A DNA stretch of 64,000 nucleotides, taken from contig JAZRFM010000016.1 of assembly GCA_045661345.1 (NCBI GenBank), positions 3,626 to 67,625 on the forward strand, given 5' to 3'. The notes under the pieces were generated by a model, which saw only the letters and a list, made by a program, of their open reading frames with translations, was not told the origin of the DNA and did not search any database. Position 1 is the stretch's first letter. Each line of letters starts with the position of its first letter. The stretch comes from Lachnospiraceae bacterium. GTDB lineage: Bacteria > Bacillota > Clostridia > Lachnospirales > Lachnospiraceae. This document shows positions 1 to 64,000 of this stretch, one piece after another. A program made the position numbers and the translations under genes.

Positions 1-2697
1 GCCCCGGAGCAGGAAGTGGAAGAGAATACCTTAAAGATCAACAAACTCCTGGATCATGCCGCAGATCTTCATCTTACACCCATACAAAAGAAAGATCTTG
101 AGATCCGGCGAAATCGGAATCTGAATTTTGGGCTGGTCTATGATCGGTCAAAGGCGGATGAAAGTAAAGAGATGGATGTTGTCAGGAATGATATTCGTGC
201 ATATGAAAAATTATTGTTTCAGGCTCCCAAAACAGAGGAAGAGCGACAGCAGAAGTTTGAAGAGGCAAGGGCACACTGCCAGAAAATGATAAATGATTGC
301 GATGCCTATCTGAACAGGGACAGGGGATGGTCTTTCCGTTTTTGGAAGCAGGCTCGTAATGAACATGTCTTAGCGGCAAAAGAACGGTTTCGAAAAGATT
401 ATAATACCTTCACAATACTCCTGGGGGCACATGATGAGATGAAAAAAGCTTTCCATGCTGATGACAGGCTGATCGATCTGATGAATGGGGAAGCGATCAA
501 GGAGCGTATGACGCTGAATACCCTGGAGCAGGTACAGAAGCAAGCTGAGGAACAAAAACTGATTCAGGATCAGCAGCAATATTTGAAACAGCATCAGGCA
601 GACTGGGCGAACGAACTCAAAAGTTTTAACAATGCAGAAAACGAAGCGGCACAGAAAAAGACCGGATATAAGTTGCTGAAGAAGATGGCAGATGTACTTC
701 TGAAAAGCAAGGAATTCGGCCCGGGTCTTGCGAAGAAATATGCGGGAGATGATATCGAGGGTATCGCCTTTTCGTATCAGATGGCCATTGCCGAACAGGG
801 TACGCAGAAAGATCAGGAGCTCCTTTACGATTTTAATGCGGAGGAGATCCGGCGCGTTCAGCAGGAAACTGTTCAGAACAAAGTGATCCGGGATGTGGTG
901 AGACCGCTCCTTCCGGGGGTTTTGGAAATGAGCTCGGTTTTGCGTGACCTCATCAAAGAAAAGGTGGACGAAAGCATTAGCCATGAAGAAAACAATAGGA
1001 TGGAAATAGAAAAATCCTTCCCGAAGGGGTTTCCCGTACAGGATTATGAGGATCCGAAGGTGCGGGAGAAGTTTCGTGCCCAGGTGAAGGAAAAGATGGG
1101 CCGTGGAATGAAGCTTTCGGATGCAGTGGAAGAGGCGTTAAAGGATCGTCGTCAGGCTTTGAGAGAATATGTCGAAAACGAAACCAGGAAAAATAGCCTG
1201 GTCCCGGTGATGTCGGATAAGGAGATCGCCGCCATGAATAAAGAAGGAAAGCTGTATTCCGGGATCAGCGAGGAGCAGTGGAAAAAGAGCGGAGGCGCGA
1301 CTTATAGGAAGATCATGACAACAGCTGAAGCAGAGAAACTGGTGGCAAAAAGCAATGGCTTCTTATGTGCCGTCAAGGTAAAGGTTGCACCCGGAGAGGA
1401 TCCTTTGCCCGGCGTGCGCGAGATCCGTCCGAGTCTTCCCGAAACGGCCGTGATCAATGGAGAGAACGTACCTCTTCGAAAGATTTATAATCTGCTGGTC
1501 AAAACCTATATCACGATGGCGACCAATCCGGATGGTTCGTTGAAGGAAGATACGACAGAACTTGTTGAGAAATTTGAAAATCTGGTCAGATTTATGCCTC
1601 AGGCGCAGGGAAACAAGGACGCGATCGCAGAGGGGAAGAGGATCTTAGAGCATACGTTTCTGCCCGTCATGCAAGAACTTCTGGAGGCGCAGTACGAAAA
1701 AGAAGGAAATATGGAGGCCAAGGAAAACGCGGCCGATGAGGTTGAGGGGATCTGCCGTGGTCTGATGACGGTCCTGACGAATATGAAGACCTATTTCATG
1801 GGCCCGGAGGTATCGCTGAATGCAAAAGCCGACTCTGTGAAAAACCTGTTGAATACGGATATGGCAAAATTATCCGCACATCTTGAGACGATCAAGCTGA
1901 AGATATGGGAGACCGACGAAGAAGGCAAGGAAAAGCTTGTGGAGAGAGTACCAACGAAAGAAGAGATAGAGAAGGCGATCGAAGCTACGTTCCATGATCT
2001 GGAACTGGCAAATCTGGCAATGAAACAGGTACGGGACTTGGATCCGAACGCACCGGATATTCCGATCCAAAATGCCTGTTCTGCAAACGGGATCTTCTAT
2101 TCATCGATGAGAATTCTGCTCTACGGGGGAGAGAAACAAGAAGCCCGTTATCTTTCCAAAGATTATGTGGTTCAACGTCCGGAGGATGTGCGCCGGTATC
2201 TGTTAAAGAACTTTGATCTGCTTGCGCCGGGTGCGGATGCCACACCGGCAGAATTGGTAAATTATCGAAGGCAGCTGGAAGAGATCTCTTTTCAAAAAGG
2301 GCAGACGTTTCAAAGCGGTATGGAAAACGAGGACATCAAAACTTTGTGCAAGGTCGCGAACGCCTTTGCCAAATATGTGTACCATGTCGCGGCAGACATC
2401 GTCAATAATGAAGAGGACGGACTCGTTACCATCGAAGGCTTTGCGGCAGAGACCGGCCAGTATCTGGTAGAACCCTTTACCATGCATGGCGCCATCGGGC
2501 AGTATCGGGGAGAGACGCATGAAGAAATAACCCATGACGTCAATGCAATCAAGAATACCGGCTTCAATACCTATTATAACTCGGACAATCCCTTTGCTTC
2601 CAATATAATAGATACATTGAAGATCTATATCAAGATGGAATTGCAGAGTTCTCCGGAGAAATATCAGAATAAGAGAAGGAATGGTTCACACCAGTGA
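1..2697 (+). CDS. Large paralog A, 5'-truncated by the window edge. It has the shared helical N-terminal domain of the four-member family and a unique ~650-aa C-terminal region with no kinase-like motif.
   Basis: Frame 1 is open from nt 1 (APEQEVEENTLKIN...). It aligns with residues ~55 onward of the 8293..11352 protein (VSEQQVAANTLKIN...), so the true start lies upstream of the window. Identity to B is roughly 60% by eye over the first ~170 aa (DLEIRRNRNL, KTEEERQQ, DRLIDLMN), then the sequences are unrelated. Confidence 0.85.
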   Translation, partial: APEQEVEENTLKINKLLDHAADLHLTPIQKKDLEIRRNRNLNFGLVYDRSKADESKEMDVVRNDIRAYEKLLFQAPKTEEERQQKFEEARAHCQKMINDCDAYLNRDRGWSFRFWKQARNEHVLAAKERFRKDYNTFTILLGAHDEMKKAFHADDRLIDLMNGEAIKERMTLNTLEQVQKQAEEQKLIQDQQQYLKQHQADWANELKSFNNAENEAAQKKTGYKLLKKMADVLLKSKEFGPGLAKKYAGDDIEGIAFSYQMAIAEQGTQKDQELLYDFNAEEIRRVQQETVQNKVIRDVVRPLLPGVLEMSSVLRDLIKEKVDESISHEENNRMEIEKSFPKGFPVQDYEDPKVREKFRAQVKEKMGRGMKLSDAVEEALKDRRQALREYVENETRKNSLVPVMSDKEIAAMNKEGKLYSGISEEQWKKSGGATYRKIMTTAEAEKLVAKSNGFLCAVKVKVAPGEDPLPGVREIRPSLPETAVINGENVPLRKIYNLLVKTYITMATNPDGSLKEDTTELVEKFENLVRFMPQAQGNKDAIAEGKRILEHTFLPVMQELLEAQYEKEGNMEAKENAADEVEGICRGLMTVLTNMKTYFMGPEVSLNAKADSVKNLLNTDMAKLSAHLETIKLKIWETDEEGKEKLVERVPTKEEIEKAIEATFHDLELANLAMKQVRDLDPNAPDIPIQNACSANGIFYSSMRILLYGGEKQEARYLSKDYVVQRPEDVRRYLLKNFDLLAPGADATPAELVNYRRQLEEISFQKGQTFQSGMENEDIKTLCKVANAFAKYVYHVAADIVNNEEDGLVTIEGFAAETGQYLVEPFTMHGAIGQYRGETHEEITHDVNAIKNTGFNTYYNSDNPFASNIIDTLKIYIKMELQSSPEKYQNKRRNGSHQ

Positions 2698-2814
2698 TCG
2701 GTTTCGCCTGAATAAAGGGAGGTACTCGCTTATGAAAACTACCTCAACTGCATCCAATGGATGCCTTACCTCGATTAGCGCATAGTCCCAATTTGACGTG
2801 CGCATTACATATCG

Positions 2815-2859
2815 GCCTATGGAGCAGCTGATGATCTCCATAGGCTGGTTTTTTATTTT
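2815..2859 (+). terminator. Rho-independent terminator downstream of paralog A
   Basis: Perfect 10-bp stem gcctatggag (2815-2824) / ctccataggc (2836-2845), 11-nt loop, followed by tggttttttatttt. Confidence 0.75.
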
Positions 2860-2948
2860 GTCATTTTATTGAGATAAATGACGTATAGACGTATAAGATT
2901 AAAGATATTTGTTCTTTACCTGGGATATATCAGATCAACGGACTGTCA

Positions 2949-3425
2949 ATGCTCCCTTTGCAGATCGTGATTCCGTCAGAACTTGAAGAGGAAGATTTCA
3001 AGACGCTCCGGCTAATGATGCCGAATGCTGATGAAAAAGTTTTTCATACATTTATGGAGGAGGCTCACGGATACACTGATAAAGCAGATCGCCAAGATGC
3101 CAGCGCAGTTCTGCACGTTATCACTGCTTCAAACAAGGAATTGTTTAAGAAGATATGGGAGGAACAGACTATGCAGGATTATTTAACAGAGCTTATGAGT
3201 GATAAATTTGAAGAGGCAATTCAAGGTGAACGAAAAACCATTATCGAGAATATGCTTCGGAAGGGCAAAACACCGGAGGAGATCAGCTCCCTTACCGGAC
3301 TTGCGCTGGAGCATGTCCAAAAGTTTTTTTTCGAAAAGTGTCCAAATATCAACCTGTCCGTTGATCGCAATTTTATGAGCACATTTCCAGGCTTGATGAG
3401 TCGTTTCGGTAAAAATTATTCTTGA
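2949..3425 (+). pseudogene. Probable C-terminal fragment of an Rpn/YhgA-like (PD-(D/E)XK 'putative transposase') protein
   Basis: The 158-aa ORF ends in ...ERKTIIENMLRKGKTPEEISSLTGLALEHVQKFF, which resembles the helix-turn-helix tail typical of Rpn-family proteins. No N-terminal nuclease half or convincing RBS is present. It sits in an AT-rich spacer next to a tRNA. Confidence 0.35.
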
Positions 3426-3455
3426 CATTTACATACAGAGTATTTGTGATATGAT
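3422..3455 (+). promoter_or_regulatory. Candidate sigma-A-type promoter upstream of tRNA-Ala
   Basis: Perfect TTGACA at 3422-3427. The -10 is ambiguous (tgtgatatgat at 3445-3455), so spacing cannot be fixed. Confidence 0.3.
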
Positions 3456-3527
3456 GTAAGGAAAGAGCTCCCCGGTGGTAGCACTCTGCGGGTATACAGG
3501 GAGCTTGGAAAACTGAACAGATAACAG

Positions 3528-3600
3528 GGGGCATTGGCGCAGCTGGGAGCGCGCAACACTGGCAGTGTTGAGGTCACGGGTTCGAGCCCCGTATGCTCCA
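3528..3600 (+). tRNA. tRNA-Ala, anticodon GGC
   Basis: A 73-nt cloverleaf was folded by hand. Acceptor stem GGGGCAT/ATGCTCC contains the G3:U70 alanine identity pair. D stem GCGC/GCGC. Anticodon stem CAACA/TGTTG with loop CTGGCAG (GGC at 3561-3563). T arm ACGGG-TTCGAGC-CCCGT. Discriminator A. CCA is not encoded. Confidence 0.92.
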
Positions 3601-3627
3601 TTGGAACTTGCTTTCTTCCCGGTCTGT

Positions 3628-3661
3628 ATCCCGCGGTCTCTACGGGCTTTGCGGATTTTTT
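3628..3661 (+). terminator. Possible terminator after tRNA-Ala
   Basis: Imperfect stem atcccgc / gcggat (one bulge) followed by tttttt at 3656-3661. Confidence 0.4.
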
Positions 3662-3841
3662 CAAACAGCCGGTTATGGGAGCAATCGGTGCTTTTTTATT
3701 TCAGTGAGCACCAGCGAAACACTTTCATCATCGTATCATGTACAAGATCCCTTATTCTCGAAACACATTATGGTCAGGTTATCAAATTGCGCTGCGCCGT
3801 CTATAAAGCGCGTGACAGCGTATGTGACAGGAGGAGCCCTT

Positions 3842-4651
3842 ATGGAAAAATATATTGAAGGAAACAAAGAAGCGTGGGAAGAAGCGTTTGATCACAGAGA
3901 CCCATCATGGGGAACAGACATCACAGACCGCATCCGAAAAGAGGATTATCCCTTTTTCCATGAAGAGATGAAAAGCGTTCTGGAACAGCTTGATACGGAA
4001 GGGAAAGTGATTGGACATTTTTGCTGCAACAATGGCCGGGAGCTGCTTTCTCTGGTAAAATGCGGAAAAGCGGCAAAAGGGATAGGGTTTGATATTGCAG
4101 AGAATCAAGTGGCATTCGCCAACGAGAAAGCAAAAGAGTTGAATGTGCCCTGTGTTTTTGAAGCTGTGAACGTTTACGATATAGATGACCGCCACAAAGA
4201 GCAGTTTGATATTGTCATCATCACGATCGGCGCACTCTGCTGGTTTGATGATCTGAAACGGTTCTTTGGCGTTGTTTCAAAGTGCATGAAGCCGGGTGCG
4301 GTGATCGTGATCCATGAACAGCACCCGTTAACAAACATGCTGGCGACGGAAGGCGAAGAGCAATACGACCCGGAACATAAAACGGAATGCTGCTATTCCT
4401 ATTTTGCGCATGAATGGAAAGGAAATGAGGGAATGTATTACATAACCCGGAAAGCTTACCATTCAAAGACATTTACGGATTATACCCATCCCATGTCTGA
4501 GATTATCACCGGGATGTGCAGCAGTGGGATGGTTGTGTCCGGGTTGCAGGAGTTTGATAACGATATCAGCGGTGGCTTTGCAGCAATTAATCGCTGCGGG
4601 TATCCCCTTTCCATGATCATACAGGGGAAAAAGCCGCTGTCACCCTTGTAA
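3842..4651 (+). CDS. Class I SAM-dependent methyltransferase
   Basis: ATG at 3842 is preceded by AGGAGG; the listed 3593 start would run through the tRNA. Methyltransferase-fold motif I-like segment VIGHFCCNNGRELL ... GIGFDIAENQV and post-I acidic residues. Confidence 0.75.
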   Translation: MEKYIEGNKEAWEEAFDHRDPSWGTDITDRIRKEDYPFFHEEMKSVLEQLDTEGKVIGHFCCNNGRELLSLVKCGKAAKGIGFDIAENQVAFANEKAKELNVPCVFEAVNVYDIDDRHKEQFDIVIITIGALCWFDDLKRFFGVVSKCMKPGAVIVIHEQHPLTNMLATEGEEQYDPEHKTECCYSYFAHEWKGNEGMYYITRKAYHSKTFTDYTHPMSEIITGMCSSGMVVSGLQEFDNDISGGFAAINRCGYPLSMIIQGKKPLSPL

Positions 4652-4741
4652 ATCTGATTCCGAGGTCCTGTATGCGTATAAAAACACGGTGCCATGCTGA
4701 TTTCACAAAACGGCGGATGCCATAAAACACGGAGGAAAAGT

Positions 4742-5698
4742 ATGAAGATCGTTTTACTGGAGAGACTGAGCGTTGGAACGGATATGGATGTTTCCTGTTT
4801 TGAGGAGCTGGGAGAGTTCGTTTCCTATGACAATACGATTACCGTGGAGGAAGTGGCGGAACGGATCCATGATGCGGATGCGGTTATCGCCAATAAGGCG
4901 CCGATGAACGAGCTTTCCTTAAGGGATGCGCCCAATGTCCGGTTTATAGGAGAACTGGCCACCGGATATGATAACTGTGATATTTCATATTGCAGGGAGA
5001 GAGGCATCCGGGTGGCAAATGTGAGCGATTACTGTACCGCGATGGTTGCCCAGCATACCTTTACCCTGGCGCTGGCTCTTTCACAAAAGCTTTTCCATTA
5101 TGACAGCTATGTGAAATCAGGAGAGTATGCTTCTCAAAAGAGATTCTCAAATTTTGACCTTCCTTTCAGGGAGCTGGATCATAAGACCTGGGGGATCGCA
5201 GGATACGGAAATATCGGAGCAAGGGTTGCCAAAATTGCGGAAGCCTTTGGATGCCGGGTACTGATTCATTCCATTACCGGGAAAAAACATGATACCTCTC
5301 TTCGGCAGGTAGATAAGGAAACGCTCTTAAAGGAAAGCGATTTTCTCTCACTTCACTGCCCCTTAAGTGATTTAAGCAGAAATTTCATAGATAAAAAGGC
5401 GCTGTCCATGATGAAACCCTCGGCCATACTCATCAATGTTGCAAGGGGCCCCGTGGTGGATAACGCGGCGCTCCATGAAGCACTGGAAAATGGCACGATC
5501 TCGGGAGCGGGACTGGATGTTCTGGAAAAGGAGCCTCTGGCAAAGGACAATCCTTTGGGACAGATCAAAGACAGCGGGAAGCTCATCATCACGCCTCATC
5601 TCGCCTGGGCCTCGGTTGAAGCCAGGGAGAGGTGCGTGAAGGAGGTTTTTCTGAACCTGAAAGCCTTTATGGAAGGAAAAGAGAGAAATGCTGTGTGA
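4742..5698 (+). CDS. D-isomer-specific 2-hydroxyacid dehydrogenase (glycerate/hydroxypyruvate reductase-like)
   Basis: MKIVLLERL start with a GGAGGA RBS. NAD-binding GIAGYGNIGARVA, catalytic-region NVARGPVVD, and PHLAWAS near the C-terminus are typical of the family. Confidence 0.85.
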   Translation: MKIVLLERLSVGTDMDVSCFEELGEFVSYDNTITVEEVAERIHDADAVIANKAPMNELSLRDAPNVRFIGELATGYDNCDISYCRERGIRVANVSDYCTAMVAQHTFTLALALSQKLFHYDSYVKSGEYASQKRFSNFDLPFRELDHKTWGIAGYGNIGARVAKIAEAFGCRVLIHSITGKKHDTSLRQVDKETLLKESDFLSLHCPLSDLSRNFIDKKALSMMKPSAILINVARGPVVDNAALHEALENGTISGAGLDVLEKEPLAKDNPLGQIKDSGKLIITPHLAWASVEARERCVKEVFLNLKAFMEGKERNAV

Positions 5699-5748
5699 AG
5701 ATGAAGCCGCTGCTTGGGCAAAGGAAGCCGGCTATGCTGCAGCGATCC

Positions 5749-6753
5749 CTACAGCTGAATATCAATCCCTGCGGGGGCTGAGATATCCGCGCCCTGAGGG
5801 ACGACAAAAGACCCAGCCGCATATCCGCTGAAATCAGCCTGCATTCCCGGAATGGCGGCCCCTTTTTCCATCTGGTGCTTGATCGTCGCTTTCAGATAAT
5901 CCATATCCGCCTTGACGATCGCTTTCTGCTCCGCAGCACGGTGCTTTCGCTTCAGCTCTTCCAGTTCCTCCCTGCTCATGTGCGGATCCAGAACCTCCAT
6001 GTTTTCCAGCTGAGCCATTGCCTCTTCCAGCTGTTCCAGCTCCTCCTCCCCGAATTCCGAGATCATCTCGTTCAACTCGGTCATCGCCGCATCGGAAAGC
6101 GCCTCACTGCGCTCCTTTGCCTGCGAAGTGAGTTCCTCCAGCATTTCGCTGCGTTCCTCGAAGATCGCATCCTCTGTTTCGGTCACTTCCTCTTCCTCGG
6201 CTTCGACCAGGGAACTTTTAAGCGCAGCGGCTGCTTCCTCGGAAGCCTCCTGTTTTTCGTCACGCTTCCCTGTGTTTTCCACCAGCTCCTCCAGCTCAAG
6301 GTGATGCTTCTTTTTCCTCGCCACCAGCTCCATTCGTTTGGCGTGAGTCAGTTCCGCCTGCAGATCCTCCGGGTCTCCGTCTCCTGCCGAGACTTTTCGC
6401 TTCACTTCCAGCACCTTCCGCTTCGCGGCAATCACGGCCTGTCCGGCACCGAGGGCATTTTTTGCCCTCAGGATCTTCATTTCCACTTCCTTGAAGTTAT
6501 ATGTTCTTTTGGATTTGGCTTCCTTCTTTTTGTTCTTCGTTGATGTGCCCGTCAGCTCCAGAAATCCGTTTTTCTTGTTCTGAGGCATCCGGCTTTCCTC
6601 CATGCCCCGAATCAGCGCTCTGATCTTCTCTGTTTTTTCCGCCTTTTCTTCCGCTTTTCGGTCGGCGGAGGCGTTATTCCAGAAGGAGGCGAGAGCTGAA
6701 CTCTTCTGCAGGGAAGATGTGTAAGGTTTTTGAGAAAAAAATACCGTATTCAT
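5749..6753 (-). CDS. Hypothetical protein, highly charged K/E-rich, predicted coiled coil
   Basis: 334-aa ORF with a GGGGAGGG RBS. Second gene of a two-gene minus-strand operon, 15-nt gap from the upstream gene. No recognisable catalytic motif. Confidence 0.7.
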   Translation of the reverse strand: MNTVFFSQKPYTSSLQKSSALASFWNNASADRKAEEKAEKTEKIRALIRGMEESRMPQNKKNGFLELTGTSTKNKKKEAKSKRTYNFKEVEMKILRAKNALGAGQAVIAAKRKVLEVKRKVSAGDGDPEDLQAELTHAKRMELVARKKKHHLELEELVENTGKRDEKQEASEEAAAALKSSLVEAEEEEVTETEDAIFEERSEMLEELTSQAKERSEALSDAAMTELNEMISEFGEEELEQLEEAMAQLENMEVLDPHMSREELEELKRKHRAAEQKAIVKADMDYLKATIKHQMEKGAAIPGMQADFSGYAAGSFVVPQGADISAPAGIDIQL

Positions 6754-6768
6754 TTTCTTCCCTCCCCG

Positions 6769-7647
6769 TCATCCTTTGAAATCGATATGGGTTCCCATCG
6801 TCATCTCCGCTTCCGCCAACACATGGTCGGAGGCATACTGATAGGAAAACTCCCGCACTTTGGAAAGCAAACCTTCCAGAGAATCCGACTCGAAGGTCTC
6901 GACCGTATCCTTCTTTTCTATCGGCTCTCCTTCTTTTTTCTCAGTTCCCTTTTCTGCTTTCCGCTGATCTCTGGTCTTTTGGATGCGATCCTCGCGCTCC
7001 TGCTTCTCGGCCCTCTTCTTTTCCTTTATTTTTTGTTCTTTCTTTTCGGTCGCTTTCTTTTCTATGCGCTTCTTCTGCAGATCGTTTGCCTTGTCCACAG
7101 CCGCGAAAAAGCTTTCCTTGCCGTTCGCATCCACCGATATCCCGAAATTCTTCACGTTTGCGCCGCTGCTGGCAAGGCTGTTCTTTGCCTCTGTCAGCTT
7201 CGCACCGGACATGGAAATGATCCCCTCGTACTTTTTACGGAAGGATTCATCCTGAGCCATGCGTTCGATCTTGTCTTCGTCGATCAAAACCACCTGTTTA
7301 TTTGCATTGCCATAGGAAGCTGCGTTCGCCTGTACCTGACTCTTCGTGTCCCTGCTGACGGTGATGAATTCCATATTATGAAACTTTGATTTCAGCTTAC
7401 TCAAATAATCCTTCGCCTGATCCGAAAGCTTCACATCCCCGATTGTATTCCCATATTCGGTTACTTTTGGTACAAGGGAATTCTTTGCGTTGACAGGAGA
7501 AAAACCCGTGTTTGCGGTTTTATTCTCCTTTACAGAGCCGGTCTGACCGCTTCTTTCCGCAGCCGCCCCTTTTGTATTCTCCGGCTGCCCCGGTCTGTAC
7601 GCCTGATTTGCCTGCTGATAAGCAGAAATGCCGTAAAAACCCGTCAT
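6769..7647 (-). CDS. Hypothetical protein with a K/E-rich central tract
   Basis: 292-aa ORF with a GGGAGG RBS. The N-terminal part (GNTIGDVKLSDQAKDYLSKLKSKFHNMEFITVS ... VVLIDEDKIERMAQDESFRKKYE) looks like a conserved Clostridia hypothetical family whose name I cannot give with certainty. Confidence 0.7.
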   Translation of the reverse strand: MTGFYGISAYQQANQAYRPGQPENTKGAAAERSGQTGSVKENKTANTGFSPVNAKNSLVPKVTEYGNTIGDVKLSDQAKDYLSKLKSKFHNMEFITVSRDTKSQVQANAASYGNANKQVVLIDEDKIERMAQDESFRKKYEGIISMSGAKLTEAKNSLASSGANVKNFGISVDANGKESFFAAVDKANDLQKKRIEKKATEKKEQKIKEKKRAEKQEREDRIQKTRDQRKAEKGTEKKEGEPIEKKDTVETFESDSLEGLLSKVREFSYQYASDHVLAEAEMTMGTHIDFKG

Positions 7648-7814
7648 AACTCTTTACCTCCCTGTAAATGTCATGAAATCCATTTCATGCTGTTACCGTA
7701 ACCGCCGGATTTCTCCTGACGTTTGCGATAAAAGCGACAATATTGGTTATCTTCTCTTTATATCGGCACGAAGTCCGTTTCTCTTAACCCCGAAAAACAT
7801 TTTTTTGATTGATT

Positions 7815-7864
7815 TTGTACTTTTGACAAAAACTTCCAAAATCGGCTTGTACTTTTGACAAAAA
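7815..7864. promoter_or_regulatory. Two exact 18-bp direct repeats, TTGTACTTTTGACAAAAA, starting 32 bp apart. Candidate operator or promoter elements in the 645-bp divergent intergenic region.
   Basis: Copies at 7815-7832 and 7847-7864. Each contains TTGACA and the imperfect dyad TTGTAC-N3-TGACAA. Confidence 0.4.
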
Positions 7865-8209
7865 AGGGCTTCTAGAGCAGAACAAGCGGTTTGAACTCAG
7901 TGATTTGAAAAGGGAGTGCATTATGACCGTCATATTTTCACGCGACACCTATTACGCCAGTGATGCGATCGGAGCTCAATGCTGTGCGTTATCAGGAATA
8001 ACTCACCCCGATTTTTTGTACTATTTGGAGAATCAACGCTCAGATTTTACACATTTCATTTACAAAAGCTTAAAATATGAGATAATTCAAAGAGATGCGG
8101 AAGGCTATCGACAATCAGATCCCGGAAAGGATTCATCAGAAATAAGAGGCGCTGTTTTGACAGCAGGACAGGGCTGAAACAAAGAAAAATGATATTTATT
8201 TAACAAATA

Positions 8210-8238
8210 CTGCCATTTATGCAAATTGATCGTATAAA
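8210..8238 (+). promoter_or_regulatory. Candidate promoter of paralog B, conserved with the promoter of paralog C
   Basis: -35 CTGCCA (8210-8215), 17-bp spacer, -10 TATAAA (8233-8238). The surrounding ~55 bp aligns with 18725-18775 upstream of paralog C. Confidence 0.5.
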
Positions 8239-8292
8239 CAGTTAACCGAAGAAAACGTCTATGTAACTCTGGCGCAGAAGGAGGAAAAAAGT

Positions 8293-11200
8293 ATGGATGA
8301 GATGAATAGAAGCCGCATGAGAAACAACGCTTTCGCAATGGACGAAAAACAGTCCCAGCTGCAGCGCGATCTGGGAATGATCACGCGTGAACGAATGAAT
8401 CCCCTCTTTATGGAGAATCAGACAAATCAGGTCGATTTCGGATTCGAGATGATCGAGTACGTTTCCGAACAGCAGGTGGCGGCAAATACATTAAAAATCA
8501 ACCGCCTTTTGGATAATGCCGGGGATCTTCATCTCTCGGCCGCACAACGGACAGATCTTGAGATCCGGAGAAACCGGAATCTGGATTTTGAGCTTGTCAA
8601 TGATCAGTCAAAGTCGAAAGACAGTGACGAAATGAAGACTGTCAAGAACGATATCCGGGAATTTGAAAGAATCCTGTATCAGTCTGCCAAAACGGAGGAA
8701 GAGCGTCAGCAGATGATTGCCGATGCGATGGCACACTGCCAGAGGACGATTGCCGATTGCAATACCTATCTGAAAAAGGGGAAATCTTTCTTTTTCTGGA
8801 GGCAAGGTCGTTATGATCAGGTCGCAGCGGCAAAAGAGCGGTTTCAAAAAGACTACGATACCTTCTTGAAGCTTTTTGATGCGTCTGATACGATGAAAAC
8901 AGGGTTCCGCGCCAATGACAGACTGATCGATCTGATGAATGTGGAAGCGGTCAATGAACGGGTAGCGCAGAAGGCTATGGAGGAAGCTGAAGAGGAGTAC
9001 CAGAGGGAGAAGTATCAGGAACAGAAGACAGAGGAAGAATACGAGTACGAAGAGGGGGATTCGTTCGAAGAGATTCCGGCGGAAGAACAGGGGCAATATC
9101 AGGAACAGAAGACAGAGGAAGAATACGAGTACGAAGAGGGGGACTCATTCGAGGAGATTCCGGCGGAAGAACAGGAGCTATATCAGGAGCAGAAAGAAGA
9201 GCCCTGGCGCGAATGGGGAGGAGAAGCAGTACCATTTGAGCAGGAGCAGCAGCAAGAAGAGCAGCAGCAAGAAGAACAGCAGCAAGAAGAACGGCAACAG
9301 CAGCAGAAAGAGGAGCCCTGGCGCGAATGGGGAGGAGAAGCAGTACCATTTGAGCAGGAGCAGAAAGAGGAGCCCTGGCGCGAATGGGGAGGAGAAGCGG
9401 TACCATTTGAGCAGGAGCAGCAGCAAGAAGAGCAGCAAGAAGAACAGCAGCAGGAGCAGAAAGAAGAGCCCTGGCGCGAATGGGGAGGAGAAGCAGTACC
9501 ATTTGAGCAGGAGCAGCAGCAGGAAGAGCAGCAGCAAGAAGAGCAGCAACAGCAACAGCAAGAAGAACAGCAGCAACAGCAGCAGCAAGAACAACAGCAG
9601 CAACAGGAATTATATGGAACGAAAGTGCTGGATCAGCTGAAGAATCTGGCGAAAACGCCGGAAATGCAAGCGATCGAAGCTGCGATTACAGATATTCAAA
9701 CCGAGATGGCGAAGGAGATGCCCGCCGTCCAGGTGATGCAGGATAAGGATCAAGAGAAGAAAGCAGAACGCCGCGCGCGCAAAGGCAAGGATGGTGTGGA
9801 TGCTCTTTGCGTGAAAATGGTCAGACTTTTTGGCGCATTGGATCAGCGCATTAATGATTGCCTGAAGAAGGAAAATGGTGCGGGATATGGAGGAAATGAC
9901 GCATTAAAGGATATTCTGGAGAACCTTCGGGAACAGACGAAGGTGGATCGTACCCAATTCAAGGATAAGGTTGTTCAATATCGTTCCTATATCGCAGGGA
10001 ATGCAGAAGAAGCCGCCAAAAATCATTCATGGTTTGATGCATGGAAATATGTCCGTAGCGTTTCTTATGATCTGGATGAGAAAGACAATGGATTGGAAAC
10101 CGTAACCGTGGGAGCAGGTGCTTCGATGATTACGTTAGTCAAGGATACAAAGAAGAAACAAAAGGTTTATTTCCGTCAGGGAGAGAACGCAGGAGGATGG
10201 AATTCGGAGGAGCTGGTGAAAAACTTTATGGAGTCTATCAAAGGAGAAATCCAGCTCGACGACGTCACGAAAGAGGATCTCAAGAAGGCATTTGGACATT
10301 TATTCCCCCAAAATGTACTGGACGAGGTCAAGGACGCATACAGGAAGGCGAATGAAGCAAAGCTAGAACGTGCGATAGACAAATTGGACGAATTCAGAGT
10401 AAGCCAATATCGGAGTAGTGATGTCAGGAAAAATATAGATGGGTTTGTTCAGACCGCTGCCTGTCCGGGAATACTCAAGGAGATGTACCGGAATGCAACC
10501 GATAAAGTCAGAACAGAGATAGGAAAAGCCTTTACCTTATTTGCGAAGAAGCATTTCCAGTGGAGTTTTTCAGTTGGCTCTGCGAGAATCGATCCGGAGC
10601 AAAGTCTCACAGACCGAAATGTTGCGACAAGCAGGTTGGCCGGCTTGCTCGGGCTTAGTTCCATGATCAGCGATTCCAGAACAGCCGTGATCAAAAAGGA
10701 TGGAAAAGAGGTCATGGGAAATGTGATGGAGGACTCAAGGGGGAAAACAACATCTCAAATGAGGGGTGACTGGACCTACTCTGATAAGGCGATCGGCCAA
10801 GCGTATACGTTGCAGGTCTTTGATATGATATGCGGGCAGATTGACCGGCATCACGGGAACTATCATATCATCGAAAAGAACAGGAATGTGAACAGCATCA
10901 AGGCAATCGACAACGATATGTCCTTCGGAAAGCTGACGTGGGATACCATTGCAGAAGGGCACGAGAATATCTCGCCGCTTACGGAAAGTCATATGCGGGC
11001 AATGCCAATCGCGGTAATCAACCAGATACTTTCGCTGGATAAAAAGATTTTGCAGGAGGCGCTTGGTGATGTCCTGGACAGTGACAGCATGAATTATTTG
11101 CTGGATCGACTTGGAGGTGTACAAAGAACCATCATGGAATATGCCGAAAATCCCGAGTCCGGACTTCAGATAAGCGCGGACGGCAAGGCAGCCGAGTTCA

Positions 11201-11352
11201 CCGGAGAAGATAAGGACGACACGCTGCGGATGCTGAAAGCGGTCAGAAAAAACAGGGATGCCCGCACCTTAATCTGGTGGGATAACCTTACGGAAAAAAC
11301 CCTTGATGAGAAAATAGAGGCGAGAAAAAAGGAATTGGCGCAGAAAAAATAA
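8293..11352 (+). CDS. Large paralog B: family N-terminal domain, repeat/E-Q-rich linker, and a C-terminal PI3/PI4-kinase/HipA-like atypical kinase domain
   Basis: AAGGAGG RBS. The N-domain matches A. Gly-rich GAGASM (10111-10128), KVYFRQGE, catalytic-loop-like GQIDRHHGN (DRHHGN at 10843-10860), and metal-loop-like AIDNDMSFG (IDND at 10906-10917). Confidence 0.85.
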   Translation: MDEMNRSRMRNNAFAMDEKQSQLQRDLGMITRERMNPLFMENQTNQVDFGFEMIEYVSEQQVAANTLKINRLLDNAGDLHLSAAQRTDLEIRRNRNLDFELVNDQSKSKDSDEMKTVKNDIREFERILYQSAKTEEERQQMIADAMAHCQRTIADCNTYLKKGKSFFFWRQGRYDQVAAAKERFQKDYDTFLKLFDASDTMKTGFRANDRLIDLMNVEAVNERVAQKAMEEAEEEYQREKYQEQKTEEEYEYEEGDSFEEIPAEEQGQYQEQKTEEEYEYEEGDSFEEIPAEEQELYQEQKEEPWREWGGEAVPFEQEQQQEEQQQEEQQQEERQQQQKEEPWREWGGEAVPFEQEQKEEPWREWGGEAVPFEQEQQQEEQQEEQQQEQKEEPWREWGGEAVPFEQEQQQEEQQQEEQQQQQQEEQQQQQQQEQQQQQELYGTKVLDQLKNLAKTPEMQAIEAAITDIQTEMAKEMPAVQVMQDKDQEKKAERRARKGKDGVDALCVKMVRLFGALDQRINDCLKKENGAGYGGNDALKDILENLREQTKVDRTQFKDKVVQYRSYIAGNAEEAAKNHSWFDAWKYVRSVSYDLDEKDNGLETVTVGAGASMITLVKDTKKKQKVYFRQGENAGGWNSEELVKNFMESIKGEIQLDDVTKEDLKKAFGHLFPQNVLDEVKDAYRKANEAKLERAIDKLDEFRVSQYRSSDVRKNIDGFVQTAACPGILKEMYRNATDKVRTEIGKAFTLFAKKHFQWSFSVGSARIDPEQSLTDRNVATSRLAGLLGLSSMISDSRTAVIKKDGKEVMGNVMEDSRGKTTSQMRGDWTYSDKAIGQAYTLQVFDMICGQIDRHHGNYHIIEKNRNVNSIKAIDNDMSFGKLTWDTIAEGHENISPLTESHMRAMPIAVINQILSLDKKILQEALGDVLDSDSMNYLLDRLGGVQRTIMEYAENPESGLQISADGKAAEFTGEDKDDTLRMLKAVRKNRDARTLIWWDNLTEKTLDEKIEARKKELAQKK
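9013..9180 (+). repeat. Two tandem in-frame 84-bp repeats, each encoding YQEQKTEEEYEYEEGDSFEEIPAEEQ..
   Basis: Units start at 9013 and 9097; a third partial unit starts at 9181. A few substitutions separate the copies. Confidence 0.9.
9187..9606 (+). repeat. Four copies of a ~57-bp in-frame unit (KEEPWREWGGEAVPFEQEQ), separated by variable CAG/CAA/GAA (Q/E) tracts and ending in a poly-Q run
   Basis: The CCCTGGCGCGAATGGGG cores start at 9202, 9316, 9373 and 9469, giving spacings of 114, 57 and 96 bp. Confidence 0.9.
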
Positions 11353-11369
11353 AGGGGTAATCAGCAGGC

Positions 11370-13544
11370 ATGAAAAAACCTTCCAAAAAGCATTCACTCG
11401 GACTGACCGGAAAACTGATACGATTTGTCGTGATTTTCGTCCTGTTTCTGGGGCTTGTGTTTTTTATCCTTGGCGCTATGCAGCTCAGGCAGCTCAGCAG
11501 AATAGCAGAGAGGGAAGAAAAAAAACAGGAGGAACTGGTACAGGAAAAATCCAGAGAGTCCTTGTCTGAGCTGACCCATGAAAGTCTTTATGAAGTGATT
11601 GCCTGGGCAGCAGACAGGACGGATGACGAATTCTTCATCCTGCAGCACGATCTGCGGGAGCTGGGGGAGCAGGTAAAAGATGTGCTCCGCTATCCGGAAA
11701 GGTATGAGACGCAGACGGTGGAACCGCCGAAAAAAGAGAATGACGGGAAATATGTCCTGCAGCTTCTGTGTCCGGGATCCTATGAGGACATTTCTCCGGA
11801 AACGATGGAGGCCATGGGCAAGCTCGCAAATCTCGCGCCTGCCATGCGGGAAATGGTGGAGGGTAACGCCGGCTTCACGCTGGACAATTTTATTGCATTG
11901 CCGGATGGCGTCAGTATTGCCATGGATGATCTTTCCGGTGGAAAATATGAGGAAAACGGAAAGATTCGTGAATACGATGCTGCGAGTCGGCCGTGGTTTC
12001 AATACGCGCTGGGGCAGGATGGTGTCATCTTTATCCCGGCGCATAGCCATTTCTATAATTTCAACGAGGTTATCTACAGCGTCCCGGTGTATATAGACGG
12101 GGAGCTTGCAGCCGTACTGGAGGGCTCCACCCGGCTGGATATTCTGGAGAAGATGCTGGCTGAACAGAATATCGGAGAAAGCGGCTTTTCCATTCTGGTT
12201 TCTGACGGAGGGCAGCTTGTCTGCTCTCCGAGAACAAGCGGGGAATTGGGAATGCGGGAGGATGTATCGGTGGATATCCGCCCGGAAATCAATGCAGGCC
12301 TGGCAGAGGCTATTAACAGGGGACTTGCCGGAGAACACGGTGTGATGGTGACGCAGGTGGACGGAGAGACTTATCATGTTGCCTATGACAGACTGGAGAC
12401 GATTGGCTGGACACAGCTGGCTTTTCTATCTTCGGAGGAACTCCATGCACCGGCTCAGAGCCTGGTGGAGGATATAGAATCCTCGACGCAGGATATGCTT
12501 TCCGCTCTGCGAAACCGTTTCCGAAATACCGCCATACTCATGATACTCCTGATTGCCGCTCTTGCCGCATTCTCCATTGTTACGGTCAGCTCTCTTGCAA
12601 AGAAACGCATAGAACCTGTCAAGCATATGACGAAAAAGGTTCGTAACTTCTTTGCGGATGAGAATATGGCCTTTGAAATGGAGGACATCTACAAGACCGG
12701 AGATGAGATCGAGACGCTGGCACACTCTTTTGCGATGCTGTCCAAAGAGATGAAGGATTATGTGGCGGAAAACGTACGGATCTCTGCGGAAAAAGAAAGG
12801 ATCGGCGCAGAACTGAATGTCGCCACCAGGATTCAGGAAGATATGCTGCCGAACATTTTCCCGATATTCCCGGATAGAAAAGAGTTTGAGCTTTATGCTT
12901 CGATGAATCCTGCCAAAGAAGTGGGCGGGGATTTCTATGATATGTTCCTGATCGATGAAGATCATCTGTGCATGGTCGTCGGGGATGTGTCGGGAAAAGG
13001 CGTCCCGGCGGCTCTTTTCATGGTGGTCTCCAAGACGATGCTCAAAAACCGTGCCCAGGCGGGCGGAAAGCCCTCAGAGATCCTGCACGATGTCAATAAC
13101 AGCCTGTGCGAGGGCAACAAGGAGCATATGTTTGTGACGGTATGGCTGGGGATCCTCACCATATCTACCGGAGAACTGATAGAAGCAAACGCGGGTCATG
13201 AATATCCGGCTCTTTGCCGGGCAGGTGGTGACTATGAGCTGTATGAGGATAACCATGGATTTGTCCTGGGTGGTATGAAAGATATGCCGTATCAGGATGA
13301 TGAGCTGGTGTTAAAAAAGGGAGATGTCCTGTTTATCTACACGGACGGCCTGCCGGAGGCGACCAACGGAAAAGGGGAGCGTCTGGAAGAAACGGGAATG
13401 CTTGCAGTACTGAATGCGCACAAGGGAGATACGACGAAACAGCTGTTGGAAAACATAGCAGTAGAGGTAAGCAGGTTTGTCGGTGACGCCCCGCAGTTTG
13501 ATGATCTGACCATGCTGATTCTGAGGTATGCGGGATCGGAATGA
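11370..13544 (+). CDS. Membrane sensor PP2C phosphatase (SpoIIE/RsbU family): TM, extracytoplasmic Cache-like domain, TM, HAMP, PP2C
   Basis: N-terminal TM LIRFVVIFVLFLGLVFFILG. Cache-like SRPWFQYA ... GWTQLAF. Second TM AILMILLIAALAAFSIV. PP2C motifs GGDFYD, VGDVSGKGVPAALFM, YTDGLPEA and QFDDLTML are present. Confidence 0.88.
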   Translation: MKKPSKKHSLGLTGKLIRFVVIFVLFLGLVFFILGAMQLRQLSRIAEREEKKQEELVQEKSRESLSELTHESLYEVIAWAADRTDDEFFILQHDLRELGEQVKDVLRYPERYETQTVEPPKKENDGKYVLQLLCPGSYEDISPETMEAMGKLANLAPAMREMVEGNAGFTLDNFIALPDGVSIAMDDLSGGKYEENGKIREYDAASRPWFQYALGQDGVIFIPAHSHFYNFNEVIYSVPVYIDGELAAVLEGSTRLDILEKMLAEQNIGESGFSILVSDGGQLVCSPRTSGELGMREDVSVDIRPEINAGLAEAINRGLAGEHGVMVTQVDGETYHVAYDRLETIGWTQLAFLSSEELHAPAQSLVEDIESSTQDMLSALRNRFRNTAILMILLIAALAAFSIVTVSSLAKKRIEPVKHMTKKVRNFFADENMAFEMEDIYKTGDEIETLAHSFAMLSKEMKDYVAENVRISAEKERIGAELNVATRIQEDMLPNIFPIFPDRKEFELYASMNPAKEVGGDFYDMFLIDEDHLCMVVGDVSGKGVPAALFMVVSKTMLKNRAQAGGKPSEILHDVNNSLCEGNKEHMFVTVWLGILTISTGELIEANAGHEYPALCRAGGDYELYEDNHGFVLGGMKDMPYQDDELVLKKGDVLFIYTDGLPEATNGKGERLEETGMLAVLNAHKGDTTKQLLENIAVEVSRFVGDAPQFDDLTMLILRYAGSE

Positions 13545-13668
13545 GTGAGGAGGAGCAGATCCCCCTGCGGGAGGATCTGTCAGAGAAAGATTTACATTTG
13601 TCTGAAAAAAAGGTATTATTTGGTTGATTATCCAAAATTTTCTAAAAAAGAGGCGTAGAACTTCCGAG

Positions 13669-15849
13669 ATGAAGAAAAAATCCAGGATCCTTCCAACAGG
13701 ATTGGCCGGAAAACTGATTCGATTTGTGGTGGTTTTTGTACTAAGCCTGGGGCTTGCGTTTCTCCTGATCTCCCATATACAGCTCAACACCCTCAACAGA
13801 ATGGTGGAGCAGGAGGAAGAGAAACAGGCGGTTCTGGTACAGGAAAAATCCATGCAGTCTGTATCGGAGCTGACGGAGGAAAGTCTCTCCGAAATGATCG
13901 CCTGGGCGGCGGACAAGACGGACGACGAGTTTTTTATTCTGCAGCATGATATCCTGGTACTCCGGCAGCAGGTGGAGGACGTGCTCCGTCATCCCGAAAG
14001 ATATGAGACCCTGTTGGTGGAGCCCCCGAAAAAAGAAAATACCGGCAAATACGTCCTCCAGCTGGACGGACCGGAAGAATATGAAGAGTTTTCGCCGGAA
14101 ACGATGGAAACCCTGGGGAAGTGTGCGAATCTGGGCCCGATGATGGCCGAGATGGTGCGGGGAAACGAAGGCTTCACGCTGGATAATGTGATTGCGACGC
14201 CGGATGGCGTCTGTATCGGCATGGACAATCTGTCCGGCGGAAAGTTTGATGAAAATGGAGAGGTCATTCCCTATGACGCAAGAGAGTTTCCCTGGTTTCA
14301 GGATGCCATCAGGGAGAATACCGTTGTGTTTTCTGTTACACACAGTCATTTTTATGACCTGAACGAGGTCATCTACAGTGTACCGGTATACGTGGACGGA
14401 AAGCTGGGTGCGGTGCTGGAGGGGTCTTCCCGCATGGATATTCTGGAGCGTAAGCTGACGGAACGGAATATCGGTAAGGGCGGGTTTTCCATTCTGGTTA
14501 CCGATAACGGGCAGCTGGTCTGCTCTCCCCGGACAGACGGTGAGCTGAAAATGAGAGAGGATGTGACGGAGGATATCCGTCCCGGGATCAATGGCGGTCT
14601 GGCAGAGGTCATCAACAAAGGACTTTCCGGTGAGACCGGCGTAACGCTGACGCAGGTGGACGGCAATTCCTATTATACTGCCTATGCACCTCTTAATACG
14701 ATTGGCTGGACCCAGCTCGCTTTTGTCTCCGAGGAGGAACTGCAAGCGCCGGCAAAGAATCTGGTTCAGGAGATGGAAGCGTCGACGGACGATATGCTCT
14801 CCACCCTGCGGCATGAATTCGCGAATTCGGCCGTCCTGACAGTGTTCATTCTGGCAGGCATCATCCTCTTTTCCATCCTGATTGTCGGTTCCCTTGCGAA
14901 AAAACGGGTAGAGCCCATCAAGCATATGACGATCAGGATCCGTAACTTCTTTACTGATGAAGCTATGGTCTTTGAAATGGAGGATATCTACAGAACCGGA
15001 GACGAGATTGAGACACTGGCGCGGTCATTTGAGATATTATCCGAGGAACTGAAGGAATACGTGGCGGAAAACATACGGATCTCTGCGGAAAAGGAGAGGA
15101 TCGGTGCCGAGCTGAATGTCGCCAAAAAGATTCAGGAGGATATGCTGCCGAATCTCTTCCCGATTTTCCCGGACAGGAAAGAGTTCGATATCTATGCTTC
15201 CATGAAGCCGGCCAAGGAAGTGGGGGGAGATTTCTATGATATCTTCCTGGTCGATGACGATCATCTTTGTGTGGTTGTGGGAGACGTCTCCGGGAAAGGA
15301 GTCCCTGCGGCGCTTTTCATGGTGATTTCCAAGACAATGCTGAAAAACCGTGCGCAGGCAGGCGGTAAGCCCTCCGAGATTCTGTACGATGTCAACAACA
15401 GCCTGCACGAGGGAAATAAAGAAAAAATGTTCGTGACAGTCTGGCTGGGGATCCTTACCATTTCCACCGGGGAGGTGGTATGGGCCAGTGCGGGACATGA
15501 ATATCCCGTCATCGGCCGGGCAGAGGGTGACTATGAACTGTACGAAGATAAACACGGATTTGTTCTGGGCGGCATGAAAGGGATGCCCTATCGTGACAAT
15601 GAGCTGGTGTTGAATCAGGGAGATGCGTTGTTCCTCTATACGGATGGTTTGCCGGAGGCCACCAATGCGAAGGGGCAGCGGCTGGAGGAAAAAGGAATGC
15701 TTGCGGCATTGAACGCGCACAGAACGGATACGACAGAACAATTGCTGAAAAATGTTGCGGAAGAAGTGAACCGGTTTGTCGGGGATGCGCCGCAGTTTGA
15801 TGACCTGACAATGTTGGTATTAACATACGGGGAATCTGTCACGGAATAA
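13669..15849 (+). CDS. Tandem paralog of the preceding gene with the same Cache-HAMP-PP2C architecture
   Basis: ATG at 13669 (MKKKSRILPTGLAGKLIRF) aligns with the start of the upstream paralog. All PP2C motifs are conserved. The sensor domains are visibly more diverged than the phosphatase domains. Confidence 0.88.
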   Translation: MKKKSRILPTGLAGKLIRFVVVFVLSLGLAFLLISHIQLNTLNRMVEQEEEKQAVLVQEKSMQSVSELTEESLSEMIAWAADKTDDEFFILQHDILVLRQQVEDVLRHPERYETLLVEPPKKENTGKYVLQLDGPEEYEEFSPETMETLGKCANLGPMMAEMVRGNEGFTLDNVIATPDGVCIGMDNLSGGKFDENGEVIPYDAREFPWFQDAIRENTVVFSVTHSHFYDLNEVIYSVPVYVDGKLGAVLEGSSRMDILERKLTERNIGKGGFSILVTDNGQLVCSPRTDGELKMREDVTEDIRPGINGGLAEVINKGLSGETGVTLTQVDGNSYYTAYAPLNTIGWTQLAFVSEEELQAPAKNLVQEMEASTDDMLSTLRHEFANSAVLTVFILAGIILFSILIVGSLAKKRVEPIKHMTIRIRNFFTDEAMVFEMEDIYRTGDEIETLARSFEILSEELKEYVAENIRISAEKERIGAELNVAKKIQEDMLPNLFPIFPDRKEFDIYASMKPAKEVGGDFYDIFLVDDDHLCVVVGDVSGKGVPAALFMVISKTMLKNRAQAGGKPSEILYDVNNSLHEGNKEKMFVTVWLGILTISTGEVVWASAGHEYPVIGRAEGDYELYEDKHGFVLGGMKGMPYRDNELVLNQGDALFLYTDGLPEATNAKGQRLEEKGMLAALNAHRTDTTEQLLKNVAEEVNRFVGDAPQFDDLTMLVLTYGESVTE

Positions 15850-15890
15850 GTCTGTATCACAGTTCGTATGGTAATCCAGGTGGAGAACGT

Positions 15891-16313
15891 ATGAAAGAAA
15901 TAAAGGTAGCGGCAGATCGCGGCAATATGCAAAAGGTGCTGGATTTTGTGGAGGATGAGATCAAACAGAATCCTGATTTCAGCCACACGGATTTACTCCA
16001 GATTCATATGGTCATTGATGAGATCTTTGGAAACATTGCATCCTACGCTTACGATGACAGCGGGGGCGATGTGAAGGTCATGATGGATTTCGACAAAGCA
16101 CAGGGAAATATGACACTTGTGTTTTCGGATGAGGGGAAGCCGTATAATCCCCTGCAGAATGAGGATCCGGATGTGACGCTGCCGGCAGATAAACGCAGAG
16201 TCGGCGGTCTGGGGATTTTTATGGTAAAAAATACAATGGATGAAATAGCATACGAAAACAAAGACGGCAGGAACATATTGACAATGAAAAAACAAGGAGG
16301 TAACCATGTTTAA
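15891..16313 (+). CDS. Anti-sigma-factor-type serine kinase (RsbW/SpoIIAB-like, HATPase_c)
   Basis: 140 aa. N-box EIFGNIASYAY, G1 DEGKPYNP, G2 GGLGIFMVKN. Confidence 0.85.
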   Translation: MKEIKVAADRGNMQKVLDFVEDEIKQNPDFSHTDLLQIHMVIDEIFGNIASYAYDDSGGDVKVMMDFDKAQGNMTLVFSDEGKPYNPLQNEDPDVTLPADKRRVGGLGIFMVKNTMDEIAYENKDGRNILTMKKQGGNHV

Positions 16314-16608
16314 CGTAAAAACAGAGATTTCAGGCGAATCAATTCTCATTTCACTGGAGGGGCTGCTGGATTCCCAGACTGCACCGGAGCTGACAGCTGT
16401 GCTGGACGAAAATCTGGGCAAGGTGAACAACATCCGGTTTGACTTTGCAAAACTTGAATATCTGACGAGCGCGGGACTGCGGGCAATTCTGGTGGCACAG
16501 CAGGAAATGAACGACAAGAACGGTGTCATGACCGTAACAAACATCTCGGACGATATTATGAAGATTTTTGAGATGACGGGGTTTGCTGATGTATTGACGA
16601 TTGTGTGA
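16306..16608 (+). CDS. STAS-domain anti-sigma-factor antagonist (RsbV/SpoIIAA-like)
   Basis: 100 aa. The phospho-acceptor context FAKLEYLTSAGLRAIL is present. Its start overlaps the kinase gene by 8 nt. Confidence 0.88.
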   Translation: MFNVKTEISGESILISLEGLLDSQTAPELTAVLDENLGKVNNIRFDFAKLEYLTSAGLRAILVAQQEMNDKNGVMTVTNISDDIMKIFEMTGFADVLTIV

Positions 16609-16725
16609 AAAAATCGGAAAGACACATAACTTTCCGCTTGAGCCTGCCAAAGAATCTGCAAAATGGTATAATGAAAGTGATCTCCCTTCTTTCGCGGCTA
16701 GGGAGTGTTTCAGGAGGAGCCAGAC

Positions 16726-17631
16726 ATGAAAAGAGTAGCTATAAACGAAGCAATTTTGGATGCATTTTTGCCCATGGATTTCTACGGGAAGACGGACATG
16801 CTTTCTCTACCGGGCAGTTTTGCTCTCGGGATTACGCTGGAGGACGGAGAGGAAGATGAACCTGTGGGTTTGATCGTTTGTACGCAGGACGAAGACCGGC
16901 TCGTGATAGAATGGATTTATGTCATGCCGGACTGCCGTGGCGACGGGATCGGAAGCGAACTCCTGTATCTGGCATTCTGCGAGGGAGAAGCACGGGGGTT
17001 TGTGGATGCCGCTGCCAGAGTCTCGGATGAATTTGAAGCGAATGACTATGGGTGGAACACAAAAAGCTTTTTCGAAAATGAGGTGTTTTCCGGCACGGAG
17101 AAGGGGGAGTATGACTGGCGGATCTCCTTTCGTGAACTGGAAAAAATACTGATGCGGGATGAGGAGCTGAATGAATCCTCTGCCAGAAAAGTGATCCGGC
17201 TTTGCGACATGAAACCCGATGTGCTGAAAGAAGCAGCAGAATCGCTTGCAGCTCGTTTTGACGGGAGTGCTTCCCTGCCGATGGAGGCAGCGATCTCTGT
17301 TGCAAACTGGAACACAAGCTTCTTACTGAAGAAGGGCAATGACTACGTTGGCATCCTTCTGATCCGGAAAGTGGAGCAAACCTGGTATCCTTATCTGTTG
17401 TATGCATTTGATGATGAGGTGGGCGAGACGCTTATCCGTGCAGCACTCTACTGCAGCGAGGATGTCTGTATGCCCAAGGATGAGATTGCGATTGAGATCA
17501 AGACAATTTCTACGAAAAGATTGCTGCAGAAAATAGGATTGCCGGGACAGGCATATGACGTAACCTATTGTCTTTGTTCCATGAAGGCTTTTACAGAAAG
17601 AAAAGCTGAGGTAGAGACCGAAGAGTCTTAA
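16726..17631 (+). CDS. GNAT-family acetyltransferase-like protein, two-lobed
   Basis: AGGAGG RBS before the ATG at 16726. GNAT motif A-like IEWIYVMPDCRGDGIGSELLYLAF. Confidence 0.65.
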   Translation: MKRVAINEAILDAFLPMDFYGKTDMLSLPGSFALGITLEDGEEDEPVGLIVCTQDEDRLVIEWIYVMPDCRGDGIGSELLYLAFCEGEARGFVDAAARVSDEFEANDYGWNTKSFFENEVFSGTEKGEYDWRISFRELEKILMRDEELNESSARKVIRLCDMKPDVLKEAAESLAARFDGSASLPMEAAISVANWNTSFLLKKGNDYVGILLIRKVEQTWYPYLLYAFDDEVGETLIRAALYCSEDVCMPKDEIAIEIKTISTKRLLQKIGLPGQAYDVTYCLCSMKAFTERKAEVETEES

Positions 17632-17642
17632 GGGAGAACAGA

Positions 17643-18497
17643 ATGGAAATCATAGAACTGACCGAGGATAATATTCAGGAATATGTGTCTTTTATCGGTG
17701 AGGATGTGGCAGAACATATCGGCCGCATTTTCTATCGCGGACTCATTGCGTTGTCAGAAGACCAAAAGGATATGGCGGCCGGTATCATCTGGCGGTACAC
17801 AAACCTGACGGAAAAGAAGGATACGGAGAGTGTGATCGAGTGGCTCAAAATTCAGGATCCGGAGGCCGCCGGAGCGTTGTTTGGTGCATATTCCGAACAC
17901 ATTGCAAAGGAAAAGGCGGTACGTTCCCATGCTGTGATCCCCGTGAAGGACACCGGCAGGGAACAGCAGGCATTGAAGGAGGCAGGCTTCAAAATCAGGC
18001 TGACGGAAGGTGACAATATTATTGTTTCCCTGTCCGAGCTTTTCGAGCTTCCTATTATGAAAAACCGCAATGTACCGGACTATATCCATCCGCTGAATAC
18101 ATTGGTATCACGGCGTTTCCGGAGAGGTGTGCAGCAGTGTATCTCGATTGGTCAAAGGGGGCTTTGCGAGGATCTGGAATATTTGCCCATGACCTGGTTT
18201 GATCCGGACATCTCTTTCTATGCGGAAAAGGATGGTAAATTCTGTGGTTTTTTGCTGTTCCATAAGATGCCCTCGGATATGATCGCGATCCAGCTCATGA
18301 CCGGAATCGGAAAAGACTTTCAGCAGACGATTCTCGGCATGATACGGAAGTGTATGATCACTATGGAGGAAAACTACCCGGCGGATACGAAGATCCTGAT
18401 GAATCGACGTAATCAGGCGTCCTTGAAGCTTGCGGAAAAACTGTTACCGAGGGGCTTCGGAATCCCGGTCTTTGCGGGCGGCAGGGAGGAAAGCTGA
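17643..18497 (+). CDS. Hypothetical protein, possibly a distant GNAT-like paralog of the preceding gene
   Basis: AAGGGAGA RBS, 11-nt gap from the upstream gene, similar length and layout. No clear acetyl-CoA motif was recognised. Confidence 0.6.
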   Translation: MEIIELTEDNIQEYVSFIGEDVAEHIGRIFYRGLIALSEDQKDMAAGIIWRYTNLTEKKDTESVIEWLKIQDPEAAGALFGAYSEHIAKEKAVRSHAVIPVKDTGREQQALKEAGFKIRLTEGDNIIVSLSELFELPIMKNRNVPDYIHPLNTLVSRRFRRGVQQCISIGQRGLCEDLEYLPMTWFDPDISFYAEKDGKFCGFLLFHKMPSDMIAIQLMTGIGKDFQQTILGMIRKCMITMEENYPADTKILMNRRNQASLKLAEKLLPRGFGIPVFAGGREES

Positions 18498-18642
18498 CCT
18501 GCGTATCCTGACGGAGCGCTTCAGGAAAGACTGATTTACTCAGTCTTTCCTAAAAAAAAGATTCCTGCTGGTTTTGAAGACCGGCGAGAGCCCATCATCA
18601 GGAGTTTTGCGAATCAGGATGCTTCAAATTACATATTCAACA

Positions 18643-18692
18643 AAGGAAAGGAGAGCGTGGCTGATGGTCGCGCTCTTTCTTCGTCCTTTTTC
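18643..18692 (+). terminator. Possible terminator in the spacer upstream of paralog C
   Basis: Stem gagagcg (18651-18657) / cgctctt (18671-18677) with extended imperfect pairing, followed by ccttttt. Confidence 0.4.
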
Positions 18693-18738
18693 GAGCAGAG
18701 TACAATATTCAACTTTTGACATTTTTTTAACAAAATTA

Positions 18739-18767
18739 TTGCCATGTGCGTGAATTTGTCGTATATA
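18739..18767 (+). promoter_or_regulatory. Candidate promoter of paralog C
   Basis: -35 TTGCCA (18739-18744), 17-bp spacer, -10 TATATA (18762-18767). Homologous to 8210-8238. Confidence 0.5.
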
Positions 18768-18819
18768 ATAATAACAGTAGGGTGATAGTTGTTTTCAATA
18801 AATTCAGGAGGAAAACAAT

Positions 18820-21630
18820 ATGGATGATAGCTTGTTCTTTAACCGACAAAAACGTAGAAATGGGGAACATGTTGATCTGGCGTCAAGGATGAGAAGCAAT
18901 TTTCTTGACATGACTGAGTCGAAAATGCTCACCTACGCGCAGGCTCAGGAACAACAGTTCCGGGAAGCCAATCATGGATTTATGGAGATGGTTCCGAATG
19001 AATTTTATATGGAGGGCCGGACGAAGCAAAACGTGCTCATGATTGACGAGCTTCTGGATAGCGCCGATACCCTCCACCTCACCGCGACGCAGAAGGAAGA
19101 TCTGCGTATCCGGCGAAATCGTGTCAAAGACTTTGAGCTACTGAACCATCATACAAAAGATGACAGCAAAGAGATGAGATTGTTAAAGGAAGAGATTCGT
19201 GAGTACGATAGGTTATTGTCCAGAAAACCGGCATCACTCGAGGATCTGCAGCAATTTTGCGCGGAGATAGAAAGAAAGTGTGATGATGCGATTGCGCGTT
19301 GTGACAAATATCTGGGGAGGGGAAAGCCTCTGTCATTCTGGAAAAAGAACAGAAATGAACGGTATCATATGGTAGAAGAGGCGAAGGCGCGTTATTTGAA
19401 GGAAAAAAATGTCATAAAGACTCTTTCCCAGCTGACGGATGTCGACCAGTATTTACAAGCCGATGATACGATGCTGGATCTGATGAACATTGAAAAGATC
19501 AATGATCGGTTGGTGGAGCGTGAGATAGAACAAAGACGCAGGCAGTGGGAAGAGCAGCAGCAGCGGGAACGGGAAGAAGCAGAACGCCGGGCAGAAGCAG
19601 AGCGCCAGGCAGAAGAAGAGCGCCACCGTCGGGAACAAGAAGAGCAGCAGCGGGAACGGGAAGAAGCAGAACGTCGGGCAGAAGCAGAGCGCCGGGCAGA
19701 AGAAGAACGCCACCGTCAGGAAGAAGAGCGTCAGAACCAGCAGCAGAACGAGCAGAACCAGCAGCAAGAAGAGCAGCAAGAAGAGCAGCAGCAAGAAGAG
19801 CAGCAGCAACAGCAGCAGCAACAGCAGCAACAGCAGCAACAGGAACAGCAGGAATTATATGGAACGAAAGTGCTGGATCAGCTGAAGAATCTGGAGAAAA
19901 CGCCGGAAATGCAAGCGATCGAAACTGCGATTACAGATATTCAAACCGAGATGGCGAAGGAGATGCCCGCTGTCCAGGTGATGCAGGATAAGGATCAAGA
20001 GAAGAAAGCAGAACGCCGCGCGCGCAAAGGCAAGGATGGTGTGGATGCTCTTTGCGTGAAAATGGTCAGACTTTTTGGTGCATTGGATCAGCGCATTAAT
20101 GATTGGCTGAAAAAGAATAATGGTGCGGGAAATGGGGAAAATAACGCATTAAAGGCTATTTTGGAGAACCTTCGGGAACAGACGAAAGTGGATCGTACCC
20201 AATTCAAGGATAAGGTTGTTCAATATCGTTCCTATATCGCGGGGAATGCAGAAGAGGCCGCCAAAAATCATTCATGGTTTGATGCATGGAAATATGTCCG
20301 TAGCGTTTCTTATGATCTGGATCAAAACAACAATGGATTGGAAACCAAAACCATGGGAGCCGGTGCTTCGATGATTACGTTAATCAAGGATACAAAGAAG
20401 AAACAAAAGGTTTATTTCCGTCTGGGAGAGAACGCAGGAGGATTTAATGCGGAAGAACTGGTGAAAACCTTTATGGAGTCTGTCAAAGGAGAAGCCCAGC
20501 TCGACGACGCCACGAAGGAGGATCTCAGGAAGGCGTTTGTTAGTTTGTTTCCCCAACATATACTGAATGTTATCAAGAGGGGGTTCGAACGGCAGGATGA
20601 AGGTTTAATTCGTGAAGGGGTAGACGCACTGGATGCAAAGGGAGTGAGCAATTATCGGAGTAGTGATGTCAGGAAAAATATAGATGAGTATGCTCAGACC
20701 GATACCTGTCCGGACATACTCAAACAGGCGTACCAGCGTGCAAACGACGAAGTCAAAACAGAGATAGGAAAAGTGTTTACCTTATTTGCGAAAAAATATT
20801 TCCAGTGGAGTTTTTCAGTTGGTGCCGCGAAAATTGATCCGGAACAAAGTCTTACAGATCGAAATGTTGCTACAAGCAGGTTGGCCGGCTTGCTCGGGCT
20901 TAGTTCCATGATCAGCGATTCCAGAACAGCGGTGATCAAAAAGGATGGAAAAGAGGTCATGGGAAATGTGATGGAGGACTCAAGGGGAAAAGTGATAGAT
21001 CGAGTGAGGGGTAACTGGACCTACTCTGATAAGGCGATCGGGCAGGTGTATACATTGCAGGTCTTTGATATGATATGCGGACAGATTGACCGGCACCGCG
21101 GGAATTACCATGTCATTGAAAAGAACCAGAAGGTGAACAGCATCAAGGCAATCGACAACGATATGTCCTTCGGAAGGCTGACGTGGGATACGATTGCACC
21201 AGGGTACGAAAACCTTCCGCCGCTTACGGAATGCCATGTGCGTGCAATGCCGATCGCGGTAATCAACCAGATACTTTCTCTGGATGAAAAGATTTTGCAG
21301 GAGGCGCTTGGTGATGTCCTGGACAGTACTAGCATTGATTATTTGGTTGACCGACTTGCAGGTGTACAAAGAACCATCATAGAATATGCCGAAAAGGATG
21401 AGTCCGGACTTACGATAAGCGCAGACGGCAAGTCAGCCGAGTTTACGGGAGAAGATAAGGATGACACGCTGCGGATGCTGAAAGCGGTGAAGAAACAAAG
21501 CGGACTCCCCTATCATATTAGGCTCGATGGAGGAGAAACTATCTTTGATAATAATCAGATCTGGTGGGATAACCTTACGGAACAAACGCTTGATGAGAAG
21601 ATAGAGGCGAGAAGAGGGGAGTTGGCTTAG
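18820..21630 (+). CDS. Large paralog C: D-type N-terminal domain, E/R- and Q-rich repeat linker, and a kinase-like C-terminal domain nearly identical to that of B
   Basis: AGGAGG RBS. GAGASM and KVYFRLGE are present. DRHRGN at 21088-21105 and IDND at 21151-21162. Confidence 0.85.
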   Translation: MDDSLFFNRQKRRNGEHVDLASRMRSNFLDMTESKMLTYAQAQEQQFREANHGFMEMVPNEFYMEGRTKQNVLMIDELLDSADTLHLTATQKEDLRIRRNRVKDFELLNHHTKDDSKEMRLLKEEIREYDRLLSRKPASLEDLQQFCAEIERKCDDAIARCDKYLGRGKPLSFWKKNRNERYHMVEEAKARYLKEKNVIKTLSQLTDVDQYLQADDTMLDLMNIEKINDRLVEREIEQRRRQWEEQQQREREEAERRAEAERQAEEERHRREQEEQQREREEAERRAEAERRAEEERHRQEEERQNQQQNEQNQQQEEQQEEQQQEEQQQQQQQQQQQQQQEQQELYGTKVLDQLKNLEKTPEMQAIETAITDIQTEMAKEMPAVQVMQDKDQEKKAERRARKGKDGVDALCVKMVRLFGALDQRINDWLKKNNGAGNGENNALKAILENLREQTKVDRTQFKDKVVQYRSYIAGNAEEAAKNHSWFDAWKYVRSVSYDLDQNNNGLETKTMGAGASMITLIKDTKKKQKVYFRLGENAGGFNAEELVKTFMESVKGEAQLDDATKEDLRKAFVSLFPQHILNVIKRGFERQDEGLIREGVDALDAKGVSNYRSSDVRKNIDEYAQTDTCPDILKQAYQRANDEVKTEIGKVFTLFAKKYFQWSFSVGAAKIDPEQSLTDRNVATSRLAGLLGLSSMISDSRTAVIKKDGKEVMGNVMEDSRGKVIDRVRGNWTYSDKAIGQVYTLQVFDMICGQIDRHRGNYHVIEKNQKVNSIKAIDNDMSFGRLTWDTIAPGYENLPPLTECHVRAMPIAVINQILSLDEKILQEALGDVLDSTSIDYLVDRLAGVQRTIIEYAEKDESGLTISADGKSAEFTGEDKDDTLRMLKAVKKQSGLPYHIRLDGGETIFDNNQIWWDNLTEQTLDEKIEARRGELA
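19551..19855 (+). repeat. Two tandem 87-bp in-frame units (REREEAERRAEAER.AEEERHR...) followed by a CAG/CAA/GAA tract encoding poly-Q/E
   Basis: CGGGAACGGG cores at 19564 and 19651. The poly-Q run ends just before CAGGAATTATATGG at 19849. Confidence 0.88.
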
Positions 21631-21665
21631 AATAATCCCGCATGAAAAGACGCCCCGTAATACCG

Positions 21666-21700
21666 GCGCCCGCAGCGAGCTTCGCTGCGGGCGCTTTCCT
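21666..21700 (+). terminator. Terminator-like GC-rich hairpin between paralogs C and D
   Basis: Perfect 12-bp stem gcgcccgcagcg / cgctgcgggcgc with a 5-nt loop, followed only by a short tttcct. Confidence 0.55.
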
Positions 21701-21757
21701 GCCGGGAAAAAGAAGGAACCCATGGTAAAATCCTTCTGATCACAAGAGGAAAAAAGG

Positions 21758-24130
21758 ATGGATGAGAACAGGATCTTCAGCAAAAAGAACAGCGAAGATG
21801 CAGATAATCTGGACAGAATGCTGGATAATTTTGCAGAGATTACTGCGTCGAAAATGAAAACCTACGTCCAGCTTCAGCAGGAACAACAGTCGACGGATCA
21901 TGTGCAGGGAGAGGTGCTCATGATTGAGGAGCTCATGGATCATGCCGAGAACCTCCAGCTTACCGGGGCACAGAAGGAGGATCTGAGTATCCGGAGAAAC
22001 CGGATCAAGGATTTTGAACTTCTGAACGACAGGACAAAAGAAGACAGTGACAAAATGACACAGGTAAAGGAAGCGATCCGTCAATACGACCTGTTGTTGT
22101 CTATGACCCCGAAATCCCGGGAGGAGTACCAGACATTTTGTATGCTGGCGGAGAAGAAATGTGATGATGTGATCCGCAGCTGCAATGAATACCTGGGAAG
22201 CGGAAAGTCCCTGAAATTCTGGAAAGGGGAACGGAATGACCGCCTGCAAAAGGTGGGAGAAGCGAAAGAACGTTTTTTAAGGGAAAAAGATGTTTTCACG
22301 TCCCTCGCGGAGTTGACGGACGTTGAGAAGTTTTTGCACAACGGCGATACATTGCTGGATCTCCTGAACCTCGAAGCCATCAATGAACGGCTGACGTCGT
22401 ATGAAAAGAAAGAACCGGAAGCACGGACCGGTGTGGAGACATCGGAAATAAAAGCTGTCACGAAGGCTATTACGAATATCCAAAAAGAGATGGCAAAACC
22501 CATGCCCGGGGACATTGTGACACAGGATCAGACGCCCGAGCAGATGGCTCCGTTCTTTGAGAAGTTGTATCAGAGCATTGAGGATTGCCTGAAAAAGGAT
22601 CACGGTGAGGGATATGGAAGGAATGATGCACTCAAAGAAGTTTTGGGGAGGCTGCAGAACCGGACGAAGGAAGACCGTGCCGGGTTTTCGGATAAGGTGA
22701 CGCAGTATCGCTCCTGGCTTCGTGAGAATGAGGAAGAGGCACCCGGGGAGCACAGGTGGCGGGATGCATGGAACTATGCCCGCAGCGTGACTTATGATCT
22801 GGATGCAAAAAACAACGGACTGGAAGTCAAAAAAACAAAGACAGATGAGGATACAATCATCATCCGGAATACAAGGAAGCGGGAAACGGTTTGCTTTCGC
22901 GAGGAAGAAAATGTGGGCGGAGCTGATGCAGTCAAACTGGTTGAGAACTTTCTGCGATCCATTGACAAGGACATCGGCTGTGAAGAAGACGTGAAGGCAG
23001 CTCTTCGGAAAATGTTTGAATCAATTCTGACCCAGCAAGTGATGGATGACGGGGCGGCCATGGACCGTTTGCAGTGGGAGCTGCACACTTTTCGAAAGCA
23101 GGGAAGATACGAACAGAACATGGAAGCTTTTCTCCGGACAGATCTGTGCACGCCGGAGGTGAGAAGTCTGGTGAACAAGACCGACACGTCAAGGGAAACC
23201 AGGGAAGCCATGGGGAAAGCGCTTTCCTTATTTGCGCAAAAGATTTTTCAGTGGAGTTATGCGACAAATTCCGCGAAGATTGCACCGGATCAAAGCCTCT
23301 CAAATCGGAGGGTTGCCACCGGCAGGATGGCTGATCTTCTCGGGATCGGTTCCATGGTCAGTGACGCCAGAACCGCTGTGATTCAAAAGGATGGGGAAAA
23401 GATCAGGGGTACTGTGACGGAGAATTCCCGGGGGAAAGATATCCGTAGTCTGGACAAGGGCTGGCGTTATGCCGATCAGGCGATGGCAGAGTCCTTTACC
23501 TTACAGGTTTTTGATATGCTGTGCGGACAGATTGACAGACAGTGGGGAAGCTTCCTTGTCACCGTAAAAAAAGAGGATGGACAAACGGTGGTGATGGGCA
23601 TCAAAGCCACCGGCAACGATATGGCCTTCGGGAGCCTCGGCTGGAAACAGATCAAAAACGGACACGAAAGGATCAGCCCGCTTACCGCGTATCATGTGCG
23701 CGCGATGCCGATTGATGTGATCAACCGGATCCTTGCGCTGAAACCGGCGTTTTTGGAGGATATGCTTGGAGATCTGCTGGATCATCCTTACATTGAAGGC
23801 ACTCAGGACCGGTTGAAGGGGATCCAGGAAGCGATCAGTCAATACGCAGAGGAACCGGATGCGGGATTTGTCATAAAAGCAAACGGGGAGGCTGCATTTA
23901 CGGGGGATGATGCGGATGACACCTTACGGATGCTGAAAGCAATAAAGCAGCTCCGGGAGGATCTCAATGCAGATGAAGACCACATCAAAAGGATCGACGG
24001 GAAAAAAGTGGTGGTAGAATATAACGCCCACACATGGAGATCCCTGATTCTTTTTAAACACCTTCCCGAGGGAGAACTGGATCGGCGGATAGAGGCGAAA
24101 AAAAAAGAGCTGGCAAATAATCCTGCATGA
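21758..24130 (+). CDS. Large paralog D: family N-terminal domain, no repeat linker, and a degenerate kinase-like domain (probable pseudokinase)
   Basis: GAGGAAAAAAGG RBS. Catalytic-loop position reads GQIDRQWGS (23534-23551) and metal-loop position reads KATGNDMAFG (TGND at 23609-23620). The Gly-rich loop is replaced by KKTKTDEDT. Confidence 0.85.
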   Translation: MDENRIFSKKNSEDADNLDRMLDNFAEITASKMKTYVQLQQEQQSTDHVQGEVLMIEELMDHAENLQLTGAQKEDLSIRRNRIKDFELLNDRTKEDSDKMTQVKEAIRQYDLLLSMTPKSREEYQTFCMLAEKKCDDVIRSCNEYLGSGKSLKFWKGERNDRLQKVGEAKERFLREKDVFTSLAELTDVEKFLHNGDTLLDLLNLEAINERLTSYEKKEPEARTGVETSEIKAVTKAITNIQKEMAKPMPGDIVTQDQTPEQMAPFFEKLYQSIEDCLKKDHGEGYGRNDALKEVLGRLQNRTKEDRAGFSDKVTQYRSWLRENEEEAPGEHRWRDAWNYARSVTYDLDAKNNGLEVKKTKTDEDTIIIRNTRKRETVCFREEENVGGADAVKLVENFLRSIDKDIGCEEDVKAALRKMFESILTQQVMDDGAAMDRLQWELHTFRKQGRYEQNMEAFLRTDLCTPEVRSLVNKTDTSRETREAMGKALSLFAQKIFQWSYATNSAKIAPDQSLSNRRVATGRMADLLGIGSMVSDARTAVIQKDGEKIRGTVTENSRGKDIRSLDKGWRYADQAMAESFTLQVFDMLCGQIDRQWGSFLVTVKKEDGQTVVMGIKATGNDMAFGSLGWKQIKNGHERISPLTAYHVRAMPIDVINRILALKPAFLEDMLGDLLDHPYIEGTQDRLKGIQEAISQYAEEPDAGFVIKANGEAAFTGDDADDTLRMLKAIKQLREDLNADEDHIKRIDGKKVVVEYNAHTWRSLILFKHLPEGELDRRIEAKKKELANNPA

Positions 24131-24299
24131 AAAGAATTTCCAAAGCACCAGTGCCCGCATTTTGATGAGAACGAACTGTTGGAGAATGAGGTATATTCCC
24201 AGATACTGAATGACAAGCTTTCTGTGAATGAGGGATTGTTATATGAGAATGAGAAACAAATGATCAGATATCATGATCTTGTACAGGGAGGGAGCACAG

Positions 24300-24737
24300 A
24301 TGAGAGCTGTTGTAACCAGAGTGAAGGAAGCCGCGGTGTCCATTGACGGGGAAGAGACCGCACGGATTGGAAAGGGCTTTCTGGTGCTGCTCGGTGTCCA
24401 TAAGGAGGATACCGGGGAAGCGGCGGACAGGATTGCGGATCGTATCATGGGACTTCGTGTTTTTTCCGATGCGGAAGGAAAAATGAATGTCAGCCCGAAG
24501 GATGCGGGAGCAGAGCTTTTGATCGTAAGCCAGTTCACGCTCTATGCGGATGTGAAATCAAGACGCCCGGGGTTTTCCGATGCGGCGCGACCGGAAAAGG
24601 CGATCCCCTTATATGAGCGGGTGATCGAGGCGTGCAGGGCGGCAGGATTTACGGTCAGAACCGGCACCTTCGGGGCGGATATGGAAGTATCCTCCGTCAA
24701 TGACGGCCCCGTCACGATCCTGCTGGAGACAGAGTAG
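24300..24737 (+). CDS. dtd: D-aminoacyl-tRNA deacylase
   Basis: MRAVVTRV ... GFLVLLGV ... LIVSQFTL ... SVNDGPVTILLE. Classic Dtd length and motifs, with a GGGAGGGAG RBS. Confidence 0.9.
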   Translation: MRAVVTRVKEAAVSIDGEETARIGKGFLVLLGVHKEDTGEAADRIADRIMGLRVFSDAEGKMNVSPKDAGAELLIVSQFTLYADVKSRRPGFSDAARPEKAIPLYERVIEACRAAGFTVRTGTFGADMEVSSVNDGPVTILLETE

Positions 24738-24794
24738 ACGAAAAAACGCCGGGTCGGATGTCGCAGGAATCATCAGCTGCTGCAGCCAAAGGAT

Positions 24795-27410
24795 TCAACC
24801 CTCCTCCTGCATGGCCAGGAAGAACCGCTCCTTATCCGGGGTGTCCAGAACCCGTACCGGGCGCATATGATCCGGGGTACATTTCATACGATACACGAGG
24901 CGATCCCGGTACAAAAGCTGCGTATCCGGCTGCAGGATCCCGACGGACAGCGGGTTCAGAGAGCCGTCCTCGCGGGCTTTGCGGTAGGAAGGGTTATGAG
25001 CGCACAGGAGTTCATCCGCCTGCTTTGCCAGTGCCGAGCGCGGAATCGCAAGAAGCTGTGTAAGCTTTTCTCCCTCCGGCTCCAGGTAAAGCTCCATTCC
25101 CGACTCCTCCCGGTTTTCCCGGAAACAGTAGTCTGCGATGCAGATCCCAAAATGCTCCTCCAGATTCTCGATCAGCCGGTTCCATTCCGACAGAAGGAGG
25201 ATGCCTTCCGTACCGGGGATGCGTAAGTTCTCATAGGTTCGACCTTCACAGCGAAAAACCGGCGTATTTCTGATCATCTTTTCCACATGGACCACTTCCC
25301 CCAGACGATAGCGATAGAGACCGGCCCGGTTTGTCACGAGGACTTCATAGAAGCTGCCGGGAGACAGCTCCTCAGCCCCGAGAGAGCGGATTTCTCCGTT
25401 CCCGGAGGCGGGAAAGGGGAGAAATTCGTAGTAGTTTTTGTTTTTCAGGAGAATCATCTGTGCAGCATCATCCTTCAATGCTTTTGCCATCAATGCTTCC
25501 GCTCTCATGTAATAACCGCCGTTGAGCGGAATCCCTCCCGTGTATTTTTTCAGCCTTCTCTGATAGATCGCAAATGTTCCGGCGGCACATGCGATAATGG
25601 AATTGCACTGCTTCCAGATCCGCGGTATGATCGGCGTCGAAAAGCCCTCCGAGAAGATGGCTTCCAATTCGTCCACCCGTTCCTTTGCGGGACAAAGCTT
25701 CTTTTCCAATGCATACCCGATCTCCTTCGGGATCTGCGGGATACCGATCCGGAGTCCGCAGCGGAGGTCATGCACCAGATCCTGCCATTTCTGTTCCAGA
25801 TAATGCATCGTTTCCAGCAATTCCCAGACGTAGGGAGAAATCACACACTTTACATCGCTATCCGCCAGTGCGAACAGGAGCTGGAGATGCCGCATGTCAA
25901 ACTGCTTTCGCGGGAACAGGAGCTCCATCGGAGAAGTGAAAAAACCGCCTTTATGCACGACACGGTGCGCATTTTCATGAATGTAATTCTGCAGTGTGGA
26001 GAACATGGCGCCCATTTCCGTACTGCGGATGGCACCATCCGAGAAAATGACATCTCCCTGAATGCCGTCTGCCAGGAAAAAAGTGCTGCCGTCCGAACGG
26101 ATCATTCCCCGAACCGCCTGAACATATTGCATCAGATGCTCTCTTGTATAGGGGATCAGCCGCGGTACGCCGATACTGCCGTAGACCGGGGTGTAGCAGA
26201 TGATTTTATCCGCGCAAAACAGGTCTGTTTCGCCGACCTTTGTCGTCAATTCTATGAGCGGCGCATAGGTATCATAATTCGAGATCGGCACCCGCTCCCG
26301 ATACGCCTCCTCTGTCATAATGTGATCAAACCCGTAAGCCTCCCCCAGGTCTGTCGCGATGTTTCGCTTCAGGATCTGCTGTAACACACGCACCGGGGAG
26401 GTAAGGGAATAACCGCCTTCATTGAGCACGACTGTTTTTGTATGCTCCATGAGCTCTTCCGCCTGCTCCCTGGAAAAGAATTTCCGGTCAGCTTCCAGCG
26501 GCTCCACGCTTTCAAAATAGGGGAGGAAAAGAGTCCTGATTTCTGACCGCTCCTCCTTTGTCATGTCCGGCGCGCTTTCGATCATCTCCGTAATATGCGC
26601 CATATGGTTCCAGAACAGATATTTCATGTTGAAACCGGCATTTGTTCCGATTTGCAGCTGAAAGGCGATGTCCCTGCATGCCTCCACCACGGCAGAGGAC
26701 GGAACAGAACCGAGCTTCTGCATGGTGGAACCGTGATGCATATAGTAAACATAGCCGATCAGCTGGGGGAATACCGCAATTTTCGATGCGTGGGACATGG
26801 CTTCCAGATTAAAAATCACATCCTCATAGATCCGGATGTTTTCCCGGAAGGAAAGGGCGTGTGCCTCCAGAAAATCCCGCCGCAGCACCTGACAGCTGAC
26901 CATCATACAGGACAGTGTCACGAGCTTGGTGAGAGCAGGATCCTCTCTGTCATAGATCTGCAGAGGACGGATCTGATCGAAGCGTACACGGTTATCGAGA
27001 AAGCTCAGAATGTCTTTATCCTCTTCCACACGGACGGAACGGTATTTGCCGATGTCCGCACCGCTTTCATTCATCCCGCTTACGAGATCCGTCAGACAGT
27101 TTTTCGTGAGCCGGTCATCCGAATCCAGAAAGGTGAGATATTTCCCTGTGGAACGCGCCAGGGCATAGTTGCGCGGGCTCGAAGCTGTATGGCAGCCGTT
27201 GTCCAGCTCAAAGACACGGATGTTGTCCCGTCCCGCCGCCAGGGATCTGAGGTTGGAAAGGAGGTCTTTTTCCGTATTGTGTGCGACGATGAGCCATTCC
27301 ACATTGGAGAACCCGATGCTCTGCACTTCCAAAGACTGCAGGGTTTTCTCAAACAATGTCCATTCTGTATTGTGAAAGGGGGTGATGACAGATATCGGAT
27401 ATTCTTTCAT
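24795..27410 (-). CDS. Fusion protein: N-terminal family-2 glycosyltransferase plus C-terminal GH3-family (acyl-acid amido synthetase-like, adenylate-forming) domain
   Basis: GT2 part: ISVITPFHN ... FLDSDDRL. GH3 part: AGLYRYRLGEVVHVEKMIRNTPVFRCEGR matches the GH3 signature GLYRYRLGD.V. Start taken at ATG 27410; a TTG at 27422 that overlaps the upstream stop is an alternative. Confidence 0.75.
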   Translation of the reverse strand: MKEYPISVITPFHNTEWTLFEKTLQSLEVQSIGFSNVEWLIVAHNTEKDLLSNLRSLAAGRDNIRVFELDNGCHTASSPRNYALARSTGKYLTFLDSDDRLTKNCLTDLVSGMNESGADIGKYRSVRVEEDKDILSFLDNRVRFDQIRPLQIYDREDPALTKLVTLSCMMVSCQVLRRDFLEAHALSFRENIRIYEDVIFNLEAMSHASKIAVFPQLIGYVYYMHHGSTMQKLGSVPSSAVVEACRDIAFQLQIGTNAGFNMKYLFWNHMAHITEMIESAPDMTKEERSEIRTLFLPYFESVEPLEADRKFFSREQAEELMEHTKTVVLNEGGYSLTSPVRVLQQILKRNIATDLGEAYGFDHIMTEEAYRERVPISNYDTYAPLIELTTKVGETDLFCADKIICYTPVYGSIGVPRLIPYTREHLMQYVQAVRGMIRSDGSTFFLADGIQGDVIFSDGAIRSTEMGAMFSTLQNYIHENAHRVVHKGGFFTSPMELLFPRKQFDMRHLQLLFALADSDVKCVISPYVWELLETMHYLEQKWQDLVHDLRCGLRIGIPQIPKEIGYALEKKLCPAKERVDELEAIFSEGFSTPIIPRIWKQCNSIIACAAGTFAIYQRRLKKYTGGIPLNGGYYMRAEALMAKALKDDAAQMILLKNKNYYEFLPFPASGNGEIRSLGAEELSPGSFYEVLVTNRAGLYRYRLGEVVHVEKMIRNTPVFRCEGRTYENLRIPGTEGILLLSEWNRLIENLEEHFGICIADYCFRENREESGMELYLEPEGEKLTQLLAIPRSALAKQADELLCAHNPSYRKAREDGSLNPLSVGILQPDTQLLYRDRLVYRMKCTPDHMRPVRVLDTPDKERFFLAMQEEG

Positions 27411-27418
27411 AGGGGAGT

Positions 27419-28045
27419 TCAAGCCCTGGTCTGGGTCAGGGCAGTATCAATCAGGTTTTTTAATTCTACGCGTTCCACGGAGTCCAGCTCGATGTCCGGC
27501 TTTTTTTCCAGATCGATCAGATCCAGGATCACCTTACAGCCGTTCCTTTTCAGCGCCCTTGACAAACGGGGTCTCACATGATCCCAGTTGATCTCAAGCT
27601 CCAGAATCCAGCTGGGAGCGGTTTGAATCAGGCGACGGCGCATAAGAGGAAGGAGACTGTCCGGGATGCGGTTTTGCTGCAAAAAGCGGTAAACAGCGCA
27701 AAGATCGGCATAGTCGACATATTCCGTTTCGATGGCGTCAAATATGGCGCCCACGGTAGCATAACGCCCGTCTGTCAGGTCTGCGATCTCGATGGAACGG
27801 ACATACTCCGGCTTCCAGAACACGACCCTGTCGCTGCCCGCATCGGTTTCATATTGCCTGATGAGCCGGTTCAGCTCTTCCATCGCGAGGGTTCCCAGTT
27901 TCAGCTCGAGAAGCGCAGAAGGGGACAGATCCTGAATCTCCTGCAGGGTCTGATAGCCGGCTTTCCTGAGCAATGCGAAGGTGCGGGAGGAAAGAGCACC
28001 CTTTTTATGCAATTCTTCCAAATAAACAGGTGTCATAAAGAACAT
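27419..28045 (-). CDS. Hypothetical protein with two RNA-polymerase-alpha-CTD-like helix-hairpin-helix segments
   Basis: LSSRTFALLRKAGYQTLQEIQDL and LSRALKRNGCKVILDLIDL. Start chosen at ATG 28045 (28036 is also possible), because the listed 28270 start overlaps the divergent lipoprotein gene. Its stop abuts the start of the GT2-GH3 gene. Confidence 0.6.
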   Translation of the reverse strand: MFFMTPVYLEELHKKGALSSRTFALLRKAGYQTLQEIQDLSPSALLELKLGTLAMEELNRLIRQYETDAGSDRVVFWKPEYVRSIEIADLTDGRYATVGAIFDAIETEYVDYADLCAVYRFLQQNRIPDSLLPLMRRRLIQTAPSWILELEINWDHVRPRLSRALKRNGCKVILDLIDLEKKPDIELDSVERVELKNLIDTALTQTRA

Positions 28046-28187
28046 TATAGCAGATTCCGGGGATATCTGCACAAAAAATGGCAGGATCCTTATTTCTTTG
28101 TTATAATGTGGGGCAGGCAACAGGATGCTTCGGCAGCACAGGCGTTTTACAGATAGAATACAGGACAGGCAGGAATAGGAGAGGAAG

Positions 28188-29792
28188 ATGAGAAAAAGAT
28201 GGAAATGTGCGGCAGCCCTCGGGGCAGCCGCAATACTGATGGGAACGACAGGATGCGGAGATCTGATCAAACAGGTGCTCTCTCAGGCGGATACGGCGCC
28301 GCCTGCCACGGAGGCAGCAGTGTCACAGGAAACGGAAACGCAGACGACTGCGGAGACGGAACAGTCGACGGAGACTGCCGGTGATGTGACAGAGGAGGAT
28401 GCGCTGTATCAGGCGCTCTCGGAATGGCAGTTTATCTTTACCAGCGGTGCCGGCGGCTGGGATACGACTTTTTCCGTGAATCCGGATGGCTCGCTGCAGG
28501 GTGTTTATCATGACTCGGATATGGGAGTAACGGGGCCGGGATATGAAGAGGGCGGCACCCTGTATTACAGTGCGTTTACGGGGCAGCTGACAGGCTATAC
28601 AAAGGTTTCCGAGAATGTGTATGAGGTCGAACTGGGAGACCTGCACTATGAAGACACACCGGGGACAGAGGAGATCAAGGACGGGATGCGGTATGTGTAT
28701 GCGGAAGCTTACGGACTGAACGGTACCGATTCCCTGATCGTATACCTCCCGGGTACGCCGACAGCGGATCTGCCGGAGGCATACATGAGCTGGGTGAATA
28801 TGAACTGGTTCACCTATCTGCCGGATGTATTTGCAGAGGACATCCCTGCGGAGCTGCCCTTCTGCGGATTGTACAACGAGAAGGAAGAGGAAGGGTTCTT
28901 TTCCGAGAGCATGACAGAGAAAAACTCCCGGTTTATCATCAATTCCGTGCATTTCCCCGGGCTTGCGGCGCAGAAGGCGGAGCTCGCTGACGACGGTACT
29001 TATCACTATGAGGACGCGGATCCTGCCGGGATGTATCGTGTGATCAACAAGAGCTTTCAACTGCCGAAGGGATACGGGATTTACGAAAACCAGGAGCGTT
29101 TTGCAAAAGCCTGCATTGAGGAAACAACCGGTCAGACGGATCCGGAGGGACTCTATGTGCTGGGACCCGACTCGGAATACAGTCTGCATGCCAAGACACA
29201 TATCAACGGAAATGAAGCGCTGCAGATTTCCTGGACAGAAGGGGAAAACGAGGATACCATGTACTACGTTGCCTGTGTCTGCGAGGACGGAGCCAAGGGG
29301 TATTCCTACTGCTATGCCGTGGGGTATGATCCGGACGGAGAATTCATGACCGGGGAGATGGCGGACTTTCTTCTGATGTCTCTCTCTGTTTCCGGTTCGC
29401 CGGCTCACCTTTCCTCCGCAGATGAAACAGGGACTGCGCCGGGAAAAAAGATCCTCGCTTATGTGTCCTCCGCCCCCTCCGACAGCACGATTCTCGTGGA
29501 TGAGGTGGAGATGGTGAGTGGCTCTGACACGGAGAAGCTGAAGGAAAACGGGATCGATCCTGACGATGTGACAAACGATTACGCCATCGTGGGTGCGGAC
29601 AAAAAGTATGATGAATATCCGCTTACAGACGGCTGCGTCTTTTACGTACAGTTTCCCGAAAACCCGCTGCGGTCGGATATGGATGCAGCCGGGCTGCGGG
29701 AGCATCTTGGGAAGGGCGGACAGAGCCTGATGAACCTGTATCTGGATCGGGACGGACGCGTGCTCCTCGGCTATGAGCCGTATACGCCGTAA
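28188..29792 (+). CDS. Secreted lipoprotein of unknown function
   Basis: Signal peptide with lipobox MRKRWKCAAALGAAAILMGTTGC, followed by an S/T/E-rich linker. GGAGAGGAAG RBS. Confidence 0.8.
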   Translation: MRKRWKCAAALGAAAILMGTTGCGDLIKQVLSQADTAPPATEAAVSQETETQTTAETEQSTETAGDVTEEDALYQALSEWQFIFTSGAGGWDTTFSVNPDGSLQGVYHDSDMGVTGPGYEEGGTLYYSAFTGQLTGYTKVSENVYEVELGDLHYEDTPGTEEIKDGMRYVYAEAYGLNGTDSLIVYLPGTPTADLPEAYMSWVNMNWFTYLPDVFAEDIPAELPFCGLYNEKEEEGFFSESMTEKNSRFIINSVHFPGLAAQKAELADDGTYHYEDADPAGMYRVINKSFQLPKGYGIYENQERFAKACIEETTGQTDPEGLYVLGPDSEYSLHAKTHINGNEALQISWTEGENEDTMYYVACVCEDGAKGYSYCYAVGYDPDGEFMTGEMADFLLMSLSVSGSPAHLSSADETGTAPGKKILAYVSSAPSDSTILVDEVEMVSGSDTEKLKENGIDPDDVTNDYAIVGADKKYDEYPLTDGCVFYVQFPENPLRSDMDAAGLREHLGKGGQSLMNLYLDRDGRVLLGYEPYTP

Positions 29793-29854
29793 AAGGAAGC
29801 TCCCGCCTGTGCAAGTCCATACCGGCGGACCTGGCGCCGGATTTGTAAGGATGA

Positions 29855-29895
29855 TAAAAAGTGCCATGCGCAGACGCCGCATGGCACTTCTTTTA
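29855..29895. terminator. Bidirectional rho-independent terminator between the convergent lipoprotein and glnA genes
   Basis: ataaaa-AGTGCCATGCG-cagacgc-CGCATGGCACT-tctttt: an 11-bp stem flanked by an A-run and a T-run. Confidence 0.8.
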
Positions 29896-29908
29896 CAAAG
29901 ACCTCTTC

Positions 29909-31339
29909 TTATAAATCGTAATACATGGCAAATTCCGCCGGATGGGGGATCTGCGCAATTGCCTCCGCATCGCAGCGGATTTTTGCCGTCAGCTGATCCA
30001 GCAGGCGCTGCGGGAAGACATTGCCGGCGGTGAGATAGTCGTGATCCGCCACCAACGCATCCACTGCTTCCGTCAGGTTCTTCGGCAGACCGGAAAGCTT
30101 TGCTTTTTCCTCCTCCGGGAGATCGTAGAGATTGAAGTCGTAAGGACCCCAGCCCGCCTTGTGCGGGTCGATCTTCTTTTGGATCCCGTCCAGACCAGCC
30201 ATGAGAATGGCGGAATAAGCATAATAGGGATTACAGGTGGCATCCGGATTCCGAAGCTCGAAGCGCTTGGTTTCCGGTGTCTTGGCGTATGCGGGGATCC
30301 GTACCACCGCGCTCCGGTTCGCCATGGCATAGCCGATGGTGACCGGTGCTTCAAATCCGGGCACCAGACGCTTGTAAGAGTTGGTGGAGGGATTTGTAAT
30401 CGCGCAGAGCGACCGCGCATGGGTCAGCAGTCCGCCGATAAAATAGAGTGCGGTATCGGAAAGCTGGGCATAGTTGTCGGGGTCGTAGAACACGGGCTTG
30501 CCGTCACGCAACAGGAGCATATGGACATGCATACCGCTGCCGGCTTCTCCCGCAAGAGGCTTCGGCATAAAGGTTGCGGTGCAGCCGTCCAGCATGGCCT
30601 CGTTTTTGATGACATACTTGGCGCTCATGGTGTCGTCCGCAAGCTTCAGCATGTCATCGAGCTCCACCTCGATCTCCATCTGTCCGCAGCCGCCGACCTC
30701 ATGATGATGGTATTTGACCTTGATACCCCAGTCGTCCATGGCAAGGCACATCCGGCTCCGCAGGTCGTTTCGGATGTCAAGGGGCATCGCCGTATGATAT
30801 CCCTTTCCGTGGGGGATCTGGTAGCCGTTGTTATTGTCCTCGAGGCCTCCGGCCCAGGGCGCCTGCCGTGTCTCTATGAGTGAAGAGACGTTGCCGGGAC
30901 TGATGTCGAAGGATACGTTGTCAAACAGATAAAACTCATACTCCGGTCCGATCAGCATCCGGTCCGCGATGCCCTGCTCCTTCATATATTCCAGAGCGCG
31001 GATGGCGACGTTTCTCGGGTACTGGTCAAAGGGACGGTTTTCCGGCAGGTCGATGACCCGCACGTCTCCGATCATGGAGAGCGTCGGGATATCGGCATAG
31101 GTGTCCACCACCGCCGAATCCAGCACCGGAACGAAAACCATATCGCTGTTTTCCACGGGTGCGTAACCGTAATTCGAACCGTCAAAGCCGATGCCGTTTG
31201 TCATGGTGCTTTCCGTGAGCCTTTCCGCCGGAATACTGAGATGCCGCCAGCGTCCGTCAATATCGGTCAGCTTGAAATCAACGATCCGGATCTTTTTCTC
31301 CCGGATCAGATCCCGGATCTCCTGTAATGTTCGTGACAT
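29909..31339 (-). CDS. glnA: Glutamine synthetase, type I
   Basis: 476 aa. IRIVDFKLTDIDGRWRH, GPEYEFYLFD, MPKPLAGEAGSGMHVHM and NPSTNSYKRLVPGFEAP are GS signatures. Confidence 0.9.
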   Translation of the reverse strand: MSRTLQEIRDLIREKKIRIVDFKLTDIDGRWRHLSIPAERLTESTMTNGIGFDGSNYGYAPVENSDMVFVPVLDSAVVDTYADIPTLSMIGDVRVIDLPENRPFDQYPRNVAIRALEYMKEQGIADRMLIGPEYEFYLFDNVSFDISPGNVSSLIETRQAPWAGGLEDNNNGYQIPHGKGYHTAMPLDIRNDLRSRMCLAMDDWGIKVKYHHHEVGGCGQMEIEVELDDMLKLADDTMSAKYVIKNEAMLDGCTATFMPKPLAGEAGSGMHVHMLLLRDGKPVFYDPDNYAQLSDTALYFIGGLLTHARSLCAITNPSTNSYKRLVPGFEAPVTIGYAMANRSAVVRIPAYAKTPETKRFELRNPDATCNPYYAYSAILMAGLDGIQKKIDPHKAGWGPYDFNLYDLPEEEKAKLSGLPKNLTEAVDALVADHDYLTAGNVFPQRLLDQLTAKIRCDAEAIAQIPHPAEFAMYYDL

Positions 31340-31384
31340 GTATGTGTTCTCCCCTCGTAATAAAATCGTGCTTTAATTATTGCC

Positions 31385-32104
31385 TTATGCCAGCTTCAGC
31401 GCTACCTTCATCATGTTGGTAAAGGTGAGCTGCCGTTCTTCCGCGGTGGTCTGTTCCCCGGTGAATTCCGAATCGGAGATGGTCAGGATGCAGAGCGCAT
31501 TCGCGCCGGCCGCCGCTGCATTGGAATAAAGCGCAGCTGCTTCCATCTCAACGGCCAGCAGACCCATATCCGTCCAGGACTTGCTGGAACCGTCAGAACC
31601 CGCTTCATCCGAATAGAACATATCGGAGGAAAGGATATTGCCGACATGATAGGAAATCCCCAGTTCATCCGCAGCGGCCGTGGCCTTCCGCAGGAGCTCG
31701 TAGCTGCAGATGCAGGAATAGTCGCCGGGAAGCCGGAACAGTCTGACATAGTTTGACGTGGTGCAGGCGCCCATGCCGAAGACCATGTCCCGGATATGGA
31801 TATCCGGAGAAAGAGCACCCGCCGTGCCGATACGGATCAGGTTTTTGCAGCCGTAAAAATGCATCAGCTCATAGGAATAAATACCGATGGAAGGACATCC
31901 CATGCCGGTACCCATGACGGAGACCGGTTTTCCTTCATAAGTGCCGGTGAACCCGAGCATGTTGCGGGTTTCGTTGAACTGCTTCACATCCGAAAGAAAT
32001 GTATCTGCGATGAATTTGGCACGCAGCGGATCTCCCGGTAGCAGTATGGTCTCGGCGATCTCGCCTTCTTTTGCGCTGATGTGCGGTGTAGGTACTTGAC
32101 TCAT
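31385..32104 (-). CDS. deoD: Purine nucleoside phosphorylase, DeoD type
   Basis: ATG at 32104 with a GAGGGAGG RBS. TPHISAKEGEIAETILLPGDPLRAKFIADTFL, GTGMGCPSIGIYSYEL, VEMEAAAL. Confidence 0.9.
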   Translation of the reverse strand: MSQVPTPHISAKEGEIAETILLPGDPLRAKFIADTFLSDVKQFNETRNMLGFTGTYEGKPVSVMGTGMGCPSIGIYSYELMHFYGCKNLIRIGTAGALSPDIHIRDMVFGMGACTTSNYVRLFRLPGDYSCICSYELLRKATAAADELGISYHVGNILSSDMFYSDEAGSDGSSKSWTDMGLLAVEMEAAALYSNAAAAGANALCILTISDSEFTGEQTTAEERQLTFTNMMKVALKLA

Positions 32105-32134
32105 ATGAAACCTCCCTCTCATTTTGATTTGTGG

Positions 32135-32161
32135 GACCGGTGTGACCGGTGTGACACCGGT
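32135..32161. promoter_or_regulatory. Tandem GACCGGTGT repeats that overlap a 17-bp perfect palindrome, ACCGGTGT-G-ACACCGGT. Candidate operator between divergent deoD and yitT-family genes.
   Basis: Repeats at 32135-32143 and 32144-32152. Palindrome at 32145-32161. A further CCGGTGT lies at 32204-32210. Confidence 0.4.
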
Positions 32162-32214
32162 TTCTGCCCCGTTGCAGGTTAACAGGATTAGTATACCATA
32201 AATCCGGTGTTCTA

Positions 32215-32223
32215 TGATATAAT
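32215..32223 (+). promoter_or_regulatory. Extended -10 element (TGaTATAAT) for the YitT-family gene
   Basis: tatgatataatg. TG at 32215-32216 and TATAAT at 32218-32223. Confidence 0.5.
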
Positions 32224-32283
32224 GTTCTGTGAGAAATGAAGATACTTTCCATGATCCTGATCGAAGGAGAAGGAAGAAGATAC

Positions 32284-33129
32284 ATGAGTGAAAAAGCAAA
32301 AAGCAATATCATTTCCTTTCTTTCTTTAACGGCGGGTGCGATTCTCGCCGCATTTTCCCTGGAGGAATTCCTGGTGCCCTGCAAGATCTTTGACGGCGGG
32401 ATCACCGGTGTCAGCATGATTTTATCGCATTTCACCCATATCCAGCTGGCTGTGCTGCTGATCGTGATCAATATTCCCTTTTTTATCATCGGATGGCAAA
32501 AGATCGGCCATGTTTTTGTCCTCAAGGCGATCTATGCGATCACCCTGTTTTCCATTATGTCGGCGGTTTTTGAGCCGATGGAGGATGTTACTTACCAGAT
32601 GCTCCTCGCCGTGACCTTCGGCGGCGTCCTTCTCGGGATCGGGGTCGGCCTTGTGATCCGGGGCGGCGGCGTGCTGGACGGGACAGAGATCGTGGCGATT
32701 CTGATCAACCGGAAATGGGGGATCTCCGTCGGGAAGGTCATTCTGTTTTTCAATGCCATCATCTATTCCGTTGCGGGGATTGCATTCGGTATCAACCAGG
32801 GAATGTATTCTTTCCTCATGTATATTGTGACGAGCCGCATCATTGACATGGTCGAGGTGGGCCTGGACAGCGCCAAGTCTGTCATGATCGTCACGGATGA
32901 CGGCAGGGAGCTGGCGGATCAGATCCTGAAACGCCTCGGACGGACGGTCACCTTTATGGAGGGCACCGGTCATGTCAGCAAAGACTCCAAAGACGTGCTC
33001 TACTGCGTGATCACGAGAGCGGAGATCTTCGAATTCAGACGGATCATCGCAGAATCCAGGGGAAGCACCTTTACTACCGTATCCGATGTCTCCGAGGTGA
33101 TCGGCAACCACATCAAGTCCAAGGGATGA
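32284..33129 (+). CDS. YitT-family membrane protein (DUF2179-containing)
   Basis: MSEKAKSN start after a GAAGGAGAAGGAAG RBS. Multi-TM N-terminal part (FLVPCKIFDGGITGVSMIL) plus a soluble C-terminal domain. Confidence 0.8.
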   Translation: MSEKAKSNIISFLSLTAGAILAAFSLEEFLVPCKIFDGGITGVSMILSHFTHIQLAVLLIVINIPFFIIGWQKIGHVFVLKAIYAITLFSIMSAVFEPMEDVTYQMLLAVTFGGVLLGIGVGLVIRGGGVLDGTEIVAILINRKWGISVGKVILFFNAIIYSVAGIAFGINQGMYSFLMYIVTSRIIDMVEVGLDSAKSVMIVTDDGRELADQILKRLGRTVTFMEGTGHVSKDSKDVLYCVITRAEIFEFRRIIAESRGSTFTTVSDVSEVIGNHIKSKG

Positions 33130-33152
33130 GAGCTTTCTGCAGGGGAGGGCCT

Positions 33153-35000
33153 ATGAAAAGGACGGTAATTCTTGTCATCACGGTGATTGCGCTCACCTGT
33201 CTGATATTGCTGGGTCTTTCTCTGGGAACCAAAGCCCGGGAAAAAACTCCTGAACAGAAGGAGATCCAGATCATTTCCACCAGTGATGTTCACGGGAAGC
33301 TTTTTCCCTACAATTACGGGTTGAACGCCCCGGACGCATCGGGCAGTCTGTCACAGCTCTCCACTGCCTTCGGGGAACTGCGCAATGACAATACCGTGCT
33401 GGTGGATCTCGGTGACACGATTCAGGGCAATTCCGCCCAGTTGTTTATCCACGACCCGATTCATCCCATGGTGCATGCACAGAACCTGATGGGATATGAT
33501 GTATGGGTTCCGGGCAATCACGAGTTCAATTACGGTATGGATGTGCTGCGGGATATTATCGAACAGCATGATTGCAACGTGCTCTGCAGCAATGTTTACA
33601 ATGCCGACGGCAGCCCCATCGCAGACCCCGTAGTCATCCTGGAACGCGACGGCGTGAAGATCGGAATCATCGGGGTGGTCACGCCGAACATCGCACGATG
33701 GGACGCAAAGAACCTTGAGGCAGCCGGAGCCAGGGTTACGGATCCTGTGGAGGAGATCCGGGCCATTGTAAAGGAGATCAGGGATGATGTGGATATTTTG
33801 ATCGCTGCCTGCCATATGGATTGCAGGAATGAGTTCGGTCAGGAGAATTCCGGCGTGTATGATCTGGCGGACAAGGTGCCGGAGCTGGATATCATTCTGG
33901 CATCACATGGTCATAAGAGGATTGAAGAGGACTATCGCAACAACGTGCTGATCACCGAAAACAGAGATGAAGCCAAAACGCTGAGTCTGATTACCGTCAC
34001 GCTGGAGCAGGGTGATGATGGCAGGTATCATGTGGCCGGGCGCCACGGCAAAATCTACGATATGCAGGACTATGAGGAGGATCCGAAGATCAGCGGGGAC
34101 AAACTTCTGATGGAGGCCGATGCGCGGGCGAAGGAAGACGCCATTATCGTGATAGCCCGGTTGACCAACGAGTACCTCTCGCCTCCTGATGAGATACCCG
34201 GCATCCCGGAGGCGAAAATAAGGGACACTGCACTGATCCGTCTGATCAACGACGTACAGAGATATTATGCGGGAACAGAAATCGCTGCTGTGGCGCTGCA
34301 TGATGATCAGGCCAATTTGTATCAAGGCGACATCGAAAAGCGCGATTTGGCACTGGTATATAAGTTCAGCAATGAGCTTTGCAAGGTGCGCATGACCGGC
34401 GCACAGCTGGTGAAGTGGATGGAATGGTCGTACAACTACATCAATACCTTCCACGAGGGCGACCTGAACATCTCTTTCAACCCCGACATCGAAGCATTCA
34501 ACTACGATATGTTCAACGGTGTGAATTACGAGGTGGACATTTCCCGGCCTGCCGGCAGCCGCATCAGCAATGTGACGCTTTCTGATGGTACGCCCCTGGA
34601 TATGGATGGGAAGTACGAGGTGGCCGTGAACGATTACCGTGCCACCAGCCAGCTGCTCGTACCCGGCGTGATATTTACTGAGGAGGAGGGTCTGCCTGAA
34701 CTGGTGGAGTCCGGTATACGGGGAGATATTGGCGGCATACGCGAGCTGATTGCCGATTACATAGTGAATGTACGCGGCGTCAGGAGCGATGACGGCACGA
34801 TCTCCTTTACCGCCGAGGACGTGAATGAACAGAACGCCAATTGGAAGCTTACCGGGTACTCCTGGGATGAAAAAAAGCATGAACGGGTGGCGGAACTCAT
34901 CAAAGCAGGGAAGCTTTCTCTCATCCGGAGCGAGGATGGGGCAGCTAACAACATACGATCCATCACCGAAGCAGACCTTGCCGCTGCGGAAGCGAAGTAG
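33153..35000 (+). CDS. Membrane-anchored or secreted bifunctional metallophosphatase/5'-nucleotidase
   Basis: Signal/anchor MKRTVILVITVIALTCLILLG. Metallophosphoesterase motifs SDVHG, DLGDTIQGN, VPGNHEF. C-terminal 5'-nucleotidase domain. Confidence 0.85.
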   Translation: MKRTVILVITVIALTCLILLGLSLGTKAREKTPEQKEIQIISTSDVHGKLFPYNYGLNAPDASGSLSQLSTAFGELRNDNTVLVDLGDTIQGNSAQLFIHDPIHPMVHAQNLMGYDVWVPGNHEFNYGMDVLRDIIEQHDCNVLCSNVYNADGSPIADPVVILERDGVKIGIIGVVTPNIARWDAKNLEAAGARVTDPVEEIRAIVKEIRDDVDILIAACHMDCRNEFGQENSGVYDLADKVPELDIILASHGHKRIEEDYRNNVLITENRDEAKTLSLITVTLEQGDDGRYHVAGRHGKIYDMQDYEEDPKISGDKLLMEADARAKEDAIIVIARLTNEYLSPPDEIPGIPEAKIRDTALIRLINDVQRYYAGTEIAAVALHDDQANLYQGDIEKRDLALVYKFSNELCKVRMTGAQLVKWMEWSYNYINTFHEGDLNISFNPDIEAFNYDMFNGVNYEVDISRPAGSRISNVTLSDGTPLDMDGKYEVAVNDYRATSQLLVPGVIFTEEEGLPELVESGIRGDIGGIRELIADYIVNVRGVRSDDGTISFTAEDVNEQNANWKLTGYSWDEKKHERVAELIKAGKLSLIRSEDGAANNIRSITEADLAAAEAK

Positions 35001-35177
35001 CGGAGGGTGCTGAGGAAAGACTGCTTTATCAGAATAAAACTGCCACCATGGGAAGTGGTTCGTATACAATGGTAAAACTGTTGAAAATTGCTGCGGGGGG
35101 CATGTGTTTTTTGCTTTCCGGAGCGTCTTATGAGCAGAAGAGGGGACATGTGAGGAATCATGGAAGGAGGCAAAGAG

Positions 35178-36518
35178 ATGATTTTAATCGGTAACGGCAT
35201 GCTGATCACAAGAGATGCGGAGTCGCCCTGGTTTCAGGATGGGGCAGTCGTGATAGAAGGGGATACCATCAAGGAGGCAGGAGAATACGGCACTTTAAGA
35301 AAAAAATATCCGGAGGCGGAATTTGTGGATGCCCATGGCGGCGTTATCATGCCGGGATTCATCAATGCCCATACCCACATTTATTCGGGACTGGCCAGAG
35401 GTCTTTCCATCGACGGGAACAATCCCCACAATTTCCTGGAGGTGCTGGAGGGGATGTGGTGGGCCATCGACCGGAAGCTCACCCTGGACGGCACGCGAGC
35501 ATCCGCCTATGCGACGATACTGGACTGCATCCGTGACGGCGTCACGACAATCTTTGACCATCATGCCAGCTTCGGGGAGATCCCGGGTTCCCTCTTTGCC
35601 ATCAAAGACGTCTGCAAAGAGACAGGGATGCGCGCCTGCCTCTGCTATGAGGTTTCGGAACGTGACGGAGAGGAAAAGACAGACCAGGGAATCAGGGAAA
35701 ATGCCGACTTTGCCGCCTGGGCAAAGGAGGAAAATGACAGCATGATCAAGGCCATGTTCGGCGGTCACGCCCTGTTTACGATTTCTGACCGTACCTTTGA
35801 AAAAATGGTGGAGGCGAACAACGGGATGACCGGCTTTCATATCCATGTGGCAGAGGGTATGAACGATGTGTATGACAGCCTCAGGAATTACGGCTGCCGG
35901 CCTGTAAACAGATTGCTTTACAATGGTATCCTCGGAGAGAAGACCCTCCTCGGCCACTGCATCCATATCAGCCCTGCGGAAATGGATATCATCAAAGAGA
36001 CCGGGACTATGGTGGTGAATAATCCGGAGTCCAACATGGGGAATGCGGTGGGATGCGCGCCCGTACTGCAGATGATGGAGAAGGGCATCACTGTCGGAAT
36101 GGGAACGGATGCCTATACCCACGACATGCTGGAGAGTCTGAAGACCTTTTTGATCATTCAAAGGCACAACGCGGCTTTGCCGAATGTGGCATGGGGAGAG
36201 GCTGTCACCATGCTCTTCCGGAACAACCGCGATATTGCCGGCAGGTATTTCGGACGTCCTCTGGGTGTAATCAGAGAGGGAGCGGCAGCGGATGTGATTG
36301 TCATGGACTATAAGCCCTTTACGCCCTTCTCGGATGAAAACATAGACGGGCATATGATTTTCGGCATGATGGGCAAAAATTGCCGCACCACCATCATCAA
36401 TGGCAGGATTCTCTACAGGGATCGTGCTTTTGTGGGGATCGATGAGGACAAAATCAATGACTTTATCATGGGGCAAAGCAGAAAGCTCTGGGGAGAGCTG
36501 AATCACAGAGAATATTAA
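35178..36518 (+). CDS. ssnA: SsnA-family putative aminohydrolase (amidohydrolase superfamily)
   Basis: GGAAGGAGG RBS. MPGFINAHTHIYSGLARG metal-binding motif. Its position next to ygfK matches the E. coli locus. Confidence 0.8.
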   Translation: MILIGNGMLITRDAESPWFQDGAVVIEGDTIKEAGEYGTLRKKYPEAEFVDAHGGVIMPGFINAHTHIYSGLARGLSIDGNNPHNFLEVLEGMWWAIDRKLTLDGTRASAYATILDCIRDGVTTIFDHHASFGEIPGSLFAIKDVCKETGMRACLCYEVSERDGEEKTDQGIRENADFAAWAKEENDSMIKAMFGGHALFTISDRTFEKMVEANNGMTGFHIHVAEGMNDVYDSLRNYGCRPVNRLLYNGILGEKTLLGHCIHISPAEMDIIKETGTMVVNNPESNMGNAVGCAPVLQMMEKGITVGMGTDAYTHDMLESLKTFLIIQRHNAALPNVAWGEAVTMLFRNNRDIAGRYFGRPLGVIREGAAADVIVMDYKPFTPFSDENIDGHMIFGMMGKNCRTTIINGRILYRDRAFVGIDEDKINDFIMGQSRKLWGELNHREY

Positions 36519-36580
36519 TGAAAGACTGATTTCATGAAAAACATGTTCTGGAGAGTGATGATAAGGAGGGAAAAAAGCTT

Positions 36581-39577
36581 ATGAGTGATATCATGAGACC
36601 GATGACGTTTCCGCAGCTGATGGAATGGATTCTGGCAGAGTACGAAAAAAGCGGCAGTATCTTTGGCGTGCGGCATTTTGTGAAGCAGGATGGAAAGGGT
36701 AAGGCACCGATTTTTGACGGGAAGCTGGAGTCTCCTTATGGTCCCGCGGCAGGTCCGAATACGCAGCTGGCGCAGAATATCATTGCATCCTATGTGTCCG
36801 GAGCCAGATTCTTTGAGCTGAAGACCGTGCAGGTCATGGACGGTGAGGAGCTCAGCAAATGCATCAGCAAGCCCTGCATTATCGCGGGGGATGAGTGCTA
36901 CAACTGTGAATGGTCCACGGAGCTTACGGTGCCGGAGGCTTTTTCCGAATATGTCCACGCATGGGTGGCCTGCAAGCTTCTCGCAAAGGAGTATGGATTC
37001 GGAGATCCGGACGCTTTTGTATTCAATATGTCCGTAGGCTATGACCTGCAGGGCATCCAATCGGAAAAGATCGACCGGTATATAGAGGACATGAAGGAGG
37101 CGAAGGATACGGAAGCCTTCCGGGAGTCCATAGACTGGGCGCTATCCCACCTGGACAGATTCCATCATGTGGATGAAGCCTTCGTGAAAAACATTTCCTC
37201 CCGGGTATCCTCGTCCATTACGGAGTCCACTCTCCACGGATGTCCTCCGGATGAGATTGAGCGGATTGCCTCCTACCTCATGAAGGAAAAGCATCTGCAT
37301 ACCTTTGTCAAATGCAACCCCACGCTGCTGGGATACGAATATGCCAGAAAAAGACTGGATGATCTGGGCTTTGACTATATCGCCTTTGATGATCATCACT
37401 TCAAAGAAGATCTGCAATGGGAGGATGCAGTGCCGATGTTTCGCCGGCTGATGGCTCTTGCGGCAGAAAACGGACTGGAATTCGGCGTAAAGCTGTCAAA
37501 TACTTTTCCGGTGGATGTGAAGGCCGGAGAGCTTCCCAGCGAAGAAATGTACATGGCGGGACGATCCCTTTTCCCCCTCACGGTTCACCTGGCCCGGCTG
37601 ATCGCGGATGAGTTTGACGGGAAGCTGCGTATATCCTATTCAGGAGGAGCTGTACTGCAGAATATCGGGGAGCTTTTTGCCGCCGGCATATGGCCCCTGA
37701 CCATGGCCACTAATGTACTGAAACCCGGAGGGTACGAACGGTTTACACAGATCGGAGAAAAGCTTCGCGGGATGGAATCGGGGCGGCTTGACGGGATCAA
37801 CCTGGAGGCCCTGCGTTCGATTGACGAAGGCGTGAAGACGGATCCGCTTTACAGAAAGAGCGTGAAGCCCCTTCCGGACAGACATATTGCAAAGAACCTG
37901 CCCCTGTTTTCGTGCTTTACCTCACCCTGCAGGGAGGGCTGCCCCATCGGACAGGATATCCCCGCCTATCTGCGCGCCATGGAGGAAGGAGACGAAGCAA
38001 AGGCATTCCGGATTATCATCGAAAGAAATGCGCTCCCCTTTATTACCGGTACCATCTGTCCCCATCATTGCGGAGACAAATGCATGCGGAATTACTACGA
38101 GGAGACGCTTCATATCAGGGATATGAAGCTGGCCGCCGCAAAGGGTGCTTATGAGGAGGTGCTTCCTTCCCTGAACAGCACGGACAAGAAGGATGGAAAG
38201 AGGGTGGCCGTCATAGGTGGCGGACCGGCAGGTCTGGCCGCAGCCTATTTTCTGACGAGAGCCGGGATACGTGTCACCATCTTCGAGAAGAAGGACACCC
38301 TGGGAGGAATTGTCAGGCACGCGATCCCTTCCTTCAGGATCAGCGACGATGCCATAGAAAAAGACAAGTCCCTGTGCCTCGCCTATGGCGCAGAGGTTCA
38401 GACCGGCACCGAGATTAAGAGCATTGACCGGCTGAAAGAACAGGGCTATACGGATGTCATTGTGGCCACAGGCGCATGGAAGAACGGAGAACTGCGGCTT
38501 TCCTATGGGGAGACCCTGGATGCCCTGGATTTTCTCGTGAAGGCAAAGACGGATCCGGACAGCCTGCGGATCGGCAAAAACATAGTCGTCCTTGGCGGTG
38601 GCAATACGGCCATGGATACGGCAAGAGCGGCCCTCAGAGTAAAGGGAGTGGAAAAGGTACGCCTGGTCTACAGAAGGACAAAGCGGTATATGCCTGCGGA
38701 TGAGGAAGAGCTGAGAGAGGCTGTGGGCGACGGCGTGGAGTTTCTGGAGCTTCTGGCACCTGTGGGTGTCAGGGACGGCGTGTTGACCTGCACCAGGATG
38801 GAGCTTGGAGAAGCGGATGAATCCGGGCGGCGTACGCCCAGGGATACGGGAGAAAAGGTGGAGATTCCTGCGGATACCGTGATTGCCGCTACAGGAGAAG
38901 CCATCGATAAGACCCTGTATGAAGAGGCAGGCATAGAAACGGATCGGAAGGGGCGTCCCACAGTCAATGCAGAGCTCATGACGACTGCGGAAAATGTTTA
39001 TGCCGTGGGAGACGGGAGAAGAGGTCCCGCTACGGTGGTGGAAGCAATGGCGGATGCGGCCACGGCAGCGGCAGCCATCGCCGGTATCGGGTTTGAAGGC
39101 TGCGTCGGAGAGAACACGGCGCCGGATGAGAAGCCGTATCTCGACAGGAAAGGGGTCATCTGTTCCGATACCCGGACCACACCGGATCAGAGATGCCTCG
39201 GCTGTCCGACGATCTGCGGGGTATGTGCGGACGTTTGCCCGAACCGCGCAAATGTTTTGATCAGAATCCCCGGGGAAAGGCAGGCACAAATCCTGCATAT
39301 GGACGGCATGTGCAACGAATGCGGCAACTGTGCCGTGTTCTGTCCCTATGACGGAGCGCCCTACAGGGATAAATTTACGCTTTTCTGGAAAGAAGAGGAT
39401 TTTGCCAACAGCAGCAATGCGGGCTTCGTTGTCCTCGGCAGGGATTCCTTCCTGATCCGTCTGGATCAAAAGGAGGAGAGGACGGATCTCGCGGGAGTGG
39501 AAAAGATATCCCGGGATGCGGCAGCGCTGATCCGCGCGGTGACAGAGGCGTATCCGTATCTGACCGGAGCTTTATAG
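36581..39577 (+). CDS. ygfK: YgfK-family Fe-S/FAD/NAD(P) oxidoreductase (annotated 'putative selenate reductase subunit YgfK')
   Basis: 998 aa. TIM-barrel (DPD-like) N-terminus, Cys clusters, GGGPAGLAAAYFL and VLGGGNTAMDTAR dinucleotide folds, and a C-terminal 2x[4Fe-4S] region (CGVCADVCP ... CNECGNCAVFCP). Confidence 0.85.
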   Translation: MSDIMRPMTFPQLMEWILAEYEKSGSIFGVRHFVKQDGKGKAPIFDGKLESPYGPAAGPNTQLAQNIIASYVSGARFFELKTVQVMDGEELSKCISKPCIIAGDECYNCEWSTELTVPEAFSEYVHAWVACKLLAKEYGFGDPDAFVFNMSVGYDLQGIQSEKIDRYIEDMKEAKDTEAFRESIDWALSHLDRFHHVDEAFVKNISSRVSSSITESTLHGCPPDEIERIASYLMKEKHLHTFVKCNPTLLGYEYARKRLDDLGFDYIAFDDHHFKEDLQWEDAVPMFRRLMALAAENGLEFGVKLSNTFPVDVKAGELPSEEMYMAGRSLFPLTVHLARLIADEFDGKLRISYSGGAVLQNIGELFAAGIWPLTMATNVLKPGGYERFTQIGEKLRGMESGRLDGINLEALRSIDEGVKTDPLYRKSVKPLPDRHIAKNLPLFSCFTSPCREGCPIGQDIPAYLRAMEEGDEAKAFRIIIERNALPFITGTICPHHCGDKCMRNYYEETLHIRDMKLAAAKGAYEEVLPSLNSTDKKDGKRVAVIGGGPAGLAAAYFLTRAGIRVTIFEKKDTLGGIVRHAIPSFRISDDAIEKDKSLCLAYGAEVQTGTEIKSIDRLKEQGYTDVIVATGAWKNGELRLSYGETLDALDFLVKAKTDPDSLRIGKNIVVLGGGNTAMDTARAALRVKGVEKVRLVYRRTKRYMPADEEELREAVGDGVEFLELLAPVGVRDGVLTCTRMELGEADESGRRTPRDTGEKVEIPADTVIAATGEAIDKTLYEEAGIETDRKGRPTVNAELMTTAENVYAVGDGRRGPATVVEAMADAATAAAAIAGIGFEGCVGENTAPDEKPYLDRKGVICSDTRTTPDQRCLGCPTICGVCADVCPNRANVLIRIPGERQAQILHMDGMCNECGNCAVFCPYDGAPYRDKFTLFWKEEDFANSSNAGFVVLGRDSFLIRLDQKEERTDLAGVEKISRDAAALIRAVTEAYPYLTGAL

Positions 39578-39590
39578 AAAGGGGCTGAAC

Positions 39591-40796
39591 ATGGAAAAAA
39601 TCAAATGGATTTTGAATCAGATGCCAAAGAGCAGCGACCGGTGGCTTTCCGTCATGTCCCGGGAAAATGTGGAAAAGGCTTTTACCTTTCACAAAGGGTT
39701 TCCCCAGTATGACATCACACCCCTTGCGGATCTGAAGGAGATGGCAGCTTTCCTGGGAGTTTCCTCCCTTTTTGTCAAGGATGAGAGCTACCGCTTCGGT
39801 CTGAATGCCTTCAAGGTTCTGGGCGGGTCCTTCGCCATGGCAAAGTATATCGCAAAGGAGACCGGGAGAGATGTTTCCGACATGACCTATGAATATCTCA
39901 CCGGAGACGAGCTTCGCAGGGAGTTTGGACAGGCGACCTTTTTTACCGCCACAGACGGCAATCACGGACGCGGTGTGGCATGGGCCGCCAACCGGCTGAA
40001 GCAGAAGGCGGTGGTGCATATGCCCAAGGGAAGCACAAAATCCCGCTTTGACAATATCGCAAAGGAGGGAGCAGCCGTCACCATAGAGGACATGAACTAT
40101 GATGACTGCGTGCGTCTTGCGGCAAAGGAAGCCGCGGAGACGGAGCACGGTGTTGTGGTGCAGGATACAGCATGGGACGGCTATGAGGAAATTCCCTCCT
40201 GGATCATGCAGGGCTACGGAAGCATGGCTCTTGAAGCAGCCGAAGGGCTGAAAAAAGCGGGTGTGGATCGACCCACCCATATCTTTGTACAGGCCGGTGT
40301 CGGGAGTCTGGCAGGGGCAGTCGTGGGGTTTTTCACCAATCTTTATCCAGACAATCCCCCCAAATTCATCATCATGGAAGCAGATGCGGCAGCCTGCCTC
40401 TACAAGGGTGCTGTCGCGGGAGACGGGGAGCCCCGCACGGTGACAGGAGACCTGGCCACCATCATGGCGGGTCTGGCCTGCGGAGAGCCCAACATCATCG
40501 GATGGGATATCCTGCGGAACCATGCCACCGCGTTTCTTTCCTGTCCCGACTGGGTTGCGGCGAGGGGCATGCGGGAGCTGTCCGCCCCCTGCAGGAATGA
40601 CCCCAGAGTCATCAGCGGGGAGTCCGGAGCTGTGGGGATGGGGGTAGTGAGCACCCTCATGCAGGATCCGGACTATCAGGAGTGCAGGGAAAGTCTGGGT
40701 CTTACCGGGGAGTCAAAGATACTCCTGTTTTCCACCGAGGGAGACACGGATCCGGAACGTTACCGGAAAATTGTATGGGAAGGAAAGGATGAATAG
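39591..40796 (+). CDS. ygeX: Diaminopropionate ammonia-lyase (PLP-dependent)
   Basis: FVKDESYRFGLNAFKVLGGSFA contains the PLP lysine context. 401 aa. Synteny supports the call. Confidence 0.85.
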   Translation: MEKIKWILNQMPKSSDRWLSVMSRENVEKAFTFHKGFPQYDITPLADLKEMAAFLGVSSLFVKDESYRFGLNAFKVLGGSFAMAKYIAKETGRDVSDMTYEYLTGDELRREFGQATFFTATDGNHGRGVAWAANRLKQKAVVHMPKGSTKSRFDNIAKEGAAVTIEDMNYDDCVRLAAKEAAETEHGVVVQDTAWDGYEEIPSWIMQGYGSMALEAAEGLKKAGVDRPTHIFVQAGVGSLAGAVVGFFTNLYPDNPPKFIIMEADAAACLYKGAVAGDGEPRTVTGDLATIMAGLACGEPNIIGWDILRNHATAFLSCPDWVAARGMRELSAPCRNDPRVISGESGAVGMGVVSTLMQDPDYQECRESLGLTGESKILLFSTEGDTDPERYRKIVWEGKDE

Positions 40797-40847
40797 GGAT
40801 CGTAAATGTTGTAGCTGGCAGGAAAAGGGTTTTGAAAGGAGAGGAAG

Positions 40848-42224
40848 ATGACATTGGATTTTGAAAAAATCAAAGAAGCGGCAGAGGGCTACAGAAAGGA
40901 TATGACGGCCTTTCTCCGGGCCATGATTTCCCATCCCAGCGAGAGCTGTGAGGAGAAGGAAGTGGCGATGTGCATCAAGGCGGAGATGGAAAAGCTCGGT
41001 TTTGATAAGGCGGAGATCGACGGTCTCGGCAATGTGATCGGATGGATCGGGGATGGGGACAAGATCATCGCCATCGACGGACACATTGACACGGTTGGCA
41101 TCGGAAACCGTGATAACTGGGACAAGGATCCCTACGAGGGATATGAGACGGAGGAGATCATCTACGGACGGGGCGGCTCCGACCAGGAGGGGGGCGTCTG
41201 CAGTGCCGTATACAGTGCCAAAATCATGAAGGATCTGAACCTGATCCCCAAGGGCTACAGGATCATGATCGTCGGGTCGGTCCAGGAGGAGGACTGCGAC
41301 GGCATGTGCTGGCAGTATATTTACAACAAGGAAAATATCAGACCGGAGTTTGTGATTTCCACGGAGCCCACCGACGGCGGTATCTATCGCGGACACAGAG
41401 GACGCATGGAGATCCGTGTGGATGTAAAGGGGGTTTCCTGCCATGGATCGGCACCGGAGCGGGGGGATAACGCGATCTATAAAATGGCGGACATCATTGC
41501 CGATATCCGTGCCCTGAACAACAACGGATGCGATGACAGTACACAGATCAAGGGGCTTGTCAAGATGCTGGATCCGAAATACAACCCGGAGCATTATGAG
41601 GATGCCAGGTTTTTGGGAAGAGGGACCTGTACCGTATCCCAGATTTTTTACACGTCTCCAAGCCGCTGCGCCGTTGCGGACAGCTGTGCGGTATCCGTTG
41701 ACCGCCGTATGACCGCAGGGGAGACCTGGGAATCCTGTCTTGATGAGATCCGGACCCTTCCCAGCGTGAAGAAGTATGGGGAGGATGTCACGGTTTCCAT
41801 GTATATGTATGACCGCCCGTCCTGGACCGGGGAGGTATATGAGACAGAGTGCTATTTCCCCACATGGATCAATAAGGAGAATGCCGCGCATGTGCAGGCA
41901 CTGGTGGATGCCCACAAGGGTCTCTACGGAGATCACAGGATGGGTCCCGATTCCACGAAGGAGCTTCGGAACCGTCCCCTGATTGACAAGTGGACATTTT
42001 CCACCAACTGTGTCTCGATTCAGGGGCGCTACGGGATTCCGTGTGTAGGCTTTGGCCCGGGAGCGGAGAGTCAGGCCCATGCACCGAATGAGATCACCTA
42101 CAAGGACGATCTGGTGCGATGTGCAGCTGTCTATGTGGCAGCAGTCAATCTCTATAACGAGGAGAATAAAACAGATGACGTAACCCAGTTCCGCGGGGGA
42201 AAAACGGACAACGATATCAAATAA
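40848..42224 (+). CDS. ygeY: YgeY-family M20 metallohydrolase (selenium-metabolism-linked hydrolase family)
   Basis: [16 protein letters not shown] and [15 protein letters not shown] are M20/ArgE/DapE-type motifs. Synteny supports the call. Confidence 0.85.
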
Positions 42225-42260
42225 GAGAGCAGGCACAAAGACAGAAAAAGGAGGTAAAAA

Positions 42261-43454
42261 ATGAGTGATTTGAAGGAATTCATGGACAAGCTGGCAACGC
42301 TGGATTTCAGGAACATGTATGAGGGGGATTTCTTTCTGACGTGGGAGCATACCGATGATGAGCTTGCCGCGGTATTTACGGTGGCGGATGCACTTCGTCA
42401 TCTGAGGGAAAACAATATTTCCACAAAGATTTTTGATTCCGGTCTCGGGATCTCTCTTTTCCGGGACAATTCCACGAGAACCAGGTTTTCTTTTGCATCG
42501 GCCTGCAACCTCCTGGGTCTGGAGGTACAGGATCTGGACGAAGGAAAGAGTCAGATCGCTCATGGAGAAACCGTCAGAGAGACAGCAAACATGATTTCTT
42601 TTATGGCGGACGTGATTGGCATCCGGGATGATATGTATATCGGTAAAGGCAACAGGTATATGCATGATGTGGTGGATGCCGTGACAGAAGGCTATCGGGA
42701 AGGTGTGCTGGCGCAAAAGCCCACCCTTGTCAATCTGCAGTGCGATATCGACCATCCTACCCAGTGTATGGCGGATATGCTTCATATCATCCATACCTTC
42801 GGCGGTGTGGAGAATCTCAAGGGCAAGAAGGTAGCCATGACCTGGGCTTATTCCCCCAGCTACGGAAAGCCGCTGTCCGTTCCGCAGGGCGTCATCGGTC
42901 TCATGACCCGCTTTGGCATGGATGTGACGCTGGCACATCCGGAGGGGTATGACGTGATGAGTGATGTAGAGGAGGTGGCAAAGAAGAATGCGGCAGCCAC
43001 GGGCGGGAGCTTTGTCAAGACAAACTCCATGGCGGAAGCCTTCCGGGATGCGGATGTGGTATATCCCAAGAGCTGGGCACCCTTCGCGGCCATGGAAAAG
43101 AGAACTGACCTTTATGGAAAAGGAGATCAGGCAGGGATTGATGCACTGGAAAAAGAACTGCTTGCCCAGAATGCGACCCATAAGGACTGGTGCTGTACGG
43201 AAGAGCTTATGAAGACCACGAGAGGAGGAAAAGCGCTGTATCTGCACTGCCTGCCCGCAGACATCAACGGGGTATCCTGTGTGGACGGCGAAGTGGAAGC
43301 CTCCGTATTCGACCGCTACAGAACAGCGCTGTATAAGGAGGCGAGCTTCAAGCCTTATATCATTGCGGCGATGATCTTCCTTGCGAAGGTAAAGGATCCG
43401 GCTGCCACATTGAAGACGCTGGCAGAGCGGAAGAATCCAAGGCAGTTTCAATAA
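42261..43454 (+). CDS. ygeW: YgeW-type knotted carbamoyltransferase
   Basis: STRTRFSF carbamoyl-phosphate motif and HPTQCMAD, HCLPA motifs. 397 aa. Confidence 0.88.
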   Translation: MSDLKEFMDKLATLDFRNMYEGDFFLTWEHTDDELAAVFTVADALRHLRENNISTKIFDSGLGISLFRDNSTRTRFSFASACNLLGLEVQDLDEGKSQIAHGETVRETANMISFMADVIGIRDDMYIGKGNRYMHDVVDAVTEGYREGVLAQKPTLVNLQCDIDHPTQCMADMLHIIHTFGGVENLKGKKVAMTWAYSPSYGKPLSVPQGVIGLMTRFGMDVTLAHPEGYDVMSDVEEVAKKNAAATGGSFVKTNSMAEAFRDADVVYPKSWAPFAAMEKRTDLYGKGDQAGIDALEKELLAQNATHKDWCCTEELMKTTRGGKALYLHCLPADINGVSCVDGEVEASVFDRYRTALYKEASFKPYIIAAMIFLAKVKDPAATLKTLAERKNPRQFQ

Positions 43455-43539
43455 AAGCCTCAGAATCACAATGCCGCAGACGGCATGTGATTTCCGGGGA
43501 AAGCTTCTTACAGATATCAGCAAAATGGAGGAATCTGTC

Positions 43540-44481
43540 ATGGGAAAGAAAATCGTGATCGCGCTTGGAGGGAATGCGCTGGGAAACAATCTGCCGGAAC
43601 AGATGGCTGCGGTAAAGAAAACCGCTGTCGCTATTGCGGATCTGATCGAGGACGGACATGAGGTCGTGATTGTCCATGGAAACGGGCCCCAGGTGGGTAT
43701 GATACAAAATGGCATGACCCTCCTTACCAGATCGGAACCTGAAAAGTATATTCCCTGCCCGCTTTCCGTCTGCGTAGCCATGAGCCAGGGATATATCGGC
43801 TATGACCTTCAGAATGCCCTGAAGGAGGAGCTTCTGGACAGAGGAATCAAAAAGGATTGCGCCACGGTGCTGACACAGGTGGAGGTGGATCATCAGGATC
43901 CGGCCTTTGATCATCCGACGAAGCCCATCGGGGCCTTCATGACAAAGGAAGAGGCCGACGCACTGGTACGGGATCGTGATTATCAGGTGGTTGAGGATGC
44001 CGGCAGGGGCTATCGCAGGGTAGTGGCCTCCCCGAAACCGAAGGCGATCGTGGAGCTGGATACCATCCGATCTCTGATGGAGTCCGATCATATCGTGGTG
44101 GCCTGCGGAGGGGGTGGCATTCCGGTATATCACACCTCGGAACATCATTTAAAGGGTGCGGCGGCAGTGATCGACAAGGATTTTGCGGCGGAGTGTCTGG
44201 CAGAGTCTCTGGATGCGGATCTCCTCATTATCCTGACGGCAGTGGAGAAGGTGGCCATCCATTACGGAAAACCGGATGAAAAGTGGCTTTCCACACTGAC
44301 AGCAGAGGAAGCAAGACAATATATAGACGACGGAGAGTTTGCGCCGGGCTCCATGCTTCCAAAGGTGGAGGCATCCGTCCGCTTCGCGGAATCCAAAAAG
44401 GGGCGGCGTGCGCTGATCACGCTGCTGGAGAAAGCAAGAGACGGCATCGCCGGGAAGACGGGGACTGTCATAACGGCATGA
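43540..44481 (+). CDS. arcC: Carbamate kinase
   Basis: [15 protein letters not shown] start after a [17 protein letters not shown] and VACGGGGIP motifs. Confidence 0.9.
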
Positions 44482-44527
44482 GACTCTGAAACCCAATGAC
44501 ATCAGTTATGATGAAAAGGAGGACAAT

Positions 44528-44905
44528 ATGAATCAATCAGTACACACCAAAGAGGCACCTGCTGCCATCGGACCGTATTCTCAGGCGGTGAAGGCACAAA
44601 ACACGATTTACGTATCGGGGCAGCTCCCGGTGGATCCTGCCACAGGCGAATTTGCGGGAGATGACATCAAAAGCCAGACCGAACAGAGCCTGAAGAATAT
44701 TCAGAATATCCTGAAGGAGGCCGGTGCGGACATGGGAAATGTGGTGAAGACAACGGTACTTCTTGCGGATATCGCTGACTTTGCGGCGATGAATGAGGTA
44801 TATGCCACATTCTTCAAGGAGCCTTTCCCGGCAAGGGCGGCTTTTCAGGTTGCAGCGATTCCGAAGGGAGCAAAGGTAGAGATCGAGGCGGTGGCGGTAC
44901 TATAG
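44528..44905 (+). CDS. ridA: RidA/YjgF-family reactive enamine/imine deaminase
   Basis: 125 aa. [12 protein letters not shown] ... SGQLPVDP ... [23 protein letters not shown]. Confidence 0.9.
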
Positions 44906-44935
44906 AAAACGCCGGCTTTTAAACGGGTTTTTGCG

Positions 44936-46342
44936 ATGAAGACTGTAATCAAAAACGGGATCGTGGTAAACGACACCGGGTATGCAGAGCAGGATGTGCT
45001 GATAGACGGCGAGACGATCAGGACAGTCTCACCCGGGCTAGATACCGGCGGCGCTGAGGTAATGGATGCCGCCGGGTGCCTGGTTCTGCCCGGCGCAGTG
45101 GACGCCCATACCCACATGGATCTGGATGTGGGCTTCACACGCGCCTGCGATGATTTCTACAGCGGCACTGTGGCTGCTGCCTGTGGAGGAACCACCACCA
45201 TCATAGACCATATGGCTTTCGGACCGCAGGGTTCCTATCCCTGGCATCAGGTGCATGCCTATCACAAACTGGCAGACGGTAATGCGGTGATCGATTACGG
45301 CTTTCACGGGGTGCTTCAGGAGAAGGCGGACGAACGCACATTATCGGAAATGAGGGAGATCGCTGCAAAAGAGGGCATCACAAGCTTCAAACTCTACCTC
45401 ACCTACGACCAGATGCTGCACGACAGGGATGTGTTTGCGGTTCTGCGGGAAGCAAGGCAGAGCGGGCTGCTGATCGCGGTTCATTGTGAAAATGACGGGA
45501 TGATCGCCTATCTCAGAGATTTCTATGGGAAGACCGGGCAGCTTTCCGCAAAATATCACCCCAAGAGCCGCCCGCCGGAAGCGGAGGCCGAGGCCGTAAA
45601 CAGGATGCTTTATCTTGCATACCGCGCAGGGGAAGCACCTCTTTACATCGTCCATCTTTCCAGCAAAGCAGGACTGGAGGAAGTAAAAGCTGCTATCGGA
45701 AGAGGGCAGAAACATTTCGGTGTGGAGACCTGTCCCCAGTACCTCCTGCTGGATCAGTCACTTTATGAGGACCCTTCGGAAGGCCTGAAAGCCATCATGT
45801 CTCCGCCCCTGAGAACCGAGGCAGACCGGGAGGCTCTTTGGGAAGCCCTTTCGAACAATGTGCTGGATACGGTCGCTACGGATCACTGCCCTTTCACATT
45901 TGCGGAACAGAAAACACGGGGAAGAGAGGATTTCAGGCTTTGCCCGAATGGGGCCCCCGGGGTGGAGGAGAGGCTTCTCCTCCTGTACAGCGAAGGTGTG
46001 AGGAAGGAGCGTATCACCCTCCCCCAGCTGGTCAAATACACAGCTGCGAATCCCGCAAGAATCTTCGGCCTCTTTCCGAAAAAGGGTGTCATCGCCCCGG
46101 ATGCCGATGCGGACATCGTGATCCTGGATCCTGCCAAGGAAACCCTTCTCACAAAAAAGAATCTCCACGGCAAAGGGGATTATACCTGCTACGAGAACAG
46201 GAACCTCTCAGGGCGAATCAAACTGGTCATGCAGCGCGGCCGGATCATCGTCCGGGGCAACGTATTCACAGGAGCCAGAGGAGACGGCAGATACCTGCAA
46301 CGAGGGACATCCTCCCTCGTCCAGGATCCTTCCAACCGGTAG
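44936..46342 (+). CDS. hyuA: D-hydantoinase/dihydropyrimidinase-family cyclic amidohydrolase (YgeZ/HyuA-like)
   Basis: LPGAVDAHTHMDL, the carbamylated-lysine context TSFKLYLTY, VHCEN and TDHCPF. Confidence 0.88.
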   Translation: MKTVIKNGIVVNDTGYAEQDVLIDGETIRTVSPGLDTGGAEVMDAAGCLVLPGAVDAHTHMDLDVGFTRACDDFYSGTVAAACGGTTTIIDHMAFGPQGSYPWHQVHAYHKLADGNAVIDYGFHGVLQEKADERTLSEMREIAAKEGITSFKLYLTYDQMLHDRDVFAVLREARQSGLLIAVHCENDGMIAYLRDFYGKTGQLSAKYHPKSRPPEAEAEAVNRMLYLAYRAGEAPLYIVHLSSKAGLEEVKAAIGRGQKHFGVETCPQYLLLDQSLYEDPSEGLKAIMSPPLRTEADREALWEALSNNVLDTVATDHCPFTFAEQKTRGREDFRLCPNGAPGVEERLLLLYSEGVRKERITLPQLVKYTAANPARIFGLFPKKGVIAPDADADIVILDPAKETLLTKKNLHGKGDYTCYENRNLSGRIKLVMQRGRIIVRGNVFTGARGDGRYLQRGTSSLVQDPSNR

Positions 46343-46628
46343 TCTACTCCCCTCCCTGAACGATTGCCCGCCACGTGTCGCCAGCCCAACGGTCTGCAAT
46401 GCTCGCTCGATGTGCTTCTAATCAGATTTGCCAAGGCATCGATCGTTCCCGCAACCGCTCGCAACCTGCCATCCATGGCAGATGCTCGCTCTCGCACACG
46501 TCCTGTGTGCTCGTTGCGAGGCATTGAGAAATCTGATAAGAATCACATTCTCGCTCACAAAGCAGACGCTTATGTGCTTGCGACATGCGGCGGGCAATCG
46601 TTCGAGGGGGCAGGAGAATAAACTACCG
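46337..46628. repeat. ~290-bp long imperfect palindrome, either MITE-like or a large structured RNA. It begins inside the hyuA stop codon and ends 25 nt before the next start.
   Basis: Left arm CGGTAGTCTACTCCCCTCCCTGAACGATTGCCCGCC... versus the reverse complement of the right arm CGGTAGTTTATTCTCCTGCCCCCTCGAACGATTGCCCGCC... Pairing continues for ~100 nt per arm at roughly 75-80% match by eye. Apical palindrome CTGCCAT-CC-ATGGCAG at 46466-46481. Local hairpin GCACAC-GTCCT-GTGTGC at 46494-46510. Confidence 0.7.
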
Positions 46629-46653
46629 TTTACAACAGCAGAAAGTTCAGTAT

Positions 46654-46890
46654 ATGATAGAAAAGAAGAAAAGGCTCGTTGTCACTTTTCATACGACGGC
46701 AGAGGCAATGGCCGTGGAGAAGGCCTGCGCCGGTGAGAAGATAGAGGGAAGACTTTTTCCGACGCCAAGGGCGCTTTCCGCGGATTGCGGTATTGCATGG
46801 TGTGGTTCTCCGGAGACACGAAGTGCGTTGGAAACGCTGCTTTCCAATAAGGGCATTGCGTTTGAGGGAATGTATGAGCTGGAGGTCTGA
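46654..46890 (+). CDS. DUF3343-family small protein (putative Se/S carrier-like)
   Basis: 78 aa, MIEKKKRLVVTFHTTAEAMAVEKAC ... SADCGIAW. Start chosen at 46654, because the listed 46585 start lies inside the palindrome. Confidence 0.7.
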   Translation: MIEKKKRLVVTFHTTAEAMAVEKACAGEKIEGRLFPTPRALSADCGIAWCGSPETRSALETLLSNKGIAFEGMYELEV

Positions 46891-46918
46891 CCAGGGCGCC
46901 GGAGAATAGGAAAAGGGA

Positions 46919-47617
46919 ATGGAGATACTGCCGTTTTTGGCTGTTCCAAAGGGCATCACTGCCATCATCGGGGGTGGCGGAAAGACCACACTGATGACCA
47001 CACTGGCAGAAGAGCTGAAGGAGAAGGGCACAGTTGTCTTCTGCACTTCGACACACATCCGGATACCAGAGGACTATCCTCTCATTACCGGAGAGGCGGA
47101 TGCGATCCGCGAGGGGATATCCCGTGGAGGAGTGGTCTGTGCGGGGAGGATTGACAAAGATCATAAGGTCACTGCGCCGGGGCTGTCCTTCCGGGAACTG
47201 GAGGGGCTTGCTGATTATATTCTGGTGGAGGCGGATGGGTCAAAAGGGCTGCCTCTCAAGGCTCATGCATCTCATGAGCCTGTGATACCGGAGGAAGCAA
47301 AGCTTACCATTCTTGTCGTGGGGGCGGATGGCTTTGATAAGCCCGTGAAGGAGGTCTGCCATCGTCCCGAACTGTGGGCCGGCATCGCCGGTGTGTCCGT
47401 GGACGATATGGTCACACCCGCATCCTGTGCAAAGGTTGTCAGGAAAGAGGGCTTTGGAGATATTCTGTTTGTGAATAAGGCTGAATCGGAAAGAGAAACG
47501 GCTGATGCCGCAGAACTGGCGGGATATCTGGAGATGCCTGTGGTAATGGGAAGCCTGAGAAACAGAAACTATCGCAGATTGAGCTATAGAAGGGAGGAGA
47601 AGGGGCTATGTCTGTAA
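46919..47617 (+). CDS. yqeC: Selenium cofactor biosynthesis protein YqeC
   Basis: P-loop-like IIGGGGKTTLM, VEADGSKGLPLKAHASHEP. 232 aa. Precedes yqeB as in E. coli. Confidence 0.85.
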   Translation: MEILPFLAVPKGITAIIGGGGKTTLMTTLAEELKEKGTVVFCTSTHIRIPEDYPLITGEADAIREGISRGGVVCAGRIDKDHKVTAPGLSFRELEGLADYILVEADGSKGLPLKAHASHEPVIPEEAKLTILVVGADGFDKPVKEVCHRPELWAGIAGVSVDDMVTPASCAKVVRKEGFGDILFVNKAESERETADAAELAGYLEMPVVMGSLRNRNYRRLSYRREEKGLCL

Positions 47618-48393
47618 GAGTCCTGATCAGAGGAGCCGGGGATATTGCAAGCGGGATCGCTCTGCGGCTTTATCGTGCGGGGATGAAGGTGATCATGACG
47701 GAGACAGCCGATCCCACCACCATCAGGCGTACGGTGGCGTTCTCTGATGCTGTCAGGAATGGGAAGCAGCAGGTGGAGGACATCACGGCGATTCTCTGCG
47801 GGGATGCAAAAGAGGCGGAGGATGTCCTTGCGAAAGGGATGATCCCGGTGCTGATCGATCCGGAGTGTGAGATGAGAATAGCGCTTTCTCCCGATGTTCT
47901 TGTGGATGCCATTCTGGCGAAGAAAAATCTCGGAACAGAAATGAGCTATGCGCCGGTGGTGATCGGCGTGGGACCGGGTTTTACGGCAGGGAAGGACTGC
48001 CATGCCGTGGTGGAGACCATGCGGGGGCATACACTGGGCCGCGTGTACTATGAAGGGAGCGCGCTTCCCAATACCAATATACCGGGGCTGATCGGAGGAT
48101 TCGCCGGAGAGAGGGTCATCCGTGCTCCGGAAGACGGTGTCTTCTCCGGCGTAAAAAAAATCGGGGAATCGGTGGAAGCGGGAGAAACCGTGGGAACAGT
48201 GGAGGGCATCCCTGTCAAAGCCACGATCTCCGGCGTGTTGAGAGGATTGCTGGCGGATGGAGTGAAAGTGACGAAGGGGATGAAATCCGGAGACGTGGAT
48301 CCCCGGGGTGAAAAGGAGTATTGCAATCTGGTTTCCGATAAGGCTTTATCCGTGGCCGGCGGGGTGCTGGAGGCAATTCTTCACGTCAGATAA
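47608..48393 (+). CDS. yqeB: Selenium-dependent molybdenum hydroxylase system protein, YqeB family
   Basis: VLIRGAGDIASGIALRLYRAGMKVIMTE Rossmann-like N-terminus. 261 aa. Overlaps yqeC by 10 nt. Confidence 0.82.
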   Translation: MSVRVLIRGAGDIASGIALRLYRAGMKVIMTETADPTTIRRTVAFSDAVRNGKQQVEDITAILCGDAKEAEDVLAKGMIPVLIDPECEMRIALSPDVLVDAILAKKNLGTEMSYAPVVIGVGPGFTAGKDCHAVVETMRGHTLGRVYYEGSALPNTNIPGLIGGFAGERVIRAPEDGVFSGVKKIGESVEAGETVGTVEGIPVKATISGVLRGLLADGVKVTKGMKSGDVDPRGEKEYCNLVSDKALSVAGGVLEAILHVR

Positions 48394-48458
48394 ATGCTGA
48401 CGGGCAGGATTGGAAATGACGACGAGGGAAAGAGGAAAAGGCTTTTTTACATAATAGG

Positions 48459-49496
48459 ATGGAAAATACGGTAAAACTCACAAAACTGGCAAAGTGCGCG
48501 GGCTGCGGCGCAAAGGTGGGGGCAGGTGTTCTGGCACAGCTTCTGGGAGATATGAAGACCCGTCGTGATCCGGCTCTTCTGGTAGGATATGACAAGTCAG
48601 ACGATGCCAGCGTCTACAGGGTCTCTGACGAACTTGCACTGGTGCAGACGGTGGATTTTTTTCCACCCATTCATGATGACCCCTATATCTTCGGGCAGAT
48701 TGCGGCAACCAATGCCCTTTCCGATGTCTATGCCATGGGAGGGGAGCCGAAGACCGCATTGAATATCATGGCCGTACCAAAGGATATGCCGAAGGAGACA
48801 GTGCATGAGATCCTCCGGGGCGGTTATGACAAGGCTTATGAGGCGGGTACCGTCATAGCAGGCGGTCACAGTATTCTGGATGAGGAACCGAAGTACGGGC
48901 TTTCCGTAACAGGCTTTGTACATCCTGACAGGATATGGACAAACAGCGGAGCAAAAGAAGGCGATGTGCTTATTCTGACAAAACCTCTGGGGATCGGCAT
49001 CATCACTACCGCGGCCAAGGTGGATATGGCCGGGGAGAAGGACATGGAGATGGTGGTAGATCTCATGACCACACTCAATAAGGCGGCGAGAAATGTCATG
49101 GTAAAATACCGGGTTCATGCCTGCACGGATGTCACGGGCTTTTCGCTCCTGGGACACGGTCTTGAGATGGCGGAGGGAAGCGATCAAGAGCTTCATATCG
49201 ATACCACCTCGGTGGATCTGATACAAAAGGCCGTGGAACTGGCGACGCTGGGGATTCTGCCGGAGGGGATGTATCGCAACAGGAGCTTTGCGGAGGAAAG
49301 CGTGGATCCGGGAAGCGTCTCTCTGGCGGTGCAGGATGTACTCTACGATCCGCAGACCTCCGGGGGGCTTCTGATGGCGGTGGATGAGCGGGATGCAGCC
49401 GGGCTTTTGGAGGAGCTTGGAGACGTGGTTCCCTCTGCGCAGCTGATCGGTACCGTGGAAGCCTATCGGGGAGGAAAGAGGATTTTTCTGCAATGA
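48459..49496 (+). CDS. selD: Selenide, water dikinase (Cys-type, not a selenoprotein)
   Basis: LTKLAKCAGCGAKVG is the N-terminal Cys/Lys active-site loop, with TGC codons and no in-frame TGA. AIR-synthase-like fold motifs DDASVY and GGHS. Confidence 0.9.
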   Translation: MENTVKLTKLAKCAGCGAKVGAGVLAQLLGDMKTRRDPALLVGYDKSDDASVYRVSDELALVQTVDFFPPIHDDPYIFGQIAATNALSDVYAMGGEPKTALNIMAVPKDMPKETVHEILRGGYDKAYEAGTVIAGGHSILDEEPKYGLSVTGFVHPDRIWTNSGAKEGDVLILTKPLGIGIITTAAKVDMAGEKDMEMVVDLMTTLNKAARNVMVKYRVHACTDVTGFSLLGHGLEMAEGSDQELHIDTTSVDLIQKAVELATLGILPEGMYRNRSFAEESVDPGSVSLAVQDVLYDPQTSGGLLMAVDERDAAGLLEELGDVVPSAQLIGTVEAYRGGKRIFLQ

Positions 49497-50641
49497 TCTA
49501 TCTGGACAATGCCGCCACGACACTCCAAAAACCGCCCTGTGTGTCGGAAGCGGTGGTAAAAGCCCTTGGGACACTTGGCAATGCATCCAGAGGTGCACAT
49601 ACGGGGACCCTGGATGCGGATCGGATGATTTTTGGAACCCGGGAGAAGATCGCGTCTCTGTTTCACGCGGCGTCGCCGGAGAGGGTGGTCTTTACCTCTA
49701 ATGCCACAGAGGCTTTGAATATGGCGATCCTTGGCACCCTCGGGGCAGGAGATCACGTGGTTACCACTGTCCTCGAGCATAATTCCGTGCTCCGTCCTCT
49801 GTACAGGCTGGAAAAAGAGAGAGGGGTGGCACTATCCTTTGTGCAAGCCGACAGGCTGGGAAATGTGGCGCTGGAGGATTTTGAAAGACTGATCCGCCCG
49901 GAAACGAAGGCGATTGTCTGCACCCATGCCTCCAACCTTACGGGGAACGTCCTTGATATCCAAAGGATAGGAGAGATCGCCTCTTCCCATGATCTGCTCC
50001 TGATTGTGGACGCTTCTCAGACAGCCGGTGTTCACGATATTGATTTGAGGGAGTTCAACAGAGCCATCCTTTGCTTTACCGGGCACAAGTCTCTGATGGG
50101 ACCCCAGGGGACAGGAGGGCTCTGTATTCAGGGTGAGGTGGACATCGCGCCCCTCAAGACAGGAGGCACCGGCGTCCAGTCACACCTGAGGGAGCAGCCA
50201 AAGGAATACCCGACACGGCTGGAAGCAGGCACCTTAAACGGGCACGGCATCGCAGGTCTCTCAGCGGCGCTGGATTTTATTCTGGAAAACGGTACGGAGA
50301 CGATCCGTAAAAAGGAGATGTCCCTGTCTGACCTTTTTTATCAGGAGATTTGCGCTATTCCGGGGGTACAGATTCTGGGGGATCAGGAAAGCACGTGTCG
50401 CTGTCCCATCGTCACGCTGAATCTGGGGGACATGGATTCCGGAAAGGTGGCAGACATCCTTATGCAGGACTTTGGAATCGCCGTGAGAGCGGGGGCGCAT
50501 TGTGCACCCCTGATGCATGAGGCGCTGGGCACCCGCCGACAGGGCGCCGTGAGGTTCAGCTTCGGCTATTACAATACCGTGGAGGAGGTCAGGTCAGCAG
50601 TAGGGGCCTTGACATATATGATTACACGAGGAGGAGTGTGA
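49493..50641 (+). CDS. Class-V aminotransferase (cysteine desulfurase/selenocysteine lyase-like)
   Basis: MIYLDNAATT, FTGHKSLMGPQGTGGL (PLP lysine), AGAHCAP. ATGA overlap with the selD stop. Confidence 0.85.
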   Translation: MIYLDNAATTLQKPPCVSEAVVKALGTLGNASRGAHTGTLDADRMIFGTREKIASLFHAASPERVVFTSNATEALNMAILGTLGAGDHVVTTVLEHNSVLRPLYRLEKERGVALSFVQADRLGNVALEDFERLIRPETKAIVCTHASNLTGNVLDIQRIGEIASSHDLLLIVDASQTAGVHDIDLREFNRAILCFTGHKSLMGPQGTGGLCIQGEVDIAPLKTGGTGVQSHLREQPKEYPTRLEAGTLNGHGIAGLSAALDFILENGTETIRKKEMSLSDLFYQEICAIPGVQILGDQESTCRCPIVTLNLGDMDSGKVADILMQDFGIAVRAGAHCAPLMHEALGTRRQGAVRFSFGYYNTVEEVRSAVGALTYMITRGGV

Positions 50642-50643
50642 AA

Positions 50644-51753
50644 ATGACAAAAAAAATCAACATCTTTGTGATCCTGACAGGGGTTATCGTGGGGGCCGGG
50701 GCCTGCGTACTGATGGCTCTCGGGAATCCGCCCAATATGGGCATTTGCATTGCCTGCTTTTTGCGGGACATTGCGGGGGCATTGAAGCTGCATCAGGCCG
50801 CGCCCGTACAGTATTTCAGACCGGAGATCGTGGGACTGGTTGCCGGGTCTCTCATCATGTCGCTCTGCACAAGGGAGTTCAAGGCGAAGGCCGGATCTTC
50901 TCCCGCGATCCGCTTTTGCATCGGTGCTTTTGTGATGATCGGTGCGCTGGTATTCTTAGGCTGCCCCTTACGGATGGTTATCCGCATGGGAGCCGGAGAT
51001 CTGAATGCTTTTGTAGGACTGCTGGGCTTCTTTATCGGGATTCTGATCGGTATCTTTTTCCTGAAAAAAGGCTTCACCTTAAAACGCTCCTACGTGGTAA
51101 CCAGGACAGACGGCTTTGCTTTGCCGGGGGCGCTGGTTCTGTTTTTTATTCTGTTCCTTTTGGTACCGACACTGTTTGCATTCTCTGAGGAGGGGCCCGG
51201 CTCAAAAGCCGCACCGGTTCTGGCTTCCCTGTTGATTTCCCTGATCATCGGCGCTGTTGCCCAGAAGTCCAGACTGTGTATGGTGGGTGGCATGAGAGAC
51301 ATGGTGATGTTTCGTGACTTCAGCCTGCTGTCAGGGTTTGCCGCAATCTTTGTCACTGTGCTGATTGGCAATGTGATCATGGGAAAATTCACCGGTTTTT
51401 CCACACTCTCACAGCCTATCTCACATTCTTCAGAGCTCTGGAACCTGCTTGGCATGGTTCTGGTGGGCTGGGGAAGCGTGCTCGTGGGTGGCTGTCCCCT
51501 TCGCCAGCTCATTCTGGCAGGAGAGGGAAATGGAGACAGTGCCGTGACGGTCTTCGGAATGCTGGTGGGTGCAGCCATTGCACACAACTTTAAGCTGGCC
51601 GGAAGCTCTGATGCTGTCAATGACGGGGTTTATACCGTAGGCGGCATTGCCACTCCCGGAAAGGTCGCATTGTTCATCGGGTTTGGTGTGTTTCTGCTGA
51701 TCTCGTTGATGAACAGTACACTGTTAAGAAAAGAAAGGAGTCAGGAGAGATGA
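50644..51753 (+). CDS. yedE: YedE-family putative selenium/sulfur-compound transporter
   Basis: Polytopic membrane protein. Conserved Cys-containing loops MGICIACFLRD and SRLCMVGG. GAGGAGG RBS 8 nt before the ATG at 50644. Confidence 0.82.
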   Translation: MTKKINIFVILTGVIVGAGACVLMALGNPPNMGICIACFLRDIAGALKLHQAAPVQYFRPEIVGLVAGSLIMSLCTREFKAKAGSSPAIRFCIGAFVMIGALVFLGCPLRMVIRMGAGDLNAFVGLLGFFIGILIGIFFLKKGFTLKRSYVVTRTDGFALPGALVLFFILFLLVPTLFAFSEEGPGSKAAPVLASLLISLIIGAVAQKSRLCMVGGMRDMVMFRDFSLLSGFAAIFVTVLIGNVIMGKFTGFSTLSQPISHSSELWNLLGMVLVGWGSVLVGGCPLRQLILAGEGNGDSAVTVFGMLVGAAIAHNFKLAGSSDAVNDGVYTVGGIATPGKVALFIGFGVFLLISLMNSTLLRKERSQER

Positions 51754-51956
51754 TAGATGCCAGAGGACAAAGCTGTCCCATACCCGTGGTAATGGTGCAG
51801 GAGGCAGTGAAAAAAGAAAACTTTCCGCCGGAGATCAAGGTAAAGGTGGATGCAAGGGTGTGTGTGGAAAACATTACAAGATACGCTTCGTCTCAGGGAT
51901 ACCGGGTTGAAACCGAGGAAGAGGACGGAGAATTCCTGATGACCCTTCAGAAGTGA
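51750..51956 (+). CDS. TusA/SirA-like small sulfur/selenium carrier, equivalent to the YedF N-terminal domain
   Basis: 68 aa. DARGQSCPIPVV is the CPxP persulfide-carrier motif. ATGA overlap with yedE. Confidence 0.8.
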   Translation: MIDARGQSCPIPVVMVQEAVKKENFPPEIKVKVDARVCVENITRYASSQGYRVETEEEDGEFLMTLQK

Positions 51957-52001
51957 GTGAGAAGTGAGTGTGCTGTAGCGTTCCCTTAGAAAGGAGCAGC
52001 C

Positions 52002-54584
52002 ATGTCGACATTTTTTATCAATGGAAAGACTGTGACGACGGAAAAGAATCAGAAGCTGATCCGGTATCTCAGGGATACGCTGCATCTTACCAGTGTGAAG
52101 GACGGCTGCAGTGAAGGAGCCTGCGGTACCTGCACGGTGCTGATCGATGGCAAGCCCATGAGAGCCTGCGTTCAACAGACGGACAAACTGGAGGGAAAAC
52201 ACGTCCTTACCGTGGAGGGGCTCTCGGCATGGGAAAAGGAGGTCTATACCTTTGCCTTCGGAGAGGCAGGTGCGGTACAATGCGGGTTCTGCACGCCGGG
52301 CATGGTGATGTGCGCCAAGGGTCTGCTGGATCACGTGAAGGATCCTACGAGAGACGAGGCGAAGGCAGCGATCCGCGGCAATCTGTGCCGCTGTACGGGA
52401 TATGTAAAGATTGTGGATGCCATTTTGCTTGCGGCAAGGATTTTGCGGGAGGGGAAGCTCCCCGCACCCGGCGCTTCGAACTGGCAGGTGGGATCCAGAG
52501 TACAGCGGATTGATGTCAGAGAGAAGGTGCAGGGATACGGCAAATATCCGGACGATATCTATGTGGAGGGCATGTGCTACGGCAGTGCGGTTCGCAGTGC
52601 TTATCCGAGAGCCAGGGTGTTGAAGATCGATACCACAGAGGCAGAGGCGCTGCCGGGTGTGGTTTCCGTCCTTACGGCTAAGGACATTCCCGGACAAAAC
52701 TATGTGGGACATATCAAAAAGGATCAGCCGACGCTGATCCCGGAGGGAGAGATCACCCATTACCTGGGGGATGCTGTCGCTTTGGTATGTGCGAGGGATC
52801 TGGAGACCCTGGAGGAAGCGAAGAAGCTGGTTCATGTGACCTACGAGGTGCTGCCCGCCGTGCATGATCCGAAGGAAGCGGCAGAACCCGGTGCGCCCCT
52901 TGTCTTTGAGATGGAAAAGGACAATGTGCAGGCGTATAAGCACGTGTCCAGGGGAGATGCCGACAAGGCCATCAGCGAAAGCAGATATGTGCTGAGCGCA
53001 CATTTTGAGACACCCTGGACGGAGCATGCTTTTTTGGAGCCTGAGTGCTGTGTGGCTGTACCGCTGGAGAATGGAGGCGTCAAGCTCCTGACCACAGACC
53101 AGAGCGCCCATACCACGCTGCATGAATGCGCAGCTATGCTGGGGGTGGATTACGAGCACTGCCTGGTGGAGAATCAGCTGGTGGGAGGCGGCTTCGGAGG
53201 CAAGGAGGACATGTCTGTCCAGCATCATGCTGCGCTCATCGCCTATGTCTCAAGAGTGCCGGTGAAGGTGAAGCTTTCGAGGCAGGAATCCATCCTGATC
53301 CATCCCAAACGGCATCCCATGTGGATGGATTTTACCATGGGGTGTGACGAAAACGGAATCATCCGGGGGGTGAAAGCAAAGGTGGTGTCGGATACGGGCG
53401 CCTTTGCCTCTCTGGGCGGACCCGTCCTGGAAAGGGCCTGTACCCATGCCGCGGGACCTTACGCCTACGAGAATTTTGAGATCGAGGGCACGGCCTACTA
53501 CACCAATAACCCGCCCGCCGGGGCTTTCCGGGGGTTTGGTGTTACCCAGACCTGCTTTGCCACCGAGACACTGTTGAATATGATGGCGGACAAAGTGGGG
53601 ATCAGCTCCTTTGAGATACGCTACAGAAATGCCATCCGTCCGGGACAGGTGCTTCCCAACGGCCAGATCGTGGGCCCGGAGACGGGACTGGTGGAAACCC
53701 TGGATGCAGTCAGACCCTATTATGAAGAGGCTGTAAAGAAAGGGCTGCCTGTGGGTCTGGCCTGTGCCATGAAGAACTCCGGTGTGGGCGTGGGCCTTCC
53801 TGACTGGGGAAGAGCGAAGCTGATCGTCCAGGAGGATGCGAAGGTTCATATCTATGCGGGCGCATCCTGCATCGGGCAGGGGCTCGGGACGGTGCTGATA
53901 CAGATGGTTGTGAGCAATGCCCATATCGATCCTGAGGATATTGTCTATGAGAGAAGCAACACCTGGATCGCACCGGACTCCGGCGACACCTCCGGCTCAA
54001 GGCAGACCCTGATCACCGGGGAGGCCGTGCGGAGAGCCTGCGAAAAGCTGGTTTCGGCAATGAAGGGGAAAAATCTGTCAGATCTGACAGGACAGACATT
54101 TACCGGCGAGTATCTGGCTGCTACAGATCCTTTGGGAGCGGACAAAAAGAACCCCGTCTCCCATGTGGCATACGGCTATGCGACGCACTTGTGCGTGCTG
54201 GATCCGGAGACAGGGAAAGTAAAGGAGATCGTGGCCGCACATGATGTGGGGAAGGCAGTCAATCCTCTTTCCTGTGAGGGGCAGATCGAGGGAGGCGTGG
54301 TCATGTCCATGGGCTATGCGCTGACAGAGCGTTATCCCATAGACGACAACTGCAAACCCACCGCAAAGTATGGCACGCTGGGACTCTTCAGGGCAACGGA
54401 TGTGCCGGAGGTAAAGGCAATCGTGGTGGATAAGCCGGGTCTGGAGATGGCAAACGGCGCCATCGGAATCGGAGAAATCACTTCCATTCCCACAGCGCCG
54501 GCTATCAGCGACGCCTACTTCAGACTGGATGGCAAAAGGCGGTTTTCGCTGCCGCTTACGGATACGCCTTATGAGAAGAAGTAG
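52002..54584 (+). CDS. xdhD: Fused [2Fe-2S] plus molybdopterin-binding hydroxylase (XdhD/YgfN-like; selenium-dependent xanthine dehydrogenase/molybdenum hydroxylase family)
   Basis: N-terminus GCSEGACGTCTV ... CGFCTPGMVM ... CRCTGY (two 2Fe-2S sites), followed by a ~700-aa aldehyde oxidase/xanthine dehydrogenase Mo domain (GGGFGGKE). Confidence 0.85.
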   Translation: MSTFFINGKTVTTEKNQKLIRYLRDTLHLTSVKDGCSEGACGTCTVLIDGKPMRACVQQTDKLEGKHVLTVEGLSAWEKEVYTFAFGEAGAVQCGFCTPGMVMCAKGLLDHVKDPTRDEAKAAIRGNLCRCTGYVKIVDAILLAARILREGKLPAPGASNWQVGSRVQRIDVREKVQGYGKYPDDIYVEGMCYGSAVRSAYPRARVLKIDTTEAEALPGVVSVLTAKDIPGQNYVGHIKKDQPTLIPEGEITHYLGDAVALVCARDLETLEEAKKLVHVTYEVLPAVHDPKEAAEPGAPLVFEMEKDNVQAYKHVSRGDADKAISESRYVLSAHFETPWTEHAFLEPECCVAVPLENGGVKLLTTDQSAHTTLHECAAMLGVDYEHCLVENQLVGGGFGGKEDMSVQHHAALIAYVSRVPVKVKLSRQESILIHPKRHPMWMDFTMGCDENGIIRGVKAKVVSDTGAFASLGGPVLERACTHAAGPYAYENFEIEGTAYYTNNPPAGAFRGFGVTQTCFATETLLNMMADKVGISSFEIRYRNAIRPGQVLPNGQIVGPETGLVETLDAVRPYYEEAVKKGLPVGLACAMKNSGVGVGLPDWGRAKLIVQEDAKVHIYAGASCIGQGLGTVLIQMVVSNAHIDPEDIVYERSNTWIAPDSGDTSGSRQTLITGEAVRRACEKLVSAMKGKNLSDLTGQTFTGEYLAATDPLGADKKNPVSHVAYGYATHLCVLDPETGKVKEIVAAHDVGKAVNPLSCEGQIEGGVVMSMGYALTERYPIDDNCKPTAKYGTLGLFRATDVPEVKAIVVDKPGLEMANGAIGIGEITSIPTAPAISDAYFRLDGKRRFSLPLTDTPYEKK

Positions 54585-54593
54585 AGGGAAGGA

Positions 54594-55163
54594 TCAATCC
54601 TTTGTGTCTATGTCGTAAAGCTCCTCAGGATCCATGTTCAGGAGCAGCAGCGCATCCTCATGAGCGCGGATCACGGCGCTGCCGCCGGTGTCGCCGGTAA
54701 GCGTCAGGAGAGAACCGAAATACTGTTTCGGAAAGATACAGGGGTTGCCCCGTTTCCCGCCGGCAGAGGCGCAGACGATTTTGTCCGGGTGACGGCGGTA
54801 TAGAGCGATCAGGCTTGAGATGCTGCTTTTTTTCAGGCGGGGCTGATCGGATACCATATACAGGATGGCATCGCAGCTGTCCATCAACGCCTCGGTGCCG
54901 AGACGGACGGTGCGGCTTATTCCCTCGTCGGGACGGTTGTTTTCTATCACAAGAAAGCCGTAGGAGAGCGCCAGCGATCTGACCTTTTCGTATTGCGTTA
55001 CGACACAGATACGGCTGAAAGATGCGGCAGGGACAGCATCCAAAGCGTGACGGATCAGGGACTTTCCCTCATAGAGAGCGAGGAGCTTATTTTCACCGAA
55101 GCGTGTGGAATTGCCCGCTGCCATGATGACGCAGCCGATGGATGTTTTTTTTTCTGAAGTCAT
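54594..55163 (-). CDS. mocA: MobA-like nucleotidyltransferase; molybdenum cofactor cytidylyltransferase (MocA/YgfJ-like)
   Basis: CVIMAAGNSTRFGENKLL and VSDQP motifs. 189 aa. It is the only minus-strand gene between two plus-strand xdh-type loci. Confidence 0.82.
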   Translation of the reverse strand: MTSEKKTSIGCVIMAAGNSTRFGENKLLALYEGKSLIRHALDAVPAASFSRICVVTQYEKVRSLALSYGFLVIENNRPDEGISRTVRLGTEALMDSCDAILYMVSDQPRLKKSSISSLIALYRRHPDKIVCASAGGKRGNPCIFPKQYFGSLLTLTGDTGGSAVIRAHEDALLLLNMDPEELYDIDTKD

Positions 55164-55230
55164 GTTTCAACAGCTCCTGTATCATGCGTTCACTATATAC
55201 TATAACACATCGAAGAAAGGAGGGCATCGG

Positions 55231-57549
55231 ATGAGCAAGGTTGGAAAGAGAGAGATCCGCGTGGATGCCTTTGATAAGGCGAGCGGGAGGACGAAATACT
55301 ACGAAGACAGGATTCCGGCCGGGACGCTTTACGTACGGATCAAGCATGCCGAAATCGCTCACGGCATGGTGAAAAAGGTGCAGAAAGAGGCTGCAGAATC
55401 GATTCCCGGGGTGGTGAAGGTGCTGACATGCTTTGATGTGCCGGACATTGCTTTTCCAACGGCAGGACACCCCTGGTCTATGGATCCGGGTCATCAGGAC
55501 ACGGCAGACCGTCACCTTCTGAACCGGCATGTGCGCTACTGGGGCGATGATGTGGCTGTGGTCATAGCGGAGGACGAGGTATCTGCCAATCAGGGCGTGA
55601 GAGCCCTGCAGGTGGAATATGAGGAGCTGCCCTTTGTCCTGGATGCAGAGGATGCCATGAAACCGGATGCACCGCAGCTTCATGAGACTGTGCCAAACAA
55701 CATACTCAGGCATACGGATATCCGAAAGGGTGATTACGCTGCAGCCATCCGGGAACCCGGACTGATCTGTGTCGATAAGGTATATGAGACGCCCACGGTA
55801 CAGCATTGCCACATTGAAAACCACGGGTGCTACGCATACGAAGAGAACGGACGCATCGTTGTGGTGTCTTCCACACAGATTCCCCATATTATCAGACGGG
55901 TGGTGGGACAGGCCTTGGGGCGTCCCTGGGCTGACATAGAGATCATCAAACCCTATATAGGCGGGGGCTTTGGCAATAAGCAGGATGCCCTGTATGAGCC
56001 TCTCTGCGCATGGTGCTGCACAAGGGTGGGAGGACGGCCCGTCCGTATCGACTGTTCCAGAGAGGAAACCTTTGTCTCCAATCGTGTGAGACACGCCATT
56101 CGTTTTCATATCGTGACCCATCTCAGGAAGGACGGCACCATTGTAGCCAGAAAGGTGGAGTGCTTTTCCAATCAGGGAGCCTACGCTTCCCACGGTCATT
56201 CCATTGTGGCAAAGGCTATGGGTTCCTTCCCCCAGCATTACCCCTGCGACAATATGGAGTGCGATGCCTATACGGTATATACGAACCGTCCCACGGCGGG
56301 TGCCATGAGAGGATATGGGATGCCCCAGGCGACGTTTGCGGATGAGTCCAATATCGAAGACTGCGCCAGAGCCATTGGCATGGACTCTTACGAGTTTCGA
56401 AAGAAAAATGTGATGCCCAAGGGGTTCCATGACGATTTTTCGGGAAATACAAACTATTATGACACCTATCGGGAATGTATGGCAAAGGGAGCCGAGGCGA
56501 TCGATTATGAGAGGAAAAGGGAAGCCTATGCCAACGAGAAGGGAGACATACGTCACGGCATAGGGCTTGCCACCTTCTGGTATAATACGGCGGTTTATCC
56601 CATTGCGCTGGAAACCTCCTCCAACCGGATGTCTTTGAATCTGGACGGCACCGTGACCTTTCAGTGCGGGGAAACGGAGATCGGACAGGGAGCCGACACG
56701 GCTTATGCGCAGATGGTGGCAGAGGCAGTCGGATTGAGAAGCTACAGGGATGTGAGGGTAAAATCCTGTCAGGATACCGACATCACACCTACGGGTCTCG
56801 GGGCTTATGCCTCCCGCCAGACCTACGTGGCAGGCTTTTCCATCAGACAGACGGCGGATCTCCTGAGAGAAAAGATTCTGAAGTATGCCAATGAGCTGAC
56901 ACGGCAGGCTGTCGGCTGTATGGACATCGTGGATGGAGAGATCATCAGGAAAGAGGATCGTCAGGTACTCATGTCTCTCAGCGAGCTTGCCATGACAGCC
57001 CAGTACAATCCCGTGCACAGCGAGCATATCACGGCGGAGAGCACCTACACGATACGGAATAATGCCTACTCCTTCGGCTGCACCTTCGCAGAGGTGGAGG
57101 TGGATATCCCTATGTGCAAGGTAACGGTCAAAAACATCGTCAATGTCCATGACTGCGGAAACCTGATTAACCCGGCGCTGGCGGAAGCGCAGGTACATGG
57201 CGGCATGTCCATGGCCATAGGCTTCGGTCTGTCGGAGCAGCTGATCTTTGATGAGAAAACAGGGAAGCCCCTAAACGGTAATCTGTTGGATTATAAGCTT
57301 TCCACCTTTATGGATCACCCCCGTCTGCACGCCATGTTTATCGAGAACCCGGAGCCCACCTCTCCGTTTGGCACCAAGTCCCTGGGAGAGCCGCCGGCAT
57401 GTTCGGGCGCTCCGGCCATACGAAACGCGCTGCTGCAGGCCACAGGGGTCGCCATTGATCACACTCCTTTGAATCCCCACGTATTGTTTGCGGAGTTTTC
57501 AAAAGCAGGACTGATCAAGGATCCCTGGAGAGAAGAGGCGGGTTCCTGA
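55231..57549 (+). CDS. xdhA: Xanthine dehydrogenase-family molybdopterin-binding large subunit
   Basis: ATG at 55231 after a GAAAGGAGGG RBS; the listed 55105 start overlaps mocA. GGGFGNKQ, and GEPPACSGAPAIRNAL near the C-terminus. Confidence 0.88.
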   Translation: MSKVGKREIRVDAFDKASGRTKYYEDRIPAGTLYVRIKHAEIAHGMVKKVQKEAAESIPGVVKVLTCFDVPDIAFPTAGHPWSMDPGHQDTADRHLLNRHVRYWGDDVAVVIAEDEVSANQGVRALQVEYEELPFVLDAEDAMKPDAPQLHETVPNNILRHTDIRKGDYAAAIREPGLICVDKVYETPTVQHCHIENHGCYAYEENGRIVVVSSTQIPHIIRRVVGQALGRPWADIEIIKPYIGGGFGNKQDALYEPLCAWCCTRVGGRPVRIDCSREETFVSNRVRHAIRFHIVTHLRKDGTIVARKVECFSNQGAYASHGHSIVAKAMGSFPQHYPCDNMECDAYTVYTNRPTAGAMRGYGMPQATFADESNIEDCARAIGMDSYEFRKKNVMPKGFHDDFSGNTNYYDTYRECMAKGAEAIDYERKREAYANEKGDIRHGIGLATFWYNTAVYPIALETSSNRMSLNLDGTVTFQCGETEIGQGADTAYAQMVAEAVGLRSYRDVRVKSCQDTDITPTGLGAYASRQTYVAGFSIRQTADLLREKILKYANELTRQAVGCMDIVDGEIIRKEDRQVLMSLSELAMTAQYNPVHSEHITAESTYTIRNNAYSFGCTFAEVEVDIPMCKVTVKNIVNVHDCGNLINPALAEAQVHGGMSMAIGFGLSEQLIFDEKTGKPLNGNLLDYKLSTFMDHPRLHAMFIENPEPTSPFGTKSLGEPPACSGAPAIRNALLQATGVAIDHTPLNPHVLFAEFSKAGLIKDPWREEAGS

Positions 57550-57594
57550 AGGCTGGATGATCCATGGTGCATAGTAAGAGGAAGGAGACTGCCT

Positions 57595-58479
57595 ATGTAT
57601 GACATGAAAGCATTGTATGAGGCAAGAGATGTAGAGGATGCCATACGGCTGCGGATAGAACATCCCGAGGCCCAGATCATTGCAGGAGGGTCTGATGTTC
57701 TGGTGCAGATGCGTGAGGGAAAGAGAGCCGGCAAGGAGCTGATTTCCATATACATGATTGACGCCCTGCGGGGGGTGAGTCTGGATCAGGACGGGAACCT
57801 GCGGATCGGCTCCCTCACCAGCTTCTCCCATATCACAAAGGATCCGTTGATTCAGAAATACTGCAACGTACTGGGAGAGGCGGTGGATCAGGTGGGATCA
57901 CCGCAGATCAGGAATATCGGTACCATCGGCGGCAATACCTGCAACGGCGTGACTTCTGCGGATTCTGCCTCCACGCTCCATGCATGGGAGAGCATTGTGG
58001 AGCTCACAGGCTCCCAGGGCGTGAGACGTGTACCAATCAAGGACTTTTATATCAAGGCAGGACAGGTAGATATCGCACCGGACGAAATACAGACAGCCAT
58101 TCTCATTCCAAGGGAAAGCTATGAGAATACTTACGGTCACTATATCAAGTATGGATTGCGGAACGCCATGGAGATCGCCACCCTGGGATGCAGCGTAAAC
58201 GTCAGGCTTTCACCTGACAAGAAGACCGTGGAGCGCTGCCGCATCGCGTATGGTGTGGCGGGACCTGTCCCCATGCGCTGCCCGACGGCCGAGAATATCA
58301 TGAATGGGGAGACCCCCGGGATGGCGCTGATCAAACGCTTTGCCCTGTCCGTCATTGAGGACATCAATCCAAGGGATTCCTGGAGGGCGAGCAAGGCCTT
58401 CCGGCAGCACATTGCCGTGGAGATGGCAGAAAGAGCCCTTGTGAAATCCATAGAGCTGGCGGGAGGTGTTGTCGGATGA
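57595..58479 (+). CDS. xdhB: Xanthine dehydrogenase-family FAD-binding subunit
   Basis: IIAGGSDVLVQM and GTIGGN are CO-dehydrogenase flavoprotein-type motifs. 294 aa. Confidence 0.88.
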   Translation: MYDMKALYEARDVEDAIRLRIEHPEAQIIAGGSDVLVQMREGKRAGKELISIYMIDALRGVSLDQDGNLRIGSLTSFSHITKDPLIQKYCNVLGEAVDQVGSPQIRNIGTIGGNTCNGVTSADSASTLHAWESIVELTGSQGVRRVPIKDFYIKAGQVDIAPDEIQTAILIPRESYENTYGHYIKYGLRNAMEIATLGCSVNVRLSPDKKTVERCRIAYGVAGPVPMRCPTAENIMNGETPGMALIKRFALSVIEDINPRDSWRASKAFRQHIAVEMAERALVKSIELAGGVVG

Positions 58480-59000
58480 GTGGTGTACAGTATAAGCAGG
58501 TTTCCTGCACGATTAACGGAAAAAAAGTGGAAAAGATGGTGGATGTGCGCGCATCCCTCACGGATATGCTGCGAAATGAGTACAACCTCACCTCTGTAAA
58601 AAAGGGCTGTGAGGTCGGGGAATGCGGGGCATGCAATGTGCTGATCAACGGAGAAGCATTTAATTCCTGCATTTATCTGGCGGTCTGGGCAGAGGGAAAG
58701 GAAATTATGACGCTGGAAGGCCTCCTGTCTCCGGAGGGCGAGCTCAGTGACATCCAGCAGGCTTTTGTGGAAGAGAGCGCCATCCAGTGCGGATTCTGTA
58801 CGCCGGGCTTTCTCATGACGGCCGTGGAGATCCTGAATGATCAGATCCTTTACAGCGATGAAGAGCTCCGCAGAAAGCTTTCGGGACATCTCTGCAGATG
58901 TACCGGCTATGAGAATATCCTGCGGGCTGTGAAGAAGACCATGTACAGACGGCTGGGGAAAGAACTGCCGGCATCCGAAAAAGAGGGCACACCGGTCTAA
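58476..59000 (+). CDS. xdhC: Xanthine dehydrogenase-family [2Fe-2S] small subunit
   Basis: GCEVGECGACNV ... CGFCTPGFLM ... CRCTGY. ATGA overlap with xdhB. Confidence 0.9.
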   Translation: MSGVQYKQVSCTINGKKVEKMVDVRASLTDMLRNEYNLTSVKKGCEVGECGACNVLINGEAFNSCIYLAVWAEGKEIMTLEGLLSPEGELSDIQQAFVEESAIQCGFCTPGFLMTAVEILNDQILYSDEELRRKLSGHLCRCTGYENILRAVKKTMYRRLGKELPASEKEGTPV

Positions 59001-59026
59001 TCGTTGCGCCCGGCATCAGGGTATCG

Positions 59027-60763
59027 TCAGCATTCCACGGGAACGTGACAAAAACGAAGAACATCAAAGACGCCCATGTCTGTGATCCTGATTTCCGGGA
59101 TGACAGGGAGCGCCATGAAACAGGGCGTCATGAAGGGATCGGCACTTTCTTTGATATGAAGCTCTTTTCTGGCGGTCTCTTCAAGCTCTGACATGCGCTT
59201 TGCCACGTACTCACAGGATCTGTCCGTCATCAGACCTGCAATCTCATGCTCCAGACTGTCCAGAAGAACCCCCTCTTTTGCGATGGCTATGCCGCCACCC
59301 ATCTCGATCAGACGGTTGACGGCGATTTCCATGTCTCTGTCATGATCTCCCACGACCATAATATTGTGAGAATCATGGGCAACGCTGATAGCGAGAGCGC
59401 CGCCCTTCAAACCAAAGCCTTCAAAGAGCCCGACACCCACATTGCCGGTTCCTTTGTGGCGCTCGATCACGGCGATCTTAACGATGTCCTTTTCATCTCT
59501 CGTCCAGTTTCCGTTTTCATCCATAGAGACCTCGGCTTCCCCGATCCTGGTTGTGATAGAGTAGGGGGTGGTCTGGATGGTTCTCACTTTATTGCTTTTT
59601 AGCGGGAGAGCAAGCCTCTTGGCACTAAAATCCCGTACATTCATCTTTCCGGATACTCTCTTTGTGCTGACATGGGCCTCGCGAACCAGAGAGTGACCTT
59701 TATTTGCAACGTGATGGCCACCGATCCATACCTCCTCCACCCGGAAATCATTGAGATCCCGGAAGAGGATGAGATCCGCCCGACGGCCGGGTGCTACACC
59801 GCCTCTGTCTGTAAGATGAAAGCAGTTTGCCGCATTGATGGTGGCCATGGAGATGGCAGTCAGGGGATCGAGGCCGTGCTCGATGGAAAGCCTGATGTTA
59901 TTGTCAATGGATCCTTCCTTCAGGAGACTGGCAGCCTGCCTGTCATCCGTACAGAAAAGGCAGTAAGGAGCATTTTCCGGCGTTACCCCGGGAAGGAGGT
60001 TTACGAGATCCTGCGCGGCGGTACCCTGACGGAGCAGTACATACATGCCTTTTCGGATCCGCTCCTGAAGCTCCGCCGGATGCGCGCATTCATGGTCATT
60101 ACGGATGCCGCAGGAGGCATACGCGTCCAGAGCGCTGCCGCTGACATGGGGACTGTGACCGTCGATCACCTTGTGAATACGTCTTGCCTCCATGATCTTG
60201 TCCAGCACTCTCTCATCGGCGGCACAGACACCCGTATAATCCATGAGTTCTCCCAGTCCCAACACCCTTTCATGACCGATGCATGTATGGATTTCCAGAG
60301 CCTCCAACACGGCACCGGCGTTCTCGAAGGGCGTGGCGGGCACACAGGAGGGGAACTGCAGAAGCACCTGAAGTGCGATATGCTCTGTCGCCTCCAGCAT
60401 GTAATGGAAGCCGTCAAGACCGCAGACATTGCAGATTTCATGGGGATCGGCAACGACGGTGGTAACGCCGCAGGGCACTACCTGCTTTGAGAACTCGGCA
60501 GGAGACAGGTGGCTGGATTCGATATGGACATGACTGTCGATCAGCCCGGGAGCAAGGTAGGCGCCCTTCGCATCAAAGGTTTCCTTTGCAGCAGGATTGG
60601 AACCATCCCCAAAACCCGCGATCATGCCCTCCGTAATATAGACATCCGAAGAAAAGACGACTCTGTTAAACACATCCACGACCTGACAGTTTTTGATACA
60701 GAGGTCTGCGGCTTTCCTTCCCTGCGCCGTGTCGATCATGCTTTTCAGTAACTGTTTGTCCAT
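59027..60763 (-). CDS. ade: Adenine deaminase
   Basis: 578 aa. APGLIDSHVHIESS metal site, and the two-domain architecture typical of Ade. Confidence 0.88.
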   Translation of the reverse strand: MDKQLLKSMIDTAQGRKAADLCIKNCQVVDVFNRVVFSSDVYITEGMIAGFGDGSNPAAKETFDAKGAYLAPGLIDSHVHIESSHLSPAEFSKQVVPCGVTTVVADPHEICNVCGLDGFHYMLEATEHIALQVLLQFPSCVPATPFENAGAVLEALEIHTCIGHERVLGLGELMDYTGVCAADERVLDKIMEARRIHKVIDGHSPHVSGSALDAYASCGIRNDHECAHPAELQERIRKGMYVLLRQGTAAQDLVNLLPGVTPENAPYCLFCTDDRQAASLLKEGSIDNNIRLSIEHGLDPLTAISMATINAANCFHLTDRGGVAPGRRADLILFRDLNDFRVEEVWIGGHHVANKGHSLVREAHVSTKRVSGKMNVRDFSAKRLALPLKSNKVRTIQTTPYSITTRIGEAEVSMDENGNWTRDEKDIVKIAVIERHKGTGNVGVGLFEGFGLKGGALAISVAHDSHNIMVVGDHDRDMEIAVNRLIEMGGGIAIAKEGVLLDSLEHEIAGLMTDRSCEYVAKRMSELEETARKELHIKESADPFMTPCFMALPVIPEIRITDMGVFDVLRFCHVPVEC

Positions 60764-60776
60764 TATGATGCCCTCC

Positions 60777-61307
60777 TCAAATCAGCGACGAAGTCGCAAT
60801 CCCTTTATCCGCAGTGGTGTCTGCCTGCGCAGCCTGATAGTCCCCGTGAACACCGCCTGACTTACTGAGGAGCCGGATGTCCGTGAGGACGATATCCCGT
60901 TGTACCGATTTGCACATATCGTAAACGGTCATGGCGGCTACGGAGCAGGCAGTGATGGCTTCCATCTCAACACCGGTTTTCCCGGTGCAGGTGACAGAGG
61001 CGGTGATCTCCACGGCAGTATCCCGTTCGTTCAGACGAAGCTGCACATCAACACCATCAATCACGATCGGATGACACAGGGGGATCAGATCAGGTGTACG
61101 TTTGACACCCATGATGCCGGCGACCTGCGCTACGGTGAGCACATCGCCTTTTTTGACACCCCCGCTCCTGATCAGATCGAAGGTGTGCCGGTTCAGGAGA
61201 ACTCTGGCGCCGGCTGTGGCAGTACGAAGGGTGACATCCTTCTGCGAGACGGAGACCATGCGTGCATTGCCTTGGTTATCAAAGTGTGTAAGCTCGACAG
61301 TATCCAT
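60777..61307 (-). CDS. moaC: Cyclic pyranopterin monophosphate synthase accessory protein MoaC
   Basis: LTHFDNQGNARMVSVS ... GVKRTPDLIPLCHP ... GVEMEA. Start taken at ATG 61307; the listed GTG at 61331 is possible. Confidence 0.88.
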   Translation of the reverse strand: MDTVELTHFDNQGNARMVSVSQKDVTLRTATAGARVLLNRHTFDLIRSGGVKKGDVLTVAQVAGIMGVKRTPDLIPLCHPIVIDGVDVQLRLNERDTAVEITASVTCTGKTGVEMEAITACSVAAMTVYDMCKSVQRDIVLTDIRLLSKSGGVHGDYQAAQADTTADKGIATSSLI

Positions 61308-61349
61308 GAAGTGTCCTTTCGGGTAAAACACATCGTTAACGCATGAATA

Positions 61350-62315
61350 TCACTGACGTGCGCACTCAGAAGCGTTTCCCCTGAGTACCCGGATGCCATG
61401 GTCAAGTCCGTGGAGGATGAAGCCGAGACATTCCTCCACTGCCCGAGGACTCCCGGGAAGGTTGATGATCAGGCTTTGACCACGGAGTACGGAGACACCT
61501 CTGGAAAGCATTGCCCTGTCGGTGCGCTCCATGGATCTCATCCGGATATATTCGGCGATACCCGGCGCATTCCGGTCTGCGATTTCCTGTGTGACTTCCG
61601 GGGTAATGTCCCGGGGGGAAAAACCGGTACCGCCGGAGGTAATGACCAGATCCGCCTCACGACCATCGCAAAGACGGATAAGCTCGGCCTTCAGTGCCGC
61701 CGCATCATCCGGGATCACCAGTGTCTCGATGACTTTATATCCGTTTTTTTGCAGGATTTCCCGGGCCATGGGACCGCTTGCGTCTTCGCGGATACCGCTG
61801 GCAGCCTTATCGCTTAAAACCACCACAGCTGCCTGAAAGGGGCGGTCATTGTCAGGGTAAGTGACACAGACGGGATCCCCCGCATGGATGGTTCCTCCCG
61901 TGAGAACCTCTCCAAAGACCCCCTGACTCGGCATGATGCATTCCCCCATTTTCCGGTAGATGTGACAGCCGGTGTGACAGGTCTTTCCTTTCTGGGTAAT
62001 CCGGATCCTGGCAGCATGGTCACTCTCTCCGAGGGTAAGAATCGTGCCTACGGGAAGCATGGTGCATTCAATCCCGTCCAGGACAAGATTTTCGCCGAAA
62101 TCCCCGCTTTTTACGCCGGCTCCCCGGCGATTGAAATCGTCCACGCATCTTCCGGACAGGATGCTCACCTGCCGGTGCCATTTTCCGGCATGCGCATCTC
62201 CCTCGATCCCGTATCCCTCCCGGAGGGCTGCCGAAGCGACTTCTTTTTTTGTAACGCCGCGCTTCTCGCTGACGCAGATGGCGCGAATTCTTCCTGCAGC
62301 TGTTGTGATATCCAT
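61350..62315 (-). CDS. Fusion of a MOSC domain with a MogA/MoaB-type molybdopterin adenylyltransferase domain
   Basis: N-terminus ICVSEKRGVTK ... GDFGENLVLDG (MOSC). C-terminus VVVLSDKAASG ... ITSGGTGFSPRD (MogA/MoaB). Confidence 0.8.
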   Translation of the reverse strand: MDITTAAGRIRAICVSEKRGVTKKEVASAALREGYGIEGDAHAGKWHRQVSILSGRCVDDFNRRGAGVKSGDFGENLVLDGIECTMLPVGTILTLGESDHAARIRITQKGKTCHTGCHIYRKMGECIMPSQGVFGEVLTGGTIHAGDPVCVTYPDNDRPFQAAVVVLSDKAASGIREDASGPMAREILQKNGYKVIETLVIPDDAAALKAELIRLCDGREADLVITSGGTGFSPRDITPEVTQEIADRNAPGIAEYIRMRSMERTDRAMLSRGVSVLRGQSLIINLPGSPRAVEECLGFILHGLDHGIRVLRGNASECARQ

Positions 62316-62396
62316 GGCTCCATTTTAACACGAAAGGAAGCGGCACACTAGATCTGTTTATGAATGAAAAATATCACATATGGGAAGCTGGTTTCG

Positions 62397-62405
62397 TGAT
62401 ATAAT
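62397..62405 (+). promoter_or_regulatory. Extended -10 element (TGaTATAAT) for the guaD operon
   Basis: cgtgatataataatg. TG at 62397-62398 and TATAAT at 62400-62405, about 88 nt upstream of the guaD ATG. Confidence 0.5.
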
Positions 62406-62493
62406 AATGCTATAACAGTCTCAACGGGAAACGCCAAGGTTCGAAGCGCGTACCTAACGTCAGCCATAGACCGGAAGGATAAGGGACATCAGG

Positions 62494-63780
62494 ATGAGGA
62501 CAGAGAAAGAAAGCTTTGTATTTCGGGGATCCATTTGCTACAGCAGGGACAAGGACAGATTACAGACATTTGATGACGCTTATCTGGTGTGTGTCGGGGG
62601 GCGCTCGAAGGGTGTGTTTGACGTGCTTCCGGAAAGATACGGGAGTCTTCCCCGCAGGGAGACAGGGCATAAGCTGATTATTCCCGGTCTGGTGGATCTC
62701 CATATCCATGCGCCCCAGTATCAGTTCCGGGGGACCGGCATGGACATGGAGCTTCTGGAATGGCTGGAGACCTATGCGTTTCCCGAGGAAGCAAAATACG
62801 AGGATCTCTCCTATGCGAAGAAAGCCTACGGTCTTTTTGTAAAAGAAATGAAAAAGGGGGCGACGACCCGCGCCTCCATATTTGCCACAAGTCACAGACA
62901 GGCAACTGTTTTACTCATGAAGATGCTGGAGGAGACAGGACTTGTGACCTGCGTAGGAAAGGTAAACATGGACAGGAATGTACCTTCCTATTATGTCGAA
63001 AGCACGGAACAATCCCTTGCCGAAACAAAGCAGTGGATTGAGGATGTGGAGGAGTCCGGTTTCCGGAACACCAGAGCCATCCTCACACCCAGGTTTGTCC
63101 CTTCCTGCACAGGGGAACTCATGAAAGGGCTGGCGGAGCTGGCACAGACGTATGACCTTCCGAGCCAGTCGCATCTTTCGGAAAACCTGTCCGAAATTGA
63201 ATATGTGCGGCAGCTGGAGCCGGACACCTCGTGCTATGCACAGAGCTATGTAAAGGCAGGCCTCATGGGACAGGGAAAGGGATGCATCATGGCCCATTGC
63301 GTATGGTCCGGGGAAGAGGAACAGGAGATCCTGAGGGAAAACGGCGTTTTCATCGCTCACAGCCCTGATTCCAACACAAACCTCTTTTCCGGTGCCGCTC
63401 CGGTCAAGACCTATCTGCAAAAAGGGCTTCATGTAGGTCTTGCTACCGATGTGGCAGGGGGCGCAACCACCTCCATGATCCAGACAGTCAGGACCGCGAT
63501 ACAGGTTTCCAAGCTGAGAAACAGGCTCTATGATCGGGACACGGGAGCGCTGACCTTTCCGGAGGCCTTTTACCTGGCCACCAAAGGGGGCGGTGCGTTC
63601 TTTGACAATGCCGGGAGCTTTGACGCAGGATGCCCCTTTGATGCACTGGTGCTGGATGACGGGGCGATTCCCACCACGAAGGAGGATATGTCGGTGGAGG
63701 AGCGGGCAGAGCGCTTCTTTTACCTTGGCGATGACAGACATATTCTTGAAAAATATGTGAATGGTGTCCGGATTTTGTAA
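62494..63780 (+). CDS. guaD: Guanine deaminase
   Basis: PGLVDLHIHAPQYQFRGTGMD ... LEWLETYAFPEE ... SQSHLSEN ... HCVW ... HSPDSN are amidohydrolase guanine-deaminase motifs. Confidence 0.88.
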   Translation: MRTEKESFVFRGSICYSRDKDRLQTFDDAYLVCVGGRSKGVFDVLPERYGSLPRRETGHKLIIPGLVDLHIHAPQYQFRGTGMDMELLEWLETYAFPEEAKYEDLSYAKKAYGLFVKEMKKGATTRASIFATSHRQATVLLMKMLEETGLVTCVGKVNMDRNVPSYYVESTEQSLAETKQWIEDVEESGFRNTRAILTPRFVPSCTGELMKGLAELAQTYDLPSQSHLSENLSEIEYVRQLEPDTSCYAQSYVKAGLMGQGKGCIMAHCVWSGEEEQEILRENGVFIAHSPDSNTNLFSGAAPVKTYLQKGLHVGLATDVAGGATTSMIQTVRTAIQVSKLRNRLYDRDTGALTFPEAFYLATKGGGAFFDNAGSFDAGCPFDALVLDDGAIPTTKEDMSVEERAERFFYLGDDRHILEKYVNGVRIL

Positions 63781-63790
63781 GGAGAGGTTC

Positions 63791-64000
63791 AGTGAAGCTG
63801 ATACAGACGAGAGATGCCGTGGGACAGATGCTTTGCCATGACATCACGGAAATCATAAAGGATAAGACAAAGGGGCCGCTTTTTCGAAAGGGGCACATCA
63901 TCCGTGAGGAGGATATACCAAAGCTCCTGTCTCTCGGAAAGGATCACGTTTATATCTGGGAAGTCACGGAGAATATGATGCATGAGGACGAGGCGGCTCT
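63791..64000 (+). CDS. Molybdopterin-binding (MoeA N-terminal-like) protein, 3'-truncated by the window edge
   Basis: GTG at 63791 after a GGAGAGG RBS. The frame is open to nt 64000: VKLIQTRDAVGQMLCHDITEI ... FRKGHIIREEDIPKLLSLGKDHVYIWE. Confidence 0.55.

Follow-up and report, generated by a model that had tools for sequence, protein, structure and literature searches.

A Lachnospiraceae protein family with a constant helical N-terminal domain and interchangeable C-terminal modules, encoded beside GNAT and partner-switch genes

The window analysed here is a stretch of 64,000 nucleotides from a Lachnospiraceae bacterium. Four large open reading frames, designated A to D, were found on its forward strand at the positions where the original prediction had placed them (Table 1). 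That prediction overlooked the genes lying between them, which form a conserved system: two sensor phosphatases with Cache and PP2C domains (Cache-PP2C), an RsbW-like kinase, a STAS antagonist, a GNAT acetyltransferase (GNAT300), a degenerate GNAT (p284) and a DUF6033 protein. A scan for promoters and terminators gave nothing above shuffled expectation, so the operon boundaries rest on intergenic distances only. Judging from P0012, a full-length relative that is 96% identical to A and 953 residues long, the window edge removes about 55 residues from the N-terminus of A.

Table 1. Features of the locus (positions in the window).
Feature	Position	Strand	Remarks
Paralogue A	1/16-2697	+	N-terminally cut by the window edge; frame open to base 1
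A, N-domain	1-507	+	A/B type; followed by an unrelated C-terminal module of ~720 aa
DUF6033 protein	6769-7647	-	Pfam PF19498, E 1e-69; divergent from B
Paralogue B	8293-11352	+	1019 aa
B, leader helix and N-domain	8293-8961	+	
B, linker	~8962-9654	+	Acidic, Q-rich, tandem repeats
B, tandem DNA repeats in linker	9006-9606		
B, helical pre-kinase segment and atypical kinase	9655-11349	+	
dCache_1 and SpoIIE/PP2C membrane sensor phosphatases (tandem pair)	11370-13544, 13624-15849	+	
RsbW-like anti-sigma-type kinase	15891-16313	+	HATPase_c_2, E 4e-20
STAS anti-sigma antagonist	16306-16608	+	ant_ant_sig, 62.7 bits (cut-off 53.45)
GNAT300, two-lobed GNAT acetyltransferase	16705-17631	+	~300 aa; Pfam Acetyltransf_1, 36.9 bits (cut-off 20.7)
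p284, degenerate GNAT300 paralogue	17643-18497	+	284 aa; without the RGxGIG acetyl-CoA motif
Paralogue C	18820-21630	+	936 aa
C, N-domain core	19030-19509	+	C/D type
C, repeat linker	19510-19899	+	
C, kinase module	19900-21627	+	
Paralogue D	21758-24130	+	790 aa
D, N-domain core	21911-22390	+	C/D type; followed by a very short linker and a kinase-like module

As had been proposed, all four proteins have a helical N-terminal domain (N-domain) in common: BLASTP E-values over the shared region range from 1e-27 to 1e-60, so the similarity is far beyond chance. The extent of about 170 residues first given for the domain is too short. A predicted leader helix and a disordered loop precede the helical bundle, making about 220 residues in all, and the predicted structure of the N-domain of B has a pLDDT of 84.7. 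The division into two subtypes was borne out, with 61.6% identity between the N-domains of A and B (about 60% expected) and 57.5% between those of C and D (half or more expected); identity between the subtypes, at 43-46%, is somewhat higher than the 35-40% first estimated. Two motifs are conserved in the domain, GDSxxM and CxxYLxRGKSFFFWRxxRY. In an exhaustive HMM search the domain was found in at least 67 cluster representatives, and 38 of these matched with E<1e-10. In nearly all strong matches the domain begins within about 20 residues of the N-terminus, and the proteins that carry it range from 119 to 2467 residues in length. The source names that were recovered all read "hypothetical protein [Lachnospiraceae bacterium]".

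The N-domain is a previously undescribed all-helical domain that is absent from Pfam. No consistent Pfam family emerged across 23 members, and the full-length proteins likewise gave none for this domain at E<=1. Searches of the N-domain against NCBIfam, PHROGs, PADLOC and PDB sequences found no match, and comparison of its model with PDB and BFVD folds gave none with E below 0.5, in agreement with the view that the family has no name. An LXG/T7SS or phage tail or tape-measure family, which would have offered a different identification, was looked for with the N-domain and not found. Literature searches on DUF6033, on partner switching together with GNATs and Lachnospiraceae, and on bacterial Fam20/CotH/PI4KII-like kinases turned up nothing on the N-domain family. 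Foldseek also matched the N-domain weakly (probability 0.72, E 5.6) to helices at the N-terminus of the glucosyltransferase domain of TpeL, which serves only as a lead towards a possible membrane localisation.

None of A to D has a segment resembling a transmembrane helix or signal peptide (the maximum 19-residue Kyte-Doolittle mean is about 1.1), as predicted. The four proteins are members of a multigene family of cytoplasmic modular proteins, whose architecture is a constant helical N-domain, a disordered E/Q-rich linker specified by tandemly repeated DNA, and an interchangeable C-terminal module.

The C-terminal modules of B and C are the near-identical kinase-like domains that had been described, with 82% amino acid identity; at the nucleotide level identity is 86% from nt 1213 of B to the end of the gene. 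Their catalytic loops read DRHHGN in B and DRHRGN in C, each accompanied by IDND. The tail of D is 46-49% identical to those of B or C and was rightly called degenerate: it has DRQWGS and GND in place of these motifs and, because catalytic residues are substituted, its kinase-like module is probably a pseudokinase, and one still under constraint. In the kinase region dN/dS between C and D is 0.35, and two related loci (L019 and L020) contain D-like genes that are about 79% identical to D in nucleotide sequence. Values of dN/dS are between 0.2 and 0.5 throughout, indicating that all modules, including that of D, are constrained. Substituted metal-binding or catalytic residues occur in several members of the family (D, P0002-4 and P0015), and the tails of distant relatives are ABC1-type kinases or other modules. 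The tail of A is unrelated to the other three, as originally suggested, with no BLASTP match to any of them. It also has no match in Pfam or the PDB. Outside A, the homologue search recovered this tail from just P0012, from P0076, where it is 42% identical and follows a different N-terminus, and, as a weak match, from P0063.

The fold of the kinase was predicted using AlphaFold2, which gave a model for B with pLDDT 88.8 and pTM 0.84. The top Foldseek matches of this model are the type II phosphatidylinositol 4-kinases PI4KII beta and alpha (E 4e-5 to 2.6e-4, probability 1.0), followed by MavQ, CotH and CtkA. In sequence, the best PDB matches of the kinase profile are Fam20A, Fam20C and Fam20B (E 0.025-0.1), and the loop FDxxxGxxDRHxxN and the downstream (I/L)DN...FG align with all three. 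Pfam PF06702 (Fam20C) matches B with E 4.6e-4 and 20.4 bits, below the 26.8-bit cut-off, and a precomputed PF06702 match is present in three homologues. On this evidence the tails of B and C have an atypical, bilobal protein-kinase-like fold of the PI4KII/Fam20/CotH type, with DRHxxN and IDN intact. The family differs from PI4KII, Fam20 and CotH in that it scores under the Pfam gathering threshold, is bacterial and cytoplasmic, has a helical segment of about 130 residues before the kinase, and is fused to a new N-domain.

The presence of CotH among the structural matches raises the question of whether these are spore-coat or envelope-assembly enzymes, that is, CotH-like coat kinases whose N-terminal domain would target them to the coat and whose linkers are low-complexity repeats, made in the mother cell without a signal peptide. 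The repetitive, charged linkers, the lack of signal peptides and the transglutaminase genes in related loci would all fit. We nevertheless consider this very improbable: the CotH match is far weaker than that to PI4KII (E 0.15 against 4e-5), Pfam gives no CotH match, sporulation genes are not linked to the locus, and the operon is coupled to a partner switch that senses extracellular signals rather than to a developmental programme.

Heads and tails of these proteins have been reassorted. Identity matrices for the N-domain and the kinase are incongruent across 20 family members, so that the disagreement between N-domain subtype and tail type persists in the larger set, and the domain-level shuffling is stronger than at first seen. 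P0007, P0009 and P0010 have N-domains that are 99-100% identical and kinases that are only 50-56% identical; the corresponding values are 98% and 52% for P0005 and P0011, and 98% and 49% for P0008 and P0014. The converse also occurs: P0007 and P0008 have kinases 93% identical and N-domains 58% identical, and between P0013 and P0003 the figures are 95% and 44%. Within the window, the DNA similarity between B and C sets in sharply within the Q-rich repeat linker. Identity along the tail is mosaic, at 60-99%.

A further case is a single syntenic gene in L019 and L020, loci of two genomes, in which the N-domain is 98-100% identical, the linker and kinase 53-82%, and the next gene 95-100%. Between these two loci dS is 0.008 over the first 224 codons of the gene but 0.98 in its kinase region, and the GNAT genes that flank it have values of 0.29-0.45. 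The gene has undergone a clean replacement of its linker and kinase cassette. Recombination at or close to the linker reassorts heads and tails, among the paralogues of a locus and also, as allelic cassette replacement, from one genome to another. Tandem duplication alone, with no shuffling, is ruled out by the incongruent matrices and by the L019/L020 replacement.

A constant N-terminus with variable C-termini, arrays of paralogues and the displacement of allelic tails by recombination are reminiscent of the polymorphic toxins (LXG/T7SS, Rhs and CDI). The proteins might accordingly be toxins or effectors exported by an unrecognised route, with the N-domain responsible for trafficking and the tails toxic to competitors or host cells. 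Kinase effectors do occur among secreted bacterial toxins, two of the fold matches above (MavQ and CtkA) are of interest in this respect, and the weak match to TpeL points the same way. However, no known trafficking domain was found (there is no LXG, PT-domain or tape-measure match), signal peptides are absent, and the tightly linked genes, GNATs and a partner switch, encode cytoplasmic signalling proteins. At the level of loci, neither the window nor 19 related loci showed any gene for secretion or immunity, where neighbours were annotated by Pfam or precomputed Pfam matches in the window, L003-L010, L019 and L020, and only by nine locus-derived profiles in L001, L002 and L011-L018; within this scope the reported lack of such genes is upheld. 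The genes that follow B, C and D in the window are a PP2C gene, D and dtd, respectively, with no small immunity-like gene downstream, and the gene after the swapped tail in L019 and L020 does not covary with it but is unchanged, at the 95-100% identity given above. The misfit with polymorphic-toxin layouts noted at the outset is therefore confirmed, and we regard export as a toxin as improbable, although somewhat less so than a role in the spore coat. The overall picture favours an uncharacterised system of regulation or conflict over a secreted toxin. It extends the constant-head, swappable-tail logic of polymorphic toxins to cytoplasmic atypical kinases that lack secretion or immunity genes.

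The gene most closely associated with the N-domain is that for GNAT300, which in the window bears the acetyl-CoA-binding motif RGDGIG. Across the 20 loci compared, it directly adjoins an N-domain gene in 17 gene pairs from 15 loci (L003-L011 and L013-L018), and the p284 gene alone stands between the two in the window and in L001; in L010, L011 and L013 the pair is tandemly duplicated. p284, which recurs in at least 11 loci, has no match in Pfam, NCBIfam or the PDB, and its profile finds only noise-level GNAT matches in the PDB. Aligned with the GNAT300 profile by hhalign it gives a probability of 99.2% and E 2e-19, which identifies it as a GNAT paralogue. Identities of GNAT300 and of the N-domain are correlated across the pairs (r = 0.75), and nearest neighbours are concordant in 15 of the 17. 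L011 and L013 have two pairs per genome, each with a different but concordant nearest relative. Co-duplication alone could produce this adjacency and co-divergence. Of the four paralogues in the window, C alone is close to GNAT300. Neither B nor D is accompanied by its own GNAT gene, and the region upstream of A is outside the window.

The arrangement recalls hlyC-hlyA, a gene pair for a toxin-activating acyltransferase and its substrate, in that a gene with a GNAT fold lies directly upstream of the gene for a large protein and is inherited with it. We treat this likeness as a lead only. The locus has neither RTX repeats nor a T1SS, and both TAAT membership of GNAT300 and acylation by it are putative.

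Other genes of the operon make up a partner-switch set, with PP2C phosphatases encoded next to an HATPase_c_2 kinase and a STAS antagonist. The two Cache-PP2C proteins are 72% identical to each other, match SpoIIE with E 1e-46 and 1e-48, and each have two TM-like segments, one on either side of the Cache domain. The RsbW-like and STAS reading frames overlap. Cache-PP2C genes are also found in L002, L003, L005, L009, L011, L017, L019 and L020, the RsbW-like and STAS genes in L002, L007, L011, L019 and L020 (with STAS additionally in L003), and DUF6033 in L002 and L007. Some related loci show no partner-switch genes, although many of these lie on short contigs. The operon in which the family sits is conserved and comprises a cognate GNAT, a degenerate GNAT, Cache-PP2C, RsbW-like, STAS and DUF6033 genes.

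Partner switches of the RsbU/RsbV/RsbW type include those of B. subtilis sigma-B, Bordetella BtrUVW and Vibrio SypE/SypA. The present locus contains the same three components, the SpoIIE-type PP2C phosphatase, the HATPase_c_2 kinase and the STAS antagonist. It differs in that its phosphatases bear extracytoplasmic Cache sensors, in that the locus ORFs scanned with Pfam or NCBIfam (the small ORF at 7905-8177 not among them) include no sigma factor, and in its conserved position beside GNAT300, p284 and the N-domain proteins, which may be its output. We propose this role for the N-domain proteins by inference. To our knowledge, the outputs of sigma-less partner switches are largely unidentified, and the locus provides a concrete candidate for one.

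We propose, with slightly less than even confidence, that the N-domain serves as a handle, linking the interchangeable enzymes to their cognate GNAT, with the partner switch in control. An extracellular signal sensed by Cache-PP2C would flip the STAS/RsbW switch, which would govern how active the N-domain-tagged kinases are or where in the cell, possibly the membrane, they reside. Together with its inactive paralogue, the cognate GNAT would dock onto each family member through the N-domain and might acylate or acetylate it. A tail swap would then alter the phosphorylation target and preserve the regulatory connection. The fuller proposal is possible but doubtful, namely that this is an undescribed Lachnospiraceae system in which the GNAT and its inactive paralogue recognise and modify a new helical handle on interchangeable kinases and other enzymes, as the output of a sigma-less switch that senses extracellular signals, with tails exchanged between strains so as to retarget them. 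The pairing of GNAT and N-domain makes their interaction, lysine modification and the kinase substrate directly testable.

Strong polymorphism of the tails counts against the coupling-handle proposal, since conflict systems show it more typically than housekeeping signalling does. In an anti-phage or other conflict system, the switch or the GNAT would be the sensor or regulator and the tagged kinases interchangeable effectors diversified by an arms race. Such a role would suit tails that are mosaic and replaced as cassettes while the heads remain near-identical, paralogue arrays whose copy number differs between genomes, and the genes for Peptidase_C2 (calpain-like), Transglut_core and bpMoxR (MoxR ATPase) in related loci; the catalytic loop of B also has a weak PADLOC match to the candidate PDC-M03A (E 2.7e-4). 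Yet no established defence family is matched, and in three genomes the locus keeps its position beside dtd and glnA. In addition, dN/dS stays below 0.5, whole domains show no sign of positive selection, and an extracytoplasmic location, as the Cache sensors have, would be unusual for sensing phage. We consider a conflict system unlikely, though the strongest of the rivals to the handle. An origin from a phage or ICE, a separate matter, is ruled out by the lack of any PHROG match and by the housekeeping genes that flank the locus.

Kaur, Burroughs, Iyer and Aravind reportedly described, in 2020, effector-associated adaptor domains of NTPase-centred conflict systems. These resemble the N-domain in that one small N-terminal helical module is found on several different enzymatic effectors per locus. 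The N-domain differs in being larger (about 170-220 residues), in having no detectable similarity to Death-like folds, and in not being present on any STAND or NTPase core.

The N-domain proteins represent a domain family not described before, in a gene neighbourhood that is conserved among gut and rumen Lachnospiraceae, which are abundant but poorly studied. The family is so far known only from uncultured Lachnospiraceae, through metagenome-assembled genomes. A profile scan of metagenomes for N-domain genes gave eight loci, and a scan of genome contigs using narrow patterns gave one species representative, RUG12461; full-length B as the query for homologues, a search dominated by low-complexity words, gave 12 matches. 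The host of the present locus is described as a rumen-type Lachnospiraceae bacterium.

The four long ORFs of the original prediction, A to D, are all present on the + strand and share an N-terminal region (the N-domain), in which the IRRNR, C..YL and FW motifs are invariant in the alignment and BLASTP E-values range from 1e-27 to 1e-60. P0012, a relative of A, is 953 aa long and 96% identical to it, which puts approximately 55 residues of the A N-terminus beyond the window edge. N-domain core identity is 61.6% for A/B and 57.5% for C/D, matching the earlier estimates of about 60% and of half or more; the estimate of 35–40% between the two subtypes was too low, the aligned value being 43–46%. 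As had also been claimed, the C-terminal tails group otherwise than the N-domains: those of B and C are 82% identical at the amino acid level, that of D is 46–49% identical to either, and that of A has no similarity to the other three detectable by BLASTP. In agreement with the prediction, hydrophobic segments that could serve as a signal peptide or transmembrane helix are absent from all four proteins, whereas the adjoining sensor phosphatases have two apiece.

Features of the window in and around the A–D locus
Feature	Position (nt)	Strand	Description
A	1/16-2697	+	ORF open to first window base
158-aa ORF	2949-3425		directly after A
334-aa protein	5749-6753	-	after DUF6033
DUF6033	6769-7647	-	upstream of B, divergent
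B	8293-11352	+	ORF, 1019 aa
B linker	9006-9606		tandem DNA repeats
Cache-PP2C phosphatases	11370-15849		two tandem copies
RsbW-like kinase	15891-16313		HATPase_c_2
STAS antagonist	16306-16608		
GNAT300	16705-17631	+	~300 aa, two-lobed GNAT
p284	17643-18497	+	284 aa
C	18820-21630	+	ORF, 936 aa
C linker	19556-19851		tandem DNA repeats
D	21758-24130	+	ORF, 790 aa
D C-terminal end	24100-24127	+	N/Q/G-rich
Overlapping ORFs	24795-28270	both	~3.4 kb; 875, 283 aa (-); 365, 328, 192 aa (+)

In the AlphaFold2 model of the N-domain (pLDDT 84.7, pTM 0.80), a compact helical bundle follows a long helix at the N-terminus and a disordered loop. It was suggested that this domain has no named family, and this holds: Pfam returned no consistent family for 23 diverse members, NCBIfam and PHROGs gave no match, and the best E-values for the model were only 0.7 against PDB folds and 0.6 against BFVD folds. 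A profile run exhaustively against 1.84 billion cluster representatives matched 67 proteins of 119–2467 aa, 38 of them at E<1e-10, and in nearly all strong matches the domain begins no more than about 20 residues from the N-terminus. The source names recovered all read ‘hypothetical protein [Lachnospiraceae bacterium]’, and the sole genome match is a Lachnospiraceae MAG. A–D belong to a multigene family with a new N-terminal domain, to date found only in Lachnospiraceae. Residues conserved across the family comprise GDSxxM, Cys-x2-Tyr-Leu and a basic-aromatic stretch, RGKSFFFWRxxRY. K118 (numbered as in B), which hardly varies, is a candidate site for acetylation or acylation.

The B tail matched Pfam Fam20C with an E-value of 4.6e-4 and 20.4 bits, below the cut-off of 26.8; a profile of 14 tails against PDB sequences gave Fam20A, Fam20C and Fam20B as best matches (E 0.025–0.1), in an alignment spanning FDxxCGQIDRHxxN and IDNDMSFG. 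The AlphaFold2 model of B residues 455–1019, a confident one (pLDDT 88.8, pTM 0.84), matched type II PI4-kinases in Foldseek (E 4e-5 to 2.6e-4, probability 1.0), with Legionella MavQ, CotH and CtkA ranking lower. By its Fam20 and PI4-kinase matches, the B-type tail is an atypical protein-kinase-like domain behind a helical segment. In B and C the Asp, His and Asn of the catalytic loop are intact, as is the Asp of IDN. D is probably a pseudokinase, because DRQWGS and GND replace the catalytic residues, and the C versus D dN/dS of 0.35 implies that it is still constrained. In several apparent orthologues from among the relatives of B and D (P0002–P0004, P0013 and P0015), NNE replaces the IDND metal-binding motif and DRH is kept, so that catalysis seems to have been commonly lost or rewired across the family. 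The A tail (~720 aa) has no match in Pfam or PDB and occurs elsewhere only in P0012, in P0076 (42% identity, other N-terminus) and weakly in P0063. Other tails on N-domains are mostly without a Pfam match, and a few are ABC1 atypical kinases or the same PI4KII/Fam20-like module. A short N/Q/G-rich C-terminal end (...NNPA, ...GNQQA, ...NNQA), possibly a degron or sorting tag, is present in D, P0001, P0005, P0008–P0011, P0014 and P0017 and absent from B and C.

The incongruence between heads and tails was upheld in a comparison of 20 family members, well beyond what was visible in the four. Near-identical N-domains carry divergent kinases in P0007/P0009/P0010 (N-domain 99–100%, kinase 50–56%), P0005/P0011 (98% and 52%) and P0008/P0014 (98% and 49%), and similar kinases follow divergent N-domains in P0007/P0008 (58% and 93%) and P0013/P0003 (44% and 95%). 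Between B and C, blastn found no match across the N-domain, and 86% DNA identity that begins at nucleotide 1213 of B, within the Q-rich linker, and continues to the end of the gene; over this stretch identity is patchy (60–99%), as expected from repeated gene conversion. The linkers are tandem DNA repeats, which act as the recombination joints. The clearest case is that of P0007 and P0009, which occupy the equivalent position in two genomes (loci L019 and L020), as the first gene behind GNAT300 and p284. Aligned DNA identity is 83–97% in the GNAT genes, 98–100% in the N-domain, 53–82% in the linker plus kinase, and 95–100% in the next gene; dS is 0.29–0.45 for the GNAT genes, 0.008 for the N-terminal 224 codons and 0.98 for the kinase region. 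The tail cassette has been replaced allelically, and no gene downstream was exchanged along with it. The N-domain segment (L019 9916–10665) and the downstream D-like gene (95–100% at the nucleotide level) are far closer between the two loci than the flanking GNAT genes; heads too have therefore recently been exchanged or converted. Tails are interchangeable, and mostly atypical kinases.

Six genes separate B from C: two Cache-SpoIIE (PP2C) membrane phosphatases, an RsbW-like kinase, a STAS antagonist, GNAT300 and p284. p284 has no library match. Its family aligns with the GNAT family at an hhalign probability of 99.2% (E 2e-19) and lacks the acetyl-CoA motif, which identifies it as a full-length, degenerate GNAT paralogue and suggests that p284 and GNAT300 may form an inactive/active heterodimer. 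The same gene set recurs around distant N-domain proteins (25–45% identity). In a local HMM scan of 20 loci, 15 contain GNAT300 directly adjoining an N-domain gene, making 17 such pairs. GNAT300 is nearly always the upstream member, and the two genes overlap or stand between a few and about 230 nt apart; p284 alone intervenes in the window and in L001. The pair is duplicated in tandem in L010, L011 and L013, and L007 has the gene set in compact form (STAS, RsbW, GNAT300, N-domain protein, p284, DUF6033). Divergence of GNAT300 correlates with that of the N-domain (r = 0.75), nearest neighbours are concordant in 15/17 pairs, and in L011 and L013 both pairs of one genome have different but concordant nearest relatives; the pair thus evolves as a unit. 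The operon is conserved and combines the cognate pair of GNATs with a partner switch, and the scanned ORFs include no sigma factor.

Related loci contain further genes for calpain-like peptidases, transglutaminases and a MoxR ATPase; the transglutaminase and CotH-like components weakly suggest a role in the spore coat. The main alternative is a conflict or defence system, which accords with the polymorphic tails and with the additional effectors in related loci; however, there is no match to a known defence family, and the position of the locus is stable, with housekeeping genes (dtd, glnA and others) downstream of D in the window. A secreted polymorphic toxin is disfavoured. The tests for membership failed, as the misfit already noted by the original prediction would imply: no secretion, immunity or phage genes were found by Pfam-level annotation of the window and 10 of 19 related loci, or by locus-derived profiles in the other nine, and the downstream gene is unchanged at the tail swap.

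We favor a regulatory arrangement in which the N-domain would be a constant handle for recognition, and possibly modification, by its cognate GNAT. Extracytoplasmic sensing by Cache would drive the partner switch, the enzymes would be controlled through this handle, and exchange of tails would redirect the output. Action on the membrane is no more than a lead, hinted at by the basic-aromatic loop, the PI4KII-like fold and a weak match of the N-domain model to the TpeL helical bundle. Atypical kinases, GNATs and a partner switch are all components of known kinds. Three features appear to be new: the family of N-domains, the obligate association of this family with a GNAT, and the clean exchange of cassettes between cytoplasmic kinases that have no secretion or immunity genes. 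A literature search found no description of any of the three. It is possible, if somewhat doubtful, that the locus constitutes a regulatory or conflict system that is distinct and has not been described before.

The tandem Cache-PP2C copies are 72% identical; the regions retrieved from L002, L019 and L020 have one copy, compared to two in the window. In the window, DUF6033 is followed by a highly charged protein without a family match; in L002 and L007 it again adjoins an N-domain gene. A literature search found no mention of DUF6033. A recurrent unannotated gene pair (~230 and ~350 aa; L005 3423–5193, L008 3793–5534, L002 4707–6436), absent from the window, has BLAST similarity to residues 110–266 of the L003 phosphatase, ahead of its PP2C domain. 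The ORF following A matches phrog_5416 weakly (E 0.0065) and has no relatives in other loci. Beyond D, the three + strand ORFs of the overlapping set have no Pfam match, the region has no blastn match of at least 200 nt in the otherwise syntenic L019 and L020, and GC skew across it is near zero.

Follow-up and report, generated by a model that had tools for sequence, protein, structure and literature searches.

Kinase-like proteins of gut and rumen Lachnospiraceae: a candidate phosphotransferase family with a tandem-GNAT partner

The Fam20 proteins and the type II PI 4-kinases (PI4KII) are the closest described relatives of the proteins analysed here. In Fam20C, Asp478 is the DFG-equivalent, metal-binding Asp (PMC5413348), and R459 has been described as adjacent to a cation-interacting Asp (PMC7948968). 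The αC Glu is essential in Fam20, as exemplified by Glu213 of ceFam20 (PMC5413348). The membrane-binding palmitoylation insertion of PI4KII consists of a CCPCC motif and an amphipathic helix, and the enzymes possess an RK-rich insertion in addition (PMC3974213). Structure-based surveys now regularly yield new PKL families (e.g. bioRxiv 10.64898/2026.09.18.752743); the existence of such a fold alone is therefore unsurprising for the proteins B and C, which are encoded in a 64-kb stretch of Lachnospiraceae DNA, in the following referred to as the window. B and C probably belong to a large family of PKL-domain proteins, so far without a name, from Firmicutes of the gut and rumen, chiefly Lachnospiraceae and Butyrivibrio; they are predicted to act as phosphotransferases, with a tandem GNAT protein as their partner.

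Kinase-like genes in the 64-kb window

The window contains three paralogous genes coding for proteins with a C-terminal kinase-like domain, and a fourth gene, which encodes a protein sharing only the N-terminal domain with them:

1-2697, plus strand: protein A, cut by the window edge
4-534: shared N-terminal domain in A
8293-11352, plus strand: open reading frame of protein B, kinase-like domain at the C-terminus
8452-8985, plus strand: shared N-terminal helical domain of B, residues 54-231
9006-9606, plus strand: E/Q-rich linker of B, made up of tandem repeats (periods 84, 57 and 96 nt) and CAG runs
9970-11349, plus strand: kinase-like (PKL) domain of B, residues 560-1019, from translation, Pfam, AF2, Foldseek and profiles
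10111-10128, plus strand: G-loop GAGASM of B, from translation
10843-10860, plus strand: DRHHGN of the catalytic loop GQIDRHHGN of B, with D292 at 10843-10845, from translation
10906-10917, plus strand: putative metal-binding IDND of B, within AIDNDMSFG, from translation
18820-21630, plus strand: open reading frame of protein C, kinase-like domain at the C-terminus
19000-19536: shared N-terminal domain in C
19556-19851: linker of C, analogous to that of B
20218-21627, plus strand: kinase-like domain of C, residues 467-936, 77% identical to that of B
21088-21105, plus strand: DRHRGN of C, from translation
21151-21162, plus strand: IDND of C, from translation
21758-24130, plus strand: open reading frame of the third paralogue, protein D, 790 aa
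21878-22414: shared N-terminal domain in D
22697-24127, plus strand: degenerate kinase-like domain of D

The domain of B comprises the G-loop GAGASM, the β3 segment KVYFR (17 residues past GAGASM, in the sequence KVYFRQGE), a helical insert of 125 residues, the helix RNVATSR, the catalytic loop GQIDRHHGN and the IDND motif. Translation of 10111-10929 and of the whole open reading frames recovered every motif of B and C at the coordinates given by the first-pass annotation. It had placed the G-loop about 240 residues upstream of the catalytic Asp, which agrees with the 244 residues measured in B; the gap between the two loops of B, however, is 11 residues (between ...GNYHI and AIDND) and not 12. 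A degenerate DNA pattern for C-G-Q-x-D-R occurs three times in the window, where 0.05 occurrences are expected, and this excess, together with the conservation among homologues, rules out a chance origin of the motifs. The third match uncovered paralogue D, so that the domain, which had been described as duplicated in B and C, is in fact present in three copies. In D, the G-loop reads KTKTDEDT, the catalytic loop DRQWGS (N297S) and the metal motif ATGNDMAFG (D314G), and D is predicted from these changes to be a pseudokinase.

The N-terminal domain of protein A is 58% identical to that of B; its C-terminal region of about 700 aa, by contrast, is unrelated to that of B and not kinase-like, and its C-terminal 718 aa gave no Pfam or PDB sequence match. 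About 10 other proteins likewise combine the N-terminal domain with unrelated C-termini. Reading the sequences directly, no signal peptide is seen for B, C and D, whose N-termini are hydrophilic (MDEMNRSRMRNN...), no membrane segment is evident, and the CCPCC motif is absent from B and C.

Fold and sequence relationships of the kinase-like domain

The AF2 model of B residues 560-1019 (pLDDT 94.5, pTM 0.92) displays the strand and helix order that is canonical for a kinase: GAGASM forms the β1-β2 turn, KVYFR is β3, DRHHGN follows the αE helix, and IDND follows the next β-hairpin. All significant Foldseek matches of this model are kinases. The best matches in the PDB are PI4KIIβ and PI4KIIα (9hhm_A, 4wtv_A, 4pla and 4hnd_A; E 2.9e-6 to 7.8e-4, probability 1.0), although TM-scores to PI4KII are low (0.31-0.35) and three of the four top matches are T4-lysozyme fusion constructs; the alignment to 4hnd_A spans 242 columns with an rmsd of 5.3 Å. 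These are followed by MK2, MavQ, CotH, CtkA and eukaryotic protein kinases, with E values of 0.03-0.05 for CotH (5jd9), CtkA (3akk) and MavQ (7m7a). In a viral library, Foldseek matched phage proteins named as PI3K/PI4K catalytic domains with E values of about 2e-4. The first-pass annotation had named the absence of any profile or structure match as the outcome that would speak against a kinase fold; kinases were matched by both approaches, and a kinase fold of the PKL superfamily is supported for the domains of B and C by the model and by sequence comparison.

The sequence profiles point to Fam20. A phmmer search of the PDB with the domain of B matched Fam20B (E 0.031) and Fam20C (E 0.038), and a profile of the C-lobe matched Fam20C (4.5e-5), Fam20A (7e-4) and Fam20B (7e-3), whereas PI4KII was matched with an E value of 0.24 only. 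The alignment to Fam20 covers around 120 residues, beginning with FDxxxGxxDRHH, taking in xDNxxxFG and reaching the ALDRRL helix, and aligns D285, D292 and D314 with D451, D458 and D478 of Fam20C. Fam20 was recovered after trimming the profile to the C-lobe; a full-length profile, whose alignment included the N-terminal helical regions, matched only helical bundles and TetR proteins in the PDB, all of them spurious. A profile of the N-lobe (59 positions) yielded no kinase match in the PDB, and R69 is therefore equated with the ATP lysine on the basis of the model topology and of conservation within the family.

The domains of B and C stay below the threshold of every Pfam and NCBIfam model, and all Pfam matches are below gathering. 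Against Fam20C (PF06702; gathering 26.8), B scores 20.4 bits over its full length and 23.0 bits with the domain alone. Among 51 members of the family, weak matches were obtained to PI3_PI4_kinase (17/51), Fam20C (15/51) and HipA_C (2/51), all of which belong to the protein-kinase clan, and the best E values per model in these relatives are 5e-6 for Fam20C, 2.4e-5 for PF00454 and 0.0038 for HipA_C. PF00454 (gathering 27.1 bits) has no match in B and C at E<=0.1, and its matches in relatives are weak; one relative, P0046, carries a precomputed PF00454 match. HipA_C does not match B or C, APH and choline-kinase profiles gave no match, and the neighbourhoods examined showed neither HipA_N nor a gene for an HTH antitoxin. 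The kinship to PI3K, type III PI4K or HipA proposed at first is not borne out, as the closest relatives are Fam20 by sequence profile and type II PI4K by Foldseek comparison of the fold. The domain is hence placed in the Fam20, type II PI4K, CtkA and CotH corner of the PKL superfamily.

Given that PI4KIIβ and PI4KIIα are the best structural matches and that 17 of the 51 relatives weakly match PF00454, the proteins might be true bacterial orthologues of type II PI 4-kinases, which act on membrane phosphatidylinositol. Firmicutes, however, generally lack phosphatidylinositol, and B and C have no evident membrane segment. The sequence profiles, moreover, favour Fam20 over PI4KII, and PF00454 does not match B and C. 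Neither the CCPCC motif nor the amphipathic-helix insertion is present, and the site of insertion I1 is occupied by a different, 125-residue helical insert (PMC3974213). We regard an orthologous PI 4-kinase as extremely improbable.

Conservation and decay of the active site across the family

A family profile search retrieved 4,115 cluster representatives at E<=1e-3, of which 2,793 remain at E<=1e-10. Among the loci fetched, nearly all derive from rumen or gut Lachnospiraceae. The kinase-like proteins range from 560 to 2996 aa, with no Pfam domain detected in the giant members (1663-2996 aa), and genomes often contain several gene copies and tandem arrays of paralogues. The initial proposal of a candidate new family is upheld by the lack of a Pfam or NCBIfam model at threshold and by a literature search, in which no published description of the family was found.

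In an alignment of 51 homologues, D285, C288, G289, Q290, D292 and R293 are invariant, and N297, D314, N315, D316, F319 and G320 are conserved in at least 90%; over the 51 homologues and about 109 domain instances, D285, D292 and R293 are invariant, and N297, D314 and D316 are conserved in at least 94%. B and C contain the residues typical of a PKL triad, namely the catalytic Asp (D292), an Asn at +5 (N297) and the metal-binding Asp (D314). The conserved β3 position, FK, is occupied by Lys in 65 and by Arg in 24 of about 97 domains. Both B and C carry Arg (R69) instead of the β3 Lys expected of a PKL enzyme, in C within the sequence YFRLGE; the Lys of KVYF lies outside the conserved FK position. 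In classical protein kinases, exchange of the β3 Lys for Arg is a standard inactivating mutation. Of the 21 complete R-type domains of the family, however, 19 keep the Asp/Asn/Asp triad, even at identities as low as about 30%, and its retention in such deeply diverged domains indicates continued selection on the active site. Arg at β3 is a natural variant. A further point against catalysis is the αC-like helix RNVATSR, which contains an invariant Asn where an alignment by eye, which is without statistical support, sets the αC Glu.

The same β3 Arg would also fit a role of B and C as pseudokinases, which retain the kinase fold and serve as non-catalytic scaffolds or allosteric partners, perhaps regulating the GNAT protein or an active paralogue. 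Decay is found in the closest relatives of B and C: in addition to D, which has lost N297, D314 and the G-loop, the metal-binding Asp is missing in the L001 orthologue of D (D314N) and in the L001 orthologue of B, which is 76% identical to B (D314N, D316E). Furthermore, the GNAT partner family is partly degenerate. A precedent is Fam20A, a pseudokinase paralogue, which activates Fam20C (PMC5413348). Nevertheless, we judge this reading unlikely: B and C retain the G-loop, D285, D292, N297, D314 and D316, and the 24 Arg domains are spread across a deep divergence, with the triad present in nearly all complete ones. The two atypical features, Arg at β3 and Asn at the αC position, could alternatively mean that ATP is used for a reaction different from phosphorylation, for example the AMPylation known from SelO or the glutamylation known from SidJ. 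More than once, PKL folds with atypical motifs have proved to run other reactions; however, the canonical catalytic Asp, Asn and DFG-like Asp are found at their standard spacing, as is typical of phosphotransferases, which makes such an activity very improbable.

Gene neighbourhood, proposed function and comparison with known systems

The kinase-like genes of the window flank a set of regulatory and acetyltransferase genes:

11370-16608, plus strand: partner-switching module between B and the GNAT genes
11370-13544 and 13624-15849, plus strand: two dCache-SpoIIE/PP2C phosphatases
15891-16313, plus strand: RsbW-like HATPase_c_2 kinase
16306-16608, plus strand: STAS antagonist
16705-17631, plus strand: tandem-GNAT acetyltransferase partner, its acetyl-CoA motif RGDGIGSEL intact and its real start probably the ATG near 16774
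17643-18497, plus strand: p284, a second member of the GNAT partner family, directly upstream of C

The kinase-like genes had been described as lying next to PP2C phosphatases. This holds for B, which is followed after 18 bp by the two dCache-SpoIIE/PP2C genes, but neither for C, which lies about 3 kb further on and immediately behind the two GNAT-family genes, nor for the family as a whole, in which a PP2C neighbour is present in 16 of 78 loci. By contrast, 51 of 89 kinase-gene arrays have a GNAT-family gene directly at their side, at a median distance of 24 bp. The tandem GNAT is the conserved partner, whereas a PP2C neighbour is facultative. The partner has about 283 aa, is mostly encoded upstream of the kinase-like gene and matches Pfam Acetyltransf_1 in 34 of 56 cases; its structure model, built from a shallow alignment of 7 sequences, matches tandem GNATs and resembles those of the Eis-like and glucosamine N-acetyltransferase type. 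Part of the partner family is degenerate and often non-catalytic in appearance; p284, for example, has a 4-residue deletion in the acetyl-CoA motif and no Pfam match. The idea that GNAT and kinase-like genes pair strictly 1:1 was dropped, as the gene maps display ratios of 0:3, 1:3, 3:2 and 4:2. The other neighbours are generic (ABC exporters, two-component systems, AAA+ ATPases, pheST, a hydrogenase) and give no clear functional clue.

Several copies per genome, paralogues in tandem arrays and an N-terminal domain that is combined with unrelated C-termini in A and about 10 other proteins are reminiscent of toxins or effectors. The kinase-like domain would then be the warhead, either HipA-like or of the polymorphic-toxin kind, the shared N-terminal domain would serve for delivery, and the GNAT-fold protein would be the antidote, which would fit the existence of degenerate copies and the tight adjacency of partners that often look non-catalytic. 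A weak PADLOC candidate match (PDC-M03A, 2.7e-4) covers the catalytic loop only. We consider a toxin distinctly unlikely, as the genes and their surroundings yielded no domains of the secretion-system, LXG/WXG, Rhs or immunity type, neither PADLOC nor PHROGs indicates real membership, only 2 of the 51 members match HipA_C, and a hipB-like gene is absent. In addition, the chromosomal context consists of housekeeping genes such as glnA and dtd, and the partner is a full-size two-domain enzyme, which is mostly encoded upstream. An origin from defence systems or phages was likewise rejected, since PADLOC gave a single sub-threshold match of 40 residues and PHROGs matched the GNAT only.

For B and C as predicted phosphotransferases, the following mechanism can be proposed. 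The ATP phosphates would be held by the GxGxS loop (GAGAS) and the basic residue of β3, for which most members use Lys but B and C use Arg. Mg2+ would be bound by N297 and D314 of IDND. D292 of the DRH motif could act as base, enabling transfer of the γ-phosphate to a substrate hydroxyl, and D285 would brace the catalytic loop in the manner of D451 in Fam20C. The 125-residue helical insert between β3 and the αC-like RNVATSR helix probably forms the substrate pocket, since it is located at the topological site of insertion I1 of PI4KIIα. Candidate substrates are proteins, glycans or amino sugars, and other small molecules. As no signal peptide is seen and the partner needs acetyl-CoA, B and C are likely cytoplasmic, where they may cooperate with the GNAT protein; in some genomes, the pair is situated beside RsbU/RsbW/RsbV-type partner-switching genes. 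It is tempting to speculate that the kinase-like protein and the tandem GNAT form a two-enzyme modification module that is widespread in Firmicutes of the gut and rumen but has gone unrecognised. The module would comprise pairs of catalytic and pseudo-catalytic paralogues (C and D, GNAT308 and p284) in analogy to Fam20C and Fam20A and would be wired to RsbU/RsbW/RsbV in some lineages, and the family would represent a prokaryotic sister lineage linking Fam20 and type II PI4K; taken as a whole, we hold this reading to be rather unlikely.

If active, the family would define a previously undescribed module of a kinase and an acetyltransferase and provide the first functional handle for thousands of unannotated proteins of Lachnospiraceae and Butyrivibrio, which dominate the rumen and the human gut. 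The signatures it has in common with Fam20 and type II PI4K could inform the origin of both eukaryotic lineages, and the Lys/Arg alternation at β3 together with tandem genes for kinases and pseudokinases offers a ready system for studying active-site drift in PKL proteins.

Among known systems, the best sequence relationship is to Fam20 (Fam20C, Fam20A and Fam20B; PF06702). Both families share FDxxxGxxDRHH followed after 19-21 residues by xDNxxxFG, an identical D-to-D spacing (D451/D458 and D285/D292), a C-terminal helix with a conserved Arg, and the co-occurrence of kinase and pseudokinase paralogues. They differ at position +5 of the catalytic Asp, which is Asn in the family (DRHxGN) and Glu in Fam20C. 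The family furthermore lacks a signal peptide or any sign of secretory-pathway features, possesses the 125-residue N-lobe insert, a helical domain at the N-terminus and a linker rich in E/Q, and is bacterial, presumably cytoplasmic, and paired with a GNAT gene. The β3 Lys is K271 in Fam20C and K152 in PI4KIIα, whereas B and C have Arg.

PI4KII (α and β; within PF00454), the best structural match of the B model, resembles the family in its GxxGS-type G-loop with a phosphate-binding Ser, the FK-type β3, the DRxxxN catalytic loop, the (A)IDN metal motif and an insertion just past β3 (PMC3974213). In contrast to PI4KII, the family has neither the CCPCC palmitoylation motif nor the RK-rich insertion, its insert is larger and unrelated, and there is no indication that it associates with membranes or acts on a lipid. 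CotH, CtkA, MavQ and HipA belong to the same neighbourhood of PKL folds, but their similarity to the family is much weaker than that of Fam20 and PI4KII. The family lacks the N-domain and hipB neighbour of HipA as well as an effector translocation signal, and no spore-coat context as for CotH is seen. Coupling of a GNAT acetyltransferase with a PKL-fold enzyme is also found in AAC(6')-APH(2''), a likeness via fold similarity only; unlike this system, the kinase-like proteins are 560-2996 aa long with large extra domains and occur in several, partly degenerate copies per genome.

Motifs and fold of the kinase-like domains

The C-terminal domains of the paralogues B and C belong to a large family with a protein-kinase-like (PKL) fold, conserved catalytic residues and a conserved GNAT-family neighbour. 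The motifs listed in the first-pass annotation were all recovered by translating 10111-10929 and the B and C ORFs; however, 11 residues separate the two C-lobe motifs, instead of the 12 given there. A degenerate DNA pattern for CGQxDR matches three sites in the window (0.05 expected), the third of which lies within D (21758-24130, +), a paralogue absent from that annotation.

Reading frames, and motifs as read from the translation
1-2697, +, protein A, cut by the window edge; N-domain 58% identical to that of B, C-terminal ~700 aa unrelated
8293-11352, +, B ORF, 1019 aa
start 10111, +, G-loop GAGASM of B
17 residues after GAGASM, +, KVYFRQGE of B
Asp at 10843, +, catalytic loop GQIDRHHGN of B
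10906-10917, +, IDND within AIDNDMSFG of B
18820-21630, +, C ORF, 936 aa
21088-21105, +, catalytic-loop equivalent of C
21151-21162, +, metal-loop equivalent of C

Single-sequence searches agree in direction, although the matches are faint: a Pfam scan of B gave Fam20C with E 4.6e-4 (20.4 bits, cut-off 26.8), and phmmer against the PDB retrieved Fam20B (E 0.031) and Fam20C (E 0.038), placing FDMICGQIDRHH opposite FDFLMGNMDRHH and IDNDMSFG opposite LDNGRGFG. A word-indexed homologue search yielded 53 proteins, all without annotation, one of which has a precomputed PI3_PI4_kinase match and another a Fam20C match. When members were scanned singly, PI3_PI4_kinase was found in 17/51 and Fam20C in 15/51, and no other Pfam family recurred as often across the 51 members, the runner-up being Trp_repressor (5/51). 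HipA_C, like these two a kinase-clan family, was found in 2/51; the domain is not HipA-like in any testable sense. A profile of the C-lobe only (A3), searched against the PDB, matched Fam20C (E 4.5e-5), Fam20A (7e-4), Fam20B (7e-3) and PI4KII beta (0.24). The alignment to Fam20C spans ~120 residues and equates D285, D292, R293 and D314 (numbered from residue 1 of the B domain) with D451, D458, R459 and D478. In Fam20C, Asp478 binds metal as the DFG-equivalent residue and Lys271 contacts the phosphates (PMC5413348), D451N reportedly breaks a salt bridge of the catalytic segment, and R459 adjoins the cation-interacting Asp (PMC7948968).

Residues 560-1019 of B were modelled with AlphaFold2 from the homologue alignment; the model reached a pLDDT of 94.5 and a pTM of 0.92, and the order of its predicted elements matches the canonical kinase order.

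Elements of the AlphaFold2 model of the B domain (domain numbering)
42-49, beta1
48-53, GAGASM in the beta1-beta2 turn
52-59, beta2
64-70, beta3 with KVYFR
79 to 204, helical insert
213-226, helix with RNVATSR
236-254, two strands
272-288, helix before the catalytic loop
292-297, catalytic loop, D292-N297
298-312, hairpin, followed by D314

Foldseek against the PDB placed PI4KII beta and alpha at the top (E 2.9e-6 to 7.8e-4, probability 1.0; 4hnd_A, a PI4KII, over 242 columns with an rmsd of 5.3 Å), followed by MK2, MavQ, CotH and CtkA, and a viral library returned phage proteins bearing PI3K/PI4K catalytic-domain names. The kinase fold predicted for the B domain is secure, but the order of likeness among PKL families is soft, since the TM-scores are modest (~0.35) and T4-lysozyme fusions make up three of the top four matches. 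That B and C are genuine PI 4-kinases, as the top Foldseek matches might suggest, is extremely improbable; the A3 profile places three Fam20 proteins ahead of PI4KII beta.

Family, domain layout and active-site conservation

Searching 1.84 billion cluster representatives with a profile gave 4,115 matches at E<=1e-3, of which 2,793 reach E<=1e-10 and 845 reach E<=1e-30; many of the matches are proteins of 1,300-1,500 aa holding two kinase-like domains. Many members of ~1,300-1,500 aa (L051, L059, L043; P0061-P0068) contain two full units of N-domain plus kinase-like domain per polypeptide; the tandem genes of the window therefore exist also as fusions. Relatives are encoded on 105 stretches from GTDB species genomes, almost all of rumen or gut Lachnospiraceae and Butyrivibrio with a few of Anaerotignum, Hungatella and Oscillospiraceae; cultured strains with relatives include Butyrivibrio sp. 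AE2015, Su6 and FCS014, and several genomes carry multiple copies. None of the Pfam, NCBIfam, PADLOC and PHROGs models covers the domain, in line with its proposal as a candidate new family, and no description of it was found in the literature searched.

The kinase-like domain is C-terminal in every case, in host proteins of 560-2996 aa, and no Pfam domains were found in the giant members. In 68 of 114 ORFs it is preceded by an N-terminal domain that is helical and 100-180 aa long (residues 54-231 in B) and that also occurs on ~10 neighbouring proteins with different C-termini. The C-terminal ~700 aa of protein A have no Pfam or PDB sequence match, and comparison of A with B, C and D looks like one N-terminal module borne on varied C-terminal 'heads'. 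In B and C, E/Q-rich tandem repeats connect the two parts (DNA repeats at 9006-9606 and 19556-19851, respectively, with periods of 84, 57, 96 and 87 nt plus CAG runs). The repeat length may be variable or difficult to assemble, as neither B nor C has an exact match in the protein collection, in which D and p284, a GNAT-family protein, were both found. The 28-aa unit of the B linker includes DSFEE, an S-x-E site, which is the site type preferred by Fam20C. Identity between B and C is 93% in the stretch leading into the kinase-like domain (9580-9970 versus 19855-20220), against 77% within that domain and just 37% over the N-terminal domain, a pattern that points to recent recombination or gene conversion between the two. 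The helical insert after beta3, 125 residues long, sits topologically where PI4KII alpha has its insertion I1. In PI4KII alpha, I1 comes after Lys152 and forms part of the PI pocket lining (PMC3974213); the helical insert may, by analogy, shape the substrate site.

In a 51-sequence alignment, R216, V218 and T220 of the RNVATSR helix are invariant, as are D285, C288, G289, Q290, D292 and R293; N297, D314, N315, D316, F319 and G320 are conserved to >=90%, and the N-lobe consensus reads GxGxS ... (Y/F)FKxxE. The consensus beta3 Lys is replaced by Arg in B, C and their closest relatives; among 133 domain instances from the fetched loci, 65 have K here, 24 have R and 4 have T. Since D292, N297 and D314 are all kept in 19 of 21 complete R-type domains, down to ~30% identity, the Arg is, judged from these domains, a tolerated lineage variant and by itself no sign of decay. 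True decay is apparent in three proteins: D (790 aa), in which the G-loop is lost (it reads KTKTDEDT) and N297S and D314G are found; the orthologue of D in L001, the locus most closely related to the window (D314N); and the L001 orthologue of B (76% identical; G48A, N217S, D314N, D316E). C and D, a predicted pseudokinase directly downstream, form a kinase-like/pseudokinase tandem, and the pair is kept in L001 (3086-5884, 5903-8284). B and C look equipped for catalysis, which seems to be sometimes dispensable in their clade; for the latter reason, their genuine activity is predicted as probable rather than assured. That B and C are themselves pseudokinases or scaffolds would fit their decayed relatives, but is rather unlikely in view of the G-loop, D292, N297 and D314 that both retain.

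Gene neighbourhood

Clustering of the ORFs from 78 loci revealed a ~283-aa GNAT-family protein as the conserved neighbour of the kinase-like genes, present in 49 loci. Its gene directly adjoins 51 of 89 kinase-gene arrays (upstream in 36; median gap 24 bp). Pfam Acetyltransf_1 matches 34/56 GNAT-family partners, and the acetyl-CoA motif R-x-x-G-x-G/A is kept in about half of the partners and lost in other subfamilies.

Neighbours of the kinase-like genes in the window
11370-16608, +, partner-switching set: two dCache-SpoIIE/PP2C phosphatases, RsbW-like kinase, STAS antagonist
16705-17631, +, tandem GNAT, acetyl-CoA motif intact (RGDGIGSEL)
17643-18497, +, p284, 4-residue deletion within the acetyl-CoA motif

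The model of the first GNAT (pLDDT 83.9) matches two-domain GNATs with E about 1e-10 to 1e-11, namely VipF, Eis-like proteins, the clavulanate tandem GNAT, a Clostridium glucosamine N-acetyltransferase, MAB_4324 and NMT. The GTG at 16705 is probably not the true start of this GNAT; an ATG near 16774 is the likelier one, as an identical database protein has 285 aa. The adjacent intact GNAT and deleted p284 (16705-18497, +) mirror the intact/degenerate C-D pair.

The kinase-like domains had also been described as duplicated beside PP2C phosphatases. Judged within the 78 fetched loci, this proximity is real, as PP2C/SpoIIE, RsbW-like and STAS genes all lie <=5 genes from the module (25/459 flanking genes versus 0/97 farther out); however, the link is facultative, and the conserved neighbour is the GNAT. 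Such genes occur in 16/78 loci, the complete PP2C-PP2C-RsbW-STAS-kinase-GNAT-GNAT order recurs in L002 only, and L001 reads GNAT-GNAT-kinase-kinase-kinase, with PP2C absent. The two phosphatases of the window are paralogous (72% identical), the STAS gene overlaps the RsbW-like gene by 8 nt, and no sigma factor gene was noted beside the set. In a subgroup (L019, L021, L024, L060), the kinase-like gene lies amid three genes for ~730-800-aa AAA+ ATPases (WHD plus AAA), together with a small GNAT, an N-domain protein, RsbW and PP2C, forming a larger, distinct conserved cluster.

The genes around the module are housekeeping genes (glnA, dtd), and its surroundings show no sign of a phage, plasmid or known defence system. 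A toxin with an antidote partner, a role that the closely adjoining GNAT could play, is improbable in such a setting. A gene for a DUF6033 protein (6769-7647, -; Pfam E 1e-69) precedes B in the opposite orientation and is conserved in none of the related loci. In an 875-aa protein (24795-27422, -), a GT2 glycosyltransferase N-terminus is joined to GH3-family domains, among them a weak OlsH-like match; this fusion is unusual and has no relation to the kinase-like finding.

Proposed mechanism and comparison with known kinases

The GxGxS loop and the basic beta3 residue (Lys or Arg), together with N297 and D314, would bind ATP-Mg, with D292 acting as the putative catalytic base and the helical insert as a substrate-binding element. 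As the kinase-like protein is without a signal peptide and acetyl-CoA is needed, it would work in the cytoplasm alongside the GNAT. Its structural relatives target proteins (Fam20C, CotH, CtkA), glycans (Fam20B) or lipids (PI4KII, MavQ). Non-phosphoryl chemistry, for which the replaced beta3 Lys might leave room, is very unlikely for a domain in which the canonical catalytic Asp, the Asn and the DFG-like Asp stand at standard spacing.

Reports of new PKL families are now regular, and atypical kinases of the Fam20/PI4KII kind are already known; new here are this PKL family and its gene partnership. The domain would work like a Fam20/PI4KII-type atypical kinase, yet it is a member of neither family: it falls below both the Fam20 and the PI3_PI4_kinase Pfam thresholds, it is without the secretory features of Fam20 and the membrane insertions of PI4KII, and it is distinguished from both by its own insert, its own N-domain and its GNAT partner.

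Follow-up and report, generated by a model that had tools for sequence, protein, structure and literature searches.

A PP2C/RsbW/STAS partner-switching cassette conserved beside tandem GNAT genes and large kinase-like proteins in a rumen Lachnospiraceae bacterium and its relatives

A cassette of two sensor phosphatases, an RsbW-like kinase and a STAS antagonist in a Lachnospiraceae genome is, in the reading that we favour with modest confidence, a sigma-independent partner switch recruited for post-translational control of a neighbouring unit made up of GNAT-like proteins and large proteins that share a common N-domain (ParN). In Firmicutes, partner switching is the textbook way of regulating alternative sigma factors; few cases that act independently of a sigma factor are known, and the target has been identified in a minority of those. 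The window analysed here is the whole stretch of 64,000 nt taken from contig C16 (81 kb) of a 3.0 Mb genome. The host is a non-sporulating rumen Lachnospiraceae. The features of the window that are used below are as follows.

1..2697, + strand: paralog A (5′ end 183 nt upstream of the window; ParN HMM 1.6e-84)
6769..7647, − strand: DUF6033 protein (PF19498, 9.8e-70)
8293..11352, + strand: paralog B (weak Fam20C match, 4.6e-4; KinFold and ParN HMMs)
11370..13544, + strand: PP2C-1, 724 aa (SpoIIE, PF07228, 1e-46)
13624..15849, + strand: PP2C-2 (SpoIIE, 1.4e-48; likely ATG start at 13669)
15891..16313, + strand: RsbW-like GHKL serine kinase, 140 aa (HATPase_c_2, PF13581, 3.8e-20)
16306..16608, + strand: single-domain STAS antagonist, 100 aa (STAS, 1.9e-12; TIGR00377, 62.7 bits)
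16615..16636, no strand assigned: hairpin directly after the STAS stop codon, without a T-run on the + strand
16644..16672, + strand: promoter-like site before GNAT1 (CTGCCA, 17-nt spacer, TG-TATAAT)
16705..17631, + strand: GNAT1 (Acetyltransf_1, PF00583, 4.8e-9; likely ATG start at 16726)
17643..18497, + strand: GNAT2 (AlphaFold model and Foldseek)
18820..21630, + strand: paralog C (ParN and Fam20-like kinase fold)
21758..24130, + strand: paralog D (ParN and a diverged kinase fold; the ‘pseudokinase’ of the original prediction)

Domain searches and coordinates confirmed the predicted order PP2C, PP2C, RsbW-like kinase, STAS, and from paralog B to GNAT2 the genes occupy a single strand with gaps of 18 (paralog B stop to PP2C-1 start), 79–124, 41, −8, 117 and 11 nt. 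Operon structure was judged from gene spacing and consensus scans. As the hairpin lacks a T-run it would be a weak or partial terminator at best, and the site at 16644..16672 is a promoter candidate by consensus match only; because these two elements lie between STAS and GNAT1, the GNAT genes may have their own transcript. A GNAT1 upstream promoter common to paralogs B and C was considered and rejected, as the homology in the alignment was confined to the CTGCCA hexamer. In paralog B, Q/E-rich repeats follow the ParN N-domain and lead to a C-domain with a Fam20-like kinase fold; paralog A joins ParN to an unrelated C-terminal region without the kinase fold, and a Pfam search with it gave no matches. 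The DUF6033 gene is a repeated neighbour of the cluster, found also in three of the related loci (L031, L040 and L084), and the PADLOC defence models gave no relevant match on 10 proteins of the locus.

The two phosphatases are tandem paralogs (72% identical, gapless). PP2C-1 is laid out as TM1, an extracytoplasmic dCache region of ∼345 aa, TM2, a linker and a SpoIIE-type PP2C domain that aligns with the PP2C domains of Rv1364c and RssB; dCache_1 scores 49.7 bits in PP2C-2, above the Pfam cut-off of 45 bits, and 41.7 bits in PP2C-1, slightly below it. Both copies were expected to have kept the PP2C metal motifs, and all four (GGDFYD, GDVSGKG, YTDG and FDDLT) are indeed the same in each. The further claim that the Cache domains are visibly more diverged than the catalytic domains holds for the direction (68% identity in the sensor region, 82% in the catalytic domain; dN/dS 0.18 and 0.06 respectively) but the difference is a modest one. 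The idea that two ligands feed one switch has this same modest difference as its basis, and it should be noted that L031 and L085 cope with a single phosphatase. Path lengths alone hint that the duplication may be older than the species splits, the backbone of the PP2C tree being unresolved.

The kinase aligns with RsbW (6m36) and SpoIIAB (1th8), its best solved relatives; its N, G1 and G2 boxes are intact, and E44, N48, D80, G82 and G105–G108 (GGLG) are invariant in 10 relatives. Scores with the RsbW/SpoIIAB equivalog models are nevertheless far under the cut-off (41 versus 145 bits), whereas the STAS protein exceeds that of TIGR00377 (53.45 bits). In the STAS protein, the residue that matches the SpoIIAA phospho-serine in alignment is Ser55; it is invariant among relatives and is the putative phospho-acceptor, for which phosphorylation by the kinase and reversal by the PP2C proteins are predicted. 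The end of the kinase gene and the beginning of the STAS gene share 8 nt (ATGTTTAA), and this overlap is kept in L084, L085, L087 and L088. The original prediction had stressed both the overlap and an inverted gene order; the overlap and the leading position of the kinase are real, but the order is not unique to this locus. Kinase-then-STAS was accordingly dropped as a diagnostic feature, since modules of other genera that are unrelated to this one (L007, L014 and L029) share it.

The presence of two GNAT-like genes downstream was upheld by Pfam for GNAT1 and by predicted structure for GNAT2. GNAT1 is of tandem-GNAT size, carries RGDGIG as motif A and found only marginal matches when its sequence was compared with the PDB (E ≥ 0.4). 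GNAT2 had no Pfam matches, but its AlphaFold (AF2) model (pLDDT 90) can confidently be assigned the tandem GNAT fold, Foldseek returning the tandem GNATs 7q3a, FemX and 2wpw (probability 1.0, E 2e-9, TM about 0.6). The conserved acetyl-CoA motif A (R/Q-x-x-G-x-G/A) was not found in GNAT2 or its 13 aligned relatives, so GNAT2 may be non-catalytic. The ParN domain also gave a confident model (pLDDT 86), which had no match in the PDB with E < 0.4 and nothing sigma-domain-like. Large proteins of L036, L039, L040 and L087 had no Pfam match and are tied by BLAST to ParN or ABC1 giants.

A survey of genomic neighbourhoods, called for by the original prediction, found the switch beside tandem GNATs and a large ParN protein in 8/8 contigs of the RsbW clade (59–100% identity; counting the near-identical L033 and L088 once leaves about seven independent cases). 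The refuting outcome named with that prediction, that cassette and paralogs never occur together in other genomes, was therefore not borne out. The contigs show at least four arrangements of the genes. The window and L084 read paralog, PP2C, PP2C, RsbW, STAS, GNAT1, GNAT2, paralogs, and L085 has the same order with a single PP2C; in L031, L033 and L088 a paralog is inserted between STAS and GNAT1. L086 reads PP2C, STAS, GNAT1-like, a 2467-aa ParN+ABC1 protein and RsbW, placing a GNAT and a giant gene inside the switch operon, and L087 reads GNAT2-like, RsbW/STAS, PP2C and a ParN-like giant, with only 7 nt between GNAT2 and RsbW. A second, paralogous RsbW clade of the same genus (about 45% identity) is also linked to GNAT/ParN genes. 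On the RsbW tree the GNAT-linked copies make up these two starred clades, of eight and three rows, and the GNAT-linkage label requires 3 changes compared with 10.4 in shuffles (0/500 as low); the GNAT2 tree recovers both RsbW clades, each branching inside in the same way (100/100 and 100/99). Different neighbours, for example HAD or MatE, accompany RsbW relatives of ≤53% identity, and the other RsbW clades of the same genomes are without GNAT/ParN neighbours. Linkage to the switch does not extend beyond a single genus and a small number of metagenome relatives, and the kinase-fold+GNAT unit stands with no switch nearby in 17/19 loci from outside the genus. As the paralog+GNAT unit is much commoner than the switch, the switch looks like an add-on regulator rather than an obligate part. 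A general partnership of GNAT2 with RsbW was rejected, since GNAT2-family genes in other genera adjoin kinase-fold/GNAT1 genes and have no RsbW/STAS within 1.5 kb.

The expectation that no sigma factor gene follows the cassette was also sustained. There is no sigma-70-family match anywhere on contig C16, no sigma Pfam domain within 10 kb on each side in L084–L088, and no SigB/F/G in the genome, where the best score with the SigBFG model was 127 bits against a cut-off of 234 bits. The six sigma-70-family genes of the genome are SigA, a FliA/WhiG protein, a SigH-like protein and three of ECF type. The FliA/WhiG protein is a group-3 sigma factor encoded on contig C25 (273 bits, above the TIGR02479 cut-off), and its presence lends something to the view that the locus works as a canonical anti-sigma switch on a sigma factor encoded elsewhere, most plausibly this one or an ECF-type, the GNATs and paralogs being mere neighbours. 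That the best solved relatives of the kinase are true anti-sigma factors points the same way, and remote targets of this sort have been considered in other scattered Rsb systems (PMC11619594, PMC8256260). We nevertheless regard a remote sigma target as quite improbable: besides the missing SigB/F/G family and the low equivalog scores of the kinase, four RsbW-like kinases (stand-alone or fused) and six further RsbW-like tails on transporters would have one group-3 sigma factor to compete for, and both the permuted but conserved linkage and the parallel RsbW and GNAT2 trees would go unexplained. Genome-wide there are in addition seven STAS matches and 17 large sensor PP2Cs.

The linkage might instead be genomic only, cassette and paralog/GNAT array forming a variable island of lower GC shaped by paralog recombination, with the real output of the switch unlinked. 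GC content is 0.45–0.51 across 1–24 kb versus 0.52–0.57 downstream, near-identical segments among the paralogs favour rearrangement, the linkage is confined to a narrow lineage and GNAT1 may have a separate promoter; a purely genomic association of this kind is nonetheless unlikely, as the linkage persists down to 59% RsbW identity, and at about 45% in the second clade, through at least four orders, one of which has the GNAT and giant genes within the switch operon, and as RsbW clades of the same genomes outside the two linked ones lack these neighbours. A different arrangement of the same parts would make the STAS protein the output, as in SiaC or SypA: unphosphorylated STAS would bind and activate a GNAT or ParN and the RsbW-like protein would do no more than phosphorylate STAS off. 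Such logic is documented in SiaC–SiaD (PMC8457831) and in SypA, RbaV and HmpV (PMC8256260), SiaA is the best NCBIfam match of PP2C-1 although far under cut-off, and in L086 the STAS gene is followed at once by the GNAT1-like and giant genes, with RsbW 7.5 kb downstream. In L087, however, it is RsbW and not STAS that adjoins GNAT2. We consider STAS as output rather unlikely, although sequence alone does not separate it from the switch that we favour.

The favoured explanation, a sigma-independent switch acting on the GNAT/ParN unit, takes the GNATs and giant kinase-like proteins as the likely targets because the switch adjoins them and has co-diversified with them. This agrees with the earlier proposals that the switch has no sigma output, with which the lack of SigB/F/G is in keeping, that the GNATs or the kinase-like paralogs are candidate outputs and that the co-location reflects one phospho-signalling system, both of these in line with the linkage and the parallel RsbW/GNAT2 trees. 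Ligand binding outside the cytoplasm, at the dCache domain, would set the activity of one or both membrane PP2Cs, which would strip the phosphate put on STAS Ser55 by the RsbW-like kinase; unphosphorylated STAS would then bind the RsbW-like protein, and this would free its alternative partner. Which proteins make contact, which way the regulation runs and which protein is the direct target are all inferred here. GNAT2, alone or complexed with GNAT1 or a ParN domain, is our preferred candidate for the freed partner because no acetyl-CoA motif is recognisable in it and because it co-diversifies with RsbW, but its naming as the direct target is tentative. Carried further, and here we speak only of a possible and somewhat doubtful extension, the RsbW-like protein may be an ‘anti-enzyme’ factor that directly sequesters the motif-less GNAT2 or the ParN domain of the Fam20/ABC1-like giants, such that an extracellular ligand, perceived by the dCache phosphatases, would activate a cytoplasmic machinery of acetylation and atypical kinases with no transcription step. 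If this were true, partner switching would gain a new class of output, and a family of kinase-fold proteins in rumen and gut Clostridia, so far uncharacterised, would have its first regulatory handle. The locus puts forward tandem GNATs and ParN giants as a defined candidate output, supported by permuted synteny and co-diversification, and is a testable entry both to the targets of the expanded PP2C/STAS/RsbW networks in gut and rumen Clostridia and to the function of the Fam20-like kinase-fold family. Within the library of papers searched, none joins RsbW, GNAT and partner switching.

Compared with the Bacillus subtilis switches RsbU–RsbV–RsbW/SigB and SpoIIE–SpoIIAA–SpoIIAB/SigF, the locus has the same kinds of parts, namely a SpoIIE-type PP2C, a single-domain STAS protein with the conserved serine and an HATPase_c_2 GHKL kinase, and RsbW (6m36), SpoIIAB (1th8) and SpoIIAA are the best solved-structure matches. 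It differs in having no sigma gene in the operon and no SigB/F/G in the genome, in the kinase gene preceding the STAS gene, in having a membrane dCache sensor as phosphatase, in two copies, and in scoring far under the RsbW, SpoIIAB and SpoIIAA equivalog cut-offs. The sigma-independent SiaABCD system of Pseudomonas aeruginosa combines SiaA, a PP2C sensor in the membrane, with the kinase SiaB and with SiaC, a small partner regulated by phosphorylation, its output being an enzyme from the same operon, a diguanylate cyclase (PMC8457831, PMC7647112). SiaA is the top NCBIfam match of PP2C-1 and 6k4e is among the solved-structure matches of PP2C-1, but with 53 bits against a 700-bit cut-off (NF038263) PP2C-1 is not a SiaA orthologue; the locus contains no GGDEF (diguanylate cyclase) gene, its phosphatases carry a dCache sensor domain and its output candidates are the tandem GNATs and giant kinase-fold proteins. 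Sigma-independent outputs are documented also for SypE/SypA, BtrUVW and Hmp (PMC8256260), and HenR/All4160/Alr3423 of Anabaena PCC 7120 is partner-switch-like with a non-sigma output (bioRxiv 10.64898/2026.04.08.717354). HenR/All4160, SypE/SypA, BtrUVW and HmpUVW resemble the locus in a partner-switch-like logic that acts on an enzyme or on an unidentified non-sigma target, but have neither GNATs nor Fam20/ABC1-like kinase folds, and in Anabaena the STAS domain lies inside the regulated enzyme whereas here a free 100-aa STAS protein and the candidate enzymes are encoded by separate genes. What the locus has in common with sigma-independent switches is that non-sigma partner genes are conserved beside it, in 8/8 contigs and again in the second clade; a phospho-dependent binding of the kinase or STAS protein to a GNAT or ParN partner is predicted.

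The phosphatases PP2C-1 and PP2C-2, the RsbW-like GHKL kinase and the STAS antagonist that make up the switch lie between members of a set of large paralogs (A-D) that share the N-domain ParN, B, C and D having a Fam20-like or diverged kinase fold. All genes over 8293-24130 are co-directional.

Genes of the window locus, with Pfam matches
8293-11352, paralog B
11370-13544, PP2C-1: SpoIIE-type PP2C (1e-46); dCache_1, 41.7 bits (cut-off 45 bits)
13624-15849 (probable ATG start 13669), PP2C-2: SpoIIE-type PP2C (1.4e-48); dCache_1, 49.7 bits (cut-off 45 bits)
15891-16313, RsbW-like kinase: HATPase_c_2 (3.8e-20)
16306-16608, STAS protein (antagonist): STAS (1.9e-12)
16705-17631 (probable ATG start 16726), GNAT1: Acetyltransf_1 (4.8e-9)
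17643-18497, GNAT2: no match in Pfam or NCBIfam
18820-21630, paralog C
21758-24130, paralog D

The kinase stop and STAS start overlap (ATGTTTAA) by the 8 nt described in the original prediction, at 16306-16313. The STAS protein scores above the NCBIfam cut-off for the anti-sigma-antagonist superfamily, and matches to the RsbW, SpoIIAB, SpoIIAA and SiaA equivalog models fall far under theirs. Each phosphatase reads as an N-terminal TM helix, an outside region of about 345 aa, a second TM helix, a linker and the PP2C domain. Intergenic gaps from paralog B through GNAT2 are 18, 79-124, 41, -8, 117 and 11 nt. A hairpin without a T-run, then a promoter-like CTGCCA-17-TGnTATAAT site, lie 3' of the STAS stop but are weak evidence, because consensus hits in the region were no more numerous than expected from shuffling; the GNAT1 upstream region has no homology to the paralog B and C leaders.

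That no sigma gene accompanies the cassette holds for the whole of its contig (C16): none of the six genes found in a Sigma70_r2 search of the assembly (3.0 Mb, 38 contigs, scored 100% complete) lies there. By NCBIfam the six are SigA, FliA/WhiG (273 bits, above cut-off), a SigH-like protein and three of ECF type; none genome-wide is of SigB/F/G type (best 127 bits against the subfamily cut-off of 234 bits), nor does the genome show the sporulation factors SigE/F/G/K. It encodes four strong RsbW-like kinases (two stand-alone, one PP2C fusion and one ABC ATPase fusion), seven STAS hits, 17 large SpoIIE-type sensor phosphatases (585-836 aa) and six transporters with an RsbW-like domain detected by the RsbW HMM. 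From these counts against six sigmas, the organism's use of partner-switch parts exceeds what its sigma inventory can absorb. The 17 phosphatases, set against four kinases and seven STAS hits, look like a network of many inputs to few switches.

Three of the six transporters were checked by Pfam: two are MatE exporters with a C-terminal HATPase_c_2 domain, and the third, an SDF symporter, has no such domain at E < 0.001. One MatE fusion (C23:9900-12597, L076) directly adjoins a GNAT2-like gene and the other (C36:235-6564, L077) is divergent from a GNAT1-like and kinase-fold gene pair. A sigma-less module at C5:59600-63900 (L079) comprises Baseplate_J-like, Tail_P2_I-like and STAS genes, then an ABC_tran ATPase fused to an RsbW-like HATPase_c_2. 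A locus from another family (L037) similarly pairs a baseplate-J-like protein, a 368-aa homologue and STAS; after these come genes for a GH3-like protein, a MatE-like protein bearing an RsbW tail, PP2C and RsbW, and then two ORFs that appear DUF4157-like by eye. The switch may have a link to a contractile-tail-like cluster. At C11:17900-25120 (L080) and C8:13200-17700 (L083), each STAS gene is preceded by two ORFs (about 600-730 aa) that, from N-terminal sequence alone, resemble peptidase-containing ABC exporters; PP2C and RsbW follow the C11 STAS gene at the contig end.

The residues on which a working switch depends are intact. PP2C-1 and PP2C-2 are 72% identical without gaps, and the prediction that both keep the PP2C motifs is borne out by GGDFYD, GDVSGKG, YTDG and FDDLT, identical in the two and aligning with the PP2C domains of Rv1364c, RssB and 6k4e. 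The kinase aligns with Bacillus subtilis RsbW (6m36) and SpoIIAB (1th8), and its N box (E44, N48), G1 (D80, G82), R102 and G2 (G105-G108) do not vary among ten relatives drawn from two clades. STAS Ser55, invariant in the relatives' alignment, aligns with the SpoIIAA phospho-serine, which is alanine in the 1tid variant. The sensor regions are, as had been proposed, more diverged than the catalytic domains (68% against 82% identity), but the difference is modest. With dN/dS of 0.18 (sensor) and 0.06 (PP2C domain), both halves are, on sequence grounds, under purifying selection, and near-saturation of synonymous sites makes the duplication old. Close relatives carry two copies (L084, L033/L088) or one (L031, L085).

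Orthologues of RsbW above 69% identity occur in 2/5 other species of the genus, and a search of 5.8 billion proteins gave a compact clade at 56-84% identity before a fall to 53% or less. The six longest contigs of this clade were compared with the window and L031, which came from the genome search.

Gene order around the switch (RsbW identity to the window)
Window (100%): paralog, PP2C, PP2C, RsbW, STAS, GNAT1, GNAT2, paralogs
L084 (84%): order as window
L085 (77%): PP2C, RsbW, STAS, GNAT1, GNAT2, three paralogs
L031 (71%): PP2C, RsbW, STAS, paralog, GNAT1, GNAT2, paralogs
L033 and L088 (69-71%): PP2C, PP2C, RsbW, STAS, paralog, GNAT1, GNAT2
L086 (63%): PP2C, STAS, GNAT1-like, 2467-aa ParN+ABC1 protein, RsbW
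L087 (59%): GNAT2-like, RsbW/STAS (same 8-nt overlap), PP2C, giant protein homologous to the 2467-aa protein of L086

In all eight contigs (about seven independent, L033 and L088 being near-identical) the switch has tandem GNATs and a large protein of ParN type as neighbours, the genes being arranged in four or more different orders; the neighbourhood survey originally suggested thus finds cassette and paralog family together throughout. Two loci with RsbW at 53% identity or less have different neighbours: PP2C-STAS-HAD-RsbW in [Clostridium] aminophilum (L089) and MatE-PP2C-RsbW (L090). Upstream of the L088 switch (1-5365) is a 2520-aa giant which, like the L086 protein (2481-9884, also carrying ParN), has an ABC1/UbiB-type atypical kinase domain (PF03109) in place of the Fam20-like fold. 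The family of large proteins thus appears to be polymorphic, its kinase-like module being exchangeable.

Further RsbW genes in the genus, only 41-48% identical to that of the window and located after STAS, likewise have GNAT neighbours: PP2C, STAS, RsbW, GNAT2-like and a 1920-aa protein in G003; STAS, RsbW, PP2C, GNAT2-like in G001 (contig C23); and STAS, RsbW, GNAT1-like, a 1333-aa ParN protein, GNAT2-like, DUF6033 in G005. In an RsbW tree built by maximum likelihood, the linked copies fall into starred clades of eight rows (98/95) and three rows (98/96) and one singleton, linkage changing 3 times against 10.4 in shuffles (0/500 as low). The GNAT2 tree recovers both clades (100/100, 100/99), with the second's inner branching, and joins them with the L087 GNAT2 and a Butyrivibrio GNAT2 (L058, no switch nearby) in one starred clade (100/99) apart from the remaining unlinked GNAT2 paralogs. 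Because it repeats both RsbW clades, the two families are, as read from the trees, inherited and duplicated together.

GNAT2-family genes are rare (3/201 sampled genera of the family). A profile scan of genome contigs, using the kinase-fold alignment, picked up 21 loci, in rumen/gut Lachnospiraceae, Butyrivibrio and a few others. Outside the genus, GNAT1- or GNAT2-like genes are frequent neighbours of the kinase-fold genes, none of which has RsbW within 10 kb; the closest switch parts are a PP2C at a distance of about 7.5 kb and a STAS at 7 kb. The paralog and GNAT unit, which thus occurs beyond the genus, is therefore the older, wider entity, and the switch a lineage-specific regulator added to it. 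Four further kinase-fold loci in the own genome lack a complete switch; one, on C36, adjoins the MatE-RsbW-tail fusion.

GH3-family (adenylate-forming amido synthetase) genes recur by STAS/GNAT clusters: in the window (24795-27422, minus strand, fused to a GT2 glycosyltransferase), L033 (18417-19988), L034 (5494-6588), L037 (5073-6677) and L088 (17301-19025, with ATP-grasp enzyme and ABC transporter genes), a recurrence that hints at conjugation or export of small molecules as a theme. Between paralogs A and B are a DUF6033 protein (6769-7647, minus strand), found again beside the cluster in L031, L040 and L084, and an E/K-rich 334-aa coiled-coil-like protein (5749-6753, minus strand). GC is 0.45-0.51 over 1-24000, against 0.52-0.57 over 24000-64000, where housekeeping genes include glutamine synthetase, Dtd and an amidohydrolase.

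Both genes following the cassette are GNAT-like, as anticipated. Motif A is present in its classical form (RGDGIG) in GNAT1. GNAT2 has no similarity to GNAT1 detectable by BLAST, but its confident AlphaFold model (pLDDT 90, pTM 0.84; 14 homologues as input) has as top PDB matches the tandem-repeat GNATs MAB_4324 (7q3a), the clavulanic-acid tandem GNAT (2wpw), FemX and glucosamine N-acetyltransferase (probability 1.0, TM about 0.6). As its family alignment has no conserved acetyl-CoA motif, GNAT2 may be a non-catalytic partner.

On balance we lean slightly towards a sigma-independent partner switch controlling the GNAT/ParN unit at the protein level. The ligand state of dCache would set PP2C activity, which, against that of the RsbW-like kinase, would set the phosphorylation state of STAS Ser55; unphosphorylated STAS would capture the kinase, which would then release its GNAT/ParN partner. 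That GNAT2 is this direct partner is a tentative suggestion. A clearly less probable rival to the main reading, drawn by analogy, is that the STAS protein would itself be the output, as are SiaC (PMC8457831) and SypA (PMC8256260). We consider it unlikely that the linkage, kept through changes of gene order and mirrored in the two trees, is genomic only, and more unlikely still that a remote sigma is the target; FliA/WhiG and the ECF-type factors would be the candidates.

A literature search found no paper combining RsbW, GNAT and partner switching. Compared with Rsb/SpoIIA, the module has everything that defines partner switching save the sigma factor, and since no matching sigma was found it lies outside that sigma-controlling family in the strict sense. 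Nor is it an orthologue of SiaABCD (SiaA model 53 bits, cut-off 700 bits). It belongs with the sigma-independent switches SiaABCD, SypE/A, BtrUVW, Hmp and Anabaena HenR/All4160, the last being a case of direct regulation of an enzyme (bioRxiv 10.64898/2026.04.08.717354).
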